Source: Actinomycetota bacterium (GTDB lineage: Bacteria > Actinomycetota > CADDZG01 > JAHWKV01). From it: 64,000 nt of DNA. Of the stretch, positions 1 through 64,000 are shown in pieces. How positions within the stretch are numbered: position 1 is the first letter of the stretch; each line of letters starts with the position of its first letter. A program made the position numbers and the translations under genes. The notes under the pieces were generated by a model. That model did not search any database and was not told the origin of the DNA. It saw only the letters and a program-made list of their open reading frames with translations. The DNA is taken from NCBI GenBank assembly GCA_052389675.1, contig JBQTHR010000022.1, positions 2,891 through 66,890 of the forward strand. The letters are read 5' to 3'.

Positions 1-1
1 T

Positions 2-196
2 GTAGGGATTGGCCGAGCGACCTCATCGCTCGGGCTGGCCATGGTTGGCGCCGGGGGCTTCCTGATGATCCTTTCGGTAACGCTGCCTACTTTCCGCTTG
101 GTGGATGCGATATTGCGAGGCATCGGCCGTCTGATGTCTCGGCGCCGACCCCAGCCGGAACGGGCCCGACGCAGCGCAAGGTAGGTAGGATTCCCG
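2..196 (+). CDS. possible 3' end of a membrane protein gene entering from upstream of the window (partial)
   Basis: Open frame from window edge to TAG about 196; encodes a hydrophobic stretch (GLAMVGAGGFLMILSVTLP) followed by an Arg-rich tail; no start inside window. Confidence 0.25.
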
Positions 197-226
197 AACC
201 ACGCCGCCCGTCGAAGAATCCGATGG

Positions 227-1405
227 CTACTTCGGCCCGCTTGTACCCTTCTTGGCCCGCATCTCCGCGGCTTTTGCCCGGCCTTCAGCAACCCGAGGGT
301 CGGTACCTTTGGCGATCTCATCGTCAAAGACCCTCTTGCGTACTGCAGCAGCCTCCTCAGCCGACATCTTGGGGCCGCTAGCCGCCGATGCGGCCGCCGG
401 GGCAGAGGGAGCTGCGGGAGCCTGCGCCTCGGCCGGGGCAAAAGCCTGCGTAGCCGCTGCCGGTGCGGCTAGGGAAGCGGTGCCAGCTGCTGGGGACTGT
501 TCTTCAGTGCGCATCCTGGCCGCCTTGGCTCTCGCCTCGGCAACCCGCGGGTCCGTGCCCTTGTCGGTCTCCTCTTTGAGGACGGCTTGGTAGACCTTTT
601 CCGGATCGAGCACCGGACCGGCCGGCGCCGGAGGGGTTAGCGGTGCTGGAGCAGCGGCCGCCGGGGGGGCAGCAGGCACAACCGTTGGAGGGGCTGCCGC
701 CGGAGCAACCGTCGCTGCGGCAGCCGGTACCACCGGGGAGGCAATGGGCGCCGGCGCTCCTACCGGAGCGGGTTCGTAGCTGACCGGCGCGCTCTTAAGT
801 ACCGGCACCAGGTGCTGTTTGAATGGCAGTCCAAGGCCGAGCAACAGGAGCACTCCCAGCAAAGCGCCCACCGGAGGCAGGTACTTCTGAGTGACCGGCG
901 CGTCGGGCGCCGCTTCTTCGGCGGGTGTGGGCGTGGGGGTGGGAGCTGGGGTGGCGGCAGGCGTTTGTGCCCCGGCAGCGGGGGCGCCGGCGGCGGGAGT
1001 GGGCTCGGCATCGCCGGCCGGGGTTGCATCGCCAGCGGCGGGAGTGGGCTCGGCATCGTCGGCCGGGGTTGCATCGCCGGCGGCGGCCACCGTCAAGACG
1101 CCCTCCATACCCAGCGTCACATGGAAGCTGCAGACGTAGTTGATAGTACCGGCCTCCTTGACTACCACCGACTTCTGAGCGCCAGCGTTGATGATGTCTA
1201 TGAAGACCGTTCGATCGGACGACTGGGCATTGTGCGGTGCCACCCCGGTGTTCTTGAAGACAATGGTGTCACCCACGTTCGCCGTGGCGTTCTCCGGGAC
1301 GAACTTGTTGTCCTGGGTCTCGATGGTGATCGTCGCTGCGTGCGCCGTGCCTGCTCCGGCGAGCAGAAAGAGCAGGACAAACGGGAACAGCATTGTGCGG
1401 CGCAT
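227..1405 (-). CDS. membrane-anchored cupredoxin (plastocyanin/azurin-like blue copper domain) with Pro/Ala-rich linker, internal TM helix and duplicated C-terminal motif
   Basis: Signal peptide MRRTMLFPFVLLFLLAGAGTAHA; cupredoxin fold with His..Cys..His..Met ligand pattern (PHNAQ...YVCSFHVTLGM); tandem PAAGDATPAGDAEPTP repeats; TM LGVLLLLGLGL; two copies of IAKGTDPRVAE(A/G)RAKAA(R/E)MR near C-terminus. ORF track start 1426, signal-peptide-compatible Met at 1405. Confidence 0.7.
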   Translation of the reverse strand: MRRTMLFPFVLLFLLAGAGTAHAATITIETQDNKFVPENATANVGDTIVFKNTGVAPHNAQSSDRTVFIDIINAGAQKSVVVKEAGTINYVCSFHVTLGMEGVLTVAAAGDATPADDAEPTPAAGDATPAGDAEPTPAAGAPAAGAQTPAATPAPTPTPTPAEEAAPDAPVTQKYLPPVGALLGVLLLLGLGLPFKQHLVPVLKSAPVSYEPAPVGAPAPIASPVVPAAAATVAPAAAPPTVVPAAPPAAAAPAPLTPPAPAGPVLDPEKVYQAVLKEETDKGTDPRVAEARAKAARMRTEEQSPAAGTASLAAPAAATQAFAPAEAQAPAAPSAPAAASAASGPKMSAEEAAAVRKRVFDDEIAKGTDPRVAEGRAKAAEMRAKKGTSGPK

Positions 1406-1518
1406 CGAGCCTCCTTCGGGCGTCAAGCTTGGTTCAGCTTCGTATCGAATAGGTTGGTGACGAAGATTCTAGTGCACCGGTTGTCTGCTCGGAGTTTTGA
1501 ACCGGGAGCGGCGCAGCC

Positions 1519-2301
1519 TCAGGCGACGATATTGACCGGCGTTCCGGTGGGGGCCAATTCCTTGAGCTTCATGATGTCGTTGTTGCTCAACCGGATGCAC
1601 CCGTTGCTGGAATCCTTCCCGATGGACCCCAGGTTACTGGTGCCGTGTATGGCAATCTGCCCTACCCCGCCCCCGAAATTGGTCAGCACCTCCGAGTAGG
1701 CAGCGACGCTCAGCAGGAACGAGCCGTACGCCCCGGACGGGTTGGAAAAGGGCACCGCGATGTCCACGTAGGAGCGACCCAAGGGAGTGGGCGACTGCGA
1801 CTTGCCCACCGCCACCGTGCTTTCAAACAACGTTTCCTCGCCGCGCAGAACCCGGATCATCCGATCCGACCGGTCAATCTCAATGCGGTTCGGAACTTTG
1901 CGAATGCGCACGTCGGCGCTCTTAATCCAGCCGATGCTGCCGTTGGGCCGCATGGGGAGCATGACCTTCAGCCAGTCGCCCTGCTCTTCCAGGACGCCAA
2001 AGACCAGAAGCACTCCTTCGCGAGTGGGGTTCTTCATGGAGCGGGCTGGTTCAACTCCGTTCGGTCCGTCGAAGATGGGCACATTGGGGATTGCGGCATC
2101 GGCAACCAGCGAGTCCCCGGTGGCCGTCCCCAAAGCCGAACTAGCCGGCTCCGTCCGGGCGCTGGGCGCCACGGCATGGCCGATGAACCTTGCTGCTCCG
2201 GCCGCCTTGCCACCCTGCTCGGCGGCGTGAACGGCCGGAGCCATGAGCCCGGCCAGCAGGCTTAGCGCAGTTCCCAGGACAAGCACGCGGCATCGCCTCA
2301 T
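1519..2301 (-). CDS. L,D-transpeptidase (YkuD domain) secreted protein
   Basis: Signal peptide; C-terminal catalytic motif HGTSNLGSIGKDSSNGCIRL typical of YkuD L,D-transpeptidases. Confidence 0.8.
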   Translation of the reverse strand: MRRCRVLVLGTALSLLAGLMAPAVHAAEQGGKAAGAARFIGHAVAPSARTEPASSALGTATGDSLVADAAIPNVPIFDGPNGVEPARSMKNPTREGVLLVFGVLEEQGDWLKVMLPMRPNGSIGWIKSADVRIRKVPNRIEIDRSDRMIRVLRGEETLFESTVAVGKSQSPTPLGRSYVDIAVPFSNPSGAYGSFLLSVAAYSEVLTNFGGGVGQIAIHGTSNLGSIGKDSSNGCIRLSNNDIMKLKELAPTGTPVNIVA

Positions 2302-2304
2302 GTC

Positions 2305-3129
2305 TCAACGCTCCCTGAAGTAGATCGCTCTATAGCTTTCCGCATATTCGAATCTATCCTCGGACTGCTGGCCGGCATCTCGGGCAAAGCCCTTGATCCG
2401 GTCCGCAATCTGGTCGCCAAATTCGGGCGTTTGAGAATAGTGCACCAGGACTGAGCGAATTTTGGTATCCATACTGCCCGTTATGTCGACAAAATAGTTC
2501 GGCTGGCCGGTCAGGCCGAACAGAGCCGCCTTTAGGTGGTGCGGCTCGAACCCCTTGTCGAAAAGCTCCTCGCGGTACACCGGCAACGTGGCGGCGCCTG
2601 GGCTGATCGCGGCACACAGCGCCTCGCCCACCTTGCGATGATCCGGGTGATTGATGTACTGATCGTGGAAGAAGTAGGTAGTTGGATCGGGCCCGATCAC
2701 CAGGTCCGGCTTGTGCCGGCGGATCTCCCGGATCATGTCCCGGCGCAACTCGTGAGAGTCCTCCACATGGCAGTCCTCGTAGCCCAAGAAGACAACGTCG
2801 GAAATCCCGGTGACCTGTGCCGCCGCTCGCTGCTCGCTCATCCGGGCGGCTATCAACTCCTCTCGCACCATCGCCGGGTCATTGGAGCCGTGCGACCCGT
2901 TGGTCACGACGCAAAGCACCACCTCCTTACCCTCGGCAGCCCACTTGATGCTGGATCCGCCGGCCATGAACTCTCCGTCGTCGGGGTGAGCGAAGAAAAT
3001 CAAGACCTTCTGGAAATCCAGCTCGTTCAAGGGGCGACACGCCCACAGTGCTCGAAGGCCCGGTGGGTAACCGGCATGAGCGATGCGAAGAAGTCCTCCA
3101 CAACCCGCCCGTATTCGGCGATCTCCCAC
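2305..3129 (-). CDS. PIG-L/LmbE family N-acetylglucosaminyl deacetylase (mycothiol/bacillithiol-type deacetylase family)
   Basis: LIFFAHPDDGEFMAGGS motif (AHPDD Zn-binding signature of LmbE family); true start probably downstream of ORF-track Met (possibly non-ATG). Confidence 0.7.
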   Translation of the reverse strand: MGDRRIRAGCGGLLRIAHAGYPPGLRALWACRPLNELDFQKVLIFFAHPDDGEFMAGGSSIKWAAEGKEVVLCVVTNGSHGSNDPAMVREELIAARMSEQRAAAQVTGISDVVFLGYEDCHVEDSHELRRDMIREIRRHKPDLVIGPDPTTYFFHDQYINHPDHRKVGEALCAAISPGAATLPVYREELFDKGFEPHHLKAALFGLTGQPNYFVDITGSMDTKIRSVLVHYSQTPEFGDQIADRIKGFARDAGQQSEDRFEYAESYRAIYFRER

Positions 3130-3761
3130 AGGGCGTTATCGGCGTTGCGCAAAGATATGAAGTTCATCAAGGCTCGAGCGTTCACCGTCCAGTAAAACTC
3201 CGTGTACAGGCCCACGGGCAGGACCAATCGCGCCACCTCTCGGGCAACGCCGAGCTCCAGCATATCCCGGTATCGATCCCAAGCTTGCCGGTACTGTTCG
3301 GCGATAATCCCCTGGACTTTGGCCGCCGCCTCCGGCTCCATCGGCTCAAACGTGTACGCCCCGGGCTTGCCGGTCTGCCGGCGCACCTGGGGGGCCGCCG
3401 GGACGTAAAACTCGTCGATTGCCTCCGAATAGCGCAGGCTGTGCTCGTTGAAGCTGCTCCAGCGATGGCGCATCCACTCCCGAGCAACCGCGATCGGGCA
3501 GCGGACGTGGAAGCGGAACAGGTTGTGCTCGAACGGCGAGGCGTGCTTTTCCCTCATGAGGAACCCGATCAGCTTCTCGTCCCGCTCCTGCATCACCTCC
3601 TTCATCTGGAGGAAGGAGACCCGAGCACCGTTGACCACCGACAGATCGGTGGCCTCGGCGGCATCCAGGCGGACGAATCCATGGTCCAAGACGTCGATTC
3701 TCTCGCCTACTGTGGGCACGGGTTCCTCGGAGTCGTTCCAACGGGCACCGAAATGGCGCAC
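3027..3761 (-). CDS. thyX: flavin-dependent thymidylate synthase ThyX
   Basis: ThyX signature RHRWSSFNEHSLRYSE (RHRX7-8S motif); length 244 aa. Confidence 0.9.
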   Translation of the reverse strand: MRHFGARWNDSEEPVPTVGERIDVLDHGFVRLDAAEATDLSVVNGARVSFLQMKEVMQERDEKLIGFLMREKHASPFEHNLFRFHVRCPIAVAREWMRHRWSSFNEHSLRYSEAIDEFYVPAAPQVRRQTGKPGAYTFEPMEPEAAAKVQGIIAEQYRQAWDRYRDMLELGVAREVARLVLPVGLYTEFYWTVNARALMNFISLRNADNALWEIAEYGRVVEDFFASLMPVTHRAFEHCGRVAP

Positions 3762-4820
3762 ACTTCGAAGGTGAAGCGTCCACTTATCCTAATGGTCGTA
3801 CTGGTGGTCCTGGGGTTCGCCGGGAACGCGGTTTCCAAGAGCCCGCCGGTTCCGGCGGCCCCGGCGGAGCCGGAGACCCAAATTCCATTGGCGTTCCCGG
3901 CGTCGATCATCAGCGTCGAGCCGCCAGAACCCTCCCCGTCACCATCGCCGGAACCCTCGCCCACCCCTTCCCCGGTCGATAAAACCATGAAGGTGGGATC
4001 GAATGGCCCGGAGGTTCTGCAACTGGAACAGCGCCTGGCCGAACTGCGTTACCTGTCCGGCAAGGTCGACGGGACCTTCGACAGCTCCACCCGCCACGGA
4101 CTCATCGCCTTCCAAAAGGTCGAGGGGCTGCAGCGCAGCGGAGTGGGCGACGCGCCGACTCTGGCCCGCTTGGCCGTCGCAGGCGTGCCGGCGCCGAGGT
4201 TCACCACGCCGGCCGAGCACCTGGAGGTAGACGTTGCCCGCCAGGTAGTATTCGTGGTCCGGGCAGGTGCGGTGAGTGAGATCCTACCCACCTCAACCGG
4301 CACCAACAAGCTGTTTACCAACGGCGGATGGACCCGCCGGGCGGTCACCCCCAACGGCGTCTTCAAGATCTCGCGCAAGATCAACGGCATGCGCATTTCG
4401 CCGCTGGGCGAACTCTACAAACCGTCCTACTTCAACGGCGGAATCGCCTTCCACGGGAGCCCGTCCGTGCCGACCGGCCCGGCGTCACATGGCTGCGTCC
4501 GCGTGCCGATGCCCTTCGCCACCGGGTTTTTCGATAACGCCTCTCCTATAGGGATGACGGTTTACGTCCATGCGGGGCCGAGCGGAGAAAACCCGCAGCC
4601 GGTCATCGACGATGCTCCGGCACCACTGCCCGCAATCGCCGAAGAGCCGCCTGCTTCGCCTGAGCCTTCGGCGGCGGACGCCCCGGCGGCGCCAACAATT
4701 CCGGCAGAGCCACTTCCCAGTCCTGCTTTGTCGCCCAGCCCGACTCCGTCGCCCGATCAGGCTCCGCCGGACGTACCGGCGCCGTCGCCGCTGCCGACTG
4801 CGTCGTTTCCCTTCTCCTGA
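3753..4820 (+). CDS. peptidoglycan-binding domain + L,D-transpeptidase (YkuD) protein with Pro-rich C-terminal tail
   Basis: Signal/TM MVVLVVLGFAG; PG_binding_1-like segment (LQLEQRLAELRYLSGKVDGTFDSSTRHGLIAFQK); catalytic HGSPSVPTGPASHGCVRV; start taken at in-frame ATG 3753 (GTG about 3771 also possible); the ORF-track 5' extension overlaps thyX and is not coding. Confidence 0.8.
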   Translation: MAHTSKVKRPLILMVVLVVLGFAGNAVSKSPPVPAAPAEPETQIPLAFPASIISVEPPEPSPSPSPEPSPTPSPVDKTMKVGSNGPEVLQLEQRLAELRYLSGKVDGTFDSSTRHGLIAFQKVEGLQRSGVGDAPTLARLAVAGVPAPRFTTPAEHLEVDVARQVVFVVRAGAVSEILPTSTGTNKLFTNGGWTRRAVTPNGVFKISRKINGMRISPLGELYKPSYFNGGIAFHGSPSVPTGPASHGCVRVPMPFATGFFDNASPIGMTVYVHAGPSGENPQPVIDDAPAPLPAIAEEPPASPEPSAADAPAAPTIPAEPLPSPALSPSPTPSPDQAPPDVPAPSPLPTASFPFS

Positions 4821-5174
4821 GCCACTCCGCTGCCCCTCGAGCACCGGCTGGGCGGCACCAGTTCGGGTCTGTCAGGCCACGCGCCCAACGCCAGGATAGC
4901 GGTCGAAATCACGATGGAAAGTCACCTCCTGCATGGCCGCGATGTGCACAGAGTCTCGCACGGACCAGCGAAGAGGAGCTGGCGCCGGTGCAAGTTGCCT
5001 TGGAATGAGTTTGCCCCCGCATAGTCACGGCTGCCCTTTCTCGGCGCCGAAGGGGTTCAGGGGGACCCGGCAGACCGCATGATCGCAGCAACCGCTCTGC
5101 GCCAACAGATCCCACTCATAACCAAGGACGCCAGGTTGCAAGGCTCCTCTCGGTTGACCACCATCGGGTAGTAG

Positions 5175-6965
5175 CTACAGAGGCGGGGCGGGAGGTAGTT
5201 GGTTGCTGCCCGGGGGCAAAGTCGCCGTACTGGCTGCAATGTCTGCGGTGATCTCTCGCATCAAGTTGTCCAGTTCGTCGCCCACCAGTTCCTCGCGAGC
5301 CAGCAATTCGTCCCGAATCCGTTCCACTGCCGTCCGGCGGCGCTCCAGGATCTCCCGAACCTCCAGCTTGCAGCGGGCGAGCAACTCGTTGACTTCCTTC
5401 TTGACCCCCTCATCGCTCAACATGATCGAGTTGCGATCGGTGCCAAAGGTCGGGTAGAGGACCTCGAAGGAGAACAGCCTGCGGCCCATACCCCAGCGGC
5501 CGATGTAGTCCAACGCCAAGTTGGTGACGTTGTAAAGATCGCTGGTGGTGCCCGAGGTGGAGGTGTTGAACCACATCTCCTCCGCCACCATCCCGCCCAG
5601 CGAGACCCGGATCCGGTTGAGCACATCGTCTTTGGTTAGGCCGAACCGTTCGTCGCGCTCCACCGAGTAGACCATGCCCAAGGTGGACTCCCGCTTGATG
5701 ATCGTGATGATCTGGATCTGCCAGTCTTTGGACATGAGTTCGTGGTTTACTACCGCGTGGCCCGCCTCGTGGACTGCGGTCATTACCTTCTCGTTCGGGG
5801 TATAGCTGACCTTCTGCTTGAGACCGATGTCATCGATCATCTTCGCTGCCCAGATGTCGTTCCAGGTGAGCGAGTCCCGCCCGTCTTGCAGCGCGACGAT
5901 TAACGCCTCGTTAATGATGTTTTTGATTCGGGCGGGCGAATAGTAAATGGTTGCCTGAGCAAAGCGGTCCAGATCGATCTCCTCGTGCTGAACCTTGTCC
6001 AGGTAGTACTGAATGACGTCTTTGCGGCCGTCCTTGTCGGGCAGGCCGACGTAAATCTTGCGATCGAACCGGCCGGGGCGCAGCAGCGCCGGGTCCAGGT
6101 CCCGCGACCGGTTGGTGGCGCCGATGATCAGCAAATTGTGCTGGGGCACCTTGGGCTTCATGCGCATGAGCCGCCGGATATGGCGCTTCCAGCCGCGGGG
6201 CATGACCAAGCCGTCCATCTGAACCAGCAGCTCATTGATGATGCCCATCCCGCTGCCTCCGCCGCCGCCCATGATGAACCGGTCGACGAAGCGCTGCGGA
6301 TCGCTGGCCGACTTGCGCGCGCCCTCCATGGGCATGCTGCCGCGGGAACCGATCGCGTCGATCTCGTCGATGAAGATCACCGCGCCGTCATAAATGCGGG
6401 CGTACTTTTTGGCCTTGCGGAACAGCATCATCACCCGAAGGTTGCCGATGCCCATAAACATGTTGGCGAAGCCGCTGGCCGGAGTGTAGATGAAGGGCAC
6501 GCCCACCGTGCCCGCCACCGCCTTAGCCATCAGCGTCTTGCCGGTGCCCGGGGGACCCTCGAAGAGCAGACCGTGGGGCGGGTAGCCGCCAATTTTCTTG
6601 AACTCGCGAAAGCCCCGGAACAGCTTGACCACTTCCTGCACGGACTCGACCACCGGCTTTTGGCCGCGCACATCGTCGAAGGTGACGTCGTACTCGTTGG
6701 GAAAGATCGTGTAGGCCCGCCCCCGGGAGAGGAACCAGAAGATGGCGGCAAACTGGACGATCATGAACATCGAGACCGAGATCAGGGTCATCGCCAGCCT
6801 CCCCAGCCGGGAGAGCGCGTCGAACGCGCCGCACTGGGCCGGCATTCCGGTGGTGGGGTCGGCACAGTTTCCGTAAAGCTGGATGGTCCATGAGAAGGCG
6901 GTCCACAATAAAGCGAGAATTATGATGCGCGGCAGCCATAAGCTAAGCCGGTTTTTCAGAACCAT
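5175..6965 (-). CDS. FtsH-family AAA+ ATPase / zinc metalloprotease (atypical, short extracytoplasmic loop)
   Basis: Walker A GPPGTGKTLMAKAVAG, Walker B IFIDEIDAIG, second region of homology, HEAGHAVV zinc-binding HEXXH; two N-terminal TM helices. Confidence 0.8.
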   Translation of the reverse strand: MVLKNRLSLWLPRIIILALLWTAFSWTIQLYGNCADPTTGMPAQCGAFDALSRLGRLAMTLISVSMFMIVQFAAIFWFLSRGRAYTIFPNEYDVTFDDVRGQKPVVESVQEVVKLFRGFREFKKIGGYPPHGLLFEGPPGTGKTLMAKAVAGTVGVPFIYTPASGFANMFMGIGNLRVMMLFRKAKKYARIYDGAVIFIDEIDAIGSRGSMPMEGARKSASDPQRFVDRFIMGGGGGSGMGIINELLVQMDGLVMPRGWKRHIRRLMRMKPKVPQHNLLIIGATNRSRDLDPALLRPGRFDRKIYVGLPDKDGRKDVIQYYLDKVQHEEIDLDRFAQATIYYSPARIKNIINEALIVALQDGRDSLTWNDIWAAKMIDDIGLKQKVSYTPNEKVMTAVHEAGHAVVNHELMSKDWQIQIITIIKRESTLGMVYSVERDERFGLTKDDVLNRIRVSLGGMVAEEMWFNTSTSGTTSDLYNVTNLALDYIGRWGMGRRLFSFEVLYPTFGTDRNSIMLSDEGVKKEVNELLARCKLEVREILERRRTAVERIRDELLAREELVGDELDNLMREITADIAASTATLPPGSNQLPPAPPL

Positions 6966-7045
6966 ACGGAATTCCCCACGTCAGGTACGAAGTTTCGAAC
7001 GTTTAAGTATAGGACTGCCTTTGTAACTAAGGGTAACCATGCGCC

Positions 7046-7627
7046 CTACTCCAGGTCCGACTCCAGCGGGAAGGTGACCGGGCCCTCCGGGTCAAAGGTT
7101 GGTAGCTGCAAACCGCACTCCTCGAACAGGGCAACTATTTGCCGCCGTTCCCAACCCTTACGGCGCAGCGTGGCTAGAAGGTTCACCGCAGCGAAATCCT
7201 TGCCGCAATAGGGGCAGTAGGACCACTCGGCAACCGGCTGGGAAAGCGGGCTGCCGCAATAAGAGCAAACGCCGGCGGGCGTGCGGTCCTCCCGGTAGGA
7301 CTCGTAGCCGTCCAAAAATCCACGTGCGTAGTCCCAGGTGACGTACTCGTCCGGGTCGGGCTCCCAGGCAGGCTCGTGAACTGGAGTGGTTCCCGAGTCG
7401 AGGATCTGCTGCAGGTTCCCGGCAAGCAGGTCCCAACCGAGGTAATGATCGTCGTCACAGTCCGGACAAAAGACCACCACACCCTTAATGCCCTTGTCGG
7501 ACAACACAGTCTTCAGGGTCTTGACGTCGACGAGGTCCTGGTTGAGCGCCTCCCGCTCCGCTGCGTCAACCGGGCCGAAGTCTTCGCCCTCGAAGATCGG
7601 CTCCTCGTTATGCTCTTCTGAAGGCAT
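7046..7627 (-). CDS. conserved actinobacterial hypothetical protein with CxxC...CxxC zinc-ribbon (DUF5319-like)
   Basis: FCPDCDDDH and CSYCGSPL...CPYCGK cysteine pairs; divergently paired with a DUF3107-like gene as is common in actinobacteria. Confidence 0.5.
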   Translation of the reverse strand: MPSEEHNEEPIFEGEDFGPVDAAEREALNQDLVDVKTLKTVLSDKGIKGVVVFCPDCDDDHYLGWDLLAGNLQQILDSGTTPVHEPAWEPDPDEYVTWDYARGFLDGYESYREDRTPAGVCSYCGSPLSQPVAEWSYCPYCGKDFAAVNLLATLRRKGWERRQIVALFEECGLQLPTFDPEGPVTFPLESDLE

Positions 7628-7652
7628 CGCTCGACCATTCTATTCGACCAAC

Positions 7653-7916
7653 ATGGCGGGCAAGACAATTCAAAGGAGGACCCCGCTCTTGGAGATTCGA
7701 ATCGGCATAGTGGACTCATCCAAGGAGATCTCGCTCGACATCAATGAGGACCTCGACGCATTGACCAAGCGCATTGAGGAGTCCGTCAAGTCGCAGGGCA
7801 CCGTGTTGTGGCTGACCGACGAGAAGGGCAAGAAGGTTGGCATCCCGGCGGGCAAGGTGACCTACGTGGAGATAGATCCTGAGAGCGTCCCACGATCGGT
7901 GGGCTTCAGGCCGTAG
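7653..7916 (+). CDS. DUF3107 family protein
   Basis: LEIRIGIVDSSKEISLDI...VLWLTDEKGKKVGIPAGKVTYVEI matches the conserved DUF3107 pattern; start at in-frame ATG 7653 (the upstream ORF-track portion overlaps the opposite-strand gene). Confidence 0.6.
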   Translation: MAGKTIQRRTPLLEIRIGIVDSSKEISLDINEDLDALTKRIEESVKSQGTVLWLTDEKGKKVGIPAGKVTYVEIDPESVPRSVGFRP

Positions 7917-7926
7917 TATCCGAAGC

Positions 7927-8340
7927 ATGGCCGGTCCCCCGAAAAACTTTGCCTCGCTGTTGCGGGCCCGCCGCGCCTATTTGGCAACAAGCGGCCCCGA
8001 CGGCACCGCCGAGGTCGCCCCGGTGTGCTTCACCTGGGCGGGTGAGGCGATTTGGATCGCGGTGGAGGCCCAGCGCCGCCTCCGGGCGGCTGGGATGAAC
8101 AAAGTGACCTTCATGGTCGATAGGTGGGATGAGGACTGGGCGAAGCTGTCCTGGCTGGTGGCCAAGGGCCGGGCGACCGTGCTGCCTGACGGACCTGAGG
8201 CCGACCGGGCACTGGCGGCGCTTGAAAGCAAATACCAGCAGTACCTGAAGAACCCGCACGACGGGTCGATCATCCGGCTGGACGTGGAGTCCTGGAAGGG
8301 CACCGACGCTTTGGATCCGGACAACGCCGAGTACAGCTGA
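7927..8340 (+). CDS. pyridoxamine 5'-phosphate oxidase-like (PPOX class, probably F420/FMN-binding split-barrel) protein
   Basis: About 137 aa; N-terminal LLRARRAYLATSGPDGTAEVAPVCFTW pattern typical of PPOX-class split-barrel proteins. Confidence 0.55.
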   Translation: MAGPPKNFASLLRARRAYLATSGPDGTAEVAPVCFTWAGEAIWIAVEAQRRLRAAGMNKVTFMVDRWDEDWAKLSWLVAKGRATVLPDGPEADRALAALESKYQQYLKNPHDGSIIRLDVESWKGTDALDPDNAEYS

Positions 8341-8367
8341 GCCGGGGTTGGTGATCGCGGAGCGCAG

Positions 8368-8398
8368 CTCCATGATGCTACTATGTAGCATCATGGAG
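8368..8398. promoter_or_regulatory. perfect inverted repeat (14-bp arms, 3-bp spacer) overlapping antitoxin start codon; candidate TA operator
   Basis: ctccatgatgctac-tat-gtagcatcatggag; right arm contains the ATG of the Phd/YefM antitoxin. Confidence 0.6.
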
Positions 8399-8659
8399 CG
8401 TATCGGGGTCAGGGAACTTCGTCAGCACGCCAGCAGGTACCTGGCCAGGGTTGAGCGGGGGGAGAGTTTGACCGTAACCGACCGGGGCCGTCCGGTGGCC
8501 CGGCTTATTCCCGTTCTCGAAGACCGATGGGCCGACCTGATCGCCTCCGGCAAAGTGATTGCAGCCCGCGCCGGCTCTGACCTTCTGACGGAAGCTCCTG
8601 GCAACTACCCGGTTAATGCGTCGGAAGTACTGGCGTCAATCCGAGCCGAGGAGAGGTGA
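8393..8659 (+). CDS. type II antitoxin, Phd/YefM family
   Basis: MERIGVRELRQHASRYLARVERGESLTVTDRGRPVARLIPV is a classical Phd/YefM N-terminal domain; overlaps downstream PIN toxin gene. Confidence 0.8.
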   Translation: MERIGVRELRQHASRYLARVERGESLTVTDRGRPVARLIPVLEDRWADLIASGKVIAARAGSDLLTEAPGNYPVNASEVLASIRAEER

Positions 8660-9059
8660 GGTTAAGCTCTATCTCGACTCGTCGGCAATCGTCAAGCTCG
8701 TCAGGCAGGAAAAGGAGACGGCGGCCCTTCGCAGGTTCCTCAAGGATCACTCAGGAGACACCCCGGTAACCAGCGCTCTCGCCCGGGTAGAGGTTATTCG
8801 AGCGGTAACCGACGGTGGCCCTTCGGCCTTGGCGCACGCCCGGCGCCAGCTGAGCAAAATCGACCAAGTGGTTATCGACAATGATCTGCTCGACTCGGCC
8901 GCCAACCTGTCTTCGTCGCCACATCTTCGTTCTTTGGACGCAGTGCACCTCGCCTCCGCCCGCCTTCTGGGCAGCGAATTACGGGCCGTAGTGACCTATG
9001 ACCAGCGGATGAGCGCAGCTGCCGAGGCCCTGGCAATGGTGGTTGCACTCCCCACCTGA
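8616..9059 (+). CDS. vapC: PIN-domain ribonuclease toxin (VapC-like)
   Basis: KLYLDSSAIVKLVRQEKETAALRRF... PIN-domain N-terminal acidic motif; conserved acidic residues downstream (LDSAANL..., DAVHLASA); overlaps antitoxin stop; exact start uncertain. Confidence 0.75.
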   Translation: MRRKYWRQSEPRRGEVKLYLDSSAIVKLVRQEKETAALRRFLKDHSGDTPVTSALARVEVIRAVTDGGPSALAHARRQLSKIDQVVIDNDLLDSAANLSSSPHLRSLDAVHLASARLLGSELRAVVTYDQRMSAAAEALAMVVALPT

Positions 9060-9082
9060 CAGCGGACCAGCACTTCGGGTCC

Positions 9083-9379
9083 TTAGAGGCTTAGCTCAGG
9101 CTTGGGCTTGTTGGCTGGCCATTCGGACTTCTTCTCGGGGATTTTGAAAGCGTCCTCCAGGCTCCCCGACGACATCGGCGGCACCAGATCTTCCAGGGAT
9201 CGCTTCCCCTTGATGTCTCCGGCCGCCTTCAAAACCTCCTCCAGCGTCTTTTTCTGTGCTCCGAAGATCCGGATGCGCAGCGCCGCCAAGACCTCGGCGT
9301 GTGGTTCGATCAATCCGGAGGTGCGATCGATCTCGGCCAGCGCCTGCTCGGCCGTGCGCAACAGCTGAGCGTCGTCCAC
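9083..9379 (-). CDS. hypothetical protein, operonic with upstream P-loop ATPase
   Basis: 98-aa ORF 3 nt downstream of the ATPase gene on same strand; no recognisable motif. Confidence 0.4.
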   Translation of the reverse strand: MDDAQLLRTAEQALAEIDRTSGLIEPHAEVLAALRIRIFGAQKKTLEEVLKAAGDIKGKRSLEDLVPPMSSGSLEDAFKIPEKKSEWPANKPKPELSL

Positions 9380-9381
9380 CG

Positions 9382-9921
9382 TTATGCCTTGGAGAGCTCT
9401 TCTTCGATCTGCTTCATCCGCCCGTCCACCGATCCGGTAAGAGTCTGGTACTCAATGTCGTGCGATCTAAGCAGCCTGAGCATCCGCTCGTCGATCTCCG
9501 CCTGGAAGGCGGGGTCGTCCGGACGCAGACCGTCAAGAACGATCGGGAACTCGATCGGCAAGTAGAAGACGTGGCTGTAGTTGCTGCGCAGCCGGCGCTC
9601 GGCGAGCTTCACACACTCGTCCCACAGCGCGGTCTCTTTGGAGCGGGGCTGGTTATCCAGCACCCAACCGGCGTAGGCCATCACGTCAATCAGGGAGCGG
9701 TCGCCGACAAACTCGGAGGCGGACAGTTCATTGTTGTACTGCTTTAGAAAGATCAAAGCCTCAGTTTCCGGTGTCGCGTCCTTGTCCAGCTTGAAACCCA
9801 GGTCAACAACTTCCCGGGCAGTCTCCGGGAGCAGCGGGAGATCTAGGTGACGGGACAGCTCCTCAGCCAAAGTGGTCTTACCGGTGGAAAAGCTGCCAAC
9901 TATTGCAATCCGCATGTTCAT
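9382..9921 (-). CDS. P-loop NTPase (AAA_28-like ATP-binding protein)
   Basis: Walker A IAIVGSFSTGKTTLAEEL near N-terminus; about 179 aa. Confidence 0.7.
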   Translation of the reverse strand: MNMRIAIVGSFSTGKTTLAEELSRHLDLPLLPETAREVVDLGFKLDKDATPETEALIFLKQYNNELSASEFVGDRSLIDVMAYAGWVLDNQPRSKETALWDECVKLAERRLRSNYSHVFYLPIEFPIVLDGLRPDDPAFQAEIDERMLRLLRSHDIEYQTLTGSVDGRMKQIEEELSKA

Positions 9922-9930
9922 TGCTCGATG

Positions 9931-10737
9931 CTAGCGCAACTGCGCCGCTTGCGGCTGAGGCTGGCAGGTCGGGCACCAATAGGTGATGCGTGCGGCGTTC
10001 GGCGGTCCCTGGGAGGCAGACTTTATGAGGGTGCCGCAGCGCCGGCACGGTTTCCCGGTCCGCTCGAATACCCAGTGTGCCTGAGCGCGCTCCGTTGATC
10101 CGGTGGTCGACTGGACCCAGTGCTCCTTTCCCAGATCCAGGAGCCTGTGGGCGGATTCGATCAAGCGGAAAAGATCCGGAACTTCCCCAACCTGGGCCCA
10201 AGGGTTTACGCCGGCGACGTGTAACGTTTCTGCCTTATACAGATTCCCGATGCCGGCCAGATTGGTCTGGTCCAGAAGGGCCTCGGCGACAGGGCGTTCA
10301 GGTCGGCGACGCAGGTTGGCAGCGGCCCGAACGGGGTCCCAGCCGGGGCCGAGCAGGTCCGGGCCCAGATGGCCGATTGCCCGCTGCTCCTGGTCGGTGC
10401 TTAGCAGCTCAAGGATTCCCAGGCGGTATCCCACCGCCACCCACTCCCGGGTCTCAAGGACCGCTCGGATCTCGTGTTCCGGCCCGCCCCTCCACCTGCT
10501 GCCCGGCCGGTACAGATGCCAGGTCCCCTCCATCTTGAAATGGCTGTGCACAGTGATGCCGGCGTGGGTACGGGCGAGCAGGTGTTTGCCCCTGGCCACC
10601 ACTTCGGTCACCGACCGGCCGGTGAGATCGGCGGTGGCATGCCGCGGCACCCGGAAGTCGGTGGCGGTCAGAATCCGGCCGGCAAGCGCCCGGTGCATCG
10701 ACCGGGCGGCTCGGTAAACCGTGTCCCCCTCAGGCAT
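9931..10737 (-). CDS. nei: Fpg/Nei family DNA glycosylase (endonuclease VIII-like)
   Basis: N-terminal MPEGDTV (catalytic Pro2/Glu3), H2TH region, C-terminal zinc finger CRRCG...CPTC. Confidence 0.85.
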   Translation of the reverse strand: MPEGDTVYRAARSMHRALAGRILTATDFRVPRHATADLTGRSVTEVVARGKHLLARTHAGITVHSHFKMEGTWHLYRPGSRWRGGPEHEIRAVLETREWVAVGYRLGILELLSTDQEQRAIGHLGPDLLGPGWDPVRAAANLRRRPERPVAEALLDQTNLAGIGNLYKAETLHVAGVNPWAQVGEVPDLFRLIESAHRLLDLGKEHWVQSTTGSTERAQAHWVFERTGKPCRRCGTLIKSASQGPPNAARITYWCPTCQPQPQAAQLR

Positions 10738-10930
10738 GCGCCAAGCTCAGGGAGTCAGCGGATGCCGCCAGCGTAGGTTCGGAAAGCGAGCGAAGTCCGG
10801 TGAACTGCCCTTGGATGAGGAGCTCCTTTCATACGCATAGGGGCAGCTGCCAAGCATGTCCCGGGCCCTAAGCCATGACTGATTGAACTGAGGCCGATCA
10901 GCGCTCCTTGATGGCACAGGATGACGGGTT

Positions 10931-14504
<3,574 letters not shown>

Positions 14505-14508
<4 letters not shown>

Positions 14509-14759
14509 GCCTTTTCGAGGACACCAACCCCCGGGCGCTGAAGGACCTGCTGGCCGAGTTCAAGAGCACATCGGGATTCCCGTTCGAGGCCGTGCTTGCG
14601 TCCCACCAGCTGCCGCCGGAGGCTGACTCGCCCTTGCTGCGCGATCACTACGAGGCTTTTCTGGCCTGGCGGCAACAGCGGCTGTGGCAGCGGATACAGG
14701 ACGCTACCGGTGCAACTGAAGCGGCGGATCTGGAAGCTGGGGATGAGGGCATGGAATGA
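14505..14759 (+). CDS. small hypothetical protein translationally coupled between helicase and methylase genes
   Basis: ATG overlaps helicase stop (ATGA) and its stop overlaps methylase ATG; 84 aa, no known motif. Confidence 0.4.
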
Positions 14760-15043
14760 GGGCCACCAAAAAGCTCATCGAGGTCGCCCTCCCGCTGGAT
14801 GCCATCAATGCGGCTTCGGCCCGGGAGAAGTCGATACGCCACGGCCACCCCAGCACCCTGCACCTGTGGTGGGCCCGCCGACCGCTGGCGGCGGCCCGGG
14901 CGGTGATCTTTGCCCAGATGGTGGACGACCCGGCCGAGTACGTGGACGTGCTGTTCTCCGACTCCACGAAACGCCGGTCAAGCTTGGGTGCGTCATGCCT
15001 GGTGAAGCACCAGCTATCTTTGGCGATGCACTCCGGCGGCTAG
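14756..15043 (+). pseudogene. N-terminal fragment (about 95 aa) of DUF1156-type adenine-specific DNA methylase (COG1743-like), truncated
   Basis: [55 protein letters not shown] is the hallmark N-terminus of DUF1156 methylases; no methyltransferase motifs follow; ORF terminates after 95 codons. Confidence 0.65.
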
Positions 15044-16404
15044 CCGGCGCGGCCACCTACCTCTATCAAGATGGGCCGCGCTTTTGGTACTCGACCCAGC
15101 CCACGGTCACCAAGCTCGCCGAGGACCGTGCCGAGCAGCTACGGCGCGATCCGGACAAGGTTGCGCAGGAGCTGGATGCCCGGCTGCGTGCCGATCTGAA
15201 GCGGACGGGGGATTTCTCTCGAGTGCACCCCCTGCCCAAGTCTGGTGCCGACGTCCCAGACGACATGGATGGGCGGCTGGTGGTCCTGCCCGCCGAGAAC
15301 CCTTACTCGAAGGAGCAGGGCAACTCCGCCGAGGTAACCGCCAAAGTGATCCTGGAGTCACGGGGCAACTCGCCCCGTCTCTACCGCAACTCCCTGGTAT
15401 TCCTGGCCGCCGACAAGACCCGCCTGCAGGATCTGGACGATGCCCTGCGCCGGTTCCTTGCCTGGCAATCGATCTTGGATGAGAAATCGATCCTCAACCT
15501 GGACCACCACCAGGCCGGGCAAGCCGAAATTCAAAGGCAGGCGGCGAACGACACCGTTACCGCCCGCGTGCCGGAGACCTACCAGTGGCTGCTGGTGCCG
15601 GAGCAGTCCAGCCCCCGGTCCCCGGTGGTGTGGAACGCCACCAGGTTGACCGGTGGCGATTCGCTTGCTGAACCGGCAAGCAAGAGGCTGCGCAATGACG
15701 AATTGCTGCTCAAGTCGCTCGGCTCAACCATCCTGCGTAAGAACCTGGACGAGGTACCGCTATGGCGGGGGAACCACGTCGCCGTCAGGCAGTTGGTGGA
15801 GGACTTCGGGCGCTACCTTTACCTGCCGCGATTGGCGGGTCCACAGGTCTTGGCACGAGCTATCAGCGATGGAATCGGACTGCTCACGTGGCCGTCGGAC
15901 ACCTTTGCCTACGCGGAGAGCTACGACGAGGAGTCCGGGCGTTACCGGGGACTGCGGGGCGGCCAGCAGATATCTATCTCAGCAGAAGACCCGGGCCTGG
16001 TGGTGAAGCCGGAAGTTGCCATCCGGCAGCTGGATGCAGAGATGGCGGCGGCAGGTTCAACCTCAAACTCGGGAGCTGACGATGGCCGCGCCGGCGCAGT
16101 TCAGGGTAGCTTGGGCCCACAGCCGCCGGGAGCGGATGGGCCGTCTTCTGCCGTCCTTTCACCCCCGCGTCTTCGCCGTTTTCACGGCTCTATCCGGTTA
16201 GATCCGGCCCGTGTGGGCCGAGACGCCAGCCGAGTAGCCGACGAGGTAATCGCACATCTAACCGGCCAGGTGGGGGCTGACGTCACGGTGACTTTGGAGG
16301 TGGAGGCGACAATCCCCGACGGGGCCTCTGATCAGATAGTGCGCACTGTGACCGAGAACAGCAACTCCTTGAAGTTCACCAGCCACGGCTTCGAGAGCGA
16401 TTAG
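15040..16404 (+). pseudogene. C-terminal about 450-aa remnant of a large partner protein (inferred DUF499/COG1483-like ATPase of the DUF1156 system), N-terminal part deleted
   Basis: Long open frame (ORF-track 14596..16404, first about 150 codons are out-of-frame overlap) lacking MTase motifs (no D/NPPY, no FxGxG) and lacking Walker motifs; contiguous with truncated methylase N-terminus in a different frame. Confidence 0.4.
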
Positions 16405-16416
16405 CCGCCATTCAAT

Positions 16417-16533
16417 CGGCTGGTTTCGCTAACCCTCCAAATAGTTTTGCGTAGGGCCGATCATTTTCGTATCTGGGCTTCGGTCATCCCCTTCGGCCAT
16501 GACGACTACTTGGAGGAGGCGTTCGGAAACTGA
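16417..16533 (+). pseudogene. vestigial antitoxin (VapB-like C-terminal tail) upstream of vapC, too short to be functional as annotated
   Basis: Only 28-38 codons in frame (...RIWASVIPFGHDDYLEEAFGN*) between an in-frame TAG and the overlapping GTG of vapC (TGAGTG); no ATG/GTG start. Confidence 0.3.
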
Positions 16534-16928
16534 GTGTTTTCGTCGACACCTCTGCGTTCTATGCCCTCATGGATAGGGACGACGGGCAGCACCAGGCGGC
16601 CGTGGACTGGCTGGCCGGACCTGGTCAGGACCCGGCTGTCGAGCTGATTACGCATAGCTACGTGGTGGTTGAATCGGCTGCCCTCGTGCACCGAGGACTT
16701 GGCAAGACTGCCGTTAGAGTCTTTTTTGACGAGATGATTCCAGCAGTTTCCGTCGTCTTTGTGGATCAGCCCCTGCACTCCCAAGCGGTCGCCGCCTACC
16801 TGGCCGGGAGCAAGGATATATCTCTGGTGGATCGGACAAGTTTCGCTCTGATGAGACAAAGGTCTGTCCGCCGGGCATTTGGTTTTGATACCCACTTTTT
16901 GAAGGAAGGTTTCACTACCCTGCCGTAA
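16533..16928 (+). CDS. vapC: PIN-domain toxin VapC
   Basis: GTG start; VFVDTSAFYALMDRDD N-terminus and C-terminal ISLVDRTSFALMRQRSVRRAFGFDTHF are canonical VapC PIN motifs. Confidence 0.8.
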   Translation, partial: SVFVDTSAFYALMDRDDGQHQAAVDWLAGPGQDPAVELITHSYVVVESAALVHRGLGKTAVRVFFDEMIPAVSVVFVDQPLHSQAVAAYLAGSKDISLVDRTSFALMRQRSVRRAFGFDTHFLKEGFTTLP

Positions 16929-16940
16929 TAGGACTCGCTC

Positions 16941-17117
16941 TCACCCCGCCCTGGAGGCTACCAGGTCTTCAATAGAGAGCGGCGCACCGGCCGAAGGTAA
17001 CGGTCCGATCTGAGCTGCCGGCGCTTCTACCGTAACAACGATGTGTTCGCCGGATCTTGCCCGGCGAATAACCGAAGCTGTTTTGAGGCGCAACTCTCGT
17101 ATCCCGACGGGTTCCAT
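16941..17117 (-). CDS. Phd/YefM-like antitoxin fragment (orphan), convergent with vapC
   Basis: MEPVGIRELRLKTASVIRRARSGEHIVVTVEAPAAQIGPL resembles Phd/YefM N-terminal domain; no cognate toxin downstream. Confidence 0.35.
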   Translation of the reverse strand: MEPVGIRELRLKTASVIRRARSGEHIVVTVEAPAAQIGPLPSAGAPLSIEDLVASRAG

Positions 17118-17256
17118 CGCGAGAAGTGCAGCTCGCGTGGACACAGCCTGGCGGCCAGAAGATCGCCGTAGCCACCGCGCCCGATGTGGAGTGCTTCATG
17201 CCGTCGACGCGGCTGCGCCCAGGCCGAAGGGCCTGGGCGCATGCAATGCAGACGAT

Positions 17257-17964
17257 CTAGATCTCGGCCTCGCCTTCCTCCTGGCGCTTCCTGCGCCGCC
17301 ATAAAATCAGAGCCAGCGTGAGCAGGCCGGCACCGATTGTCAGCGGGATCCACTCCGGTCCCTGCTTATCCGCAGAAGCAGCTATCTGCGATTGGGCTTG
17401 GATCTGCTCTCCGGGAGGGTTCTCGAAGGATGCTGTGGTAACAATCGGCTCTTTGCTGGTCGAGAGTCCTCCGGCCGGGGCGGTGCTGGCTCCCCCGGTG
17501 GGCTGGCCTACGCTGGATGAACCCGTTCCCTCATCCGATCCCTGCCCGGGATCTACGGTATCGGGCTGCGGCTCGGGCTCCGGCTCGGGCTCGGTCTCCG
17601 GCTGCGGCTCCGGCTCGGGCTCGGTCTCGGGCTCCGGCTCGGGCTCCGGCTCGGGCTCGGGCTCGGGCTCGGGCTCCGGCTCCGGCTCCGGCTGCGCTTC
17701 TGGCAGCATCTCGGGCTCGGCCTGATCGGGGCTGCAGTCCATCTCCACGTTGAAACACCACTCGGGCTCGAACTTGGGCTTTGCCATGATCTGGAGGTCC
17801 GGCTCCGGTTCCGGGCAGGGGTTGTTCTGCGTGCAGGCCTTGAACTGCATGGGGACAGCCTGGGCCGGGCCCGCCGAAAGGGCTACCGCCCCAATCACCA
17901 GAATCGTTGACGTGGCCACCGCCAGAATGCTGCTGCGAAAACTCGTATCGAAATCCATCCTCAC
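17257..17964 (-). CDS. secreted Glu-Pro repeat protein with C-terminal sorting-signal-like tail (motif-TM-RRRKR)
   Basis: Signal peptide; (EP)n run about 45 residues; C-terminus [27 protein letters not shown] (PEP-CTERM/LPXTG-like tripartite architecture but non-canonical motif). Confidence 0.6.
17560..17700. repeat. hexanucleotide tandem repeat (gagccc/gagccg) encoding (EP)n
   Basis: about 23 consecutive gctcgg/gctccg units visible on + strand. Confidence 0.8.
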
Positions 17965-18182
17965 ACCTCCTAGTTGTTGTTGATTGCCTTCACTCGATGG
18001 AGGTGCGAGCCGTGTATTTCCTAACAGAAAGGTCGAAGAAACATCAGCCCCGGCGACTGGAATTCAGGCGGCTAGCCGGTCTGCAAGGAGGTGGAAAGGG
18101 TTCGATGTGGTCAGCGGACCGGCCCATGCTACGCACCTGCCCTTCCCTGCGGCCGGTATCATGGCCGCCGAGCCCCTTGGGG

Positions 18183-21100
18183 TTAAGCCCGCAGCCTCAG
18201 GCCTTTCGGGGTATGGCGAAAGCCTGCCGCCTGCATTGCTCGTCCCACCGGGGAGTCGTCGACGGCTTCGCCGTCCGCCTTCTCCACCGCCAGCTTTCCC
18301 AGCGCCCCTTGGCGCACGGCAAGCGCCAACGCATCCACCGCCGGCTGGAGCAGTGAAGGCTCGTGGTTGAACGTGAGTAACGTCCGGCCCCCCTTCTCCA
18401 CATAAAGCACCAGCGCTCCCTCCACCAGCACCACCAGCGCTCCAACCTTGCGGCCCGGACGATGCCCGCGACCCTCCTCCGCCGGGCGCTCCGGCCAAGC
18501 GAGCGCGGCGCCGAACGGGTTGGCCGGGTCGGCCGCAGCCAGAAGTGCGGCCCCCGGCGACTCGGCGGCCCCCGGCCCGGCGGCCCCCGGAACGGCCCCC
18601 GGAGGCCCGGCGGCCCCCGGAACGGTGCCCGGCACGGCGCCCGGCGACCCGGCGGCCCCCGGCGGCCCGGCGGCCCCCGGCGGCCCGGCGGCCCCCGGAA
18701 CGGTGCCCGGAACGGTGCCCGGCGGCCCGGCGGCCCCCGGCGACTCGGCGGCCCCCGGCGGCCCGGCGGCCCCCGGGGCGGCGCCCGGAGGCCCTGTGGC
18801 GCCCGGGGGTCCGGCGCCGGCCCCCGTGGCCATGGAGCGCATCCGGTCTACCGCTCCCGGCATAGCGAATTGCGCCGCACCCAGGCGCTCCACGAAGTAG
18901 CCCCTCCGGCAACGGCCCGCCTCCTCCATGGCCTTTAGCACCGGGTAAACCGCCGAAAAGCCGCCGACAACCCCCTCTGCGACCACCGCCCCCCTGGTCA
19001 GGACGCCGTAGCGGTCCAACAGTTGCTCGGCGGTGGCACTCATCCGGCGGGTGTGGTCTTCGATCCGGGCAGGCAGAACCGCCCAGCGACCGACGCTCGA
19101 AGGCGGCCCCTGACGCACCGGCAGGCCGGGCCCCCGCCCGAAGCGACGGCCGGGCCGAACCGGAGCCGACCTGCTACGACCGACCCCCTTCAGGGCTCGA
19201 ACCGGCGCCAAAGTGTCGTTCGTTACCACTCCGGCCCAGACCAGTTCCCACAGAGCGTCCAGGACGATCCGGTCGACCGACAGGCCGGAAGCTGAGACTA
19301 TCTGGCGGAAGAACATCGCTCCGCCGCCGGACAACGCCGCAAGCACCGCTGTGGCCTCCTCAGAGAGCGACTCCGAGGAGGGTGCGGGCAGCAGCAAGGG
19401 CGCGTCGGCAGCAAGGTAGAGGCTCAGCCATCCGTCGTCGCTGCCTATCGCCCCGGCTCCGGCCCAGACCACCTCTCCTGCCGAGCACAGCTCGTCCAGC
19501 AGCGCCGGCTGGTAGCTGATCACCCGGGCAGGCAGGACCAGCCGTTCCAAGGCGCTCGCAGGCACCGGCGAGCCCTGGAGTTGTTCGATTGTCCGGTAGA
19601 GCAGCTCTACGCCCCCCGGGTGCATCGACCCTACGCCTTGCCAGGCGGGCAGGAAGCGGGCGAGCACCTCCGGCGCCACCGCCTCAACCTCGCTACGCAG
19701 CTTGGCGATACAGCGCCGGCGGACCGCCCGAAGGACCTCGGCATCGCACCACTCGGTGCCGCTGCCGCCCGGGCGGAACTCGCCCCTCACAATGCGGCCC
19801 TTCGCTTCCAGCCGGGCCAGCACCTCCTGCACTACCGCCTGCCCCAGTCCCAGGCGCGCGGCCGGCTCCCCCGGGTTGAACGGCCCGTGGGTCCGGGCGA
19901 ACCGGCCGATCAGGTCGCCCAGCGGGTCCGCGACCGGCTTCAAGAAGGCGTCGGGAACCCCTACCGGCAAGGGCACTCCTAGCGAGTCCCGGAACCGCCC
20001 GGCGTCCTCGATTGCCACCCAGCGCTCCTGTCCGGCAACGCGCAGCACAAGCGCCCGCCGGCTGCTCTGCAACTCCGCAAGCCAGTCTTCATCCGCGCCC
20101 CTGGCCACCAGTTCGCCGGCGGTCAGGTCGCCGAGGGTACGCAGGGCGTCATGTGCGTCGTCAATTGAACGCAAACGGCGGTTCTCGGCCAGCCGCTGCA
20201 GCTCCAATTCGATTTCTTGAAGCGCCTCCGAATCGATTAGCTCCCTCAGCTCCGATGAACCCAGCAACTCGGCCAGCAAAGCGGTGTCCAGCGAAAGCGC
20301 CTGCGCCCGGCGCTCAGCCAGCGGAGCGTCGCCGTCATAGATGAAGGCTCCGATATAACCGAACAGCAGCGAGGAAGCGAACGGCGACGCATGCTCAGTG
20401 TCTACCGTTACCGTTCGCACTTTCGCCGAGCGGAGGTCCCGCATCAGTTGGGTGAGTCCGGGGAGGTCGAAGACATCCTGCAGGCACTCCCGCATGGTTT
20501 CCAGCACGATCGGGAAGGAGCCGTAGCCTGATGCCACCTGCAACAGGTTGGCGCTTCTCTGTCGTTGCTGCCACAAAGGGGTGCGCCTGCCCGGCCGGCG
20601 CTTGGGCAGCAGCAAAGCCCGGGAAGCGCACTCCCGAAAGCGGCTGGCGAAAAGGGCGGAGGATCCCACCTGTGCGGTGACGATCTGCTCGATCAGGTCC
20701 GGGTCGAACAAGACCGAGTCGACCGGCGGCGCCTCGTCCGCCTCGGGAAGCCTAACTACGATACCGTCGTCGGTGTGCATGGTTTGGACCTCGGCCCCCA
20801 ACCGGGTGCGTACCGCCCCTTCAATGGCCAGTGCCCAAGGCGCATGTACCCGGGCGCCGAACGGGGAGTGGATGCACAAGCGCCAGTCCCCCAGCTCATC
20901 CCGGAAGCGTTCCAGCACGATGGTGCGATCCGTGGGCAGGTGCCCGGTGGCCTCCATCTGCTCGGCCAGGTACTTGACCAGGTTGCTCGCCGCCCGCTCG
21001 TCCAGTCCGGCGGCCGCCAGCCGTTCGGACGCCGCCGCCGCAGTGGCGTGGCCCACCTCCCGCATGAACGCTCCCAGCGCCCTGCCCAACTCCGCCGGCC

Positions 21101-22895
21101 GGCCGAGCGAGTCGCCGTGCCAAAACGGCATCTTCCCCGGAACACCGGGGGCCGGAGTGACCAACACCCGGTCATGGGTGATCTGCTCGATGCGCCAGCT
21201 TGAGGCGCCGAGGGTGAAAACGTCGCCCAGCCGGGACTCGTAGACCATCTCCTCATCCAGCTCTCCCACCCGGGCGTTCCCCTCGCCACCCGCCAGGTAG
21301 ACGCCGAAAAGCCCCCGGTCCGGAATGGTCCCTCCGCTGGTCACCGCCAGCAGGCGGGCATTGCCCCGCGCGCTCAGTTTGCCGGTAAGCCGGTCCCAGT
21401 TGAGGCGGGGGCGCAACTCGGCGAACTCGTCGCTCGGGTAGAGCCCGGAGAGCATGTCAAGCACACCGGTCAGGGCTGAGGCGGGCAGATTCTCGAACGG
21501 GGCCGCCCGGCGCACCAGCGCCTCCACCTCCTCGACCTGCCAATCCTGAACCGCCACCATCGACACGAGGTGCTGCGCCAGCACGTCCAGCGGGTTGCGG
21601 GGGTAGCGCAACGCCTCGATTTGTCCGGCCTTCATGCGCTCGACCACCACCGCCGACTCCACCAGGTCCCCCCGCCATTTCGGCAGGATCAATCCCCGGC
21701 TCACCGCGCCCACCTGATGCCCGGCCCGGCCCACCCGCTGCAGCCCGGAGGAGACGCTGGAAGGGGACTCCACCTGGAGCACCAGGTCCACTGCTCCCAT
21801 GTCGATACCAAGCTCCAGCGACGAGGTTGCCACCACCGCCTTCAAAAGACCCAGCTTCAGCTCTTCTTCAATCAGCTTCCGCTGCTCCTTGCTCACCGAC
21901 CCGTGGTGAGCGCGGGCAATCGGCTCGCCGGCCAGATCGTTCACCTGAGCGCACAGCCGCTCGGCAAGCCGCCGGGAGTTGACGAAAACAATGGTCGAGC
22001 GGTGCGCCCGGATCTGTTCCACCACTTCTGCCTCGATACTTGGCCATATGCTCCGGTGCTGCGGGCCCCCGGCAGCCGAGCCCTCGGCTATGCCCTCCAG
22101 CTCGTCGCCCATCTCGCCCATGTCCTGCACCGGGACCACCACCCGCAGGTCGAACAGCTTGCTGGAAGGCGGGTTTACGACGGTTACCTCCCGGGGCCCA
22201 CCCAGGAACTTGGCGACCTCACCCAGCGGGCGGACCGTGGCCGACAGCCCGATTCGCTGCGCCGGCCGGCCGATCAGCGCGTCCAGACGTTCCAGGCTGA
22301 GCGCCAGGTGGGCACCCCGCTTGGTACCGGCAACTGCGTGCACCTCGTCGACAATCACCGTCCCCACGTAGCGCAGCGCCTCCCGTGCCCCCGAGGTGAG
22401 CAGCAAGAACAACGATTCCGGCGTGGTGATCAAGATGTCCGGCGGATGGGCAGCAAAGCGGCGACGCTGGTCGGCGGGAGTGTCGCCGGTGCGCAGAGCG
22501 AAGGTGATATCGGGAGCGGGGAGCCCCAGCCGTGCGGCGGCCTGCCCGATGCCGGTAACCGGTGAGCGGAGATTGCGCTCGATGTCCACCGCCAAGGCCT
22601 TCAAAGGCGACACATAGAGCACCCGCAGCCGCTCCTTGGGAGCAGGAACCGGGTGGGAGGCGATACGGTCGAGCGCCCACAGGAACGCTGCCAGGGTCTT
22701 TCCCGAGCCGGTGGGAGCGACCACCAGCGTGTCCTTGCCGTGCGCTACCGCCTTCCAGGTCCCTTCCTGGGCCGGGGTGGGTTGGCTGAAGCTGCTGGCG
22801 AACCAGTTGCGGGTAGGGGAGGAGAACAGATCGAGTGGTGCGGCCATCGGTCCATTCTCCACGACGCTGAGGCCGGGATCGGTCCTCAATAGCAA
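18183..22895 (-). CDS. lhr: Lhr-family large ATP-dependent helicase
   Basis: N-terminus FSSPTRNWFASSF...LVVAPTGSGKTLAAF, DEVH box, full-length about 1570 aa typical of Lhr; contains Gly-Pro-Ala low-complexity insert near C-terminus. Confidence 0.9.
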   Translation of the reverse strand: MLLRTDPGLSVVENGPMAAPLDLFSSPTRNWFASSFSQPTPAQEGTWKAVAHGKDTLVVAPTGSGKTLAAFLWALDRIASHPVPAPKERLRVLYVSPLKALAVDIERNLRSPVTGIGQAAARLGLPAPDITFALRTGDTPADQRRRFAAHPPDILITTPESLFLLLTSGAREALRYVGTVIVDEVHAVAGTKRGAHLALSLERLDALIGRPAQRIGLSATVRPLGEVAKFLGGPREVTVVNPPSSKLFDLRVVVPVQDMGEMGDELEGIAEGSAAGGPQHRSIWPSIEAEVVEQIRAHRSTIVFVNSRRLAERLCAQVNDLAGEPIARAHHGSVSKEQRKLIEEELKLGLLKAVVATSSLELGIDMGAVDLVLQVESPSSVSSGLQRVGRAGHQVGAVSRGLILPKWRGDLVESAVVVERMKAGQIEALRYPRNPLDVLAQHLVSMVAVQDWQVEEVEALVRRAAPFENLPASALTGVLDMLSGLYPSDEFAELRPRLNWDRLTGKLSARGNARLLAVTSGGTIPDRGLFGVYLAGGEGNARVGELDEEMVYESRLGDVFTLGASSWRIEQITHDRVLVTPAPGVPGKMPFWHGDSLGRPAELGRALGAFMREVGHATAAAASERLAAAGLDERAASNLVKYLAEQMEATGHLPTDRTIVLERFRDELGDWRLCIHSPFGARVHAPWALAIEGAVRTRLGAEVQTMHTDDGIVVRLPEADEAPPVDSVLFDPDLIEQIVTAQVGSSALFASRFRECASRALLLPKRRPGRRTPLWQQRQRSANLLQVASGYGSFPIVLETMRECLQDVFDLPGLTQLMRDLRSAKVRTVTVDTEHASPFASSLLFGYIGAFIYDGDAPLAERRAQALSLDTALLAELLGSSELRELIDSEALQEIELELQRLAENRRLRSIDDAHDALRTLGDLTAGELVARGADEDWLAELQSSRRALVLRVAGQERWVAIEDAGRFRDSLGVPLPVGVPDAFLKPVADPLGDLIGRFARTHGPFNPGEPAARLGLGQAVVQEVLARLEAKGRIVRGEFRPGGSGTEWCDAEVLRAVRRRCIAKLRSEVEAVAPEVLARFLPAWQGVGSMHPGGVELLYRTIEQLQGSPVPASALERLVLPARVISYQPALLDELCSAGEVVWAGAGAIGSDDGWLSLYLAADAPLLLPAPSSESLSEEATAVLAALSGGGAMFFRQIVSASGLSVDRIVLDALWELVWAGVVTNDTLAPVRALKGVGRSRSAPVRPGRRFGRGPGLPVRQGPPSSVGRWAVLPARIEDHTRRMSATAEQLLDRYGVLTRGAVVAEGVVGGFSAVYPVLKAMEEAGRCRRGYFVERLGAAQFAMPGAVDRMRSMATGAGAGPPGATGPPGAAPGAAGPPGAAESPGAAGPPGTVPGTVPGAAGPPGAAGPPGAAGSPGAVPGTVPGAAGPPGAVPGAAGPGAAESPGAALLAAADPANPFGAALAWPERPAEEGRGHRPGRKVGALVVLVEGALVLYVEKGGRTLLTFNHEPSLLQPAVDALALAVRQGALGKLAVEKADGEAVDDSPVGRAMQAAGFRHTPKGLRLRA
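18540..18840. repeat. GC-rich tandem repeats encoding collagen-like GPPGAA/GPPGTVPG tract inside lhr
   Basis: Repeated ggcccggcggcccccgg units; translates to (G-X-Y)-like PGAAGPPGAAGPPGAAGSPGAVPGTVPG. Confidence 0.7.
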
Positions 22896-23040
22896 GCCCT
22901 TCGCGACCGGACCGGAGGGTTCATACTGAACCGACGCGCACGGGCCCGGCCTCCCCGGCCGGTGGCGGCAAACCGGCGCCTGCGAATCCGGCTCCGCCGG
23001 AAACTATTTGCTGGCCCGCAGGCAATAGGAGTACAAAGCC

Positions 23041-25802
<2,762 letters not shown>

Positions 25803-25803
<1 letters not shown>

Positions 25804-26953
25804 ACAAGGGCCCGGGCCGCAAGCCCAAGGATCAGGAGAAGGAGCGGCTGCAAGAGGTGGCCCGACTGGAGGAGGCCTTCAAGGAGGTCTCGATCGAAAA
25901 CGCACTCCTGCGAAAAAAATCATGCTGGGCTTGATGGGCGCCATCCGGGGAAACCGCCTCGACCCGGAGGTCAAGCTCGAGCTGGTCGGCGCGGTTATGG
26001 AAGCCAAGAGGCAGGGCTTTGCCATCTCCCGCTCCTGCGAGCTGCTCATGCTGTCCCGCAGAAGGCTGCATCGGTGGATCGCTGGCAAGGATCTGGACAA
26101 TCTCACCGCCGAGGACCTGGCGGACGAGCCTCCGGTGCCCAAGACTCATGCCAACAAGATCACTGCAGAGGAACGGGACGCCGTGCTGGACGCCGCCAAG
26201 GATCCGGACAACTCGCATCTGCGCCACCGCAAGCTCACCCACAGGCTGTCTCGGGAGGGCGCATGCTTCGTCAGCCCATCAACGACGCTGAGATTGCTGC
26301 AAGAGGCCAACCTGGTGAGCGACTACCTGAGGCCACCCCGGCTCAAAGGCCAGAAACCGGACAAGGAAGCCACCGAGCCGAACCAGGTTTGGGGGTGGGA
26401 TATCAGCTGGCTGAAGGTCTGCGGGGCCTTCTGGTACCTGATCGCCATAGTGGATATGTATTCGCGCAAGATCGTCGGGCACGCCGTTCGCCCCCAGGCC
26501 ACCTCCGACGACGTCACCGACGTGTTCGATAAGGCGCTGGCCAACGATGGCCTGCTGGCCGTCGACGCCCCGATGCCCAAGTCCTTGTCCGACCGGGGAC
26601 CCCAGATGAAATCTCGCTCGATCCGCAGGTTCTTTGCCGACCTCGGGATCACCCAGCTGTTCGCCCGTCCCCGGACGCCGGCGGACAACGCTGAGATCGA
26701 AAGCTTCTTCGCCACCATCAAGGGAGAGCGGCTGTACCTGGCGGATTACGACGATCCGATCAAGATGATCAACGACGTGGACAGCTTTGTGATGTTCTAC
26801 AACGAGCAACGCCTTCATCAGGGCGTAGGATTCGTCACCCCCGCCGAAAAGCACGATGGCCGCTGGGTGGCCATCACCGCTGCACGGGAAGAAGGGATGA
26901 AGCACGCTCGACAGCGCCGGCTTCAGGTCAACCGAGGGTGCGGAGCGTGATCA
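25803..26953 (+). mobile_element. IS3-family element, 5'-truncated (orfA tail + intact orfB), no left end
   Basis: orfA C-terminus KGPGRKPKDQEKERLQEVARLEEAFKEVSIENALLRKK with A7 slippery site (cgaaaaaaatc) abutting acnA stop; orfB 25922..26950 with HTH and rve DDE core. Confidence 0.8.
25922..26950 (+). CDS. IS3-family transposase OrfB (integrase core)
   Basis: NQVWGWDISWL...IVDMYSRKIVGHAV...DRGPQMKS...ADNAEIESFFATIKGE DDE/rve motifs. Confidence 0.85.
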   Translation: MLGLMGAIRGNRLDPEVKLELVGAVMEAKRQGFAISRSCELLMLSRRRLHRWIAGKDLDNLTAEDLADEPPVPKTHANKITAEERDAVLDAAKDPDNSHLRHRKLTHRLSREGACFVSPSTTLRLLQEANLVSDYLRPPRLKGQKPDKEATEPNQVWGWDISWLKVCGAFWYLIAIVDMYSRKIVGHAVRPQATSDDVTDVFDKALANDGLLAVDAPMPKSLSDRGPQMKSRSIRRFFADLGITQLFARPRTPADNAEIESFFATIKGERLYLADYDDPIKMINDVDSFVMFYNEQRLHQGVGFVTPAEKHDGRWVAITAAREEGMKHARQRRLQVNRGCGA

Positions 26954-27329
26954 GAATGCTGCTTAATTCTCGACAGGACTGGGACAAAGGTGCTGGCGCA
27001 GTCGGCTATCGACGGCTTGTTTCGGAGTTCCTAGGAATGCGCCACCAGGACCGATAAGAACCTACAACGATGCCAGCCCCATGCGGCCTGGACGGAGGAT
27101 GAGGTTTTCTCGGGGCCGAAGTAGCGGCTGACGATCTTGCGAGAGCAGCTGTCGAGCACCGGGATCAGGTGATACAGGCCGGCCCGAGTGGGAATGTCGG
27201 TGATGTCGTAGCGCCAGGTCTGATTGGGCTCGGCGTCGTTGACCTCGGGCCTTGGCTGCCTTGGACCGGCTGCGCCGCTGGTAGCGGGGAACCTTGCCGG
27301 CGGCCCGCAGTACCCGAAGCGTCGAGGAC

Positions 27330-28010
27330 TCCGAACACCAGACCCGATTTTGCCGAGACAGCCGGTGGGTCAGGTTGCGGTGACGCTCATCGGCCAGCCC
27401 CGGCTCGTCGGCGGCCTTAATGATCTCGGCCTTCTCCTTCGCGCTCAGAGCGTGGGGTGCCACCTTGGCCACCGGCGGCCGGTCGCCCAGATCGTGCTGG
27501 CTCAGGTTGTTGACATCCCGTCCCCCGACCCAACGACGAAGGCGTCGGGAGTCGAGCAGGATCACCCGGCACGCCCGATCTATGGTCATACCTTGGTCCT
27601 TGGCGTCAGCCACGGCCCGGACGATCTGGAGCTTGACCTCGGCGACCAGGCGAGCGCCGCGGATGGGCCCGATCAAACCCCATTGACTTTTCCCCGCAGC
27701 AGGGTGTTCTCGATGGCCAGCTCCTTCAGGGCTTCGTTGGAACGCTCGAGCTCTTGTTGGAGCTGGGTAACCTGCTGATCTGACTTCTTGCGGCCGCGGC
27801 CCTTGCGCAGGGCCTCCAGGGATCCATCCTTTACCTTGGCCCGGATCGCCTTGAGCTGCCAGGTGGTGATGCCCCACTTGCGGCACACCTCGGCGTCGGT
27901 AGTGTTCTTGCGCGACGCCTCCAGGAAGATCTGCCACTTCTGATCCGGAGTCAGCCTGGAGCTCCGCTGTCTGCGTTCCTCGTCCATCTCCTCTCCCCTC
28001 CGGGTTCATA
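27330..28010 (-). mobile_element. second, divergent IS3-family fragment (complete orfA, orfB truncated before DDE core)
   Basis: orfA 27673..27987 (LTPDQKWQIF...leucine zipper); slippery gggaaaag; orfB N-terminal HTH about 50% identical to first copy, homology ends about 27364. Confidence 0.75.
27673..27987 (-). CDS. IS3-family transposase OrfA
   Basis: 104 aa, HTH + leucine zipper (QLQQELERSNEALKELAIENTLLRGK). Confidence 0.8.
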   Translation of the reverse strand: MDEERRQRSSRLTPDQKWQIFLEASRKNTTDAEVCRKWGITTWQLKAIRAKVKDGSLEALRKGRGRKKSDQQVTQLQQELERSNEALKELAIENTLLRGKVNGV

Positions 28011-28062
28011 TCACCCGCTCTGGGAAGGCTGCCAGGGTCAGGGTCTAAAAGAGTGGATTTAG

Positions 28063-28611
28063 AACGCCCAAAAGCGGTCGCAAGGTCTGACGCAAGCCGA
28101 TGAGATGGTGGTGCATGACATCCCCGATGAACGGCCCTTGTGTGAGGGAGACATCTTCTCTCTTGATGCCGGCGTCAAACTGAACGGCTGGCATGCCGAC
28201 ACGGCATTGACTCTTGCGGTAGGAGCAATTTCCCAGGAATCGCAACGGCTGATTCAGGCGACCAGGCAGGCGCTGGAGGCGGGTGTTGTGCAGTGCCGGC
28301 CGGGAGCCCGGCTGGGCGACGTTGGCCATGCCATTGAAACTGTGGCTGTGGCGGCAGGCTTCACGGTCATGGATCAGCTGGTGGGCCACGGGATCGGGCG
28401 CTCCCTGTACGAGGACCCCCAAGTACCCAACCGGGGAGAGCCGGGGACCGGACCGGTACTTCAAGAAGGCTGGGTCCTTGCGGTAGAGCCGATGCTGACC
28501 AGCGGCTCCGGCCAGATTCAACTCCTTCCCGACGGCTGGGGAGTCAAGACCGCCGATTGCTGCCCCGCCGCCCACTTCGAACACACCGTGGCGGTGGCCG
28601 GATGCCGTTGA
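28063..28611 (+). pseudogene. map: methionine aminopeptidase type I, 5'-truncated (C-terminal about 180 aa only)
   Basis: HDIPDERPLCEGDIFSLDAG...GHGIGRSLYEDPQVPN...EHTVAV are MetAP metal-binding motifs; N-terminal about 90 aa absent, frame opens right after a TAG next to IS fragment. Confidence 0.7.
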
Positions 28612-28789
28612 TCAGATTACTTCCGAGCCGAGCTTATATCCTGAACATCGCAAGCAGGTCCCGCTTGAATCCCGGCCACACCGGGGGGCTGGCCGGTAAA
28701 CACCCGGCCCTGGGGATCAAAATACTGCCAAGCACTCATCGGGAAGAACCGCGACGGCAAGAAGCTTTTCAACAATGGCAAGACCTCGC

Positions 28790-28915
28790 CGAGCTCCTTC
28801 CCTTAGGCACCTCCAGATCTCCGAGGCCACCTGGAACCGCTGGCGCAGCCAATACGATGGGATGAACGCCGAGGAACTCAAGCGGCTGAAAACGCTCGAT
28901 AGGGAGAATGCTCGA
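28790..28915 (+). mobile_element. third IS3-family OrfA fragment (about 40 codons)
   Basis: LQISEATWNRWRSQYDGMNAEELKRLKTLDRENARL resembles the N-terminal/zipper region of IS3 OrfA; no continuation. Confidence 0.45.
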
Positions 28916-28923
28916 CTACCGTG

Positions 28924-29166
28924 CTACTGGGTGTTTCTGTTCTTATCCGGTCTTCGGACTATGCTCAAACTTGCATACAAGAGGGCTAAAGACAAGATGC
29001 CGGTCCCAACGACGTTCCATGGTGTGGGAAGGCCGACACCGTAGCCGGAGAAAAAGCCTGCTCCGAACATGTAGATCAACGGCCCTCCGATTACCAAGAT
29101 TGCTAACGCGGTTACCACCCTAGCGATCAGCATCCGGCCCCATTCTATTCCCGGCTTCCGACGCAC
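28924..29166 (-). CDS. small 2-TM membrane protein (third gene of low-GC cassette; candidate immunity-like protein)
   Basis: 80 aa, two hydrophobic helices; start overlaps upstream gene by about 22 nt; region GC markedly lower than flanks. Confidence 0.5.
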   Translation of the reverse strand: MRRKPGIEWGRMLIARVVTALAILVIGGPLIYMFGAGFFSGYGVGLPTPWNVVGTGILSLALLYASLSIVRRPDKNRNTQ

Positions 29167-29618
29167 TCAGACCGCCAGAAAATGGGAAGCGACCCATGAT
29201 CAAAGTAACAATTCTTGGTCCAGGAATTGCTGCTGTTGGCTCTGAAGTAAGCGTGTTGTTGATAGTCGATATTCGGGGCGTGATGAAATTCTCCAACTAT
29301 GTCTATTCTTTCGTAACTCGGAGCGCCATGCGTAATGTAGTAGTAGCACTTCGGGTTCGACCACGGAAATACCGAGTGGTAACAGTAACCGTTAGAAAAC
29401 CGCATGTCCTGCACCCGATTCGTTTGCTGAACGTATTGCCCGCGGACGTAGACTTCAGTCGCGGTAACGCCGAACTGCTCCAAAACGGTGTGTTTAACCC
29501 ATCCCCGGTGAAAATGGTAACTTGACGATTGATATGCAGGGGTTGGCAAAACTGAAAACGTAAGAATTGTTGCGGCAAGAATGAGGGTGAATAGGACCCG
29601 GAACGTTCTGAGGCTCAC
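29145..29618 (-). CDS. secreted Cys/Tyr/His-rich protein of unknown function (second gene of low-GC cassette)
   Basis: Signal peptide MSLRTFRVLFTLILAATILTFSVLPTPA; 4 Cys, many Tyr/His; 4-nt overlap with upstream gene. Confidence 0.55.
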   Translation of the reverse strand: MSLRTFRVLFTLILAATILTFSVLPTPAYQSSSYHFHRGWVKHTVLEQFGVTATEVYVRGQYVQQTNRVQDMRFSNGYCYHSVFPWSNPKCYYYITHGAPSYERIDIVGEFHHAPNIDYQQHAYFRANSSNSWTKNCYFDHGSLPIFWRSECVGSRE

Positions 29619-30025
29619 GAGCGACCTCCCTCGAGGGAATTCAACTCGGTTGGAACAACAATTCGGCCACCCGCTGGTGGAGGGTTATCTATACCCCTTG
29701 ATGGTTCAACCTTGTCAACTCTGACTCTGCAGTCTTCCTCGATTACCCAGCCGATCTTAAGATCGGGTGCACTCCCCACGATTTCTGTTCCCACACCAAA
29801 GGGCTCCTCAAAGAAACAAGTATCTCCGTTCTTCCTACCTTGGGTTATCACATCTCCCTTCTTTAGGAAGACCTTCTGATATGGTTTGTTTCTTCCACCC
29901 TGGTGCGCAAAGGGCTTAACTGATTCCGATGCAGGCGACGTCGACCCAACTTCGCTCATGACGAATATTCCCATAACCAAAATCGCTGACAAAAGCGTGA
30001 TCGATAGTCCAGTTCTTCTACGCAT
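29615..30025 (-). CDS. secreted protein of unknown function (first gene of low-GC cassette)
   Basis: Signal peptide MRRRTGLSITLLSAILVMGIFVMS; 2 Cys; about 100-aa mature domain; no homology recognised. Confidence 0.55.
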   Translation of the reverse strand: MRRRTGLSITLLSAILVMGIFVMSEVGSTSPASESVKPFAHQGGRNKPYQKVFLKKGDVITQGRKNGDTCFFEEPFGVGTEIVGSAPDLKIGWVIEEDCRVRVDKVEPSRGIDNPPPAGGRIVVPTELNSLEGGRS

Positions 30026-30084
30026 ATGCCACTCCTCGCCCCGGTATACAGCGGCTGATGCTACTTCTTGCAGATAGGGGAGGG

Positions 30085-30106
30085 ATATAGGTACTTATAC
30101 CTATAT
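30085..30106. promoter_or_regulatory. AT-rich inverted repeat (9-bp arms, 4-bp spacer) in promoter region of low-GC cassette
   Basis: atataggta-ctta-tacctatat, about 60-80 bp upstream of cassette start codon. Confidence 0.5.
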
Positions 30107-30310
30107 GTCTCTGGGTACAATTGGTAGCAGATAAGTGGGGAGTCCGAGTCGGCCGGGTGGGCGTCTCCGAATATCCGGCGGCTTCGAGGTCGGAGCCTGA
30201 GGAGGAGATCTTGGACAAGCCGCGCTTCACGACTCCCCATCGCTCCTGTCGCTCCCTGGCGACCTTTCACCCAGAAGCCCTCACCCAGATCGCAGAAGTA
30301 TGCTGTAAGA

Positions 30311-30760
30311 ATGGGAAAGGTTGCAGTCCAGCGTTCCTTCGACGTCGAGGTGGGACGGGACGAGGCATGGAAGCGGCTGGCGAGAGTTGAGCAGTGGCCA
30401 GAGTGGGCCCCCACATCACCGCCGTGACCCTGTCGCCAAGCGGCTCTCTTGGTCCATCATCTAGCGGAGCTCTCCACATCCGGGTCTTGGTCGCAACACC
30501 TTCCAGATGTCTGGGTGGGAGCCTCCGAAACGGTGGGAGTGGACTGGGGGACTCCCAGGCGTTCGGATCCGGTACGACCACCGCTTCTAGGAGTTGGAAG
30601 ACAAGAATACGAGAATGACATGGGTAGTGACGCTCGACGGACCGCTCGCGTGGTTGATCCGCCCGGTCTTCGCGCGCGTTTACGGTCGCAACTTGGACAA
30701 AGCGATCCCACGGCTTCAGGACTGGATTCGTACTCAACCCGGATGAAAGGGTGTTGCTTC
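30311..30760 (+). pseudogene. SRPBCC (Bet v1/START-like polyketide-cyclase fold) family gene with at least two frameshifts
   Basis: MGKVAVQRSFDVEVGRDEAWKRLARVEQWPEWAP then frame switches at a C5 run to HITAVTLSPSG, later to a third frame (…ARVVDPPGLRARLR); ends uncertain. Confidence 0.35.
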
Positions 30761-30913
30761 ACCGATCCGGCCAGATGGGGAAGCTGGCGATTCAGGGGAA
30801 GTGGCTACCGGATGACCATAGCAACCGGTTCAGGCAGTACAAGACCCTTTTGCGGGGTGGGCGATGGCGGATTTCACCCCCCGCCCGGCTCGAGGGCATT
30901 AACCCCAGGGCGC

Positions 30914-31141
30914 CTAGCGGCCCATCCGCTCCTTGAGGCCCGGGATCCCCTTGAGGGCCGCCAAGACGGCGTCGCTGTCATCAACCTTGGGCTTGGCCGC
31001 GAGGAAGGGAGATTCCTCAGACTCGGGCCCGGCGCCGCCGGTCCTGAAATAGTCTTCGGCGGTCGGAACGGCGGGCCGGCCGGCCACTTTCTCCTTGAGT
31101 CCGGGAATCTGGCTCAATGCCTTATCGATGGATTCGGTCAT
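30914..31141 (-). CDS. small hypothetical protein with IPGLKE(K/R) motif at both ends
   Basis: 75-84 aa; repeated LSQIPGLKEKVAG / LKGIPGLKERMG. Confidence 0.35.
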   Translation of the reverse strand: MTESIDKALSQIPGLKEKVAGRPAVPTAEDYFRTGGAGPESEESPFLAAKPKVDDSDAVLAALKGIPGLKERMGR

Positions 31142-31267
31142 GCTGCACCCCTTTTCTTGAAGTCGCACGTTGGATGTACGAACCGATGACTTACCAGTAT
31201 CCGGCCGTTCGTACCGGAAAGCAAAACTATTACCCTGAAGGCTCCAGCTACCAACCGAAAGGATCGG

Positions 31268-31654
31268 ATGTACCTACGAACACGGAGCGCGTGCGCGCTC
31301 ACCCTCCTGCTGGCCGGCTGCGCCGGGTCTGCCGAGCGGAGCGCGGGAGTGACCAGCGGCCCGGCTACCGGCACTGGCGCAGTCAGGATCGAGATGGGGG
31401 ACAACGTCTTCGACCCGCAGACCCTTCGAGTTAGCGCGGGCGACGAGGTGGTGCTGGAGATTGCCAACGTGGGCGATGCGGCCCACGACTTCACAATCGA
31501 GCAACTGGATCTGGCCAGCGGAGTGGTCGCTCCCGGCCAGGTGGTTACCGCAACCTTCACCGCTCCCGGCGAAACTATCGAGTTCGTATGCACCCTGCAC
31601 CGGGGCATGGACGGTGCAATCGAGGTTAGTGGTGAGCGCGGCGGCCGAAAATGA
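31268..31654 (+). CDS. cupredoxin-domain lipoprotein (plastocyanin/azurin-like)
   Basis: Lipobox LLLAGCAG; His(AHDF)...Cys-Thr-Leu-His...Met ligand set (FVCTLHRGM). Confidence 0.75.
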   Translation: MYLRTRSACALTLLLAGCAGSAERSAGVTSGPATGTGAVRIEMGDNVFDPQTLRVSAGDEVVLEIANVGDAAHDFTIEQLDLASGVVAPGQVVTATFTAPGETIEFVCTLHRGMDGAIEVSGERGGRK

Positions 31655-31682
31655 CTGGAGTCGCTCTGCTGCTCGCGCTAGC

Positions 31683-32339
31683 ATGTTGGCTATGAACTTT
31701 GTTGGCGGGTCGAAGCACCGCCTTTCCTGCGTGCTGCTGCTGATGGCCTTGGCTGCCATGGCATGCGGCGACGGGTCTCCGGGAACTGACGCCACCGCCA
31801 CCCCCGCCGTCGGCCTTACCGTCAACTCTGCGGTGGGCCTGAAGAACGTGGGACCGGTGGTGGTGGGAATGACGCTGGAACAACTGCAAGAGGCCGCCGG
31901 TGTCTCGCTGGTGCGCCAGCCTGATTACGAAACCGCAATAGCCGCGACCGGCTGCGCGTTTATGAGCCCGGGGACCATACCCGGTTACGTGCCGCCACCC
32001 AACTCAGGCAACACCTCGCCGCTGGCATTCATGATCGTCAACAACTCGGCTGGGCTACCCGAGCTTGCCCGCATAGACATCTTGGCCGGCGGCTTCAGAA
32101 CCAATTCGGGCATCCAGGTGGGCAGTACCGAGCAAGAAGTCCAGACGGCGTTCGGCAACTCCAGCCCGCTGCCGCCGCGCAGCTTCATCGGCCCGCCTTT
32201 CCGCTACCTCACTGCCACCCCGCGTCAAGCAGCGGACGCCAATTTCCGGCTGGTGTTCGAGTCGGACGGCGCCCGGGTGGTGCGCTACCGGGCGGGCAGA
32301 CTTCCAGAGGTGCTGAACAAGAACGGCTGCAACCCCTAA
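31683..32339 (+). CDS. lipoprotein, unknown function
   Basis: Lipobox LAAMACG after hydrophobic leader; start at internal ATG of ORF-track entry. Confidence 0.5.
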   Translation: MLAMNFVGGSKHRLSCVLLLMALAAMACGDGSPGTDATATPAVGLTVNSAVGLKNVGPVVVGMTLEQLQEAAGVSLVRQPDYETAIAATGCAFMSPGTIPGYVPPPNSGNTSPLAFMIVNNSAGLPELARIDILAGGFRTNSGIQVGSTEQEVQTAFGNSSPLPPRSFIGPPFRYLTATPRQAADANFRLVFESDGARVVRYRAGRLPEVLNKNGCNP

Positions 32340-32525
32340 TGAGGCAATGAATCACAAAAAGTCACCTCCGGATTCCCGGCGCAAGAAGAAGCGCCTGTTC
32401 GTCCGGGCGCTCAGGGCCTTGGCGCTTCTTGGTGTGCTGGCCGTGGCGGGCAAGTACCTGTCCGATCCGGACCTTGGGGCGGCCCGGCGGGACAAGATTA
32501 CCGGCCTTCTGAAGGACCTGCGGGG

Positions 32526-33578
32526 CTAACCGCCGCCCAGAATCTTTACCAGCTCGAAGGCCGGCGGGCGGTCCAGCTGATCGAAGGTACACGAAGCGGG
32601 GTCCCGGTCGGTGCGCCAGCGCCGGAACTGGGCTACGTGGCGGAATCGATCGCCTTCCATGTGGTCGTAACCAACCTCAGCCACCAGTTCAGGACGCAGC
32701 GGCTGCCACGACATGTCCTTGTGGGCATTCCATCGATTCTTCATTCCGCCGGGGATGTGCTCGAACCCGGCGATCTCGGACCAAGGGTGCTCCTCGAAGC
32801 CATCGGTTCGTACCGCAGCCAGGTCGTCCAGCAGCCTCCGGCGCTCCGCCATGGTGAAAGCACCGGCGACGCCCACATGATGCAGGCTGCCGTCTCCCGC
32901 GTACAAGCCCAGCAGCAGCGACCCCACCACCGGCCCGCTCTTGTGCCAGCGAAACCCGGCAACCACGCAGTCGGCGCTGCGCTGATGCTTGATCTTGAAC
33001 ATCAGCCGTTTGTCCGGCGCGTAGCCGATTCGCTTGGGCTTGGCGATCACCCCGTCCAGCCCAGCCCCCTCGAAAAGGGTGAACCACTGCCGGGCAAGGT
33101 CTACATCGTCGGTGGAGGGGGTCACGAAGATCGGGGGGTTGCTGATTGCCAGGGCCCGCTTCAGTTGTTCCCGCCGCTGGGCGAACGGCCGGCCGGTCAG
33201 CAACTCATCGCCCAGCGCCAGCAGGTCGAAGGCGATGAACGACGCCGGCCACCGCTCGGCCAGCATGTTCACCCGAGAGGCTGCCGGGTGGATGCGCTGC
33301 TGGAGCATCTCGAAGTCGAGGCCACCTCCGTGCGCAACGACCACCTCTCCGTCCACAACGCAGCGCTCGGGCAGCTGTCCCAATGCCCCTTCCACAATTT
33401 CCGGGAAGTAGCGGTTTAGCGGGCGTTCGTTGCGGCTGCCCAACTCTACCTCTGCCCTGTCCCGGAACACGATGCACCGGAATCCGTCGAACTTAGGCTC
33501 GTAGATCATCCCTTCGGGGATGTCGGGCACGGACTTGGCCAGCATCGGCTTTATGGGAGGCATGACCGGAAGGTCCAT
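32526..33578 (-). CDS. ligC: ATP-dependent DNA ligase (LigC-type, ligase domain only)
   Basis: Adenylation motif I KFDGFR, about 350 aa, OB-fold C-terminus. Confidence 0.85.
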   Translation of the reverse strand: MDLPVMPPIKPMLAKSVPDIPEGMIYEPKFDGFRCIVFRDRAEVELGSRNERPLNRYFPEIVEGALGQLPERCVVDGEVVVAHGGGLDFEMLQQRIHPAASRVNMLAERWPASFIAFDLLALGDELLTGRPFAQRREQLKRALAISNPPIFVTPSTDDVDLARQWFTLFEGAGLDGVIAKPKRIGYAPDKRLMFKIKHQRSADCVVAGFRWHKSGPVVGSLLLGLYAGDGSLHHVGVAGAFTMAERRRLLDDLAAVRTDGFEEHPWSEIAGFEHIPGGMKNRWNAHKDMSWQPLRPELVAEVGYDHMEGDRFRHVAQFRRWRTDRDPASCTFDQLDRPPAFELVKILGGG

Positions 33579-33789
33579 ACGGTTACTGGGCCCAGGTAGT
33601 CATTTTTCGATCCTACCGCCGGCCCGCCTCTCCCAGGAGAAGTCCGCGCTTGCAGGGGGCCGGCTCAGCAAGTTGGCGAGCCAACTGCGTGCTCACCCGC
33701 CGCCCGTCCGGGCCGATCTGGCCGGCGTAGTAATCGTCGATTCCTGGATTCGCTTCGCACAACTGCGTTTGACACTCTCGGTCGCGCAC

Positions 33790-34818
33790 CTACTTGCCTC
33801 TCAGACCCTTGGGCCCATCGGCAGGTCGGGCCTTGCTCGGTTGGACCCGCTTCGGCTCGCCGGGCATCTTGGGGAAGTTGGGCGGCCAGGGGGCATCGCC
33901 CAAACCTTGCCGCTCGTCGTCCAGGGACAGTTCCAGCAGCGACTCCAATGACCCGGCGGTCTCATCGATGGGCCCGTGCGGGTCACCCCGCTCGGCGAAC
34001 CGGTCCGGGACGGTGAGGATCGTCCAATCGCCAGGCTCGACCGAAAGCACCTCATCCCACTCCAGCGGCGTGGAAACCCGCCCACCCGGCACCGGCCGGG
34101 GCGAGTAGGCCGACGCTACCGTCCGGTCCCGGGCGTTTTGGTTGTAGTCAAGGAACACGCCGTGGCGAGTCTCCTTCCACCAAGCGGTGGTCGCCCGGGG
34201 GTCTCGCCGCTCCACCTCCCGGGCAAGCGACAGCGCCGCCCGGCGCACCTCCGTGAACCCCCAGCGGGCCTCGATCCGCACATTGATGTGGATACCCCGG
34301 GAGCCCGAGGTCTTGGGGAAGCCGGCCAACCCGTGCTCATCGAGCACTTCTTTTACGCTCATCGCCACCTCCCGGACCTGTTCGAATGAGATGCCGGGCG
34401 TCGGGTCTATGTCCACCCGCAATTCGTCCGGCCGATCCAGGTCGGTGCGGCGAACAGGCCACGGGTTGAGGTCGATGCACCCGAGGTTGATCGCCCACAC
34501 CATGTGCGCCCGGTCGACGATGGTTAAGAACTCCGCCGAGCGCCCGCTCGGGAAACGCACCATTGCGGTTTGGATCCAGTCCGGACGGGGCGTTGGGACG
34601 CGCTTTTGGAAGAAAAACTCGCCCCCGGCACCGTCGGGGAAGCGCTTGAGCGAGGTGGGCCGGTCGAAGACGCCTCTGATCGCCCCAGGCGCCACTGACA
34701 GGTAGTACTGGACAAGGTCCAGCTTGGTCACCCCGATTTCCGGAAAGAACACCTTCCCTGGGTTAGTGACCTTGACCTCGTGCCCGTCCAGCTCTATGAG
34801 CTCGAACTTCGCGGTCAT
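33790..34818 (-). CDS. NHEJ primase-polymerase (LigD polymerase domain, stand-alone)
   Basis: FELIELDGHEVKVTNPGKVFFPE...LDLNPW...SGSRGIHI typical LigD PolDom/PrimPol motifs; start at internal Met of longer ORF. Confidence 0.8.
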   Translation of the reverse strand: MTAKFELIELDGHEVKVTNPGKVFFPEIGVTKLDLVQYYLSVAPGAIRGVFDRPTSLKRFPDGAGGEFFFQKRVPTPRPDWIQTAMVRFPSGRSAEFLTIVDRAHMVWAINLGCIDLNPWPVRRTDLDRPDELRVDIDPTPGISFEQVREVAMSVKEVLDEHGLAGFPKTSGSRGIHINVRIEARWGFTEVRRAALSLAREVERRDPRATTAWWKETRHGVFLDYNQNARDRTVASAYSPRPVPGGRVSTPLEWDEVLSVEPGDWTILTVPDRFAERGDPHGPIDETAGSLESLLELSLDDERQGLGDAPWPPNFPKMPGEPKRVQPSKARPADGPKGLRGK

Positions 34819-35058
34819 GGCTGGAGAAGGCGGCCGTTGACCGGGAATGAGCGGACTGCAATCCTGGCCACTACAACCCGGCCAGACCGGCCAGACCGCA
34901 GCCCGGCGGGGACGCTGCACCCAACACAGCCTGAGGAGGAGGCGATGGGCTCCCGGCGAGGCGGGTGGCCTCCACAAGAGCAGCCACCTCCCGATCGCCT
35001 CGGCCGAAGCGATCATCCCGCCCGAGTCCAGTCACCGGGTCCACTCAGGCAGCGCCAC

Positions 35059-37134
35059 TTAGAGCGGGTCTCCCAGGGCATGCAACTGTGCTTCGGGGGC
35101 CGAGACCCCGCGGATCCGGGCCTCTTGCAGACCGAGCGCCTGGAGCCGCTCGGTGCTGATCGGCCGTCGCTGGCCGTCGGAGATGACCCAAAGCTCGCTT
35201 CCGGTGCGCAAGATGGTGCCTTCGGCGAAGCCCACGGCGGCGCCGGCGGGGAAGCGGGCGAGGGCGGCGTCGGAGACCTTGACCACGTCGTTCCATCTGA
35301 AGCGGGACTCCAGCACTGCAGGTGAGGTGATCGGCCGGCGAACTGCTGCCTCAATCAGGTAGACAGTCGGGCCGCTACCCTTGACCAGGGTTCCGTTGAA
35401 GGGCGCCTCCTTGGGATCTGCGATCGCAAACCCTTCTTCGAAGATCTCGATCTCCTCCTGGCGCACGCTCACCACTTTCTTGAACGAGTAGCCGGACTTG
35501 GTGAGCGCATGAGCCGAGGTGAAGCCCCGCCGCTTGCCTTCGGAGATCAGCCATACCGGTGTACCGGGCCGGGAGAGCAAAGTGCCGTCCCGGTATCCGA
35601 CCGGGTGCCCCAATTCGTAGCTGGTGATCTGCTCCGAGCCGATCACCGTTGCCACCGCACCTGGAAAGTGCGACGACAAAGCACCCGGGCTTGCGAAAGG
35701 CCGCTTCTTGCCGCCGGCCAACAGGTAGATGGCCGGGTCCGGCCCTTTGACCAGGGTCCCGTTGGGCAACTTGGGCGTCTCCGGGTGAGCCGCCGGGGCT
35801 GCCGCGACAACCTCAGGCGGGACCGGGACCGGGACCGGGACGGCGAGCGGCGCCTTCGGCTCGCCCTGCCAGAACAAGGTGCTCAGCAGGCCCAGTTGTC
35901 TTTTGAGCGCCGAACCTGAAACTCGCTTGGTCCCGCCTGAGCCGGTGATCCTCACGCCTCCTTGCGTGTCCGACAAGACGCTGCGCACTCTTCCAGAGAC
36001 TCCTTCGGGGCCGAGGATCTCGATTGTGGCAGGCATCCCGGCGTTGGTCGCCGGCGATGATTCCAGCCGGTCAGCCAGTTCCTGTTGGGTGAGCCGGACA
36101 CTCCACGAGCGCCGGGGGCCGGTGTCCCATGGGTCGGGCACGCCCCGCAGGTAGGGCAGGGGAGGTCCTCCCCAGACGAACTCGTTGTTCTCGGTATGGC
36201 CGCCACTGGAGGAGTGGTACACCGCCTCGATCGGCCGCCCGTTCAGTGTCAGGATCCTGCCGTCGGTGGCGTCGACTGCGGCGCGCCAGCGGTCCCCCGC
36301 CTCGCCACCCTCCTTCTCGAAACCCACGTAGACCTGATCGATAGTCGACGGGAACATCCCGCAGTTGCACGGCGTGCGGGCCTGCCCCAGCCGGGTAAGC
36401 TTCTCCAGTGCATAGGTCCGGCCAGCGATCGCTTGCGCTTTGAGAGCCTCTTCCGGCCACAATGAGGGCACCTCGCCCAAGCCGTAGAGGTAGTGCTGCA
36501 TTCCCATCCCGGTGACCGTGGCCCGGATGAGCCAGGTTTCGCCCTTTTTGTAGGTGTCTATTTGTAAGGTCCCATGTTTGTAGCGGTTGCCGGTTTGTGG
36601 CAGGCGTAGGAGGCTGCCGTGCGGCCCGTAAACTACGAACAGCGCGGCGGTAGCGCCCGGTCGGCTTACCCGTTCGCCGGCGCTGCTCAGCAGCAAAGAG
36701 CCCGAGGCGTCAGTGGAAACGTTCCATTGCTTGTCGGCGGAGCCCGTGGCGACTATCTCGCCCTCCGGGCTGCCGTAGCGCACCTCGAACTTGCCCGAGG
36801 CGCTCAGATCTATCGATGGCATGTCCCACAGCAGCCCTACTCGCACCTGAGCTGGCATCTTCCCCGTCTCGAGGGTGGTCCCTTGGTAATAGTGGGTGAG
36901 GATCTCGGCTGAGGTGCGCCCGGCGTCCGCCTGGCCCTTGGCCCCCCACTGGCTAAGGCCTAGCCCGTGTCCCCAGCCGCCGCCGGAGAACACGAAGGCG
37001 GGAGTGGGCCCCTGAGCTTTCGCAGCCATGCCGGTTGAAGGCAAGGAGGCGGCTAGGAGCAGCACCCCCACTAACGCCGCGGGTCGGCGGTGCCCTGTCC
37101 TGTGGTTTCTGTTAATGGGAGTCAAGAACAGCAT
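35059..37134 (-). CDS. SpoIID/LytB-domain secreted protein with four C-terminal about 35-aa repeats
   Basis: SpoIID signature GGGWGHGLGLSQWGA; repeated (N/D)GTL(V/L)..G...(Y/W)LI....RR.I modules. Confidence 0.75.
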   Translation of the reverse strand: MLFLTPINRNHRTGHRRPAALVGVLLLAASLPSTGMAAKAQGPTPAFVFSGGGWGHGLGLSQWGAKGQADAGRTSAEILTHYYQGTTLETGKMPAQVRVGLLWDMPSIDLSASGKFEVRYGSPEGEIVATGSADKQWNVSTDASGSLLLSSAGERVSRPGATAALFVVYGPHGSLLRLPQTGNRYKHGTLQIDTYKKGETWLIRATVTGMGMQHYLYGLGEVPSLWPEEALKAQAIAGRTYALEKLTRLGQARTPCNCGMFPSTIDQVYVGFEKEGGEAGDRWRAAVDATDGRILTLNGRPIEAVYHSSSGGHTENNEFVWGGPPLPYLRGVPDPWDTGPRRSWSVRLTQQELADRLESSPATNAGMPATIEILGPEGVSGRVRSVLSDTQGGVRITGSGGTKRVSGSALKRQLGLLSTLFWQGEPKAPLAVPVPVPVPPEVVAAAPAAHPETPKLPNGTLVKGPDPAIYLLAGGKKRPFASPGALSSHFPGAVATVIGSEQITSYELGHPVGYRDGTLLSRPGTPVWLISEGKRRGFTSAHALTKSGYSFKKVVSVRQEEIEIFEEGFAIADPKEAPFNGTLVKGSGPTVYLIEAAVRRPITSPAVLESRFRWNDVVKVSDAALARFPAGAAVGFAEGTILRTGSELWVISDGQRRPISTERLQALGLQEARIRGVSAPEAQLHALGDPL

Positions 37135-37251
37135 CGGGGAAGATTATCCTGCGGCGCGCCGATCAGAGTGGTTTTAGGCTTCAATAGTGCGAATGTCTCC
37201 GGCGGCCCTACTCCCACCAATCAGGTGACCGATCCGGTTGCCGAGGCGCCG

Positions 37252-38115
37252 ATGGTAGCGACGGTCATCGTCAACTTCGATTCCGGCTCCCATTTGGCCA
37301 ACTGCCTGGCTGCACTTGGCGCCGCTCAAGGCGAAGGATCGGTCGAATTGCTGGTAGTGGACAACGCATCCACCGACGGCAGCGTCGACGGTCTTGCCGA
37401 GGCCCACCCGGAAGTCAGGTTCGTCTACAACGCCCGTAACCTGGGCTACGGCAGCGCGTGCAACATCGGCTCGCGCCGGGTGTCGGCGCCTTTCCTGTGC
37501 TTTTTGAATCCAGACGTGGTGCCGGCTCCGGGAAGCCTGCTCGCGATGGCCGGGGCCCTGGTTGCCGATCCGAAGATAGGGGTCCTGGGGCCCCGGCTCA
37601 ACAATCCCGACGGCAGCCTCTACCCCTCCTGCCGGGTGTTCCCCGGCTGGCGAGTGGCCATCGGGCACGCGATCTTCGGGCTGCTCACCCCTAGCAACCG
37701 GTTCACCCGGGCCTACCAACTGCGCGACATGTCTCACTCCGAGCCGGCCGAGGTCGATTGGGTTTCGGGCGCGGCGATGATGGTGCGCCGGGAGGCGTTC
37801 GAACAAGTTGGGGGCTTCGACGAGAGGTACTTCATGTACGTGGAGGATGTGGACCTGTGCAGCCGGCTGCGCCGGGCCGGATGGGAGGCTCGTTACTTCC
37901 CTGCGGCACAGATGATGCACCATGTGGCCGGTTCCAGCCGGCGTACGCCTTACCGGATGATCTTCCATCACCATCGCAGTCTGCTGCGCTATGCCCTCAG
38001 CCGGACCGGCGGGGCGAAACGGTTGGCGCTCCCTCTCATTGCGGCAGGGCTGGCGGCCCGGATGGTCCTGGTCTGGATGGACTTCTTCCTGCGTCACGGC
38101 CGCAAGGGCCGTTGA
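37252..38115 (+). CDS. glycosyltransferase family 2
   Basis: VIVNFDSG...VVDNASTDGS...DxD-like FLNPDVV; WbbL/rhamnosyltransferase-like architecture. Confidence 0.8.
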   Translation: MVATVIVNFDSGSHLANCLAALGAAQGEGSVELLVVDNASTDGSVDGLAEAHPEVRFVYNARNLGYGSACNIGSRRVSAPFLCFLNPDVVPAPGSLLAMAGALVADPKIGVLGPRLNNPDGSLYPSCRVFPGWRVAIGHAIFGLLTPSNRFTRAYQLRDMSHSEPAEVDWVSGAAMMVRREAFEQVGGFDERYFMYVEDVDLCSRLRRAGWEARYFPAAQMMHHVAGSSRRTPYRMIFHHHRSLLRYALSRTGGAKRLALPLIAAGLAARMVLVWMDFFLRHGRKGR

Positions 38116-38301
38116 CTGGGACTGGGACCGGGACCGGGACCGGCAGCCGGCGGCGGCCGCAGTTCCACGCAGGAGGCTGGGCGCAGGACGGCCGGCGGCC
38201 GCAGATCCAGGGGTGAGGCCGGCGCCCCATTCCCCCAATTGGGCACATAAAAGTTGCCTTTGGGAGTCTGGGGTTGCCCCGAGCGGTGTAGAGTTTTCGG
38301 C

Positions 38302-40749
38302 ATGCCGATCAGCGTCTCCATCGTTGTCCTGAATTTCAACGGCAAGCACTTCCTTGATTCTTGCTTGGAGTCGCTGTTCTCACAGAACTACCCGGAATCG
38401 ATGGAAGTCGTGGTGGTGGACAACGGTTCTTCGGACGGTTCTGTGGACCACATCAGGACCCAATGGCCGAACGCCCGGCTGCTTGAGCTGGAAACAAACC
38501 TCGGGTTCGCCGGTGGGATCAACGCCGGGGTTGGGCACGCCCGTGGTGAGTTCGTCGCCTTGATCAACAACGACGCGGTCGCCCACAAGGACTGGCTGCG
38601 CCATGGTCTGGCTGGGTTCAAGAAAGGTTCGGACGTTGCCGTGGTCGGGTCCAAGATACTAACCCTCGACGGCAAGTCCATCGACTACGCGGGTGGCGCA
38701 CTTTCCTTCTATGGGCACGGGTTCAAGATCGGCGTGGGGGAGCCGGACGAAGGGCAGTACAACCGCCCCGGCGAGACGCTGTTTGCCTCCGGATGCGCCC
38801 TTTTCGTTCCCCGGGACTTGTTCTTGGAAGTTGGCGGTTTCGACGAGGACTTTTTCGCCTTCTTCGAAGACGTTGATCTGGGCTGGCGGTTGTGGTTGCT
38901 GGGGCACCGGGTGCTCTACGAACCCGCCTCGGTGGTGTACCACCGCCATCACGGCACCGCCGATGCGCTGGGCGAGGAACGTGAGCGCTTCCTGCTGGAG
39001 CGCAACGCCCTCATGACGATCCTCAAAAACTACTCGGACAAGACCCTTGCGCAGGCGTTTACGCCAGCCTTGATGCTGACTTTGGAGCGGGGCCTTACCT
39101 ACTCTGCGGTGGACCGGCAGGACTATGATCTCGCCTTCTCTCAGCACGGTGCCCGGCCGGACCCGGAGCTGTCCCGGATGACCATGTCTCACCTGTTGGC
39201 CATCTCTGAGGTAAGCCGGCAGATGCCGCAGATCATGGCTAAGCGACAGTTCGTCCAGAGCCGGCGCAAGCGCACCGACACAGAGATCATGTCGCTGTTC
39301 CAAAGGGCGCTGACCCCCAATATCGACGATCGGGACTTCGCTCGCACCTTTGCCGGGGTTATTGATGAGGCCGGCTTGGCGTCGGTCTTTACAGGGCGAG
39401 TCAAGGTGCTGCTGATCACCGGCGATACCGTCTCTTCGAAGATGGCCGGTCCGGCCATCCGGGCTTGGGAGATGTGTTCGGAGTTGGCTCGCAAGCATGA
39501 CGTACGGATGCTGGTTTTCAAGGCGGCCGACATCAGCCCCAAGACGTTCAACCTTGACATCTTGAGTGACGCCACCCTGCCCGACCATCTTGACTGGGCA
39601 GACGTGGTGATATTCCAGGGCTTCGTGATGCACAAGCACCCGATCATCGCCGACTGCGGCAAGGTCTTGGTGGCCGATATCTATGACCCGTTTCATCTTG
39701 AGAACTTGGAGATGTTCCGGGAGGACGATCCGGGCAAGCGGCGCAACATCTTCGAGAGCGATCTGGAGGTCATTAACGACCAACTAACCAGATGCGACTA
39801 CTTCATCTGCGCCAGCGAGAAGCAGCGGGACTTCTGGCTGGGCCAGCTTGCTGCCAACGGTCGTCTGAACCCGCACGTCTACGATATGGATCCGACGCTG
39901 CGCAGCCTGGTAGACGTCGTTCCCTTCGGCTTACCCTCCGACCCGCCGAACCATACCGGCAAGGTGCTGCGAGGGGTGGTGCCGGGCATCGGCGAGGAAG
40001 ATAAGGTCCTGCTGTGGGGGGGCGGCATTTACAACTGGTTCGACCCATTGACGCTGATCAGGGCAGTAGATCAGGTGCGCAAGGATCACCCGGAACTCAA
40101 GCTGTTCTTTATGGGTCTGGCGCACCCGAACCCGGACGTTCCCCGGATGCGTATGGCCACCGAGGCCATCAGGCTGGTGGACGAGTTGGGCCTCGGGGGC
40201 AAGCATGTCTTTTTCAACGACGGCTGGGTGCCGTACGGGGAACGGGCGAGCTACCTGCTGGAGGCGGACATCGGCGTGTCCTGCCACCTGGAACATATCG
40301 AGACGACCTTTTCCTACCGCACCCGAGTTCTGGACTACTTCTGGGCGGAACTGCCGGTCATTGTCACCAGCGGCGATGCTCTCAGCCAACTCGTGGAGGA
40401 GCGGGGCCTGGGTCTGACCGTTGGACCGGGCGACGTGGAGGGCTTTGCCGCGGCAATAACCCGGATGCTCGAAGAAGAGGACCTGGCCCGGGAGTGCGAG
40501 CTTAACGTGGGCAAGCTCCGTCCAGAGCTGGCTTGGGGAGAGATCATCAAGCCGCTGGACAGGTTCTGCACCCGCCCTCATCGGGCGGCCGACAGCCTGG
40601 AGCAGGGTCGGGTGGGCCTGCGCCTCAGCCCCCGCAGGCGTCTGATGCGGCGCATGGCGGCGGCGTGGGACGAGGGCGGAGCGGTCCTGGTGGTCCAACG
40701 CGCTGCGGGCTACAGCAAGCGCCATCTGATCAAACGGTGGACCGGGTGA
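38302..40749 (+). CDS. bifunctional glycosyltransferase (N-terminal GT2 + C-terminal GT4/GT1-like domain)
   Basis: N-term ISVSIVVLNFNG...VVVDNGSSDGS; C-term LLWGGGIYNWFDP...LFFMG...E(x7)E-like GT4 region. Confidence 0.8.
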   Translation: MPISVSIVVLNFNGKHFLDSCLESLFSQNYPESMEVVVVDNGSSDGSVDHIRTQWPNARLLELETNLGFAGGINAGVGHARGEFVALINNDAVAHKDWLRHGLAGFKKGSDVAVVGSKILTLDGKSIDYAGGALSFYGHGFKIGVGEPDEGQYNRPGETLFASGCALFVPRDLFLEVGGFDEDFFAFFEDVDLGWRLWLLGHRVLYEPASVVYHRHHGTADALGEERERFLLERNALMTILKNYSDKTLAQAFTPALMLTLERGLTYSAVDRQDYDLAFSQHGARPDPELSRMTMSHLLAISEVSRQMPQIMAKRQFVQSRRKRTDTEIMSLFQRALTPNIDDRDFARTFAGVIDEAGLASVFTGRVKVLLITGDTVSSKMAGPAIRAWEMCSELARKHDVRMLVFKAADISPKTFNLDILSDATLPDHLDWADVVIFQGFVMHKHPIIADCGKVLVADIYDPFHLENLEMFREDDPGKRRNIFESDLEVINDQLTRCDYFICASEKQRDFWLGQLAANGRLNPHVYDMDPTLRSLVDVVPFGLPSDPPNHTGKVLRGVVPGIGEEDKVLLWGGGIYNWFDPLTLIRAVDQVRKDHPELKLFFMGLAHPNPDVPRMRMATEAIRLVDELGLGGKHVFFNDGWVPYGERASYLLEADIGVSCHLEHIETTFSYRTRVLDYFWAELPVIVTSGDALSQLVEERGLGLTVGPGDVEGFAAAITRMLEEEDLARECELNVGKLRPELAWGEIIKPLDRFCTRPHRAADSLEQGRVGLRLSPRRRLMRRMAAAWDEGGAVLVVQRAAGYSKRHLIKRWTG

Positions 40750-40794
40750 AAGCGGGCCGGCCAAGCTTCACCGGTTGCCCCGGTACAGGCTCCC

Positions 40795-41589
40795 TCAGCT
40801 CCGCGGCTCCGGCGCCAGCGCCACCTCCTCCGGCTCGACATATGGCTCACCGGTGTTCTGGGAAACCTGCTTCAGATAGGCGCGGACGACCTCCTTGGCG
40901 GTGCCGGTCCGGCGCAACTTCCCGTGCTCCAGCCAGGCGGCCGAGTCACACAGGTCCTCGATCATGCCCATCGCATGGGAGACGACGACTATCGTGCAGC
41001 CGTTGCTCTTAAGCTCCAGGAATTTGGTGCGGCAGCGCTGCTGGAACTCGGCGTCGCCCACGGCCAGAACCTCGTCCACCAGCAAGATTTCGGGGGAGAC
41101 GTTGATGGCCACAGAGAAGCCCAGCCGGACGTACATGCCCGAGGAATAGTTCTTGACCGGGGTGTCGATGAACCGCTCGATGCCGGAGAAGGCGACGATC
41201 TCGTCGAATTTGCGGTTCAGTTCCTTGGAGTTGATGCCCAGGATCGCACCGTTGAGAAAGACGTTCTCCCGCCCCGACAGTTCCGGATGAAATCCTGCTC
41301 CCAACTCCAGCAGCGCCGACATGGATCCAACCGCTGAAATGGATCCTTTGTCCGGCACCAGGATGCGCGCCATACATTTGAGCAAGGTGGATTTGCCTGA
41401 GCCGTTCTCGCCGATCAGCCCGTAAGTTGACGCTTTGGGGATCTCCACCGAGACGTGGTCCAGCGCCCAAAACTCCTCGTAAACCCCCCGGCGCCGGCGC
41501 AAGACCGCCTGTTTGATGCTCTGGTTGCGCTCGTGGTAGATCCGGAACCGCTTGGAAACCCGATCCGCCGCCAGCGCAACCTCGGTCAA
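40795..41589 (-). CDS. polysaccharide ABC exporter ATP-binding protein (Wzt/TagH-like, no C-terminal carbohydrate-binding domain)
   Basis: Walker A GENGSGKST, signature YSSGMYVRLGF, Walker B LLVDEVLAVGD; TTG start overlaps permease stop (TTGA). Confidence 0.85.
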   Translation of the reverse strand: MTEVALAADRVSKRFRIYHERNQSIKQAVLRRRRGVYEEFWALDHVSVEIPKASTYGLIGENGSGKSTLLKCMARILVPDKGSISAVGSMSALLELGAGFHPELSGRENVFLNGAILGINSKELNRKFDEIVAFSGIERFIDTPVKNYSSGMYVRLGFSVAINVSPEILLVDEVLAVGDAEFQQRCRTKFLELKSNGCTIVVVSHAMGMIEDLCDSAAWLEHGKLRRTGTAKEVVRAYLKQVSQNTGEPYVEPEEVALAPEPRS

Positions 41590-42467
41590 AGCTCCTCCGC
41601 GAAGCGATCCTGGAGTTTGCGAAACGTGAGCCAACCCACGGTCATGGCAATGCCCGCTGATAGGGCCATCCATCCGAAGGTGGCTGCGGGCGGGATCTTG
41701 AGGTCGTAGAAAATCGATCGGTAGGCTTGGGTGAAGTGGACCATCGGGTTGAACTGGTAAAGCGCCTTCAGCGGGATGTCCAACCCCCCGACTACTGCAT
41801 CCCGCACGAAGCTGATCGGGTAAAGGATGGGGGTGGAATAAAACCACAAAAGCAAAAGGATCTGCAGGAGATGCTCGATGTCCCGAAAGTAAACGTTGAG
41901 GCTGGCCAGAGCCATCCCGAGCCCCAGTACGAACAGCATCTGCAGGCCGATCACAACAAGGGCTAACGGTAGGAATGGGAAGACCACCTGGCCGGCTATC
42001 AATAGGGCCACGGAGAGCACTCCCAGTTCGATCAGAAGATTGGTGTTAGCCGACAGCACGTTGGCGGCGGGCAGCACCGAGCGAGGGAAGTAGACCTTCT
42101 TGATCAGCCCGGCGTTGGCAATGACCGATCCGGTTGCCGAACTCAGCCCAGCCGCCAGGAAGTTCCAGGGCAGTAGAGCGGCGATCAGGAAGAAAGCGAA
42201 GTTCTTGAGCCCGCTGGGCGATCCCACCGGAGGGTCGATGTTGAAGAAGACTCCGAACACGAACGAGAATACGAGCATGGTGGCCAGCGGGTTCACCATT
42301 GACCACAGCCAGCCCATGGCCGACCGCTTGTACTTGGAACGGTTCTCCCGCAACGTGAGGTTGATCAGCAGAGATCGGGCTGCAGGCAGGCCGCTCAACC
42401 TCGTAGTGTTCACGCCGACTACCATACCGTTAGCTTGATGCCAGCCCCGAACCGGACAGGAACTCAT
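41586..42467 (-). CDS. ABC-2 type polysaccharide exporter permease (Wzm-like)
   Basis: Six predicted TM helices, ABC-2 family layout; coupled to ATPase gene. Confidence 0.8.
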   Translation of the reverse strand: MSSCPVRGWHQANGMVVGVNTTRLSGLPAARSLLINLTLRENRSKYKRSAMGWLWSMVNPLATMLVFSFVFGVFFNIDPPVGSPSGLKNFAFFLIAALLPWNFLAAGLSSATGSVIANAGLIKKVYFPRSVLPAANVLSANTNLLIELGVLSVALLIAGQVVFPFLPLALVVIGLQMLFVLGLGMALASLNVYFRDIEHLLQILLLLWFYSTPILYPISFVRDAVVGGLDIPLKALYQFNPMVHFTQAYRSIFYDLKIPPAATFGWMALSAGIAMTVGWLTFRKLQDRFAEEL

Positions 42468-42468
42468 C

Positions 42469-43287
42469 TTGACCCAGCCGAATGCCCCCGAGTTGCTCTA
42501 CCTTGACCTGCTCAAAAGGGTCCTGACCCGCACCGGCTTCCCGTCGTACCAGTTGCCGATCACCCGCGGATGGAAGCGCAAAGTCTACGGGCCGGTAAGG
42601 GACCTGCTCAGCGCGCGGGGCTTTCAACTGGTGCGCCGGGTGGACCCAGAAATGAGGCGTATCGGCGGTGACTGGCCCTCCGATGCCGAGACCATGGTGG
42701 GTTTGGTGCGCCTGGACAACATTCAAAGGTGCGTGGTCGATGTTATCGATAGGAAAGTGCCGGGCGACCTCATTGAGACCGGAGTCTGGCGCGGAGGCGC
42801 CAGCATCTTTATGGCGGGCATTCTGAGTGTTTACAAGGACAGCGGCCGGTTCATCTGGTGCGCCGACTCGTTCCAGGGCCTGCCGGAACCGTTGACTGGC
42901 GCTCACGCTGTTGACGTGGCTGACCCGCTCCACAAGTTCATAGATCTGGCAGTGCCCTTGGAGCAGGTTAAGCAGAACTTCGAGCGCTACGGATTGCTTA
43001 CCGACCAGGTGAGGTTCCTCCCGGGCTGGTTCCAGGACACCTTGCCCACAGCTGCGGTGGAGCAACTGGCAGTCCTGCGACTGGACGGAGACATGTATGA
43101 CTCCACCATGGTGGCCCTTGAGAGCCTTTACCCGAAACTGTCGGTGGGCGGGTATGTGATCGTGGACGACTACGGGGCGCTACGCAGTTGCCGGCAGGCG
43201 GTGCAGGATTACCGGGTGAAGCAGGGGATCGAGGACGAAATCAAGGTTGTGGACTGGGCGGCGGTCTACTGGCAACGAAGTGGGTAA
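42469..43287 (+). CDS. TylF/MycF-family sugar O-methyltransferase
   Basis: ETGVWRGGASIFMAG and GYVIVDDYG motifs characteristic of macrocin-O-methyltransferase family. Confidence 0.8.
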   Translation: MTQPNAPELLYLDLLKRVLTRTGFPSYQLPITRGWKRKVYGPVRDLLSARGFQLVRRVDPEMRRIGGDWPSDAETMVGLVRLDNIQRCVVDVIDRKVPGDLIETGVWRGGASIFMAGILSVYKDSGRFIWCADSFQGLPEPLTGAHAVDVADPLHKFIDLAVPLEQVKQNFERYGLLTDQVRFLPGWFQDTLPTAAVEQLAVLRLDGDMYDSTMVALESLYPKLSVGGYVIVDDYGALRSCRQAVQDYRVKQGIEDEIKVVDWAAVYWQRSG

Positions 43288-43440
43288 GCGAATTTGGAAC
43301 CAATTCGCGACGCGAGAGATAATCGTGGCTAGGCCCCCAAGGGTGCACCGGCTTTCGCGAGGCTCCGTAATGACAAACCTCCCGGTATCTGGGATTGGAC
43401 TGCTGCGTTCCGAGTCTGCCCCGTCCACCAATGGCTGACA

Positions 43441-46326
43441 ATGGCTGACATCGAGCGCTTTTTGGCCTCCGCTAGCGCGCCGGAAGCATCCGAACTCGAA
43501 CTGGATCCGGTAGCTGCCTGCGGCGTTGGGGCCGGTGGTGAGGTGCAGCCAGGCCACGCCCTTCGATACGACACCGAGGTGGATCTGGGCTACACCAACA
43601 CCTCGCAGTATCGCATCGTCATGATGACCGGCTGGAATAAAAGGGTCTTGGAGTTCGGTCCGGCCACCGGGGCCACCAGCAAGGTGCTCAAGGAGCGAGG
43701 GTGCCGGGTCACGGGGGTAGAAATCGACCCCCAGGCGGCGGCCTTAGCCTCCCAGCACTGCGAGCGGATGATTACCGGCAACGTTGAGGCGGTGGACCTG
43801 GATGCCGAACTGGGCAGCGAACGATTCGACGTCATCTTGTTCGCCGATGTGCTGGAACACCTTGCCGATCCGGCCCGTATCCTGCGCCGGGTGAAAGGCC
43901 TTCTGGCGCCCGGCGGCTACGTGTGCGCCTCGATTCCCAACGTCACCCACGGCAGCGTCCGGCTGGCTTTGCTGGCCGGGGCCTTCCCCTACTCGGAAGC
44001 CGGCTTGCTGGACAGGACCCATCTGCGCTTTTTCGACCGTAAGGGCGTGGGGGATTTGTTCGACCGCGCCGGGTACAGAGTCTGCTATTGGGATAACGTG
44101 GATGTCGATATTTTCTCGACCGAGATGAATCTCAACGCCCACGACTACCCGGTCAAGCTGGTGGAGGCGATCTGCTCCTCCGACGACTATCTCACCTACC
44201 AGTTCGTGGTCCGGGCCGACCCGCACCCCGACCTCAGCCTGGTATCCGCTGCTCCCGAAGACCTGGAGGTGGAACCGGTGCAATCGGCTATCCGGCGAAC
44301 CTTCAAACCGCTTTGGGACCAAGAGGTGCATGCCTGGGAGATGGAAGTCAAGGCGGAGGGGCTGCGCCGGACACTCAACCACATTCACGCCGACCTCAGC
44401 CACCATCTGGCCGAGGCCCGCAACCAACTGGGCAACGTCCAGCACGCCTACGACAACATCGTCAACCGAACCAACTACCAGCTGTGGCAGAGGTTCGTCG
44501 GCGTGATTGATCGGATTGCCCCGTGGGGCACCCGCCGGCGTCGGCTGGTGTTGCTACCCGGCTACGCAGTTCGGTTGCTGATGGAGAAGGGCCCGCTGGG
44601 CTTCGCCAAGCACGGCCTCAAGGTGTGGCGTTGGGGACCGAAGCTGCTGCGCCGGGAGATTGACCCGGGCTCGCTGTCGCCGGGCGACCGCTACGAGGCC
44701 TGGGAGAGGCTCTACGTGTTGTCGCCCGATCACGTGCGCAAGATGCTCAAACAGCTCAAGCAGCTTGACTACCAGCCGAAGGTCAGCATCGTGATGCCGG
44801 TTTACAACACCGAGCCGAAGTGGCTGGCCGCGGCTATCGACTCCGTGATGACCCAGGTGTACCCGAATTGGGAGTTGTGCATCGCTGACGACGGATCCAG
44901 CCGGGAGGACACCAGGGCAACTCTTGCCGGCTACGCTGCCCGTGACGAGCGGATCAAGTTAATGCTTTTGCCGATGAACCGGGGAATTGCCGCCGCCTCA
45001 TCGGCCGCCCTGGCACTGGCCACCGGCGAGTTCGTTGGCCTGCTGGATCACGACGACGAGTTGAAGCTCAACGCGCTCTATCAGGTGATCAAGCTGCTGA
45101 ACGAACAGCGGGACCTTGACTTCATCTACTCCGATCTGGACCATCGCAGTGAGGAAGGTGTTTTGAAGGACCCCTTTCGCAAGCCGGATTGGTCCCCGGA
45201 CCTTGTTACCTCGTGCAACTACGTAACTCACTTCAGCGTCTACCGGCGTTCAATTGTGGAGCAAGTGGGAGGTTTTCGCCCCGGATTCGACGGTAGCCAG
45301 GATTGGGACCTGGTCCTGCGGGTCACCGAGGCGAGCGAGCGAATCGGCCACATCCGGGCTGCGTTGTACACCTGGCGGCAGATCGCCTCCTCGGTGGCCC
45401 ACTCTGACGATCAAAAACCCTGGGCGCACGACGCCGCCAGGCGCGCCATTGCCGCCTCGCTGGTGCGCCGGGGTGTCGATGCAGCCGTTGAGGACGGGCC
45501 GTACCCCGGCTACTACCGGATCCGCTACGCGCTGTTGGGTACGCCGAAGGTCAGCATCGTGATCCCCACCCGTGACCGGCTGGACCTGCTTCAGCGCTGC
45601 GTGGAGAGCATCAGAAAACTTTCCACCTGGCCCAACTATGAGATCGTCGTAGTGGACAACGACTCCCAGGACGAGTCGACACTGGCTTATCTACAGAGCT
45701 ACGGAGGCCGGGTGGTCCGGCACCCGGGGGGCTTCAACTTCTCTTCGATCATCAACCACGGGGCGGCGGAGGCGGGTGGCGAGTACATCGTGCTGCTCAA
45801 TAACGACACCGTCGTGAAAGATCCGGGGTGGATAGAGGCGATGCTCGAACACGCTCAGCGGCCGGAGGTGGGTGTTGTAGGCGCCCGCTTGCTTTACCCG
45901 GACGGCCGGGCGCAACACGAGGGGGTAATCGTAGGGCCGGGCGATGGGCTGGCGGGCAATATCGATTACGAGAACTACTTCGGCCTCGGCCGGTGTATCC
46001 ACAACGCATCTGCGGTGACCGCCGCCTGCCTGATGACCCGCCGGGCGGTCTTCGAGGAACTGGGGGGCTTCGAGGAGGCGCTAACGGTGGCCTACAACGA
46101 TGTCGATTTCTGCCTCAGGGCCAGTGCAAAGGGATACCGCATTGTCTACACGCCCTATGCCGAACTGTGGCACCACGAGGCGGCCAGCCGGGGCCTGAAC
46201 AACGGCAGTCACCGGTCTCATCCATTGGGGGATGAGGACTTCTTCCGCGCCCGCTGGCAGGGCTACCGGGACCCGTTCGATCCGCCCAGCCTCAAGATGG
46301 ATCTACCGTTGATTCCGCAGATCTGA
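43441..46326 (+). CDS. trimodular protein: class I SAM methyltransferase + helical linker + two GT2 glycosyltransferase domains
   Basis: MTase motif I VLEFGPATG; GT2 domain 1 VSIVMPVYN...DDGSS...DHDDEL; GT2 domain 2 VSIVIPTRD...VVDNDS...LLNNDTVV. Confidence 0.8.
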   Translation: MADIERFLASASAPEASELELDPVAACGVGAGGEVQPGHALRYDTEVDLGYTNTSQYRIVMMTGWNKRVLEFGPATGATSKVLKERGCRVTGVEIDPQAAALASQHCERMITGNVEAVDLDAELGSERFDVILFADVLEHLADPARILRRVKGLLAPGGYVCASIPNVTHGSVRLALLAGAFPYSEAGLLDRTHLRFFDRKGVGDLFDRAGYRVCYWDNVDVDIFSTEMNLNAHDYPVKLVEAICSSDDYLTYQFVVRADPHPDLSLVSAAPEDLEVEPVQSAIRRTFKPLWDQEVHAWEMEVKAEGLRRTLNHIHADLSHHLAEARNQLGNVQHAYDNIVNRTNYQLWQRFVGVIDRIAPWGTRRRRLVLLPGYAVRLLMEKGPLGFAKHGLKVWRWGPKLLRREIDPGSLSPGDRYEAWERLYVLSPDHVRKMLKQLKQLDYQPKVSIVMPVYNTEPKWLAAAIDSVMTQVYPNWELCIADDGSSREDTRATLAGYAARDERIKLMLLPMNRGIAAASSAALALATGEFVGLLDHDDELKLNALYQVIKLLNEQRDLDFIYSDLDHRSEEGVLKDPFRKPDWSPDLVTSCNYVTHFSVYRRSIVEQVGGFRPGFDGSQDWDLVLRVTEASERIGHIRAALYTWRQIASSVAHSDDQKPWAHDAARRAIAASLVRRGVDAAVEDGPYPGYYRIRYALLGTPKVSIVIPTRDRLDLLQRCVESIRKLSTWPNYEIVVVDNDSQDESTLAYLQSYGGRVVRHPGGFNFSSIINHGAAEAGGEYIVLLNNDTVVKDPGWIEAMLEHAQRPEVGVVGARLLYPDGRAQHEGVIVGPGDGLAGNIDYENYFGLGRCIHNASAVTAACLMTRRAVFEELGGFEEALTVAYNDVDFCLRASAKGYRIVYTPYAELWHHEAASRGLNNGSHRSHPLGDEDFFRARWQGYRDPFDPPSLKMDLPLIPQI

Positions 46327-46351
46327 ACCGGGGGCCGCGCCGCCAACTCCG

Positions 46352-47527
46352 ATGGGAATGGAAGAGGACTTTATTAGGCTGCCCACCGTGGGCGAACGTA
46401 CCGGCGACGTCCAGTACGTCTTGGCCTTTCCTTCGCCTGGCCAGCACATCGAGGGAGCCTTCGTGCCGGTGCGGGGTTGGGTCTTCCACCCGGACGGAGT
46501 TGAACAGATCCAGGCACGCACCGGGCGCGCAGTGGCTCCGGTGATGCAGCGCTTCCGGCGCGACGATGTCTCGGCGGCCCTTCTGGGTCATCCCCGCGGC
46601 TATCACACCGGGTTCTACCTGGAGGTGGACCGGTCGATCTGGAGCGGCTCGTGCGAGCTTTGGATCCAAACGACCCTGGGCGAGTGGGTCAAATTCAAGG
46701 ACCTCGACGTAACGCTCAAAGACGATGTCTTCGAGCGGGCTCAGGAGAACCTCCTCTCAGTGCTGGTCTGTGCCACCTGCCACTTTCCTTTGGCCCGGGG
46801 CCAGAGCAGATGCGAGTCCTGCAGCCGCCCTGTGGAATGGCTGGGCGAGGTTCCGAGCTTCCTCGGAGCCGTGGCCAGCCCGGTGGCCCGGGGTGACGAC
46901 GTCAGCCGACACGAGATTATGGAGGAAGTTGTGCCCTCCTACTTCGAACTTGACAGCGGGGGAATGTTCCTGGATGCCGGCGCCGGCTGGCCTCCCCTAA
47001 GCCATCCGCGGGTGATCCAACTGGAGATTGAGCGATTCCCATCGACCAACGTGGTGGCCGACGGGGCTCAGTTGCCCTTTCGGGAGGCAACCTTCGACGG
47101 TATCATCAGCCATGCGGTGATGGAGCACGTAAAGGATCCGTTCGGTTACGCCAAAGAGCTGATCAGGGTGCTCAAGCCGGGCAGCCGGGTGCTGTGCCAC
47201 TCGGCGTTTCTCCAACCGCTGCACGGCTACCCGCACCATTACTTCAACACCTCCCTTGAAGGCCTTAAGACCTTGTTCAAGGGAGTGAAGATCATCGAGG
47301 AAGGAGTGGCACCGTTCCAGCAGCCCTGGCTGACGCTTGAATGGGTGCTGCGCTCCTACGTAGCTGGTTTCACGGACGAGCAGCAGAGGGAAAAGTTTAA
47401 GAAAACGCGCATCGTGGACCTTCTGGGTGACATGGACCAGCATCGGCCGCTACGCCAGTTTCAGCAACTGCGGCCGCAAAGCGTTGCAGAGTTGGCTGCC
47501 GGTGTGTACATCCTGGGCGAGCGGTGA
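46352..47527 (+). CDS. SAM-dependent methyltransferase with CxxC...CxxC zinc ribbon
   Basis: CATCHF...CESCSRP; Methyltransf_11-like DAGAGW...ADGAQLPF...FDGIISHAVMEH. Confidence 0.65.
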   Translation: MGMEEDFIRLPTVGERTGDVQYVLAFPSPGQHIEGAFVPVRGWVFHPDGVEQIQARTGRAVAPVMQRFRRDDVSAALLGHPRGYHTGFYLEVDRSIWSGSCELWIQTTLGEWVKFKDLDVTLKDDVFERAQENLLSVLVCATCHFPLARGQSRCESCSRPVEWLGEVPSFLGAVASPVARGDDVSRHEIMEEVVPSYFELDSGGMFLDAGAGWPPLSHPRVIQLEIERFPSTNVVADGAQLPFREATFDGIISHAVMEHVKDPFGYAKELIRVLKPGSRVLCHSAFLQPLHGYPHHYFNTSLEGLKTLFKGVKIIEEGVAPFQQPWLTLEWVLRSYVAGFTDEQQREKFKKTRIVDLLGDMDQHRPLRQFQQLRPQSVAELAAGVYILGER

Positions 47528-47554
47528 GCAGGCCTGGTCCAAGGGGTGCCGGTC

Positions 47555-48463
47555 CTAGCCGGCCACCTTTCGGCGCGATCCGGCCGCGTTATAGCCAGGG
47601 TCCGGGAAATCGTTCCTGCGGCGGGCCACCACCACGATGACCGAGCAGCACAACGCCCCGATAACCGGTGTGCGCTCAACCACGGGCTCAACCATTTTCA
47701 TCGCCCTGGCGATGGGATCTGGCGCGAACATGGGCACGAACCCCCCAAAGCGTGCGCCGGCAACTTCGCCCCCTGCCGAGCGGATCCAGCGGAACAGCCG
47801 GCGGGTGGAGTAGGAACGCTCGCTGTGCTCCCGGTGGTATTGGGAAACTTTCTCAATTATCTTCAGACCCAGATTGTTGCCGTTGGGTTCCAGGATTACC
47901 ACTTCGGGAGCCACTCGCAGCGCTTCCTGGATAGTGGTCCAGGGCTTGTCGTCGTGGTGCAAGACGCCCTGAATCATAGCGATGTCGAAGCTGTTGTCGG
48001 CCCATGGTAGGGCATGGCCGCTGCCCTCAGTAAACTCCATGTTGCGTTCTAAAGCCTTACTTGCTGCCACTGCTACGGCGTTGGGGGCCGGGTCGAGGCC
48101 CCTCATGCTTGCCGGGCGGTCAAGGTCGTAGAAGCGCCGAGTGAAGTGGCCGTCGCCGCATCCGATGTCAGCCACCCGCTTGCCCTGCATCGACACCGAC
48201 CGAAGGATCAAGCGCTCGAGATTCGCCGTTGCTAAGCGACTGCTCAGCTTGTCCGTGGTGGTGTAGATGTAGCCGTCGCCTCCGGCAGCGTCCCGGTCGA
48301 AGGCCGCGACTTCATTTTTCAGATTAGCGTCATCCAAGGGACTTGTGCTCCGGGGTCGGGACTGGCTTGCAAACTCCGGCAATCCTAAACGGTCAGCTGT
48401 AGCGCTCGTGGAGTTTGGGGTGCCGTTCGAACCAGAAGGCCAGCCGATCCAAGCCCTGCTCAA
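47555..48463 (-). CDS. class I SAM-dependent methyltransferase
   Basis: Motif I VADIGCGDGHF, motif II/III downstream; true start likely internal. Confidence 0.7.
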   Translation of the reverse strand: MSRAWIGWPSGSNGTPNSTSATADRLGLPEFASQSRPRSTSPLDDANLKNEVAAFDRDAAGGDGYIYTTTDKLSSRLATANLERLILRSVSMQGKRVADIGCGDGHFTRRFYDLDRPASMRGLDPAPNAVAVAASKALERNMEFTEGSGHALPWADNSFDIAMIQGVLHHDDKPWTTIQEALRVAPEVVILEPNGNNLGLKIIEKVSQYHREHSERSYSTRRLFRWIRSAGGEVAGARFGGFVPMFAPDPIARAMKMVEPVVERTPVIGALCCSVIVVVARRRNDFPDPGYNAAGSRRKVAG

Positions 48464-49337
48464 GCGAAACCTGCGGGGACCAGCCCAACTCGGTAGTGAT
48501 CTTGCGGTTGTTGCTCACCCACGTGTCGGTGTCCCAGCTGCGGGGAGCCATCGTTGCCCAGGCGGGCTCTTCTGCGATGTTCAAGCGCCGGCGAACCAAC
48601 TCGACGATTTGCGCCATCGTGGTCTGCACGCCGCTCCCCACGTTGTAGACGGGGCCGGTCTGGCCGGTACTGGAGCCGGCGGCAAGCAGGTAGGCGTCAC
48701 AGACGTCGTCGATATGGACGAAGTCCCGGGCAGTCGACGGGTTAACCAGCGGCGGCAGTTTCCCGCGAAGCCCGCAAAACACCAGTGTGGGTACCAGGCG
48801 GCCGGGCTCCTCATAAGGTCCGTAGACCGAGTACAAACGCAAAGTTGGGATGCGAATGTCGTAGCGGGAGGCGGTGAAACTGCAGTAGTGGGTGGCCGCT
48901 GCTTTCGTCCAAGCGTAGTGGCTGTTGGGTTCGAGGGACTCGTTTTCGGCGGGGGGATGGTCCTTGTGACCGTACTCGGACGATGAGCCGGTGTTTACGA
49001 AGACCTGGGCGCCGGCAGCGATCGCCGCTTCCAGCAGGTTGATTGCTCCGTTGAGGTTTGCCCGCACCATGCTTCGCAGATCTGTCTGGCCAGGATAGGC
49101 TCCGTAAGTAGCCAGGTGGAACACCCAGTTGGGCCGGATACCGTTTATTGCTCGTTCGACGGAGTCCTGATCGCCCAGATCGGCCACCACCCGGACTGCC
49201 TCGGGCACCAGGTCCAGCCGCCAGCGCCGGGCGCCTGGGCGCAGGAGCAGGAAGACCTCGTGACCTTCGTCGATCAGGCGACGGGTCAGGTTGGCACCCA
49301 CGAAGCCTGATCCTCCACTGAGCGCTACCCGGGTCAA
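48393..49337 (-). CDS. NAD-dependent sugar epimerase/dehydratase (SDR family)
   Basis: GGSGFVGANLTRRL Rossmann motif; YxxxK region; TTG start preceded by GGGGAGGA RBS. Confidence 0.8.
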   Translation of the reverse strand: MTRVALSGGSGFVGANLTRRLIDEGHEVFLLLRPGARRWRLDLVPEAVRVVADLGDQDSVERAINGIRPNWVFHLATYGAYPGQTDLRSMVRANLNGAINLLEAAIAAGAQVFVNTGSSSEYGHKDHPPAENESLEPNSHYAWTKAAATHYCSFTASRYDIRIPTLRLYSVYGPYEEPGRLVPTLVFCGLRGKLPPLVNPSTARDFVHIDDVCDAYLLAAGSSTGQTGPVYNVGSGVQTTMAQIVELVRRRLNIAEEPAWATMAPRSWDTDTWVSNNRKITTELGWSPQVSLEQGLDRLAFWFERHPKLHERYS

Positions 49338-49402
49338 CTCGGTCCTCCCCAACCCGACCGCACTAGAATGAGCCCATCTTTGGACGGCAGGGGAGTTGGG
49401 TA

Positions 49403-50305
49403 ATGGGTGAGCGCGTCGCCGCACGGCTTTGCGACCCGCAGGCGCAGATGCGGGTTGGCGTGATGGGCGGTGGGGGAGAGTTTGCTCATGCGCCCAAGCC
49501 TAGCTTTGACGGCAATCCCGGGCTGATGGCTCACCGGATCAGGCAGGGCATTGTTGAGCAATCGCACCGGGCCCACGTGGGGCACATCGGCTCGGCATTG
49601 TCCGTGGCGGATACGATCGCAGCACTCTACTGCGGTGGGATGAACATTGCCGACCCGGCGCATCCCGACCGTGACCGGTTCGTGCTCTCCAAAGGCCACG
49701 CGTGCTTGGCCTTGTACTGCGCCCTCAACCTCAAGGGCTGGCTTAGCGACGATCAACTCAACGGCTATTGTGGCGACGGCAGCTTGTTGGGTGTTCACCC
49801 GGAGCGGGACCTTTTCGGTGTGGACTTCACCACTGGATCGCTCGGCCATGGGCTGGCGCTGGGCTGCGGGGCGGCTCTGGCGGCCCGGCTTCAGGGCTCT
49901 GCCCGCCGGGTGTTCGTTTTGCTGAGCGACGCCGAGTGCAACGAGGGGTCGGTGTGGGAATCGGCCATGTTTGCCGGGCACCGGCAGCTCGGCAACCTGG
50001 TGGCGCTGGTCGACCTCAACGGCCAGCAGGCCTTGGGCTACACGAAGGACGTTGTCGATCTGTCGTCCATGGGAGGGCTCTGGCGAGGTTTCGGATGGCA
50101 GGTCCATGATGTTGACGGGCACGATTGCCCGGGTATGGTGGCCACTCTCAGTAGCCTGAAGGGCAGCCGCCCGCATGTTTTGATCGCCCGCACCACGTTC
50201 GGCAAGGGCGTGTCGTTCATGCAGGGCCAGATCAGGTGGCACTACTTACCGATGTCGCAGGAGCAGTACCTCGCAGCAATGGATGAGTTGGGATCCGCTC
50301 CTTGA
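49403..50305 (+). CDS. transketolase, N-terminal (TPP-binding) subunit of split enzyme
   Basis: GHIGSALSVADTIAALY...SKGHACLALY...GSLGHGL. Confidence 0.85.
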   Translation: MGERVAARLCDPQAQMRVGVMGGGGEFAHAPKPSFDGNPGLMAHRIRQGIVEQSHRAHVGHIGSALSVADTIAALYCGGMNIADPAHPDRDRFVLSKGHACLALYCALNLKGWLSDDQLNGYCGDGSLLGVHPERDLFGVDFTTGSLGHGLALGCGAALAARLQGSARRVFVLLSDAECNEGSVWESAMFAGHRQLGNLVALVDLNGQQALGYTKDVVDLSSMGGLWRGFGWQVHDVDGHDCPGMVATLSSLKGSRPHVLIARTTFGKGVSFMQGQIRWHYLPMSQEQYLAAMDELGSAP

Positions 50306-51384
50306 GGAAGGCCTTCATCGGGAAGCTGGTGGAGATTGCCCGGAACGACCCGCGGATCGTGCTGATGACCGGAGACCTGGGATTCACCGTCGTCGAGCCG
50401 TTCGCCGAGGAGTTCCCGGATCGCTTCTTCAACGTCGGCGTGGCGGAACAGAACATGGTGGGAATGGCCACCGGCCTGGCGGAGGCCGGGTTCATTCCGT
50501 ACGTATACTCGATTGTCACCTTCGCCAGCCTGCGGCCCTACGAGTTCATCCGCAACGGCCCGGTGGCCCACCGCCTGCCGGTCCGCGTGTTGGGGATCGG
50601 AGGCGGATTTGATTACGGGACCGCCGGAATAACCCACTACGGGCTGGAGGACCTGGGGGTTATGCGAATCCAGCCCGGCTTGACGGTCATAGTGCCAGCC
50701 GACCATCGGCAGGCGGCAGCGGCACTGGCCGCTACCCACAACTCGTCCGGCCCGATCTACTTTCGCATCGGAAAGGAGGAGTCGGGCACGGTTCCCGGCC
50801 TTGAGGGCGCTTTCCGGCTCGGGCACACCGAGCGGATCCGCCGGGGAATGGACCTGTTGATCGTGTGTGCCGGGAGCGTTACCACGGCTGCGGTTGCTGC
50901 CGCAGAGGAGCTGGCCGCTCACGGGGTTCACGTCCAGGTGGAGGTGGTCTCGTCGTTCAACCCAGGGCCGGTTGAGGATCTAGGCATCGCGCTCAGCGAG
51001 TTTGCCGTGGTTATGACCGTGGAGGCCCACTATGTTGTCGGGGGCCTGGGGTCAATGGTCGCCGAGGTGATCGCTGAGGGCGGCTTCGGCTGCCGGCTGG
51101 TGCGCTGCGGGGTCAGGCGCACGCCGACGGGAGCCGTTGGGAGCACTAGTTACATGGATGACCTTTACGGCCTATCGCCACAGGCGCTCGTGACCTGTGC
51201 ACTCGGTGCACTGGAGGTGCGATCCGTATCCAGCCATCCGGCCCGGCTGGATGAACCTGCCCAAGATGCCCTTGAGCTAAGCTTGCGCGGGCACAATGGC
51301 GCGCTCAGAGCCATCGATGCACAAGACCCTTCGCGGGGACAGACCTCTCCCGGGGGGATCCGGGGGCACCGGAGCGCGAACTAG
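50302..51384 (+). CDS. transketolase, C-terminal (pyrimidine-binding) subunit
   Basis: FNVGVAEQNMVGMATGLA...; ATGA-overlap with N-subunit gene. Confidence 0.85.
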   Translation: MRKAFIGKLVEIARNDPRIVLMTGDLGFTVVEPFAEEFPDRFFNVGVAEQNMVGMATGLAEAGFIPYVYSIVTFASLRPYEFIRNGPVAHRLPVRVLGIGGGFDYGTAGITHYGLEDLGVMRIQPGLTVIVPADHRQAAAALAATHNSSGPIYFRIGKEESGTVPGLEGAFRLGHTERIRRGMDLLIVCAGSVTTAAVAAAEELAAHGVHVQVEVVSSFNPGPVEDLGIALSEFAVVMTVEAHYVVGGLGSMVAEVIAEGGFGCRLVRCGVRRTPTGAVGSTSYMDDLYGLSPQALVTCALGALEVRSVSSHPARLDEPAQDALELSLRGHNGALRAIDAQDPSRGQTSPGGIRGHRSAN

Positions 51385-51399
51385 TGGCCCGTCTCGCAG

Positions 51400-52437
51400 A
51401 TGCCGTTGCCTAGAACCATGGAACAAGCGCCCAACCGCCGGATCAGCGCGGTCATCGCCTGCTACCGGGATGCCCCGGCGGTTCCTTCGATGCACGAGCG
51501 CCTCACCGCGGTCTTCGGCAAGCTGGGGGTCGACTACGAGATTATCTTCGTTAACGACGCCAGCCCGGACAATGCCCGCGAGGTGCTGGCCGAGTTGGCC
51601 GGCCGGGATCCCCACGTCACGGTGATAAACCACTCCCGCAACTTCGGTTCGCAAAGCGCATTCACCAGCGGCATGCGCTCGGCCACCGGCGACGGGGTGG
51701 TCTTACTCGACGGCGATCTGCAGGACCCGCCCGAGGTTATCGAACAGTTCTACGAGAAGTGGCTGGAGGGCTACGACGTCGTCTATGGAGTGCGGGTCAA
51801 GCGGGAGGCCACCAGGTTCCTGCAGATTGCCTATATGGCTTTCTACCGGCTGTTCCGCAAAGCCTCTTACGTGTCGATCCCGGCGGACGCGGGAGACTTT
51901 TCACTCATCGATCGCAGGGTGGTTGATGCTATGAACCAACTCCCGGAAACCAACCGGTTTTTGCGGGGGTTGCGGGCATGGGTGGGCTTCAAACAAGCCG
52001 GCGTCAGCTACGTCCGGCCGGAGAGGGCCTTCGGTGAGACCACGAACTCGCTGATCAGCAATCTGGGCTGGGCTCGAAAAGCGATCCTGTCGTTCTCCTA
52101 CGCACCGCTAGATTTGATCACGGTCCTTGCGGTTGTGGTGACCGCTTTGGCGGCGGTGTTAATAGTCTTCCAGATCCTCGCCCGGATCCTCTCGCCTGAA
52201 CTGGTGCCCAGCGGGTTCACCACGTTGATAGTGCTGATCCTGTTCATGGGTGGAATCCAGTTGCTTTGCCTGAGCATCATCGGTTCCTATCTGGCGCACC
52301 TGTACGATGAGGTAAAGGGGCGGCCGCCCTATATCCAGGAAAGCGTGCTCAATCCGCCGACCGCCCGCTCGCCCAATCGGGTAGCCGGCGACGAGGCTGC
52401 GGGCGTGAACCTCAAGGGTGCCCCCGAGGGCGGTTGA
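51400..52437 (+). CDS. polyprenyl-phosphate glycosyltransferase (GT2, DPM1/GtrB/ArnC-like) with C-terminal TM helices
   Basis: IIFVNDASPDN...LDGDLQDPP motif; two C-terminal hydrophobic helices. Confidence 0.8.
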   Translation: MPLPRTMEQAPNRRISAVIACYRDAPAVPSMHERLTAVFGKLGVDYEIIFVNDASPDNAREVLAELAGRDPHVTVINHSRNFGSQSAFTSGMRSATGDGVVLLDGDLQDPPEVIEQFYEKWLEGYDVVYGVRVKREATRFLQIAYMAFYRLFRKASYVSIPADAGDFSLIDRRVVDAMNQLPETNRFLRGLRAWVGFKQAGVSYVRPERAFGETTNSLISNLGWARKAILSFSYAPLDLITVLAVVVTALAAVLIVFQILARILSPELVPSGFTTLIVLILFMGGIQLLCLSIIGSYLAHLYDEVKGRPPYIQESVLNPPTARSPNRVAGDEAAGVNLKGAPEGG

Positions 52438-52619
52438 GGGACGACCTCGGGCCCGCCCGGCGCTGAGAAGTCAGGCGGTCCGGCGAACCGGTCCGGTATG
52501 CTTGAGTCTGGAGAGCCGGGAAGTCTGGTCGGCAGCGCTTCTTCCGTATTACTGGAGGTCCCTGCCATTTCCACTTTCGCCATCGATCTTTCCTGCCTCG
52601 CGATGCCGGGCCTGTTGCG

Positions 52620-54923
52620 GTGAGCATCGCCGCCGTGCTGCTGGTCCACGTCGCCGTGGCGCTGGTGGCGCCGCTAGCGGTCCGCTGGCTGGGGCGCCGG
52701 GTCTTCTACCTGTGCGCTGTGGCACCGGTGATCACCCTGATCTGGGCAGCCGGCATTTCGGGCCGGGTGGTCGCAGGCGAACGGCTGATCCAGCGAATCG
52801 ACTGGGTAGGCCCCCTGGGCCTGGGACTCGACCTACGGATCGACGGCTTCTCTATGCTGATGGTGGTTCTCATAGCGGGCGTTGGTTTGGCGATCTTCAT
52901 CTACTGCCGGTTTTACTTTTCTGACCGGCCGGACCTGGGCCGGTTCGCCGCCACGCTCAGCGCATTCGCCGGCTCCATGCTCGGGGTGGTCCTGGCAGAC
53001 AATCTCATAGCTCTGTACGTCTTTTGGGAACTGACCTCGATAACCAGCTACCTGCTGATCGGGTTCGAGGATGGCAAGGCGGCCGCCCGATCGGCCGCCT
53101 TGCAAGCGATCCTGGTTACCGGCGCCGGGGGCCTGGCGATGCTGGCCGGCTTCGTAATACTCGGTCAGGCTGCGGGCAGCTACTCGATATCGGCGCTGCT
53201 GGAGTCACCTCCCGCCGGAGCAGCGGTGGGGGCCGGGCTGATCCTGGTCCTGCTGGGTGCGTTCACCAAGTCGGCACAGGTACCGTTTCATTTCTGGTTG
53301 CCCGGAGCAATGGCCGCCCCTACTCCGGTCAGCGCCTACCTGCACTCGGCCACGATGGTCAAGGCCGGCGTTTACCTCATTGCCCTGCTGGCCCCCGCAT
53401 TCGCCGATTCTGTCCCTTTCTGGCGCCCGCTGGTGATCGGAGTGGGGTTGGCGACCATGCTGGTCGGGGGATTGCGGGCGCTGGTCCAGCACGACCTGAA
53501 GTTGCTGCTCGCCTTCGGCACGGTGAGCCAACTTGGCTTCCTGGTTGTCCTGGTGGGCAGTGGGCACCCGGATCTGAGTTTCGCCGGGGTGGCGATGATC
53601 CTGGCCCACGGCCTGTTCAAGGCCGCACTGTTCATGTCGGTAGGCATCATCGACCACCAGGCCCGCACCCGCGACCTGCGCCGGCTGAGTGGAGCGCATA
53701 GGAGTCTGCGTTCGACGATGGCGGTGGCAGTGGTGGCGTCGGCGTCGATGGTAGGGCTACCTCCGCTGTTCGGCTTCATTTCCAAGGAAGCTGCCTTCGA
53801 GGCCGTACTCCATGACTCCGGCTGGGTGGTTTCGGCAGGGATCATCGGCGGATCCGTGTTGACCTTTGCCTACACCGCCCGGTTCCTGTGGGGGGGATTT
53901 GCCGACAAGGAACTGGGTCACGGGATTGAGCCGGCCCGGGCGTTTCCGGCAGCGGCAGCCTTCGTTGCTCCTGCCGCGGCACTGGCGTTGCTCACGCTGC
54001 TCTTGGGACTGGTCCCCGGCCCGGCGGACAAGCTTGTTTCCGCATCGGCCAGGTCCCTGGATCCGGAGGCCCGCGGCAGCCTGGCGTTATGGCATGGCTT
54101 CACCCCCGCACTGGGTTTTTCCGTCCTGACGGTTGCTGCTGGTTTGGCGATGTTCTTCAGCCGGGATCGGGTACACCGGTTGCTCAAGCGCTTCCGGGTT
54201 CGTTTGAGCGCCTCAGAGGTCTACGATCAAAGTTTGAAGGGTCTCAACCGGTCGGCCGATCGGATTACCGGCTTCTTCCAGAACGGCTCGCTGCCCGTCT
54301 ACATTGCCGTGATCCTGCTGAGCGTGGTGGCAATCCCGTCCTGGGCCTTGATCCACGGCTTCAACCTGCCCGGCCGGTTGGTGTTCGCCGAGTCGTGGGG
54401 CCAGGTTGCCGTGGGAGCAGGCATCCTGGCGGGAGCGGTCTTTGTTGCAAGGGTCCGCCAGCGTCTTGTCGCAGTGCTGCTGCTCGGCGCGGTGGGATTC
54501 GGTGTGGCAGTGCTGTTCGTGATGCAGGGGGCACCCGATCTGGCGCTGACCCAGCTACTGATCGAAACTCTGGCGCTGGTGATCTTCGTAATGGTGCTGC
54601 GCCATCTTCCTTCGAGTTTTCGCGCAGTCCAATGGCGCTTCGGCCAAGCGCTGCGGGTGGTGGTCTCCGGTTGCGTGGGCATCTTCGTTGCCACTTTTGC
54701 CCTGCTCTCGGCCCACCCGGGCGGCGATGGCCATCTAGCGCGTGAGTACATTGAAAGGGCCTTGCCCGAAGGTGGTGGGCGCAACGTCGTGAACGTTATC
54801 TTGACCGACTTTCGAGCACTGGACACGCTAGGTGAGATAACGGTGCTGACAGTGGCAGCGTTTGGGATTGCCAGCTTGGTGCTGGTTGGGCGAAATCGCG
54901 AGGAGGAGCCGGATGAAGCCTGA
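52620..54923 (+). CDS. mrpA: Na+(K+)/H+ antiporter subunit A
   Basis: 767 aa polytopic NuoL-like; first gene of 7-gene mrp operon with overlapping stops/starts. Confidence 0.85.
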   Translation: MSIAAVLLVHVAVALVAPLAVRWLGRRVFYLCAVAPVITLIWAAGISGRVVAGERLIQRIDWVGPLGLGLDLRIDGFSMLMVVLIAGVGLAIFIYCRFYFSDRPDLGRFAATLSAFAGSMLGVVLADNLIALYVFWELTSITSYLLIGFEDGKAAARSAALQAILVTGAGGLAMLAGFVILGQAAGSYSISALLESPPAGAAVGAGLILVLLGAFTKSAQVPFHFWLPGAMAAPTPVSAYLHSATMVKAGVYLIALLAPAFADSVPFWRPLVIGVGLATMLVGGLRALVQHDLKLLLAFGTVSQLGFLVVLVGSGHPDLSFAGVAMILAHGLFKAALFMSVGIIDHQARTRDLRRLSGAHRSLRSTMAVAVVASASMVGLPPLFGFISKEAAFEAVLHDSGWVVSAGIIGGSVLTFAYTARFLWGGFADKELGHGIEPARAFPAAAAFVAPAAALALLTLLLGLVPGPADKLVSASARSLDPEARGSLALWHGFTPALGFSVLTVAAGLAMFFSRDRVHRLLKRFRVRLSASEVYDQSLKGLNRSADRITGFFQNGSLPVYIAVILLSVVAIPSWALIHGFNLPGRLVFAESWGQVAVGAGILAGAVFVARVRQRLVAVLLLGAVGFGVAVLFVMQGAPDLALTQLLIETLALVIFVMVLRHLPSSFRAVQWRFGQALRVVVSGCVGIFVATFALLSAHPGGDGHLAREYIERALPEGGGRNVVNVILTDFRALDTLGEITVLTVAAFGIASLVLVGRNREEEPDEA

Positions 54924-55341
54924 CCGGTCCATGATCCTGGCGACCTCGGTGGACCTGATTTTCCCTGCCGTGCTCATGTTCTCGCTTTTCCTGCTCTTTG
55001 CCGGGCACAACGCCCCGGGGGGCGGATTCGTCGGCGGGCTTACGGCCGGAGCAGCCTTCGTCCTGCGCTACATCGATGCCGGCCCGGCCGCCATCCGTAC
55101 TCCCGGCCGGCTTCCCGGCCGCCTGCTCGGAGCTGGTCTGGGAGTTGCGATACTCGCCGGATGCATCGGCTGGCTGGGCGGGGGCGATTTCTTGGAGGCG
55201 ATCAAAGTATCGCTGGAGCTGCCGTTGATCGGCACCCTCAAGGCCAGCTCAGCGCTGTTGTTCGATGTTGGGGTTTACCTGGTGGTTGTCGGGCTGGTCC
55301 TGACGGTTCTTGCTGTGCTGGGCGCCGAGGAGCAGCGATGA
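54913..55341 (+). CDS. mrpB: antiporter subunit B
   Basis: about 143 aa, 4 TM; start overlaps mrpA end. Confidence 0.7.
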   Translation: MKPDRSMILATSVDLIFPAVLMFSLFLLFAGHNAPGGGFVGGLTAGAAFVLRYIDAGPAAIRTPGRLPGRLLGAGLGVAILAGCIGWLGGGDFLEAIKVSLELPLIGTLKASSALLFDVGVYLVVVGLVLTVLAVLGAEEQR

Positions 55342-55697
55342 TCGTGGTCCTGGTGATGGTGGTCGGCGGGCTTTACGCAATCGGCACCTACTTGCTTCTT
55401 CAGCGCAGCCTGACCCGGATCATCCTCGGGCTCGGACTGATGGGCCACGGCGCCAACCTGCTTTTGCTCGCCGCCGGTGGCCGGGCAGGGCGGCCCCCGA
55501 TAGTGGGGCTGGGGCCGGTGGAGTCCTTCACAGACCCGGTCCCGCAGGCTCTTGCTCTTACCGCAATCGTTATCACCTTCGGGGTCACCTCGTTCCTGCT
55601 GGCGCTCGCCTATCGCAGCTGGCGCCTCAGGAATGACGACGAGGTGGAGGACGACGTGGAGGATCGGCGGATCGCCCGGCTGGGGAACCAGGAATGA
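55338..55697 (+). CDS. mrpC: antiporter subunit C (NuoK-like)
   Basis: ATGA overlap with mrpB; 3 TM about 119 aa. Confidence 0.8.
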   Translation: MIVVLVMVVGGLYAIGTYLLLQRSLTRIILGLGLMGHGANLLLLAAGGRAGRPPIVGLGPVESFTDPVPQALALTAIVITFGVTSFLLALAYRSWRLRNDDEVEDDVEDRRIARLGNQE

Positions 55698-57235
55698 ACG
55701 TGGTGGTCCCTGCCCTGATGGCATTGCCCCTGTTTGGGGCCGCCGCGTCGCTGGTTAGCCACGGGTATATAAGGTTGCAGCGGCTGATCAGCGTGCTGGT
55801 CCTGTCGGCAAACCTGGGGGCGGCCGCATGGCTGCTGATCAGGGTCGTGGCGTCGGGCCCGGTGGCGGTAAACGTGGGCGGCTGGCCGGCTCCGCTGGCG
55901 ATCACTCTCGTCGCCGACATATTCTCGGGCCTCATGCTGGTGGTCGCCGGCGTGATGGTCCTGACAGTTTTGCTCTATGCCATCGGCAGTCCGGCAACCC
56001 GGGATCAGCGACTTTTCTTTCATCCGATGTTCCTGGTGCTTTCTTCGGGGATATCGCTGTCTTTTCTTGCCGGGGACCTGTTCAACCTGTTCGTGGCGTT
56101 CGAGGTAATGCTCAGCTCCAGCTATGTGCTGTTAACCCTGGGGGGCCGTGAGGATCAGGTTCGTTCCGGGATGACCTACATGGTGATCAGCTTGCTGGCG
56201 TCGACATTGTTCATCACCGCAATCGGATTGATTTATGCGTCAACCGGAACCGTGAATATGGCCGAGTTGGCGGTCAAGATTCCCGAGTTGCCCGACGGGG
56301 TCCGCCAAGGCTTAGGTTTGCTGCTGCTGGTGGTGTTCGGAATCAAGGCGGCGATCTTCCCCCTGTTTTTCTGGCTGCCCGACGCCTACCCCACCACACC
56401 CACCCCGGTGACTGCGGTTTTCGCCGGTTTGCTCACCAAGGTCGGGGTATACGCCATCATCAGGACCCAGACTCTTATGTTTCCTCCGGAGGGCCCATCC
56501 ACCCTGCTGCTGGCCATCGCCGGCGCAACCATGCTGGTGGGGGTACTGGGGGCGATTGCCCAGAACGAGATAAAACGGATTCTCAGTTTCCACATCGTCA
56601 GCCAGATCGGCTACATGATCTTCGGCCTGGGATTGTTCACGGTGGCCGGGATTGCCGGGGCGATCTTCTACATCCTGCATCACATTGTCGTAAAAACCAC
56701 GCTGTTTCTGGTCGGAGGACTGGTGGAGGCAGCCACCGGCACCGGGGTGCTCAGACGCCTGGGAGGCTTGGTCCATTCAATGCCGATGGCCGCGACCTTC
56801 TTCATGATCCCCGCCCTCAGCCTGGCGGGCCTACCACCATCGTCGGGCTTCATCGCCAAGCTGGCGCTGGTCCAGGAGGGCATTGCCCAGGAGAGATTCT
56901 TGGTGGTGGGAGTTAGTCTGCTGGTAAGTCTTTTGACCCTGTTCTCGATGACCAAGATCTGGGCCGGGACCTTCTGGGGCACTGCCGACGAGGAACCCGT
57001 CTCCGCCGCCCGGCCCCGCGGAACCGCAGAGACCGGGGCGGCCGTGACCGGGGGGACAGGGGGGACTGGGGGAACCGGCGGGGTGTCGAAGCTGGCGCTG
57101 TGGGCCACTGGTGCGCTGGTTGCGCTCAGCCTGGCGATAGCCGCAGGGGGTGGCGTCGTCTACGACGTCAGCGCCCAGGCCGCCGTTTGGATGTCCCAGC
57201 CGGGGCTCTATGTCGCCCTGGTGCTCGGCCCGTGA
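55694..57235 (+). CDS. mrpD: antiporter subunit D (NuoM/N-like)
   Basis: 513 aa polytopic, proton-pumping subunit family. Confidence 0.85.
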   Translation: MNVVVPALMALPLFGAAASLVSHGYIRLQRLISVLVLSANLGAAAWLLIRVVASGPVAVNVGGWPAPLAITLVADIFSGLMLVVAGVMVLTVLLYAIGSPATRDQRLFFHPMFLVLSSGISLSFLAGDLFNLFVAFEVMLSSSYVLLTLGGREDQVRSGMTYMVISLLASTLFITAIGLIYASTGTVNMAELAVKIPELPDGVRQGLGLLLLVVFGIKAAIFPLFFWLPDAYPTTPTPVTAVFAGLLTKVGVYAIIRTQTLMFPPEGPSTLLLAIAGATMLVGVLGAIAQNEIKRILSFHIVSQIGYMIFGLGLFTVAGIAGAIFYILHHIVVKTTLFLVGGLVEAATGTGVLRRLGGLVHSMPMAATFFMIPALSLAGLPPSSGFIAKLALVQEGIAQERFLVVGVSLLVSLLTLFSMTKIWAGTFWGTADEEPVSAARPRGTAETGAAVTGGTGGTGGTGGVSKLALWATGALVALSLAIAAGGGVVYDVSAQAAVWMSQPGLYVALVLGP

Positions 57236-57771
57236 GGGCCAAAGGGGCCCGCCTGGTTGGTCTGGTTTTGCTTTGGGTGTGCTTGTGGGAGGACGTCAGT
57301 TTGGGAAACCTTCTTGCGGGAAGCGTTCTTGCCGCAGGGATCCTGGCCGTTTTTTCGTCCCGGGATCACCCACGGATCGGAAAGCTTCGGCCTGCGGGGG
57401 CCATCAAATTCTTCTTCGTCTTTATGGGGAAGCTGCTGATAGCCAGCGCAGTGGTCGCCTGGGAGGCGGTCACCCCGTCCTCGCGCATCAACGAGGGCAT
57501 TGTGGCGGTTCCCATCCGGGGCTTCTCCGAGGCGCTCACCACCCTTGTGGCCAACGCGATCTCGCTCACTCCGGGAACCCTGACCATTGAGGTGTTTCAC
57601 AACCCGACGATCTTGTTCGTCCACGTCTTGCACCTGAGCGATGTGGAGACGGTGCGGCGTGAGGTAGACCAGCTGGAATTGCTGGCAGCCAGGGCCTTTG
57701 GCAGCGATGAGGCCATTGCCATTGCCAGTGGAAGCTACCGTGTACCGCGGCAGCTGAAGGGCCGGGACTGA
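57232..57771 (+). CDS. mrpE: antiporter subunit E
   Basis: GTG start overlapping mrpD stop (GTGA); about 179 aa. Confidence 0.7.
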   Translation: MRAKGARLVGLVLLWVCLWEDVSLGNLLAGSVLAAGILAVFSSRDHPRIGKLRPAGAIKFFFVFMGKLLIASAVVAWEAVTPSSRINEGIVAVPIRGFSEALTTLVANAISLTPGTLTIEVFHNPTILFVHVLHLSDVETVRREVDQLELLAARAFGSDEAIAIASGSYRVPRQLKGRD

Positions 57772-57838
57772 TGCCTTGCTCCGGGCGGGCAGCAGATCTC
57801 GTTAATTGCCTCCCGAACCCTGAGAGGGGCTGGCACTG

Positions 57839-58102
57839 ATGGAGGAAGTTACGCTCCTGGCACTTGGGGTACTGGCCGCCGCGGCGCTGCTGTGCTCTGT
57901 CCGGCTAAGTCGGGGTCCGTCGCTGGCCAACCGGATCGTGGCCCTGGACACCCTGCTGGTAGTCATTGTCGCCGGTGTCGCGGTCGGGGCAATCCGGACG
58001 GGCCGTTCGGTTTTCCTGGATTTCATGGTGGTGGCGGCACTGCTCGGCTTCATCGGTACGGTTACGGTGGCCAGGGCCATCGAAGGCAGGAACAAACAAT
58101 GA
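57839..58102 (+). CDS. mrpF: antiporter subunit F
   Basis: 87 aa, 3 TM. Confidence 0.75.
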   Translation: MEEVTLLALGVLAAAALLCSVRLSRGPSLANRIVALDTLLVVIVAGVAVGAIRTGRSVFLDFMVVAALLGFIGTVTVARAIEGRNKQ

Positions 58103-58434
58103 TCCAGGTAGTTTCCGCCATCCTGTTGCTGCTCGGTGTAGCCCTGATCCTGCTGGCCGGTGCGGGGCTGATCCGTTTCCCGGACGTCTTTGCCCGGATG
58201 CACGCCGCCACCAAAGCGGCAACTCTGGGTCTGCTGCTAGTCCTCATTGCAACCGGGCTCCAGCTGGGATCTGTGGGCAGCGCCGCAAAATTGTCGCTTG
58301 TAGGGATTTTCATGTTCATCACCGCGCCGGTCGGGGCGCACATGGTGGGGCGGGCCGCCTACCGGGCGGGAGAGGATCTGGCTTCCGATACCACGGTGGA
58401 CGAACTGGCCGGCCGGAGCGACTCCAGCGACTGA
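58099..58434 (+). CDS. mrpG: antiporter subunit G
   Basis: ATGA overlap with mrpF; about 111 aa, 3 TM. Confidence 0.75.
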   Translation: MIQVVSAILLLLGVALILLAGAGLIRFPDVFARMHAATKAATLGLLLVLIATGLQLGSVGSAAKLSLVGIFMFITAPVGAHMVGRAAYRAGEDLASDTTVDELAGRSDSSD

Positions 58435-58467
58435 GACTAAGAGAAGCAGGCCGGTTCAAAGTACGGT

Positions 58468-59046
58468 TCAGGTGGGCGACACCTCACGATAGTCGTCTCG
58501 CGAGACGGATCCGGCCACCAGCGTTCCGTCCCCGCGGGGCACGTCTACCGGCTGACCCTCCAGGGTGAACGAAACCCGCCCCACGCCCGGCCGGCCGGTC
58601 AGGGTCATGACCAGTTGAGCTATGGCCAATCGCTGGCGGGTCACGTCCAAAGACGTGAAACTGAGCGCCAGATCCACCGCAGCCACACCGCCCACCAAGC
58701 CGGCGCTTCTGACCGCTTCCTCCTGCTCGGCAACCGCCGAGGCCAACCCCTGACTGGTCTCGGCCCTGGTGGCACCTTCGACAAGCAGTTGGGCCACCGC
58801 CGACATTGAGGAATCTTCAATCATGCGTTCAACGGGGACAAGCCGACCACCGGTGGAGTCGATCAGGAATATCTGGACGGCGGACCCGGCCACCGGGGCA
58901 GGCGACTGGGGCTCCGGGGAAGGCTCGGGATCAGAAAGGCCGAAGGGAACGTCGGTCAGCGGCTGGGCCTGCCGGTCCAGGGGGATCCCGCACCCTGCGA
59001 GCCCTGCCAAGATCGCGAACAAGACCGGTACCGTCGCCCTCCTCAC
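58468..59046 (-). CDS. GerMN-domain lipoprotein (LpqB-like but much shorter)
   Basis: Lipobox LAGLAGCG; GerMN-like segment VQIFLIDSTGGRLVPVER; 4-nt overlap with upstream kinase gene. Confidence 0.6.
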   Translation of the reverse strand: MRRATVPVLFAILAGLAGCGIPLDRQAQPLTDVPFGLSDPEPSPEPQSPAPVAGSAVQIFLIDSTGGRLVPVERMIEDSSMSAVAQLLVEGATRAETSQGLASAVAEQEEAVRSAGLVGGVAAVDLALSFTSLDVTRQRLAIAQLVMTLTGRPGVGRVSFTLEGQPVDVPRGDGTLVAGSVSRDDYREVSPT

Positions 59047-60404
59047 AGGTTCGGCTCCAGGGGCAGCTCGACCACAAACTTTGAGCCACCGCCCGGCCTG
59101 GGTTGGTAAACCACCTTGCCGCCGTGGAGTGTGACGTGTTCGGATACCAGCGACAGACCCAGCCCGGCGCCGGAATGCGGGCTTCGCAGTGCGGCTTGTC
59201 CCCGGGTGAATCGCTCGAAGACCAAGCCGCTCTCCTCCTCCGGGATTCCCGGACCCTCGTCCTCCACCACCAGCCGGAGTTGGGAGCTATTCCTCGACTC
59301 CACCCGGATCGCAGTGACCCCCCCTGCATAACGCTCGGCGTTGTCGATGAGGTTCTGGAGCACCTGCGCCAATCTCCTCTTGTCCAGCATGACCTCCGTG
59401 GGCACCCCATCGCCGACCTTAACGGGAACGTCGCCTTTACCCAAACGAGCCAGTTGCGTACGGACGAAGGCTGCCGGATCTACGGGCTCGAGTTGAAGGT
59501 TCGATACCTCGGAATCGAAGCGGGACAACTCGAGCAGGTCCTCCACCAGTGCATGGAGATCTTTGACTCGGCCCTCCATATCGTCGAGGATCTGGTCGTT
59601 CTCACTGGGGCTCTTGCGTCGCCGGGCAACGTTGATGGCTGAGAACAGCGCAGCAACCGGGGATCTCAATTCATGGCTGAGCTGTGATGTGAAGCGGGCT
59701 TCTCTATCGATTCGCTTCTGGACCGCGTCTGCCATGTGGTTGAAGGATCGGGCGAGCACCCTTAGATCACGGTCCTTCAGTGCTGCGATTCGGGTGTCCA
59801 GGCCCCCTTCGGCTATTCGTTCTGCGGCAGAGCTGAACTGGCTGAGTGGCCGCAGGATCCGGCCGCTCACCAGCCAGCCGATCCCCGCACCCAACAGGGT
59901 GCAGATTCCGGCCACCAGGCTCAGCCTTTGCGCCAGAACGCCGAGCGTTCTGCGGATGTCGCCCACCGATACCAGTTCGTAGTACTGGGCGTTGAACTCA
60001 GGTATGCCGACGCCGACGGCCACAAACGGTTCGCCCTCCATCTCGATGATCTGGCGGGCAGCCCGGCCCTCGGTTGCCTGGCGGGTCAAGGAAGCGGGCA
60101 GCGAACTGGGGCTAACGGCAACCGATTCGGAGAACCATTCCCCAGCCACGCGGGCGAGTGCCCGGGACTCGGACCCGCCCTGTAGCTGCGGCAGCGCATC
60201 GCCTACCTGCTGATCGCCCGACCGAAGGACGCCCCGGATGAACCGGGCATTCAGATAGCTTTGGCTGCGCGCGTTCGACTCCCGTTCTTCTACAAGATGG
60301 CTGCGGGTTACCGCATAGGCGAAGAAGGCAAGGGAGCTCGACAGGACCAGAGCGATGACCCCCCAAGCCAGGGTTACCCGGGCCCGCAGGCCCAAAGATC
60401 CCAC
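59043..60404 (-). CDS. two-component sensor histidine kinase (MtrB-like) without adjacent response regulator
   Basis: Two TM + HAMP; H-box SHELRSPVAAL; N/G boxes LIDNAERYA, GPGIPEEE...GAGLGLS. Confidence 0.8.
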   Translation of the reverse strand: MGSLGLRARVTLAWGVIALVLSSSLAFFAYAVTRSHLVEERESNARSQSYLNARFIRGVLRSGDQQVGDALPQLQGGSESRALARVAGEWFSESVAVSPSSLPASLTRQATEGRAARQIIEMEGEPFVAVGVGIPEFNAQYYELVSVGDIRRTLGVLAQRLSLVAGICTLLGAGIGWLVSGRILRPLSQFSSAAERIAEGGLDTRIAALKDRDLRVLARSFNHMADAVQKRIDREARFTSQLSHELRSPVAALFSAINVARRRKSPSENDQILDDMEGRVKDLHALVEDLLELSRFDSEVSNLQLEPVDPAAFVRTQLARLGKGDVPVKVGDGVPTEVMLDKRRLAQVLQNLIDNAERYAGGVTAIRVESRNSSQLRLVVEDEGPGIPEEESGLVFERFTRGQAALRSPHSGAGLGLSLVSEHVTLHGGKVVYQPRPGGGSKFVVELPLEPNL

Positions 60405-60598
60405 GGCGCCTCAGTTACGGTGCTGGTAGCGCATCACTCCTAACCTTAGCGAACCCGGTAGGGTTGGAGTGCAGCTACAGGGATTGCCGTCCGACCGGCC
60501 CTGCGCAGGCCAGCCAGGTTCCGTGGTTGAGGCCCCGCCGTGACCGCGGTAAGGCTTCACTTGAACGCCGAGAAGACCCGGTGGCCAGGATTTGAGGA

Positions 60599-60913
60599 TC
60601 AGCCGGCGGTCAGGCCGAACGGGCTACCTTCCGAGTCCCGGCAAATCGCCCATTTCTGGCCGGGATGGATGACGGTTCCGCCCAAATCGGGCACTTTCGC
60701 AAGTGCGGCCGCAAGGTTGGGGACCCGCAGGTAAGGGATGGAAACCGAGTCACCCGGCCCCCGTCCCCGGGAATGCAACCCAAACTCCGTCCCGCCCGAG
60801 TGAGTTTGCCAGCCCTCGCCCTCGTCCCCGGCTCGCTCCTTCAGATCCAATTGGAGCAGGCCGACCCAAAACCCGCGGGCTCGGTCCGAATCGTCGAAGG
60901 GGAATTCGATCAT
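60599..60913 (-). CDS. VOC (glyoxalase/bleomycin-resistance fold) family protein
   Basis: about 105 aa; FWVGLLQLDL...GTEFGLH and paired beta-alpha-beta-beta-beta module pattern. Confidence 0.55.
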   Translation of the reverse strand: MIEFPFDDSDRARGFWVGLLQLDLKERAGDEGEGWQTHSGGTEFGLHSRGRGPGDSVSIPYLRVPNLAAALAKVPDLGGTVIHPGQKWAICRDSEGSPFGLTAG

Positions 60914-60960
60914 GTGAACCGGCGACGGCATAACGGCAAGGATAGCCGGTCTTAAGAATG

Positions 60961-61872
60961 TCAATTCAGCGGCTTGAAGGCGGTTGCCATCATGTTCCCC
61001 GCGGGCAACCAGATCATCCGGGAGCCCAGCGCTCCCTCCAACGCTAAGAGCACCCGCTCTTTCAGGTCCGCCGGCAAGGGGAGCAGCCGAGCCCAGTAGC
61101 GGAGCGGATACCGATTGATGACTCTAGTTACCGCTACGTGGTGGTACCCGGTGGACTCCAACAGGTAGCGCAGGCTGGTGGGACAGAACAGTTGAAGGTG
61201 CTCGATATCGTAAATTGGCGATTTTTCTCCCAGCAGGCGCGCCGAAAGCGAACGGCGATTGTGGCAAATCACGTACACAGCACCCCCTGGTACCAGAAGA
61301 GAAAAAATCGCCCTGAACATCTCGGCCGGATTCGGGACGTGTTCGATGGTCTGGAAGCAGGTCACGAGGCTCAGGTGCTCGCCGGCAACAAGGCTCACTT
61401 GACCGAAAAGGCCCTGCCGGATCAGCCCCTTTACGTCGGAGGCCGCTGCTTCGATTGGAGCAGTCGAAGGCTCAACCCCGACCACGTTGCTGAACCCGGC
61501 AGCCAGCAGTTCCTGCAGGAAAGAACCGTCCCCGGCGCCGATGTCCAGGGCTCCTTCGAGGGTCGGGAGGCGAGGGATGATTTGCGTCAGGTGACGGGCG
61601 TAGGTCCGGGCGGCGCATCGGGCTTCCTCCCCGCTGTCATACGAAGCCTCCCGGTATGCGTCGCCCAGGTCCTTTTGATCAGGAGCAGGGTTGGCGTAGG
61701 CCAAACCGCAGCAGTCGCAAACCACCAGGCGGTAGTGCATGTACTCGGGCAGCTTGCGTGAGGCAAAGGCGAAGCCGTCGAGCCGGTCGAGGTTGATCTT
61801 TTCCTCTACCAGAACGCTCGACCTCTGTTCCCCGCACACAGGGCAGTTTCGAGCGCTGCGGCTGAGTTTCAA
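60961..61872 (-). CDS. SAM-dependent methyltransferase with N-terminal CxxC...CxxC zinc-binding domain (sugar C/O-methyltransferase-like)
   Basis: CPVCGEQ...CDCCGLAY Zn ribbon; motif I LDIGAGDGSF; resembles TylCIII/NovU-type architecture but shorter. Confidence 0.65.
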   Translation of the reverse strand: MKLSRSARNCPVCGEQRSSVLVEEKINLDRLDGFAFASRKLPEYMHYRLVVCDCCGLAYANPAPDQKDLGDAYREASYDSGEEARCAARTYARHLTQIIPRLPTLEGALDIGAGDGSFLQELLAAGFSNVVGVEPSTAPIEAAASDVKGLIRQGLFGQVSLVAGEHLSLVTCFQTIEHVPNPAEMFRAIFSLLVPGGAVYVICHNRRSLSARLLGEKSPIYDIEHLQLFCPTSLRYLLESTGYHHVAVTRVINRYPLRYWARLLPLPADLKERVLLALEGALGSRMIWLPAGNMMATAFKPLN

Positions 61873-62113
61873 ATCCGGGCGATCGTGGACAGCGTTTTAA
61901 CGGTCATGCCCAGTATGCCGATGACATTGGGGTGTAAAGGAAGGGCGGGCAGAATTGGAATAATCGGCTCGATCCAGCGCTGGAACAGCGGGCCGCAGGC
62001 GTCCCGGCCGATTCCGGGAGTGTGAACGTCAACATACTCCGCCCCGACCGGACGGCAGTTAGAGATGAGAATCTGAAGACCAGCGCAACCAGCGCCGTCC
62101 ATCTGGTCACGGC

Positions 62114-63988
62114 TTAATTCGATTCGTCACGAACCTTCCTTTTTGACCGTTGCTTCCAGGATATCTGCCAGGCTTTCGGGAGTAACAATGAGATGACGGA
62201 AGGAGTCATGGCTGCGAGCCCGAGGGCTACGACCACCAGCTGCGCGCTGCGCTCCGGTTGGCGGTAGGTGGTGGCGAAGTTATAGCGGCCGGCGGGAACC
62301 GTCCATCCCCGCAACGCGCCGGCGATCTCAACCTGTGCTATTCCGGGCTGAGTTGACGACCAGCCGGGTGCTGCCAGCTCGTTTTCGATCAGTAGCGACG
62401 CTTCGGGCAAATCGACCCGGTACTCGATCCGGTCCATACCGTAGGCGATAGTTTCAACTGAGGCTGACAAATGCGAGTCCATGTCGTAGGGCAGACCCAG
62501 TGCGGTGGCACTGCAATCGATCTGTGAACAAGGGATCACCCAAGCGGTCCAAGGGCGAAGCATGATCTTGGTCAGCTTTGGGCTCTCGGTGATTCGGTGC
62601 CGGGCGGCGGAAATGGTTCCGCCGTAGTCGCCCAAGCGGTAGCTGGTGCCCAGGTAGCCGATGGCGTCGTCGGTGCTGCCCACCGGGTTGTAGGGCGCCA
62701 GGACTGCCGTTCGGCCGGGCCGTGTGGGCGGCGGATCGGCAAGCTGATGGCGTAAGGCGCTTGCCTGGCGGTCGTGCAACTGCCGGTCTGGGAAGGCCCC
62801 GGAGGTGACCGCCCAGGAGGTCTGTTCCGGATAGATTTGCAAGTCGGAAATCACTCGGGTACCTTCCACCACCACCAGTAGCAAAAGAGCACCGAATGTG
62901 AGCCGGGCGGGGATCCGGGTGCCGAAACGGGCGATCATCAGGCTGGCGACGACGATTGCCACTACCAGCAGTGGTGCCCGGGCGAGCGCCACCTCCCGGG
63001 AAGTCGGAGCCACGGCGGGACCGGCTAAGAGAACCGTCCCGGCGATCGCCGGGGCGATTCCGAACCGTTCGCCGGCGGCGAGCCGGCTCCAACCTATGCT
63101 GCCCAGGCACACCAGCGATACTGCGACGAGCGCCTTATAGTCCGAAGCGGGAAGGCGGGAGGGGAACAGCAGTGGGATTGCCGCCATTAGTCTGCCGGCA
63201 GGTGCCCAGGCGGGCAGCATGGCCAAGGCCAGCGCAGTCCCTCCTACAGCGACAAGCGGAGCTATCCCCCTTGCTTCTGGTTCCAGCGAGGTTGCCGGCG
63301 GAGACCGGCGGCGTTGGGGCGCCGCTTCCCGGTTGGATGTTGTAGCCAGCGGTGCGCTCGCCTTCTTATCCGACGGACGCCTCTTTCGGACTAGAGCCGC
63401 CACTCCGATCAGGATTACGGCGCCCACTGCCCCAGAGGTGATCGTCGCAGTGACCTCGCTCCGGGCGAACGGGTTCAGGTAGAGCCCCCACAGGTCGGCT
63501 GGGTGCAGCGCCCACGCCGCCCGCTCCAGCGCAGCAGGAGGGAAAGGACGAAACAGGCGGCCGGCGCGATCTGCGGCGGCGTAAGGTAGATAGGCTGCGA
63601 CGATGATCGCTGCTGAAGCGAATAGGGCCGGCGCCATGACCGGTAGCGCCCGGCGGATCGACTCCGGGTTGCTCCACAGCTGCGCAGCCAGGTAGACCGA
63701 GGCGACCAGCAGGAAACCTATGGTCTGGCCCGGATAGGCCATCGTTGTCATCGCCCAGGCCCACAACGGCAGCAGGAAGAACCGTTTTCCGGGCCGCCCG
63801 CTTTCCGGAAGCGTGATGATCCATAGCAGCCAGGGGGCGTAGGCGTGGCCTCTCAGGATGACATCGTGGGAGGCGTTGCCGTAGAAGCCGCCGAAGAACA
63901 GGTAGGCGACTCCGGCCAGCAGCGCCCATTGCCACGCCGGAACGAAGCGCCGGGCGAACGCGAAAACCCCGATTGCTCCAAATGCCAC
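62114..63988 (-). CDS. polytopic membrane protein with C-terminal extracytoplasmic domain (possible GT-C-type glycosyltransferase / polymer export protein); N-terminus may lie beyond window
   Basis: more than 10 predicted TM helices followed by about 200-aa soluble domain; ORF begins 12 nt from window end. Confidence 0.45.
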   Translation of the reverse strand: MAFGAIGVFAFARRFVPAWQWALLAGVAYLFFGGFYGNASHDVILRGHAYAPWLLWIITLPESGRPGKRFFLLPLWAWAMTTMAYPGQTIGFLLVASVYLAAQLWSNPESIRRALPVMAPALFASAAIIVAAYLPYAAADRAGRLFRPFPPAALERAAWALHPADLWGLYLNPFARSEVTATITSGAVGAVILIGVAALVRKRRPSDKKASAPLATTSNREAAPQRRRSPPATSLEPEARGIAPLVAVGGTALALAMLPAWAPAGRLMAAIPLLFPSRLPASDYKALVAVSLVCLGSIGWSRLAAGERFGIAPAIAGTVLLAGPAVAPTSREVALARAPLLVVAIVVASLMIARFGTRIPARLTFGALLLLVVVEGTRVISDLQIYPEQTSWAVTSGAFPDRQLHDRQASALRHQLADPPPTRPGRTAVLAPYNPVGSTDDAIGYLGTSYRLGDYGGTISAARHRITESPKLTKIMLRPWTAWVIPCSQIDCSATALGLPYDMDSHLSASVETIAYGMDRIEYRVDLPEASLLIENELAAPGWSSTQPGIAQVEIAGALRGWTVPAGRYNFATTYRQPERSAQLVVVALGLAAMTPSVISLLLPKAWQISWKQRSKRKVRDESN

Positions 63989-64000
63989 ATGGGCCGCTTG

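Follow-up and report, generated by a model that had tools for sequence, protein, structure and literature searches.

A low-GC, IS-associated cassette encoding a putative exported two-part protein and a small membrane partner in an Actinomycetota bacterium

The three-gene cassette and its surroundings

The 64,000-nucleotide stretch of Actinomycetota DNA analysed here (the window) contains a short island of low GC content that carries three overlapping genes on the minus strand, which we call A, B and C. The features of the island and its borders are listed below.

28775 to 28920, plus strand: fragment of an IS3-type OrfA (HTH_Tnp_1; PF01527 match) that adjoins the 3' end of gene C
28900 to 30150, no strand: low-GC island with the A-B-C cassette (GC 0.48-0.53)
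28924 to 29166, minus strand: gene C, predicted two-TM hairpin membrane protein of 80 aa from its GTG start, or 69 aa from an alternative ATG at 29133 (ORF, hydropathy and alignment)
29145 to 29618, minus strand: gene B, GTG start, predicted exported Tyr/His/Cys-rich protein of 157 aa (ORF, hydropathy and AF2 model)
29615 to 30025, minus strand: gene A, ATG start, predicted exported protein of 136 aa (ORF, hydropathy and family alignments)
29625 to 29630, minus strand: Shine-Dalgarno-like GGGAGG within the 3' end of gene A, 6 nt 5' of the GTG of gene B (read from the sequence)
30032 to 30037, minus strand: Shine-Dalgarno-like GAGGAG, 6 nt 5' of the start of gene A (read from the sequence)
30085 to 30106, no strand: perfect inverted repeat, TACCTATAT / ATATAGGTA, about 60 nt upstream of gene A

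The stop codon of A and the start codon of B overlap by 4 nt (GTGA), and with the GTG as the start of C there is a 22-nt overlap between B and C. The positions and sizes of the three minus-strand ORFs and the extent of both overlaps are as they had been given in an initial annotation of this DNA. The GGGAGG site together with the GTGA overlap suggests that translation of A and B is coupled. GC content is 0.48-0.53 from about 28950 to 30150, with flanks of 0.60-0.65 and a window mean of about 0.64, and the bin 29001-30000 (GC 0.508) is the lowest among all 64 one-kb bins of the window. The initial annotation was therefore right about the low-GC segment itself but not about the flanks, for which it had given a value of 0.68. 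GC content at third codon positions (GC3) is 0.48, 0.58 and 0.65 in A, B and C, respectively, versus 0.72-0.85 in long host ORFs. Because the deficit extends to third positions, amino-acid composition alone does not explain the low GC of the cassette.

The inverted repeat has perfect 9-nt arms (30085-30093 and 30098-30106) separated by a 4-nt spacer, in agreement with the AT-rich palindrome that had been noted upstream of A. A role as operator or promoter element is conceivable, but the 9-nt palindrome is not conserved upstream of A in the six relatives examined, and an unconserved palindrome gives no evidence of an operator. Promoter and terminator scans near the cassette were at background, with no sigma-70-like promoter or terminator scored, and Rfam and tRNA scans of the cassette region returned no match.

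The PF01527 match (E 1.3e-5) covers residues 11-48 of a plus-strand ORF at 28775-29044, and this OrfA fragment at the 3' end of the cassette marks the downstream boundary of the island; no IS was recognised on the 5' side of the cassette in the window. A map (methionine aminopeptidase) gene at 28105-28611 on the plus strand is truncated at its 5' end and matches positions 61-206 of the 208 in the PF00557 profile. Both the OrfA fragment and the truncated map gene had been named by the initial annotation. A frameshifted SRPBCC gene that it also placed beside the cassette was not recovered, as none of the ORFs in 30121-30746 has a Pfam match. The surroundings are chromosomal and include genes for an Lhr helicase, an aconitase, an rve-type IS, a cupredoxin and a LigD ligase/primase pair. 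The cupredoxin ORF (31268-31654) is located 1.2 kb from the cassette, outside the low-GC island. Protein A is identical to NCBI MGQ0679140.1, which derives from a MAG labelled Actinomycetota bacterium (134-kb contig), and one Logan assembly holds an identical 2.7-kb contig.

Predicted products of genes A and B and their fusion in relatives

Proteins A and B each carry a predicted N-terminal export signal. In A, hydropathy places a hydrophobic signal-like segment at residues 5-23. This is followed by a domain of about 60 aa (GDVITQG...C70...C99RVRV) and a Pro-rich tail (PPAGG), and residues G57, C70 and C99 are invariant in the A family alignments. In B, the hydrophobic N-terminal segment spans residues 1-19 by hydropathy, and the AF2 model has a signal helix at residues 3-21. 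The signal is probably cleaved after PTPA28, and AxA-type signal-peptidase sites are present in relatives of B. Hydropathy and the AF2 signal helix of B thus bear out the earlier description of the cassette as encoding two signal-peptide proteins and a two-TM protein. Mature B contains 10% Tyr, 7% His and 3% Cys, and the CYH, CYYY and NCYF motifs that had led to its description as Cys/Tyr/His-rich are present.

An alignment of 37 B-family sequences has four invariant residues (E47, W86, P145 and W148) and further positions that are conserved family-wide (T52, C79, S82, C91, Y119, C137, G142 and C152). Three motifs are conserved: EQFGVTATE, CYHSxFP(G)W and GSLPxxW. The closest seven B sequences all share His35-x-His37 and His122, but the His-x-His is lost in many members (e.g. 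P0043 and P0052) and is not a family-wide conserved position.

An AF2 model of B built from 7 sequences was poor (pLDDT 62) and was replaced by a run with 99 sequences (pLDDT 94.5, pTM 0.79). The resulting model has eight long consecutive beta strands and no helix except the signal. The prediction of B as an all-beta protein, with four conserved cysteines, is of high confidence. In the model C79/C91 and C137/C152 lie on neighbouring hairpin strands, from which we infer that each pair forms a disulfide that staples its hairpin. EQFGVTATE, CYHSxFP(G)W and GSLPxxW, the three strongest motifs, sit in the beta1-2, beta3-4 and beta7-8 turns, respectively. As these turns fall at the same pole of an up-and-down meander, they may form a single conserved Glu/Trp/Tyr-rich site, judging solely from the strand order of the model.

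An HMM of the A domain matched the N-terminal half of 28 of the 115 collected B-family proteins (29 at a looser cut-off of E<=1). By eye, several more B-family members of 245-300 aa are A-like. In the fused proteins a signal peptide is followed by A, a Pro-rich linker and then B. Their cleavage sites are of the classical AxA signal-peptidase kind and no hydrophobic segment recurs further along the chain, which indicates that the fused forms seen are released rather than tethered. That many relatives make A and B as one polypeptide indicates that the two belong to a single functional unit. On a neighbour-joining tree of the B domain, fused forms are intermingled with split ones, indicating repeated fusion or fission. 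B is also found in other architectures: in P0043 it is preceded by an RCC1 beta-propeller, and in P0094 it is followed by six Trp-rich repeats without a Pfam match.

Distribution, membrane partners and mobility

Six B homologues (42-86% identity) were found among 5.8 billion proteins, and a B-family profile search of 1.84 billion cluster representatives returned 112 clusters, 75 of them at E <= 1e-10. Judged by these sequence collections, the B family is rare. A scan of GTDB genomes found one MAG only (Acidimicrobiales) and a metagenome scan found five loci, both with short patterns that reach close relatives only. The family is absent from the PLSDB plasmids, phage genomes and IMG/VR contigs searched.

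The three-gene order was sought in other genomes, as had been proposed at the outset, and the order of an A-like gene, a B-like gene and then a small membrane gene recurs in approximately 15 independent metagenomic loci. The loci with A, B and a membrane gene are L002, L003/L008, L004, L005, L006, L007, L009-L012, L014, L015 and L020. L003/L008 is an Acidimicrobiales MAG, and A is truncated in L005. In comparisons of A, B and C with their relatives synonymous sites are saturated (pS 0.65-0.92 versus pN 0.14-0.47), the values being pN 0.26-0.47 versus pS 0.67-0.81 for gene A and pN 0.31-0.39 versus pS 0.65-0.79 for gene C. DNA similarity to the closest loci (L002 and L004) is restricted to coding sequence, at approximately 70%. 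Saturated pS, low pN and similarity confined to coding sequence indicate old, selected genes and not recent copies, and A, B and C are shown to be real genes under purifying selection. The region is full of IS fragments and pseudogenes, as would be expected if the three genes were spurious ORFs in AT-richer IS debris. We give this reading practically no weight, as it is refuted by the homologues at 42-86% identity, the approximately 15 syntenic loci, pN far below pS, the Shine-Dalgarno sites and the high-confidence fold. The initial annotation had named ordinary base composition and a lack of conservation as findings that would count against it; GC and GC3 do differ from those of the host, and the ORFs are conserved and syntenic elsewhere and evolve with pN<<pS.

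Protein C has predicted TM segments at residues 13-31 and 52-70 (hydropathy), and both of its ends are basic. It is 44-59% identical to its counterparts in L002, L004 and L006. Given the basic ends and the positive-inside rule, the loop between the helices (GAGFFSxYGxGLPTPWN) would be expected to face outward; this loop is the most conserved part of C proteins of the type found in the window (type i). A small multi-pass membrane gene adjoins A/B in approximately 13-14 of 16 loci, and its product belongs to one of three sequence types with no detectable homology to each other (hhalign probability <3%):

Type i, 68-82 aa, 2 TM: window, L002, L004, L006, L009
Type ii, 111-129 aa: L005, L008, L010
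Type iii, 104-118 aa: L011, L012, L014, L015, L020

Types i and ii are found in sister clades of the B tree. Type iii spans distant clades and diverges at a rate like that of its partner B (28-40% identity for C and 31-40% for B). In L010 the membrane gene (type ii) is on the opposite strand, and in L016 no membrane gene follows the IS-disrupted copy. Neither this exchange of the third gene for non-homologous membrane proteins nor the A-B fusion in relatives had been noticed in the initial annotation.

In most of the loci whose surroundings are long enough to judge, the cassette has mobile-element genes beside it. The window has IS3 and rve elements. Near the cassette there are ISL3 and HTH_32 genes in L002, a weak tyrosine-recombinase (integrase) match in L004 and an HTH_17 gene in L014. 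L010 has a 1083-aa relaxase-like ORF and L013 an IS256-like element inserted in B (both by-eye assignments), and L020 has rve and Mu-type transposases. In L016-L019 the A-B gene, found on several contigs from a single metagenome, is interrupted by an IS66 element, with a serine recombinase and a second, divergent A-B paralogue beside it. The GC3 of the cassette is 0.15-0.3 below that of its flanks in high-GC hosts (the window, L008, L009, L002 and partly L011), whereas contigs of 0.49-0.57 GC carry the cassette without a GC dip. This pattern fits repeated transfer from lower-GC donors. The foreign composition and horizontal acquisition proposed in the initial annotation are supported by the GC3 deficit here and in several other hosts and by the mobile-element neighbours. 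Other genes near the cassette include an RHS/YD-repeat protein (by-eye assignment) upstream in L012 and a large LuxR-type regulator upstream in L003/L008.

Comparison with known systems and possible functions

At the level of sequence, the A, B and C families are undescribed in every library searched. None of the three proteins has a match in Pfam, NCBIfam, PADLOC or PHROGs. Toxin or bacteriocin models from Pfam/NCBIfam gave only noise (Peptidase_C42, E 0.059; TIGR03949, E 0.78), a Pfam scan of the 37 members of the B-family alignment revealed no recurrent weak family, and PDB sequence searches with single proteins and profiles also gave noise only (deoxyhypusine synthase, MRT4, RecA and GroES). 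Family, defence, phage and PDB sequence searches being empty, the earlier impression that the cassette has no described counterpart holds. A Foldseek search of B against PDB and BFVD found nothing at E <0.1. The nearest folds are those of Zea (Lmo2686, PDB 4K15) from Listeria monocytogenes and BAS0735 (PDB 3C5P) from Bacillus anthracis, with 5-8% identity to B, Foldseek E >0.1 and TM 0.42-0.56, and the B-family profile does not detect either of them among PDB sequences. BAS0735 is a protein without known function. Zea is a secreted ring-shaped hexamer that is reported to bind RNA, and its structure is, according to its authors, common to no protein of known function (PMC6907008). As far as its paper describes, Zea has neither the four Cys nor an A partner or a membrane gene like those of the B system (PMC6907008). 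With no significant fold neighbour and an uninformative Zea structure, the fold of B assigns no function.

The organisation of the cassette can be compared with that of known secreted systems. Membrane-acting bacteriocins, among them the pore-forming colicins, typically have a small multi-pass membrane immunity protein encoded beside the toxin; that of the colicins has 3-4 TM. Like bacteriocin operons, the cassette consists of one or more genes for exported proteins followed directly by a small membrane-protein gene, is located on mobile DNA with a patchy distribution, and has a membrane gene that is swapped between clades. Unlike them, it shows no homology to colicin, class II/III bacteriocin or immunity families, and an ordinary N-terminal signal peptide is predicted to direct export of its effector. 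The effector also differs in having two parts, A and B, and in that its conserved part is B and not a variable killing domain. N-terminal pro-domains can act as separate chains, as in the pro-regions of secreted proteases. The cassette resembles pro-domain proteins in that A always comes before B, with a Pro-rich linker if fused and as a co-translated exported chain if split, but A matches no pro-domain family known.

Some more specific assignments were rejected. A polymorphic toxin of the RHS/CDI type is at odds with the conservation of the C-terminal B domain, and no RHS, filamentous or other delivery domain is present in A/B. A beta-pore-forming toxin of the aerolysin/leukocidin type was discarded because there is no fold match to known beta-PFTs. 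Mature B begins with Tyr or His, followed by 5-6 residues before the His-x-His. A histidine-brace copper protein (LPMO-like) is excluded, since this His is not at the mature N-terminus and the fused forms have no free N-terminus there.

The initial annotation had suggested a toxin/bacteriocin-immunity or signalling module. From the architecture of the cassette, we tentatively read it as horizontally mobile and as encoding an exported effector in two parts together with a membrane protein for immunity or partnership, a reading that we place somewhat short of an even chance. The unusual element in such a combination of mobile exported effector and membrane partner is that the two-part effector is split or fused. 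Taken together, the exported two-part protein, the swapped membrane partner, mobility, rarity, propeller fusions and RHS/LuxR neighbours most resemble a secreted toxin with membrane immunity, and the P0043 and P0094 fusions, as targeting-type fusions, were counted in favour of this. Translation of A and B would be coupled, and after export both would be oxidised extracellularly to form a single disulfide in A and two stapling ones in B; the two chains would assemble into a counterpart of the single-chain A-B proteins. Competing bacteria could be attacked at a target in their envelope or membrane through the pole loops of B (E47, W86, P145 and W148, with Y80, S82 and Y119), which would serve as a site for binding or catalysis. 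C would sit in the producer membrane with its conserved loop outward and protect the producer, and a bacteriocin-like toxin with a membrane immunity protein may also help the mobile element persist. The more far-reaching proposal is that the cassettes represent a new class of signal-peptide-exported two-part (split/fused) toxins with a new beta fold and interchangeable membrane immunity proteins, spread by IS/integrative elements among uncultured Actinomycetota and lower-GC bacteria. We regard this as possible but doubtful.

Several observations speak against a toxin. Neither by sequence nor by fold does the cassette resemble a known toxin, bacteriocin or immunity family, its own family is absent from the plasmid, phage and IMG/VR sets, and L010 and L016 are exceptions with respect to the membrane gene. 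Furthermore, conservation among the three proteins is highest in B, and type-iii C diverges steadily in step with B, which fits a stable functional complex as well as a toxin-immunity pair. Such a complex could be a non-toxic envelope module, in which exported A-B would either bind a ligand, e.g. a glycan or a component of the cell wall, or remodel the wall, and would dock on C. C would then be an anchor or receptor, and the module would serve adhesion, envelope maintenance or sensing in the carrier cell. The equal divergence of type-iii C and B across distant clades is in line with this, as are the fusion of B to propeller-type repeat domains and the conservation of the loop of type-i C, its most conserved part and predicted to face outward. 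The invariant Glu and two Trp of B, with its conserved Tyr and Ser, are a typical sugar-binding make-up, although no carbohydrate-binding or hydrolase family match was found. The nearest fold, Zea/Lmo2686, is that of a secreted non-toxic protein. However, a rare, patchy and mobile distribution and foreign composition in most hosts would be unusual for envelope housekeeping, and sister clades have membrane partners that are not homologous to each other. On balance we consider an envelope module, with C as its anchor or receptor, somewhat unlikely but the main rival to the toxin-immunity reading.

The consistent location of the cassette beside IS, integrase or relaxase genes and its multiple copies in one metagenome would also be expected if it served the mobile element by means other than a toxin, for example an envelope block on competing elements or phages (surface exclusion or defence). 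All three products are predicted to be located in the envelope, but there is no PADLOC or PHROGs match and the cassette is not on the phage, viral or plasmid records searched. Known exclusion proteins are usually lipoproteins or inner-membrane proteins and not freely secreted disulfide-bonded ones, and we consider this explanation improbable. Even less probable, to the point of being hard to credit, is that B handles copper or another metal, or redox chemistry, via its His-x-His and other His/Tyr residues. Invariant His35-x-His37 and His122 in the closest seven sequences and the nearby cupredoxin ORF at 31268-31654 point in this direction. This reading is weak because the His-x-His is not conserved family-wide, and the cupredoxin gene is not part of the low-GC island and is found in none of the related loci.

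Metagenomes contain many uncharacterised cassettes, and it is the concrete, testable handles of the A-B-C cassette that raise it above the average. It is also a clear case of IS-associated cargo whose composition has not been ameliorated in a high-GC genome. Whatever its function, the A-B fusion link, the confident B model and the conserved Glu/Trp pole now offer studies of expression, structure and binding a well-defined object. If the cassette does encode a toxin with its immunity protein, it would represent a new antibacterial protein family from uncultured Actinomycetota, with a B fold tied to no known activity, and its split and fused A-B forms and three unrelated membrane partners would provide a built-in natural experiment.

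Genes and insertion-sequence remains around the cassette

The following features flank the cassette (minus-strand genes A, B and C) in the window:

25922-26950, plus strand, rve/HTH_32 transposase ORF
27062-28009, minus strand, IS3-like region
27673-27987, HTH_Tnp_1 ORF within the IS3-like region
28105-28611, plus strand, methionine aminopeptidase gene, 5'-truncated by ~60 codons
30018-30230, minus strand, 70-aa ORF upstream of A
31268-31654, plus strand, cupredoxin-like protein of 128 aa (PF13473, PF00127)
32526-35016, minus strand, ATP-dependent DNA ligase and LigD primase-polymerase genes, side by side
35059-37134, SpoIID-domain protein

The first four belong to a patch of insertion-sequence debris (25922-28611) that lies directly downstream of the cassette. 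On the upstream side, the 70-aa ORF encloses the palindrome, a 9-nt inverted repeat; the identical Logan contig includes it among its gene calls (L001:505-717). This ORF has neither a homologue nor a family match and is unlikely to be a real gene. The interval that separates the cassette from the cupredoxin gene (30130-31200) contains no convincing gene and has no Pfam match, and the SRPBCC pseudogene reported in the initial annotation was not confirmed. The cupredoxin-like protein has an N-terminus resembling that of a signal peptide or lipoprotein; its gene is located outside the low-GC island and is missing from related loci. The ligase and LigD primase-polymerase genes are a non-homologous end-joining pair.

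Neighbours of the cassette in related loci

An Acidimicrobiales MAG (L003/L008) and one further A-B-C locus (L006) carry the following genes beside the cassette:

L003:137-2923 and L008:2423-5326, regulator of 928-967 aa with AAA ATPase, TPR and LuxR/GerE domains
L006:1151-1417, plus strand, signal-peptide protein directly 3' of the cassette

The regulator gene is immediately upstream of A in the MAG and has no counterpart in the window. The L006 protein has a very high content of His, Trp, Tyr and Gly (...GYWEWYTSGEYHGGWHFWGYIYDD...) and no family match. Another locus (L012) encodes, upstream of position 5416, a YD/RHS-repeat protein of very large size that has a C-terminal extension and was labelled as RHS by eye from its sequence. 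It ends ~2 kb before the start of an A-B fusion gene, which is accompanied by its type-iii membrane gene.

Disrupted copies and other B-domain architectures

In one metagenomic genome (L016:5604-6392, minus strand, and L016:8001-10480), a second, highly divergent A-B-like paralogue adjoins an A-B gene that is split by an IS66 transposase. The split copy is present, with differing flanks, on three or more contigs of that assembly. Elsewhere, an A gene ends after 56 codons (L005:302-679) and a B gene is broken at the boundary between signal peptide and domain (L009:2732-3264); either the copies are decaying or the assembly contains frameshifts there.

The B domain also occurs in larger proteins. 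P0094 (348 aa) combines it with six Trp-rich repeats of ~48 aa each, which match no Pfam family. In P0043 (599 aa) it follows an RCC1 beta-propeller.

Follow-up and report, generated by a model that had tools for sequence, protein, structure and literature searches.

A split transketolase module in a predicted cell-envelope glycan locus of an uncultured actinobacterium

The metagenome-assembled genome of an uncultured Actinomycetota bacterium carries a run of glycosyltransferase (GT), methyltransferase (MT) and ABC-transporter genes, which raises the question of what these genes would make together and which of their neighbours belong to the same system. We analysed them within a stretch of 64,000 nucleotides (the window). 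An earlier note on this DNA had read the region as an ABC-transporter-dependent glycan locus, a reading borne out by its Wzt/Wzm and GT gene content. All of the genes that the note had listed were found in their places and with the domains given, as judged by Pfam, NCBIfam and an independent gene call, the last from an identical public contig and consistent with the listed genes.

Extent and conservation of the locus

The core block is syntenic in three related contigs (L002, L155 and L156), with 55-87% amino-acid identity. Because the entire block is syntenic in all three, the grouping of the genes is not due to chance. The G+C content of the cluster is uniform with that of its flanks (host G+C, 63%), and scans of the region for promoters and terminators returned nothing above chance. 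From its genes and their synteny, we conclude that the interval at 37.2-52.4 kb is a real, conserved locus, predicted to build, methylate and export a cell-surface sugar polymer.

The locus is bounded on one side by a SpoIID/LytB-domain protein of 691 aa (35059-37134, minus strand; Pfam SpoIID 2.4e-13, TIGR02669 7.8e-54), with a single hydrophobic segment in its N-terminal part and a ~58-aa repeat present four times in its C-terminal part. This protein had been counted as a cluster member, an assignment that its lack of conservation does not sustain: its position is occupied by GT2/GT4 genes in L155 and L156, and it is probably a neighbour rather than a part of the glycan system. On the other side lie two groups of genes outside the system by Pfam, an Mrp Na+/H+ antiporter operon (52635-58434, plus strand) and genes for a Germane-domain protein, a histidine kinase and a glyoxalase-like protein (58468-60931, minus strand). 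Beyond them are a Zn-ribbon MT and a large membrane protein. In L156, the Zn-ribbon MT gene and that of a 710-aa membrane protein come directly after the polyprenyl-phosphate GT gene that closes the core block, and since the MT gene occupies this position in a related contig, we count the 61-kb gene as a cluster member. The stretch from 52635 to 60931 was not found between the GT2 and MT genes of either L156 or another contig, L069; on this comparison, the antiporter and kinase genes split the cluster into two parts in this genome only. The cluster, beyond what the earlier note had described, runs on along the contig past the end of the window, where at least three further MT domains follow immediately. 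Several large membrane proteins lacking a Pfam assignment are encoded at and past this end.

Polymer assembly, methylation and export

The first two genes of the block encode a GT2 enzyme of 287 aa (37252-38115, plus strand; Pfam Glyco_tranf_2_3 and Glycos_transf_2), which has 60-66% identity to its counterparts in L002, L155 and L156 and is a candidate adaptor or early-step transferase, and a bifunctional enzyme of 815 aa (38302-40749, plus strand), which has 69-75% identity to its relatives. The latter combines an N-terminal GT2 with a C-terminal GT4/GT-B domain (Pfam Glycos_transf_2 at residues 22-135 and Glyco_trans_1_4 at 585-740, in the numbering of an 831-aa ORF). The exporter genes follow on the minus strand and overlap by 4 nt: a Wzt-type ATPase (40795-41589; PF00005; 264 aa by the independent gene call) and a Wzm-type ABC-2 permease of 279 aa (41586-42425; PF01061 1.1e-12). 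The best NCBIfam matches of Wzt (TagH and galactan Wzt) and of Wzm (NF050109 galactan Wzm, 2.4e-18) are all below cut-off.

A trimodular protein of 961 aa (43441-46326, plus strand) was examined by Pfam and an AF2 model. It consists of a SAM methyltransferase domain (residues ~55-261), a helical spacer (281-439) and two GT-A/GT2 domains (448-677 and 704-940); the model (pLDDT 84.6) places a helix of 61 residues at 281-341. In Foldseek, it is matched best by PmHS2 and K4CP (~1e-21), polymerases with two GT-A domains. Its family comprises 442 homologues at E<1e-30, some of them fused to WsaF_N/WsaF_C domains. By analogy, we predict that it is a WsaE-like polymerase and capping enzyme. WsaE consists of an MT and two GT domains, with rhamnosyltransferase activity at two sites and 2-O-methyl capping activity demonstrated, and it is encoded with WsaF, WsaC/D and Wzm/Wzt in the S-layer glycan (slg) cluster of Geobacillus stearothermophilus NRS 2004/3a (PMC2943079). 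In architecture, the two loci are alike in having a single polypeptide with an N-terminal MT and two GT domains beside wzm/wzt, in their further separate GTs, in the WsaF-domain fusions among relatives of the window enzyme, and in the proposed order of polymerisation, methyl capping and ABC export. They differ in that the window lacks rmlABCD, a WsaP-type primer and a WsaB transferase, adds four MTs and a transketolase module, and holds a cluster whose composition does not deviate from that of its host.

The chain end is also methylated in the polymannans of E. coli O8/O9a, in which the polymerase WbdA is paired with the terminator WbdD, with its coiled-coil ruler, and Wzt carries a cap-binding C-terminal domain; in Klebsiella O12, WbbB unites polymerase and terminator in a single protein. 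The window shares with these systems its ABC-transporter-dependent assembly, putative chain-end methylation and, in the predicted model, a long helical element between terminator and polymerase. In contrast to O8/O9a, terminator and polymerase form a single polypeptide here, as they do in WbbB, with no separate WbdD and no kinase domain, and Wzt is a nucleotide-binding domain only, which leaves it no cap-binding domain with which to gate export. This lack of a carbohydrate-binding extension, conserved in L155 and L156 (length 264-279 aa), agrees with the earlier note; the different coupling of termination and export that the note drew from it does not follow, as absence alone is insufficient and a Wzt lacking the binding domain is common within this transporter class.

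The earlier note's count of MTs, four in the core cluster and a fifth at 61 kb, was confirmed. A TylF-family sugar O-methyltransferase of 272 aa (42469-43287, plus strand; PF05711 9.4e-95) matches the PDB entries 4CDZ/5I10 (1e-78), NovP (2e-74) and MycF (9e-71); its gene lies at a different position in L002 and L156 and is absent from L155. An MT of 391 aa (46352-47527, plus strand; PF08241 3.8e-11) carries a CxxC...CxxC motif upstream of its SAM domain, and a family search with its N-terminal domain of ~130 aa found no match; its gene always comes next after the trimodular gene (adjacent in L002, L003, L155 and L156, at 62-65% identity). The remaining two are a class I SAM methyltransferase of 260 aa (47555-48337, minus strand; Pfam Methyltransf_11/25/31) and the Zn-ribbon enzyme, a class I SAM methyltransferase of 303 aa (60961-61872, minus strand; PF13489 3.8e-22). 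The Zn-ribbon MT has weak full-length matches to the NDP-sugar 3-C-methyltransferases KijD1 (1e-4) and TcaB9 (9e-4) and is possibly a sugar C-methyltransferase. Together with the resemblance of the TylF enzyme to NovP and MycF and the WsaE-like fusion of an MT to a pair of GT2 domains, these matches agree with the proposal that the cluster methylates sugars. No cluster MT reached the cut-off of a lipid or protein MT family in an NCBIfam search, and the enzymes look sugar-directed.

A separately conserved split transketolase module

Most of the glycan cluster is, by its domain content, an ordinary ABC-dependent locus; joined to it is an uncharacterised sugar-modifying module. Overlooked in the earlier note, this module unites an SDR, a split transketolase (TK), a polyprenyl-phosphate GT and two MTs, which, judged by co-conservation, form a unit of their own. 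Across metagenomes, dozens of contigs from different lineages carry the SDR, split TK, polyprenyl-phosphate GT and Zn-ribbon MT, in some cases with a further MT, in one operon. The order TK_N-TK_C-GT2-MT-(MT)-SDR occurs in 15 of 38 long loci, and a second variant, TK_N-TK_C-short GT2-DUF4915-sulfotransferase-like-SDR, in 16; the SDR lies within the TK operon in 28 of the 38, and in L097 it is fused to the polyprenyl-phosphate GT (SDR::GT2). Copies of the 260-aa MT at 46-65% identity lie inside the TK operon in ~10 loci. Copies of the Zn-ribbon MT are found in ~25 operons (31-48% identity) and right behind the polyprenyl-phosphate GT in L069 and L156 (58-61%).

The SDR (48393-49337, minus strand; ~314 aa; PF01370 6.7e-44) belongs to the extended epimerase/dehydratase family, has the motifs GxxGxxG, S-S-E and YxxxK, and has GalE-like proteins and DesIV as its best PDB matches (1e-24 to 1e-28). 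Its start is likely the TTG at 49337, which has GGGAGG ahead of it; with the start chosen by the gene caller, the GxxGxxG motif would be lost. The split TK is encoded by two genes on the plus strand. The ThDP-binding (PP) subunit, TK_N (49403/49448-50305; PF00456 3.2e-37), probably starts at the ATG at 49448 and matches the split TK 6YAK (1e-56), whose ThDP, metal and His residues it retains; the Pyr and C-terminal subunit, TK_C (50302-51384; PF02779/PF02780), matches 6YAJ (6e-50). Relative to human TK in the 6YAJ alignment, TK_C keeps R318 and E366 and carries the changes S345->F/Y, H416->G, D424->A/N, Q428->Y/H and R474->K, which are conserved across 36 family members. All 36 retain the His cluster and the Glu that activates ThDP, and all have lost the acceptor Asp and the canonical Ser/His/Arg that bind phosphate. 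These comparisons indicate an active site altered at its substrate positions throughout the family, with the ThDP machinery intact, a feature that the earlier note had likewise overlooked.

The module's GT (51418-52437, plus strand; GT2, 339 aa) is of the GtrB/ArnC type (PDB GtrB sll0501 5e-66, ArnC 1.5e-40), with C-terminal TM segments at 233-288 and a match to NF047588 PgfS (2e-70) that is below cut-off; it has 66-81% identity in most metagenome loci having the gene. Near it lies the polytopic membrane protein at 62114-64000 (minus strand), cut by the window end (gene to ~64252, 711-712 aa). It has no Pfam match and only 24 homologues. The proposal that it is GT-C-like was upheld by an AF2 model with a predicted GT-C fold (pLDDT 80.8, pTM 0.85): all of the top 14 PDB matches in Foldseek are GT-C proteins (EmbC, ArnT, AftD, AglB, AftA and STT3), at E values of 6.5e-4 to 0.16 and weak TM scores of 0.28-0.40. 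Its N-terminus weakly matches a YfhO protein, and its distant homologues adjoin GtrA and a GT2 of GtrB size. The membrane protein beside the module varies: YfhO in L069, a 710-aa family in L156 and a 712-aa family here.

These features resemble GtrA/GtrB/GtrC, CsbB/YfhO and ArnC/ArnE-F/ArnT: the GT2 is close to GtrB and ArnC, with C-terminal TM helices, a GT-C-like protein is near it as in three-component systems, and YfhO follows the module in L069. Unlike GtrA/GtrB/GtrC, the window holds no GtrA-type flippase. We know of no described Gtr or Csb system with an SDR, a TK-like enzyme and two MTs ahead of the GT2; the nearest in logic is the Arn pathway, with an SDR decarboxylase and modification ahead of lipid transfer. 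For the TK itself, the closest precedent by description is in the miharamycin and amipurimycin pathways, in which a split-gene TK and an oxidoreductase have been proposed, still without proof, to branch a keto sugar with a hydroxyacetyl group (PMC12247030). Split TK, oxidoreductase, sugar tailoring and a C2 ketol unit passed to a keto sugar would be common to both, whereas those are Streptomyces antibiotic clusters (13 of 13 predicted examples come from Streptomycetes, none characterised; PMC12247030) and ours is a cell-envelope glycan locus with a polyprenyl-phosphate GT, in many uncultured lineages. YerE-type ThDP enzymes branch CDP-keto sugars in O-antigens, giving yersiniose, erwiniose and caryophyllose (PMC12247030). 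In the reaction proposed here, too, a C-C bond would be formed with the help of ThDP on a keto sugar bound for a surface glycan, but YerE is a member of the decarboxylase/acetolactate-synthase superfamily with 2-keto acids as substrates, whereas the window enzyme is a two-subunit member of the transketolase superfamily.

A proposed pathway and its alternatives

Our results favour, with moderate confidence, a single conserved locus in which two parts cooperate in making a cell-envelope glycan, and for which we infer the order of steps, the TK and SDR chemistry, the nature of the sugars and the acceptor glycan. In the first part (37.25-47.5 kb), a polymer would grow on a polyprenyl carrier that faces the cytoplasm: early or adaptor residues would come from the GT2 and GT2-GT4 enzymes, the two GT-A sites of the trimodular enzyme would polymerise, and its N-terminal MT, set apart by the ~150-residue spacer, would methylate the non-reducing end as in WsaE. 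The TylF enzyme and the 391-aa MT could supply further methyl groups before export through Wzm and a Wzt lacking the cap-binding domain. The second part (at 47.5-52.4 and 60.9-64 kb, with further genes just past the window) would act as a three-component system for decoration, fronted by unusual sugar-modifying enzymes. Here, the SDR would form a keto-sugar, and the TK-like enzyme would transfer a two-carbon ketol unit to it, yielding a C-branched or chain-extended sugar. The Zn-ribbon and 260-aa MTs would methylate this sugar, the GtrB-type GT2 would load it onto polyprenyl phosphate and, after flipping, GT-C-fold membrane proteins would attach it to the exported glycan. As drawn, this pathway is incomplete, because the window contains no genes for nucleotide-sugar synthesis, a priming phosphoglycosyl transferase, a flippase (GtrA/Wzx) or a ligase (LCP/WaaL-like).

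Pfam and NCBIfam searches found neither rml nor GDP-mannose genes in the window, and the suggestion of a rhamnan or mannan is left without backing from its genes. We consider it unlikely that the locus makes an ordinary ABC-dependent, O-methylated homopolymer of that general kind, with the TK pair serving housekeeping pentose-phosphate metabolism or precursor supply and the SDR a simple 4-epimerase feeding the GtrB-type enzyme. TK_N and TK_C are clear members of the TK superfamily, best matched by the split TK 6YAK/6YAJ, the SDR's closest structural relatives are UDP-hexose 4-epimerases, and PgfS-type systems, by their NCBIfam name, combine a GT2 with an epimerase. Yet the TK genes are tied in an operon to the SDR and GT2 across dozens of contigs of different lineages, and the family-wide replacement of sugar-phosphate-binding residues and the acceptor Asp is unexpected in a pentose-phosphate-pathway enzyme.

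Glycosylation of a surface protein (S-layer or other), as in the slg cluster, with one of several Pfam-less membrane proteins as the oligosaccharyl:protein transferase, would fit with the S-layer origin of the closest characterised architecture (WsaE, WsaF, Wzm/Wzt), the absence of an LCP ligase from the window and the large unassigned membrane proteins at and past its end. We judge it quite unlikely: neither an S-layer protein gene nor a WsaB/O-antigen-ligase family match was found, and the related module of L069 adjoins an LCP ligase and rmlABCD, a setting typical of wall polysaccharides. Very improbable is an intracellular methylated polysaccharide or a secondary-metabolite sugar. The numerous MTs recall the mycobacterial methylmannose and methylglucose polysaccharides (MMP/MGLP), by description likewise actinobacterial and methyl-rich, and TylF-type enzymes are best known from antibiotic pathways and typical of macrolide deoxysugars; TK-type branching, too, has been proposed only in nucleoside antibiotics. 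MMP and MGLP are, however, cytoplasmic and need no Wzm/Wzt, polyprenyl-phosphate GT or GT-C protein, whereas the exporter, the polyprenyl-phosphate GT and the GT-C-like protein here point to an extracytoplasmic product, and the window holds no PKS, NRPS or aglycone genes.

What is new in this predicted glycan locus is the module of SDR, split TK, polyprenyl-phosphate GT and Zn-ribbon MT, with or without a further MT. This set of uncharacterised enzymes is widespread, and its product is probably a modified sugar of an unusual kind.

Extent and conservation of the locus

An earlier note, made from the sequence alone, had proposed a methylation-heavy cluster for glycan biosynthesis and export at 35059-52437. 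We found that its gene inventory is present in full: ORF listing and Pfam and NCBIfam scans recovered every gene, and a separate gene call on an identical public contig (Logan SRR34758887_15422) concurs. When species-representative genomes were scanned with the cluster's trimodular protein, the full gene set was found in one metagenome-assembled genome (L002), and it is also carried by two metagenome contigs (L155 and L156). Per-protein identity across these three loci is 55-87%, and gene order is nearly unchanged. In L156, the GtrB-type GT2 has a Zn-ribbon methyltransferase and a 710-residue membrane protein immediately downstream of it; the counterparts here are a methyltransferase at 60961-61872 and a membrane protein truncated by the window end (62114-64000), both on the minus strand. 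This adjacency indicates that the Mrp and kinase genes split the two halves in this genome only, and that the 61-kb methyltransferase is part of the system. The intervening block (52635-60931), which comprises a complete MrpA-G antiporter operon, a Germane-domain protein, a glyoxalase-like gene and a HAMP histidine kinase with no adjacent response regulator, has nothing at its position in L156 or in L069, another related locus.

The earlier note had also counted as a member the gene for a SpoIID/LytB-domain protein (35059-37134, minus strand). Its position in L155 and L156 is occupied by additional glycosyltransferase (GT) genes, indicating that SpoIID is a neighbor of the cluster. The protein ends in four repeats of about 58 residues, each starting G-T-[LI]-[LV] (residues 462, 520, 584 and 642), which matched no Pfam family and may form a wall-binding module. 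Directly upstream, LigD functions are split between two minus-strand genes, for an ATP-dependent ligase (32526-33578) and a primase-polymerase (33790-35016).

Beyond the window end, the same contig (segment L152:1-7514, approximately window 64.3-71.9 kb) encodes a 237-residue GT2, methyltransferases (MTs) of 254 and 242 residues, a GT2-MT fusion of 508 residues, and two polytopic proteins (572 and 760 residues) that lack Pfam matches. The fusion and the 242-residue MT are 60-62% identical to genes adjoining the transketolase module in L069. These three additional MT domains bring the locus total to at least eight. Judged by these comparisons, the cluster is a conserved unit that extends beyond what the window shows.

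The region at 1-33 kb is of housekeeping character, encoding Lhr helicase, aconitase, an FtsH-like protein, L,D-transpeptidases, Fpg and LigD. The Lhr gene (18183-22895) contains a local G+C peak of 0.727 (18001-20000), and two plus-strand ORFs, 13019-14320 and 14596-16404 (433 and 602 residues), have no Pfam match. An rve-family integrase of an IS element (25922-26950, plus strand) is followed by a low-G+C stretch at 28001-30000 (0.554, versus about 0.63), and together these may represent a small inserted island; the ORFs nearby (27062-28009, 30449-31189 and 31461-32339) likewise have no Pfam match. We dismissed the idea that the glycan cluster itself is a horizontally acquired island, because its G+C (0.62-0.64) equals that of its flanks. 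Consensus scans of 34.8-52.8 kb were uninformative, giving 3 promoter and 10 terminator sites where 2.6 and 12.8 were expected.

Polymerization, methylation and export

The wzt (40795-41589) and wzm (41586-42425) genes, both on the minus strand, overlap by 4 nt, are flanked by GT genes, and are kept in L002, L155 and L156. The adjacency of a Wzm permease (PF01061) and a Wzt nucleotide-binding domain (PF00005) inside a GT cluster agrees with the ABC-transporter-dependent pathway class assigned in the earlier note. Its remark that Wzt lacks a carbohydrate-binding extension is likewise correct: the protein has 264 residues and matches ABC_tran only, as do its relatives. In contrast to the Wzt proteins of O8 and O9a, which possess a C-terminal cap-recognizing domain, this Wzt is a bare nucleotide-binding domain, which excludes an O9a-type cap-recognition gate on Wzt. 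Pfam scans of 35-64 kb detected multi-domain GTs and gave no match to Wzx or Wzy; three large membrane proteins without an assigned family lie at or beyond the window end. No priming phosphoglycosyl transferase of the WecA or WbaP type was found in the 64-kb window. The priming enzyme may be encoded elsewhere, and location of this gene outside the cluster is common.

The trimodular enzyme (961 residues; 43441-46326, plus strand) contains a Methyltransf_23 domain (residues 66-214) and two GT2 domains (449-609 and 702-915). It shares the architecture of an N-terminal MT and two GT domains in one chain with WsaE of Geobacillus stearothermophilus, which combines two rhamnosyltransferase activities with a chain-capping 2-O-methyltransferase and whose gene lies beside wzm/wzt (PMC2943079). 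The family comprises 442 proteins at E<1e-30, frequently labeled 'O-antigen biosynthesis protein'; fusion of some of them to WsaF_N/WsaF_C domains connects the family indirectly to the WsaE/WsaF pair. In a confident predicted structure (pLDDT 84.6), the MT domain is followed by a 61-residue helix, by further helical segments reaching residue 439, and by a pair of GT-A domains; the GT part best matches the two-site polymerases PmHS2 and K4CP. Helical elements serve as chain-length rulers in WbdD and WbbB, and by analogy the helical spacer may play such a role here. Two further GTs are encoded on the plus strand, a GT2 (37252-38115) and a GT2-GT4 enzyme (38302-40749). The GT4 half of the latter was considered as a WsaF-like domain and dropped, as the similarity was marginal (E 5e-4 in a two-sequence comparison).

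The TylF protein (42469-43287, plus strand) matches PF05711 over its full length with 317 bits (cut-off 23) and aligns with the solved sugar O-methyltransferases NovP, MycF and 4CDZ at 1e-70 to 1e-79; by homology it is a textbook sugar O-methyltransferase. A 391-residue MT (46352-47527, plus strand) invariably lies downstream of the trimodular gene in relatives, and its N-terminus gave no usable Pfam match at E<=5. The earlier interpretation thus stands for pathway class and sugar-directed methylation. The rhamnan/mannan sugar type it suggested is unproven, as neither rml nor mannose-pathway genes occur in the window; LCP/ligase genes were not found there either. The exporter/polymerase half of the cluster is of familiar design and adds little that is new.

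A transketolase module with an altered active site

The remaining genes form a module that the earlier note had overlooked and that is conserved apart from the polymer/export half. It consists of an MT (47555-48337, minus strand), a short-chain dehydrogenase/reductase (SDR; 48393-49337, minus strand), a split transketolase (TK) with subunits TK_N (49403/49448-50305) and TK_C (50302-51384) encoded on the plus strand with a 4-nt overlap, a GtrB-type GT2 (51418-52437, plus strand), and the Zn-ribbon MT. The public gene call starts the SDR at GTG 49301, which falls within the Rossmann GxxGxxG motif so that the motif is lost, and the call in L156 is likewise short (303 residues). TTG 49337, which restores GxxGxxG and has GGGAGG 7 nt upstream, appears the likelier start. 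The GT2 matches GtrB sll0501 at 5e-66 over residues 8-307 and ArnC at 1.5e-40, and has C-terminal hydrophobic segments at 233-288; by these features it is classed as a polyisoprenyl-phosphate glycosyltransferase of the GtrB/ArnC/DPMS type.

TK_N homologues at 62-70% identity are very numerous and have the same neighbors, and a metagenome scan confirmed at least 491 TK_C relatives, the module being abundant in metagenomes from soil and sediment. Among the matches listed, 38 loci span 7 kb or more, and two operon types recur in them. The window type, TK_N-TK_C-GtrB-type GT2-Zn-ribbon MT-(MT)-SDR, accounts for 15 of them. A second type, TK_N-TK_C-short GT2-DUF4915-sulfotransferase-like-SDR, was found in 16 (L070, L071 and 14 more; e.g. 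L123:3093-8600); here a short, soluble-looking GT2, DUF4915 and a sulfotransferase-like protein replace the GtrB-type GT2 and the MTs, which suggests that the product is sulfated rather than methylated. Conservation is tight: where the GtrB-type GT2 is present, most loci show 66-81% identity for it. One locus encodes the SDR and this GT2 as a single 715-residue protein (L097:1628-3772, minus strand), as apparently does L090, and this fusion links the SDR and GT2 steps. In L069, rmlABCD and an LCP ligase adjoin the module, and a YfhO-family (GT-C) protein comes after it. We found no relevant literature on transketolases with O-antigen or branched-sugar clusters or with YfhO, on DUF4915, on split transketolases, or on polysaccharide gene clusters with methyltransferases.

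Alignments to 6YAK, 6YAJ and human TK showed that TK_N retains the ThDP/metal motif and the His cluster, and that TK_C retains the cofactor-activating Glu and the first Arg; these residues are conserved in 35-36 family members. The substrate site differs. Relative to human TK and 6YAJ, TK_C carries F/Y for Ser345, G for His416 and K for Arg474, positions that in transketolases bind the sugar phosphate, and A/N for Asp424, which contacts the acceptor C2-OH. Human Gln428 (His-Gln in bacteria) is replaced by Y/H. All or nearly all of 36 TK_C relatives share these substitutions, whereas 6YAJ, the split TK of C. hydrogenoformans, keeps the canonical residues. By this comparison the window enzyme is not a canonical transketolase (EC 2.2.1.1), and the altered residues argue against a role in the pentose phosphate pathway and for a different acceptor. 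The one published analogue of TK-type sugar branching that we found comes from miharamycin and amipurimycin biosynthesis, where a split-gene TK following an oxidoreductase is proposed to branch a keto sugar by hydroxyacetyl transfer; that reaction is still unproven and is predicted in Streptomyces only (PMC12247030).

The Zn-ribbon MT matches the NDP-sugar 3-C-methyltransferases KijD1 and TcaB9 over its full length but weakly (1e-4 and 9e-4); the Zn-ribbon Cys pairs are present, and the protein is about 110 residues shorter than TcaB9. Such enzymes combine a four-Cys Zn ribbon, a SAM domain and a C-terminal domain, and act on NDP-4-keto sugars, methylating beside the 4-keto group.

Candidate membrane partners and a proposed pathway

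Large polytopic proteins, mostly undetected by Pfam, lie near most copies of the module. The protein at the window end has a full length of 711-712 residues, just 24 homologues, and a nearly invariant 'PWD' past the first helix; neither it nor the 572- and 760-residue proteins gave a usable Pfam match at E<=5. Its alignment-based model (pLDDT 80.8, pTM 0.85) had only GT-C proteins among its top 14 PDB matches (EmbC, ArnT, AftD, EmbA/B, AglB, AftA and STT3), with TM-scores of only 0.28-0.40. GT-C enzymes pair a polytopic N-terminal TM domain with an extracytoplasmic C-terminal one and have an acidic residue in their first outer loop. The N-terminus of the window protein shows weak similarity to the L069 YfhO protein, and its distant homologues precede a GtrA-family gene and have a GtrB-size GT2 nearby. 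We provisionally regard the protein as a likely GT-C enzyme. The 760-residue protein is a homologue of the membrane protein downstream of the module in L155 and L156. Comparison ruled out both homology of the 712-residue protein to the module-adjacent protein of L156 and identification of the latter as YfhO. Among ten large module-adjacent membrane proteins elsewhere, three gave weak Pfam matches to PMT_2 or YfhO.

We propose that the WsaE-like enzyme would polymerize and methyl-cap a glycan in the cytoplasm, aided by the GT2 and GT2-GT4 enzymes, that the chain would be further O-methylated, and that Wzm/Wzt would export it; this half of the model follows from architecture, synteny and the WsaE precedent. 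In a parallel branch, the SDR would form a keto-sugar, which the TK-like enzyme would extend or branch with a C2 unit; two MTs would methylate the modified sugar, the GtrB-type GT2 would load it onto polyprenyl phosphate, and GT-C proteins would attach it outside the cytoplasm. The chemistry of this branch is our inference; it draws on the SDR-GT2 fusion and the changed TK active site as well as on co-conservation and the single, unproven precedent. We suggest, tentatively, that the module could represent a widespread, undescribed pathway that places a C2-branched or chain-extended methylated sugar on polyprenyl phosphate for GT-C decoration of surface glycans.

Other readings of the locus were weighed. 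The TK pair could be a housekeeping enzyme and the SDR a simple epimerase, which we consider unlikely: conservation of the operon and the active-site changes both weaken this explanation. It is also unlikely that the locus serves protein (S-layer) glycosylation. A third reading, in which the product is an intracellular methylated polysaccharide or a secondary metabolite, seems very improbable, since the exporter contradicts it, as do the lipid-carrier GT and a GT-C-like protein.

The module joins a ThDP enzyme with a rebuilt substrate site to standard machinery for loading sugars onto a lipid carrier, and we conclude that it merits experimental follow-up. If the proposal is true, the module would be the first known case of sugar branching by the transketolase superfamily in cell-envelope biosynthesis; it would also offer a first testable model of TK chemistry that has so far been no more than postulated for miharamycin and amipurimycin. 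If a branched or extended sugar is indeed made, the module would provide a new enzymatic way of making tertiary-alcohol sugars and a soluble test system for chemistry that has proved hard to study in antibiotic biosynthesis, and it would predict an unrecognized class of surface-glycan decoration in uncultured Actinomycetota, Chloroflexota and others.
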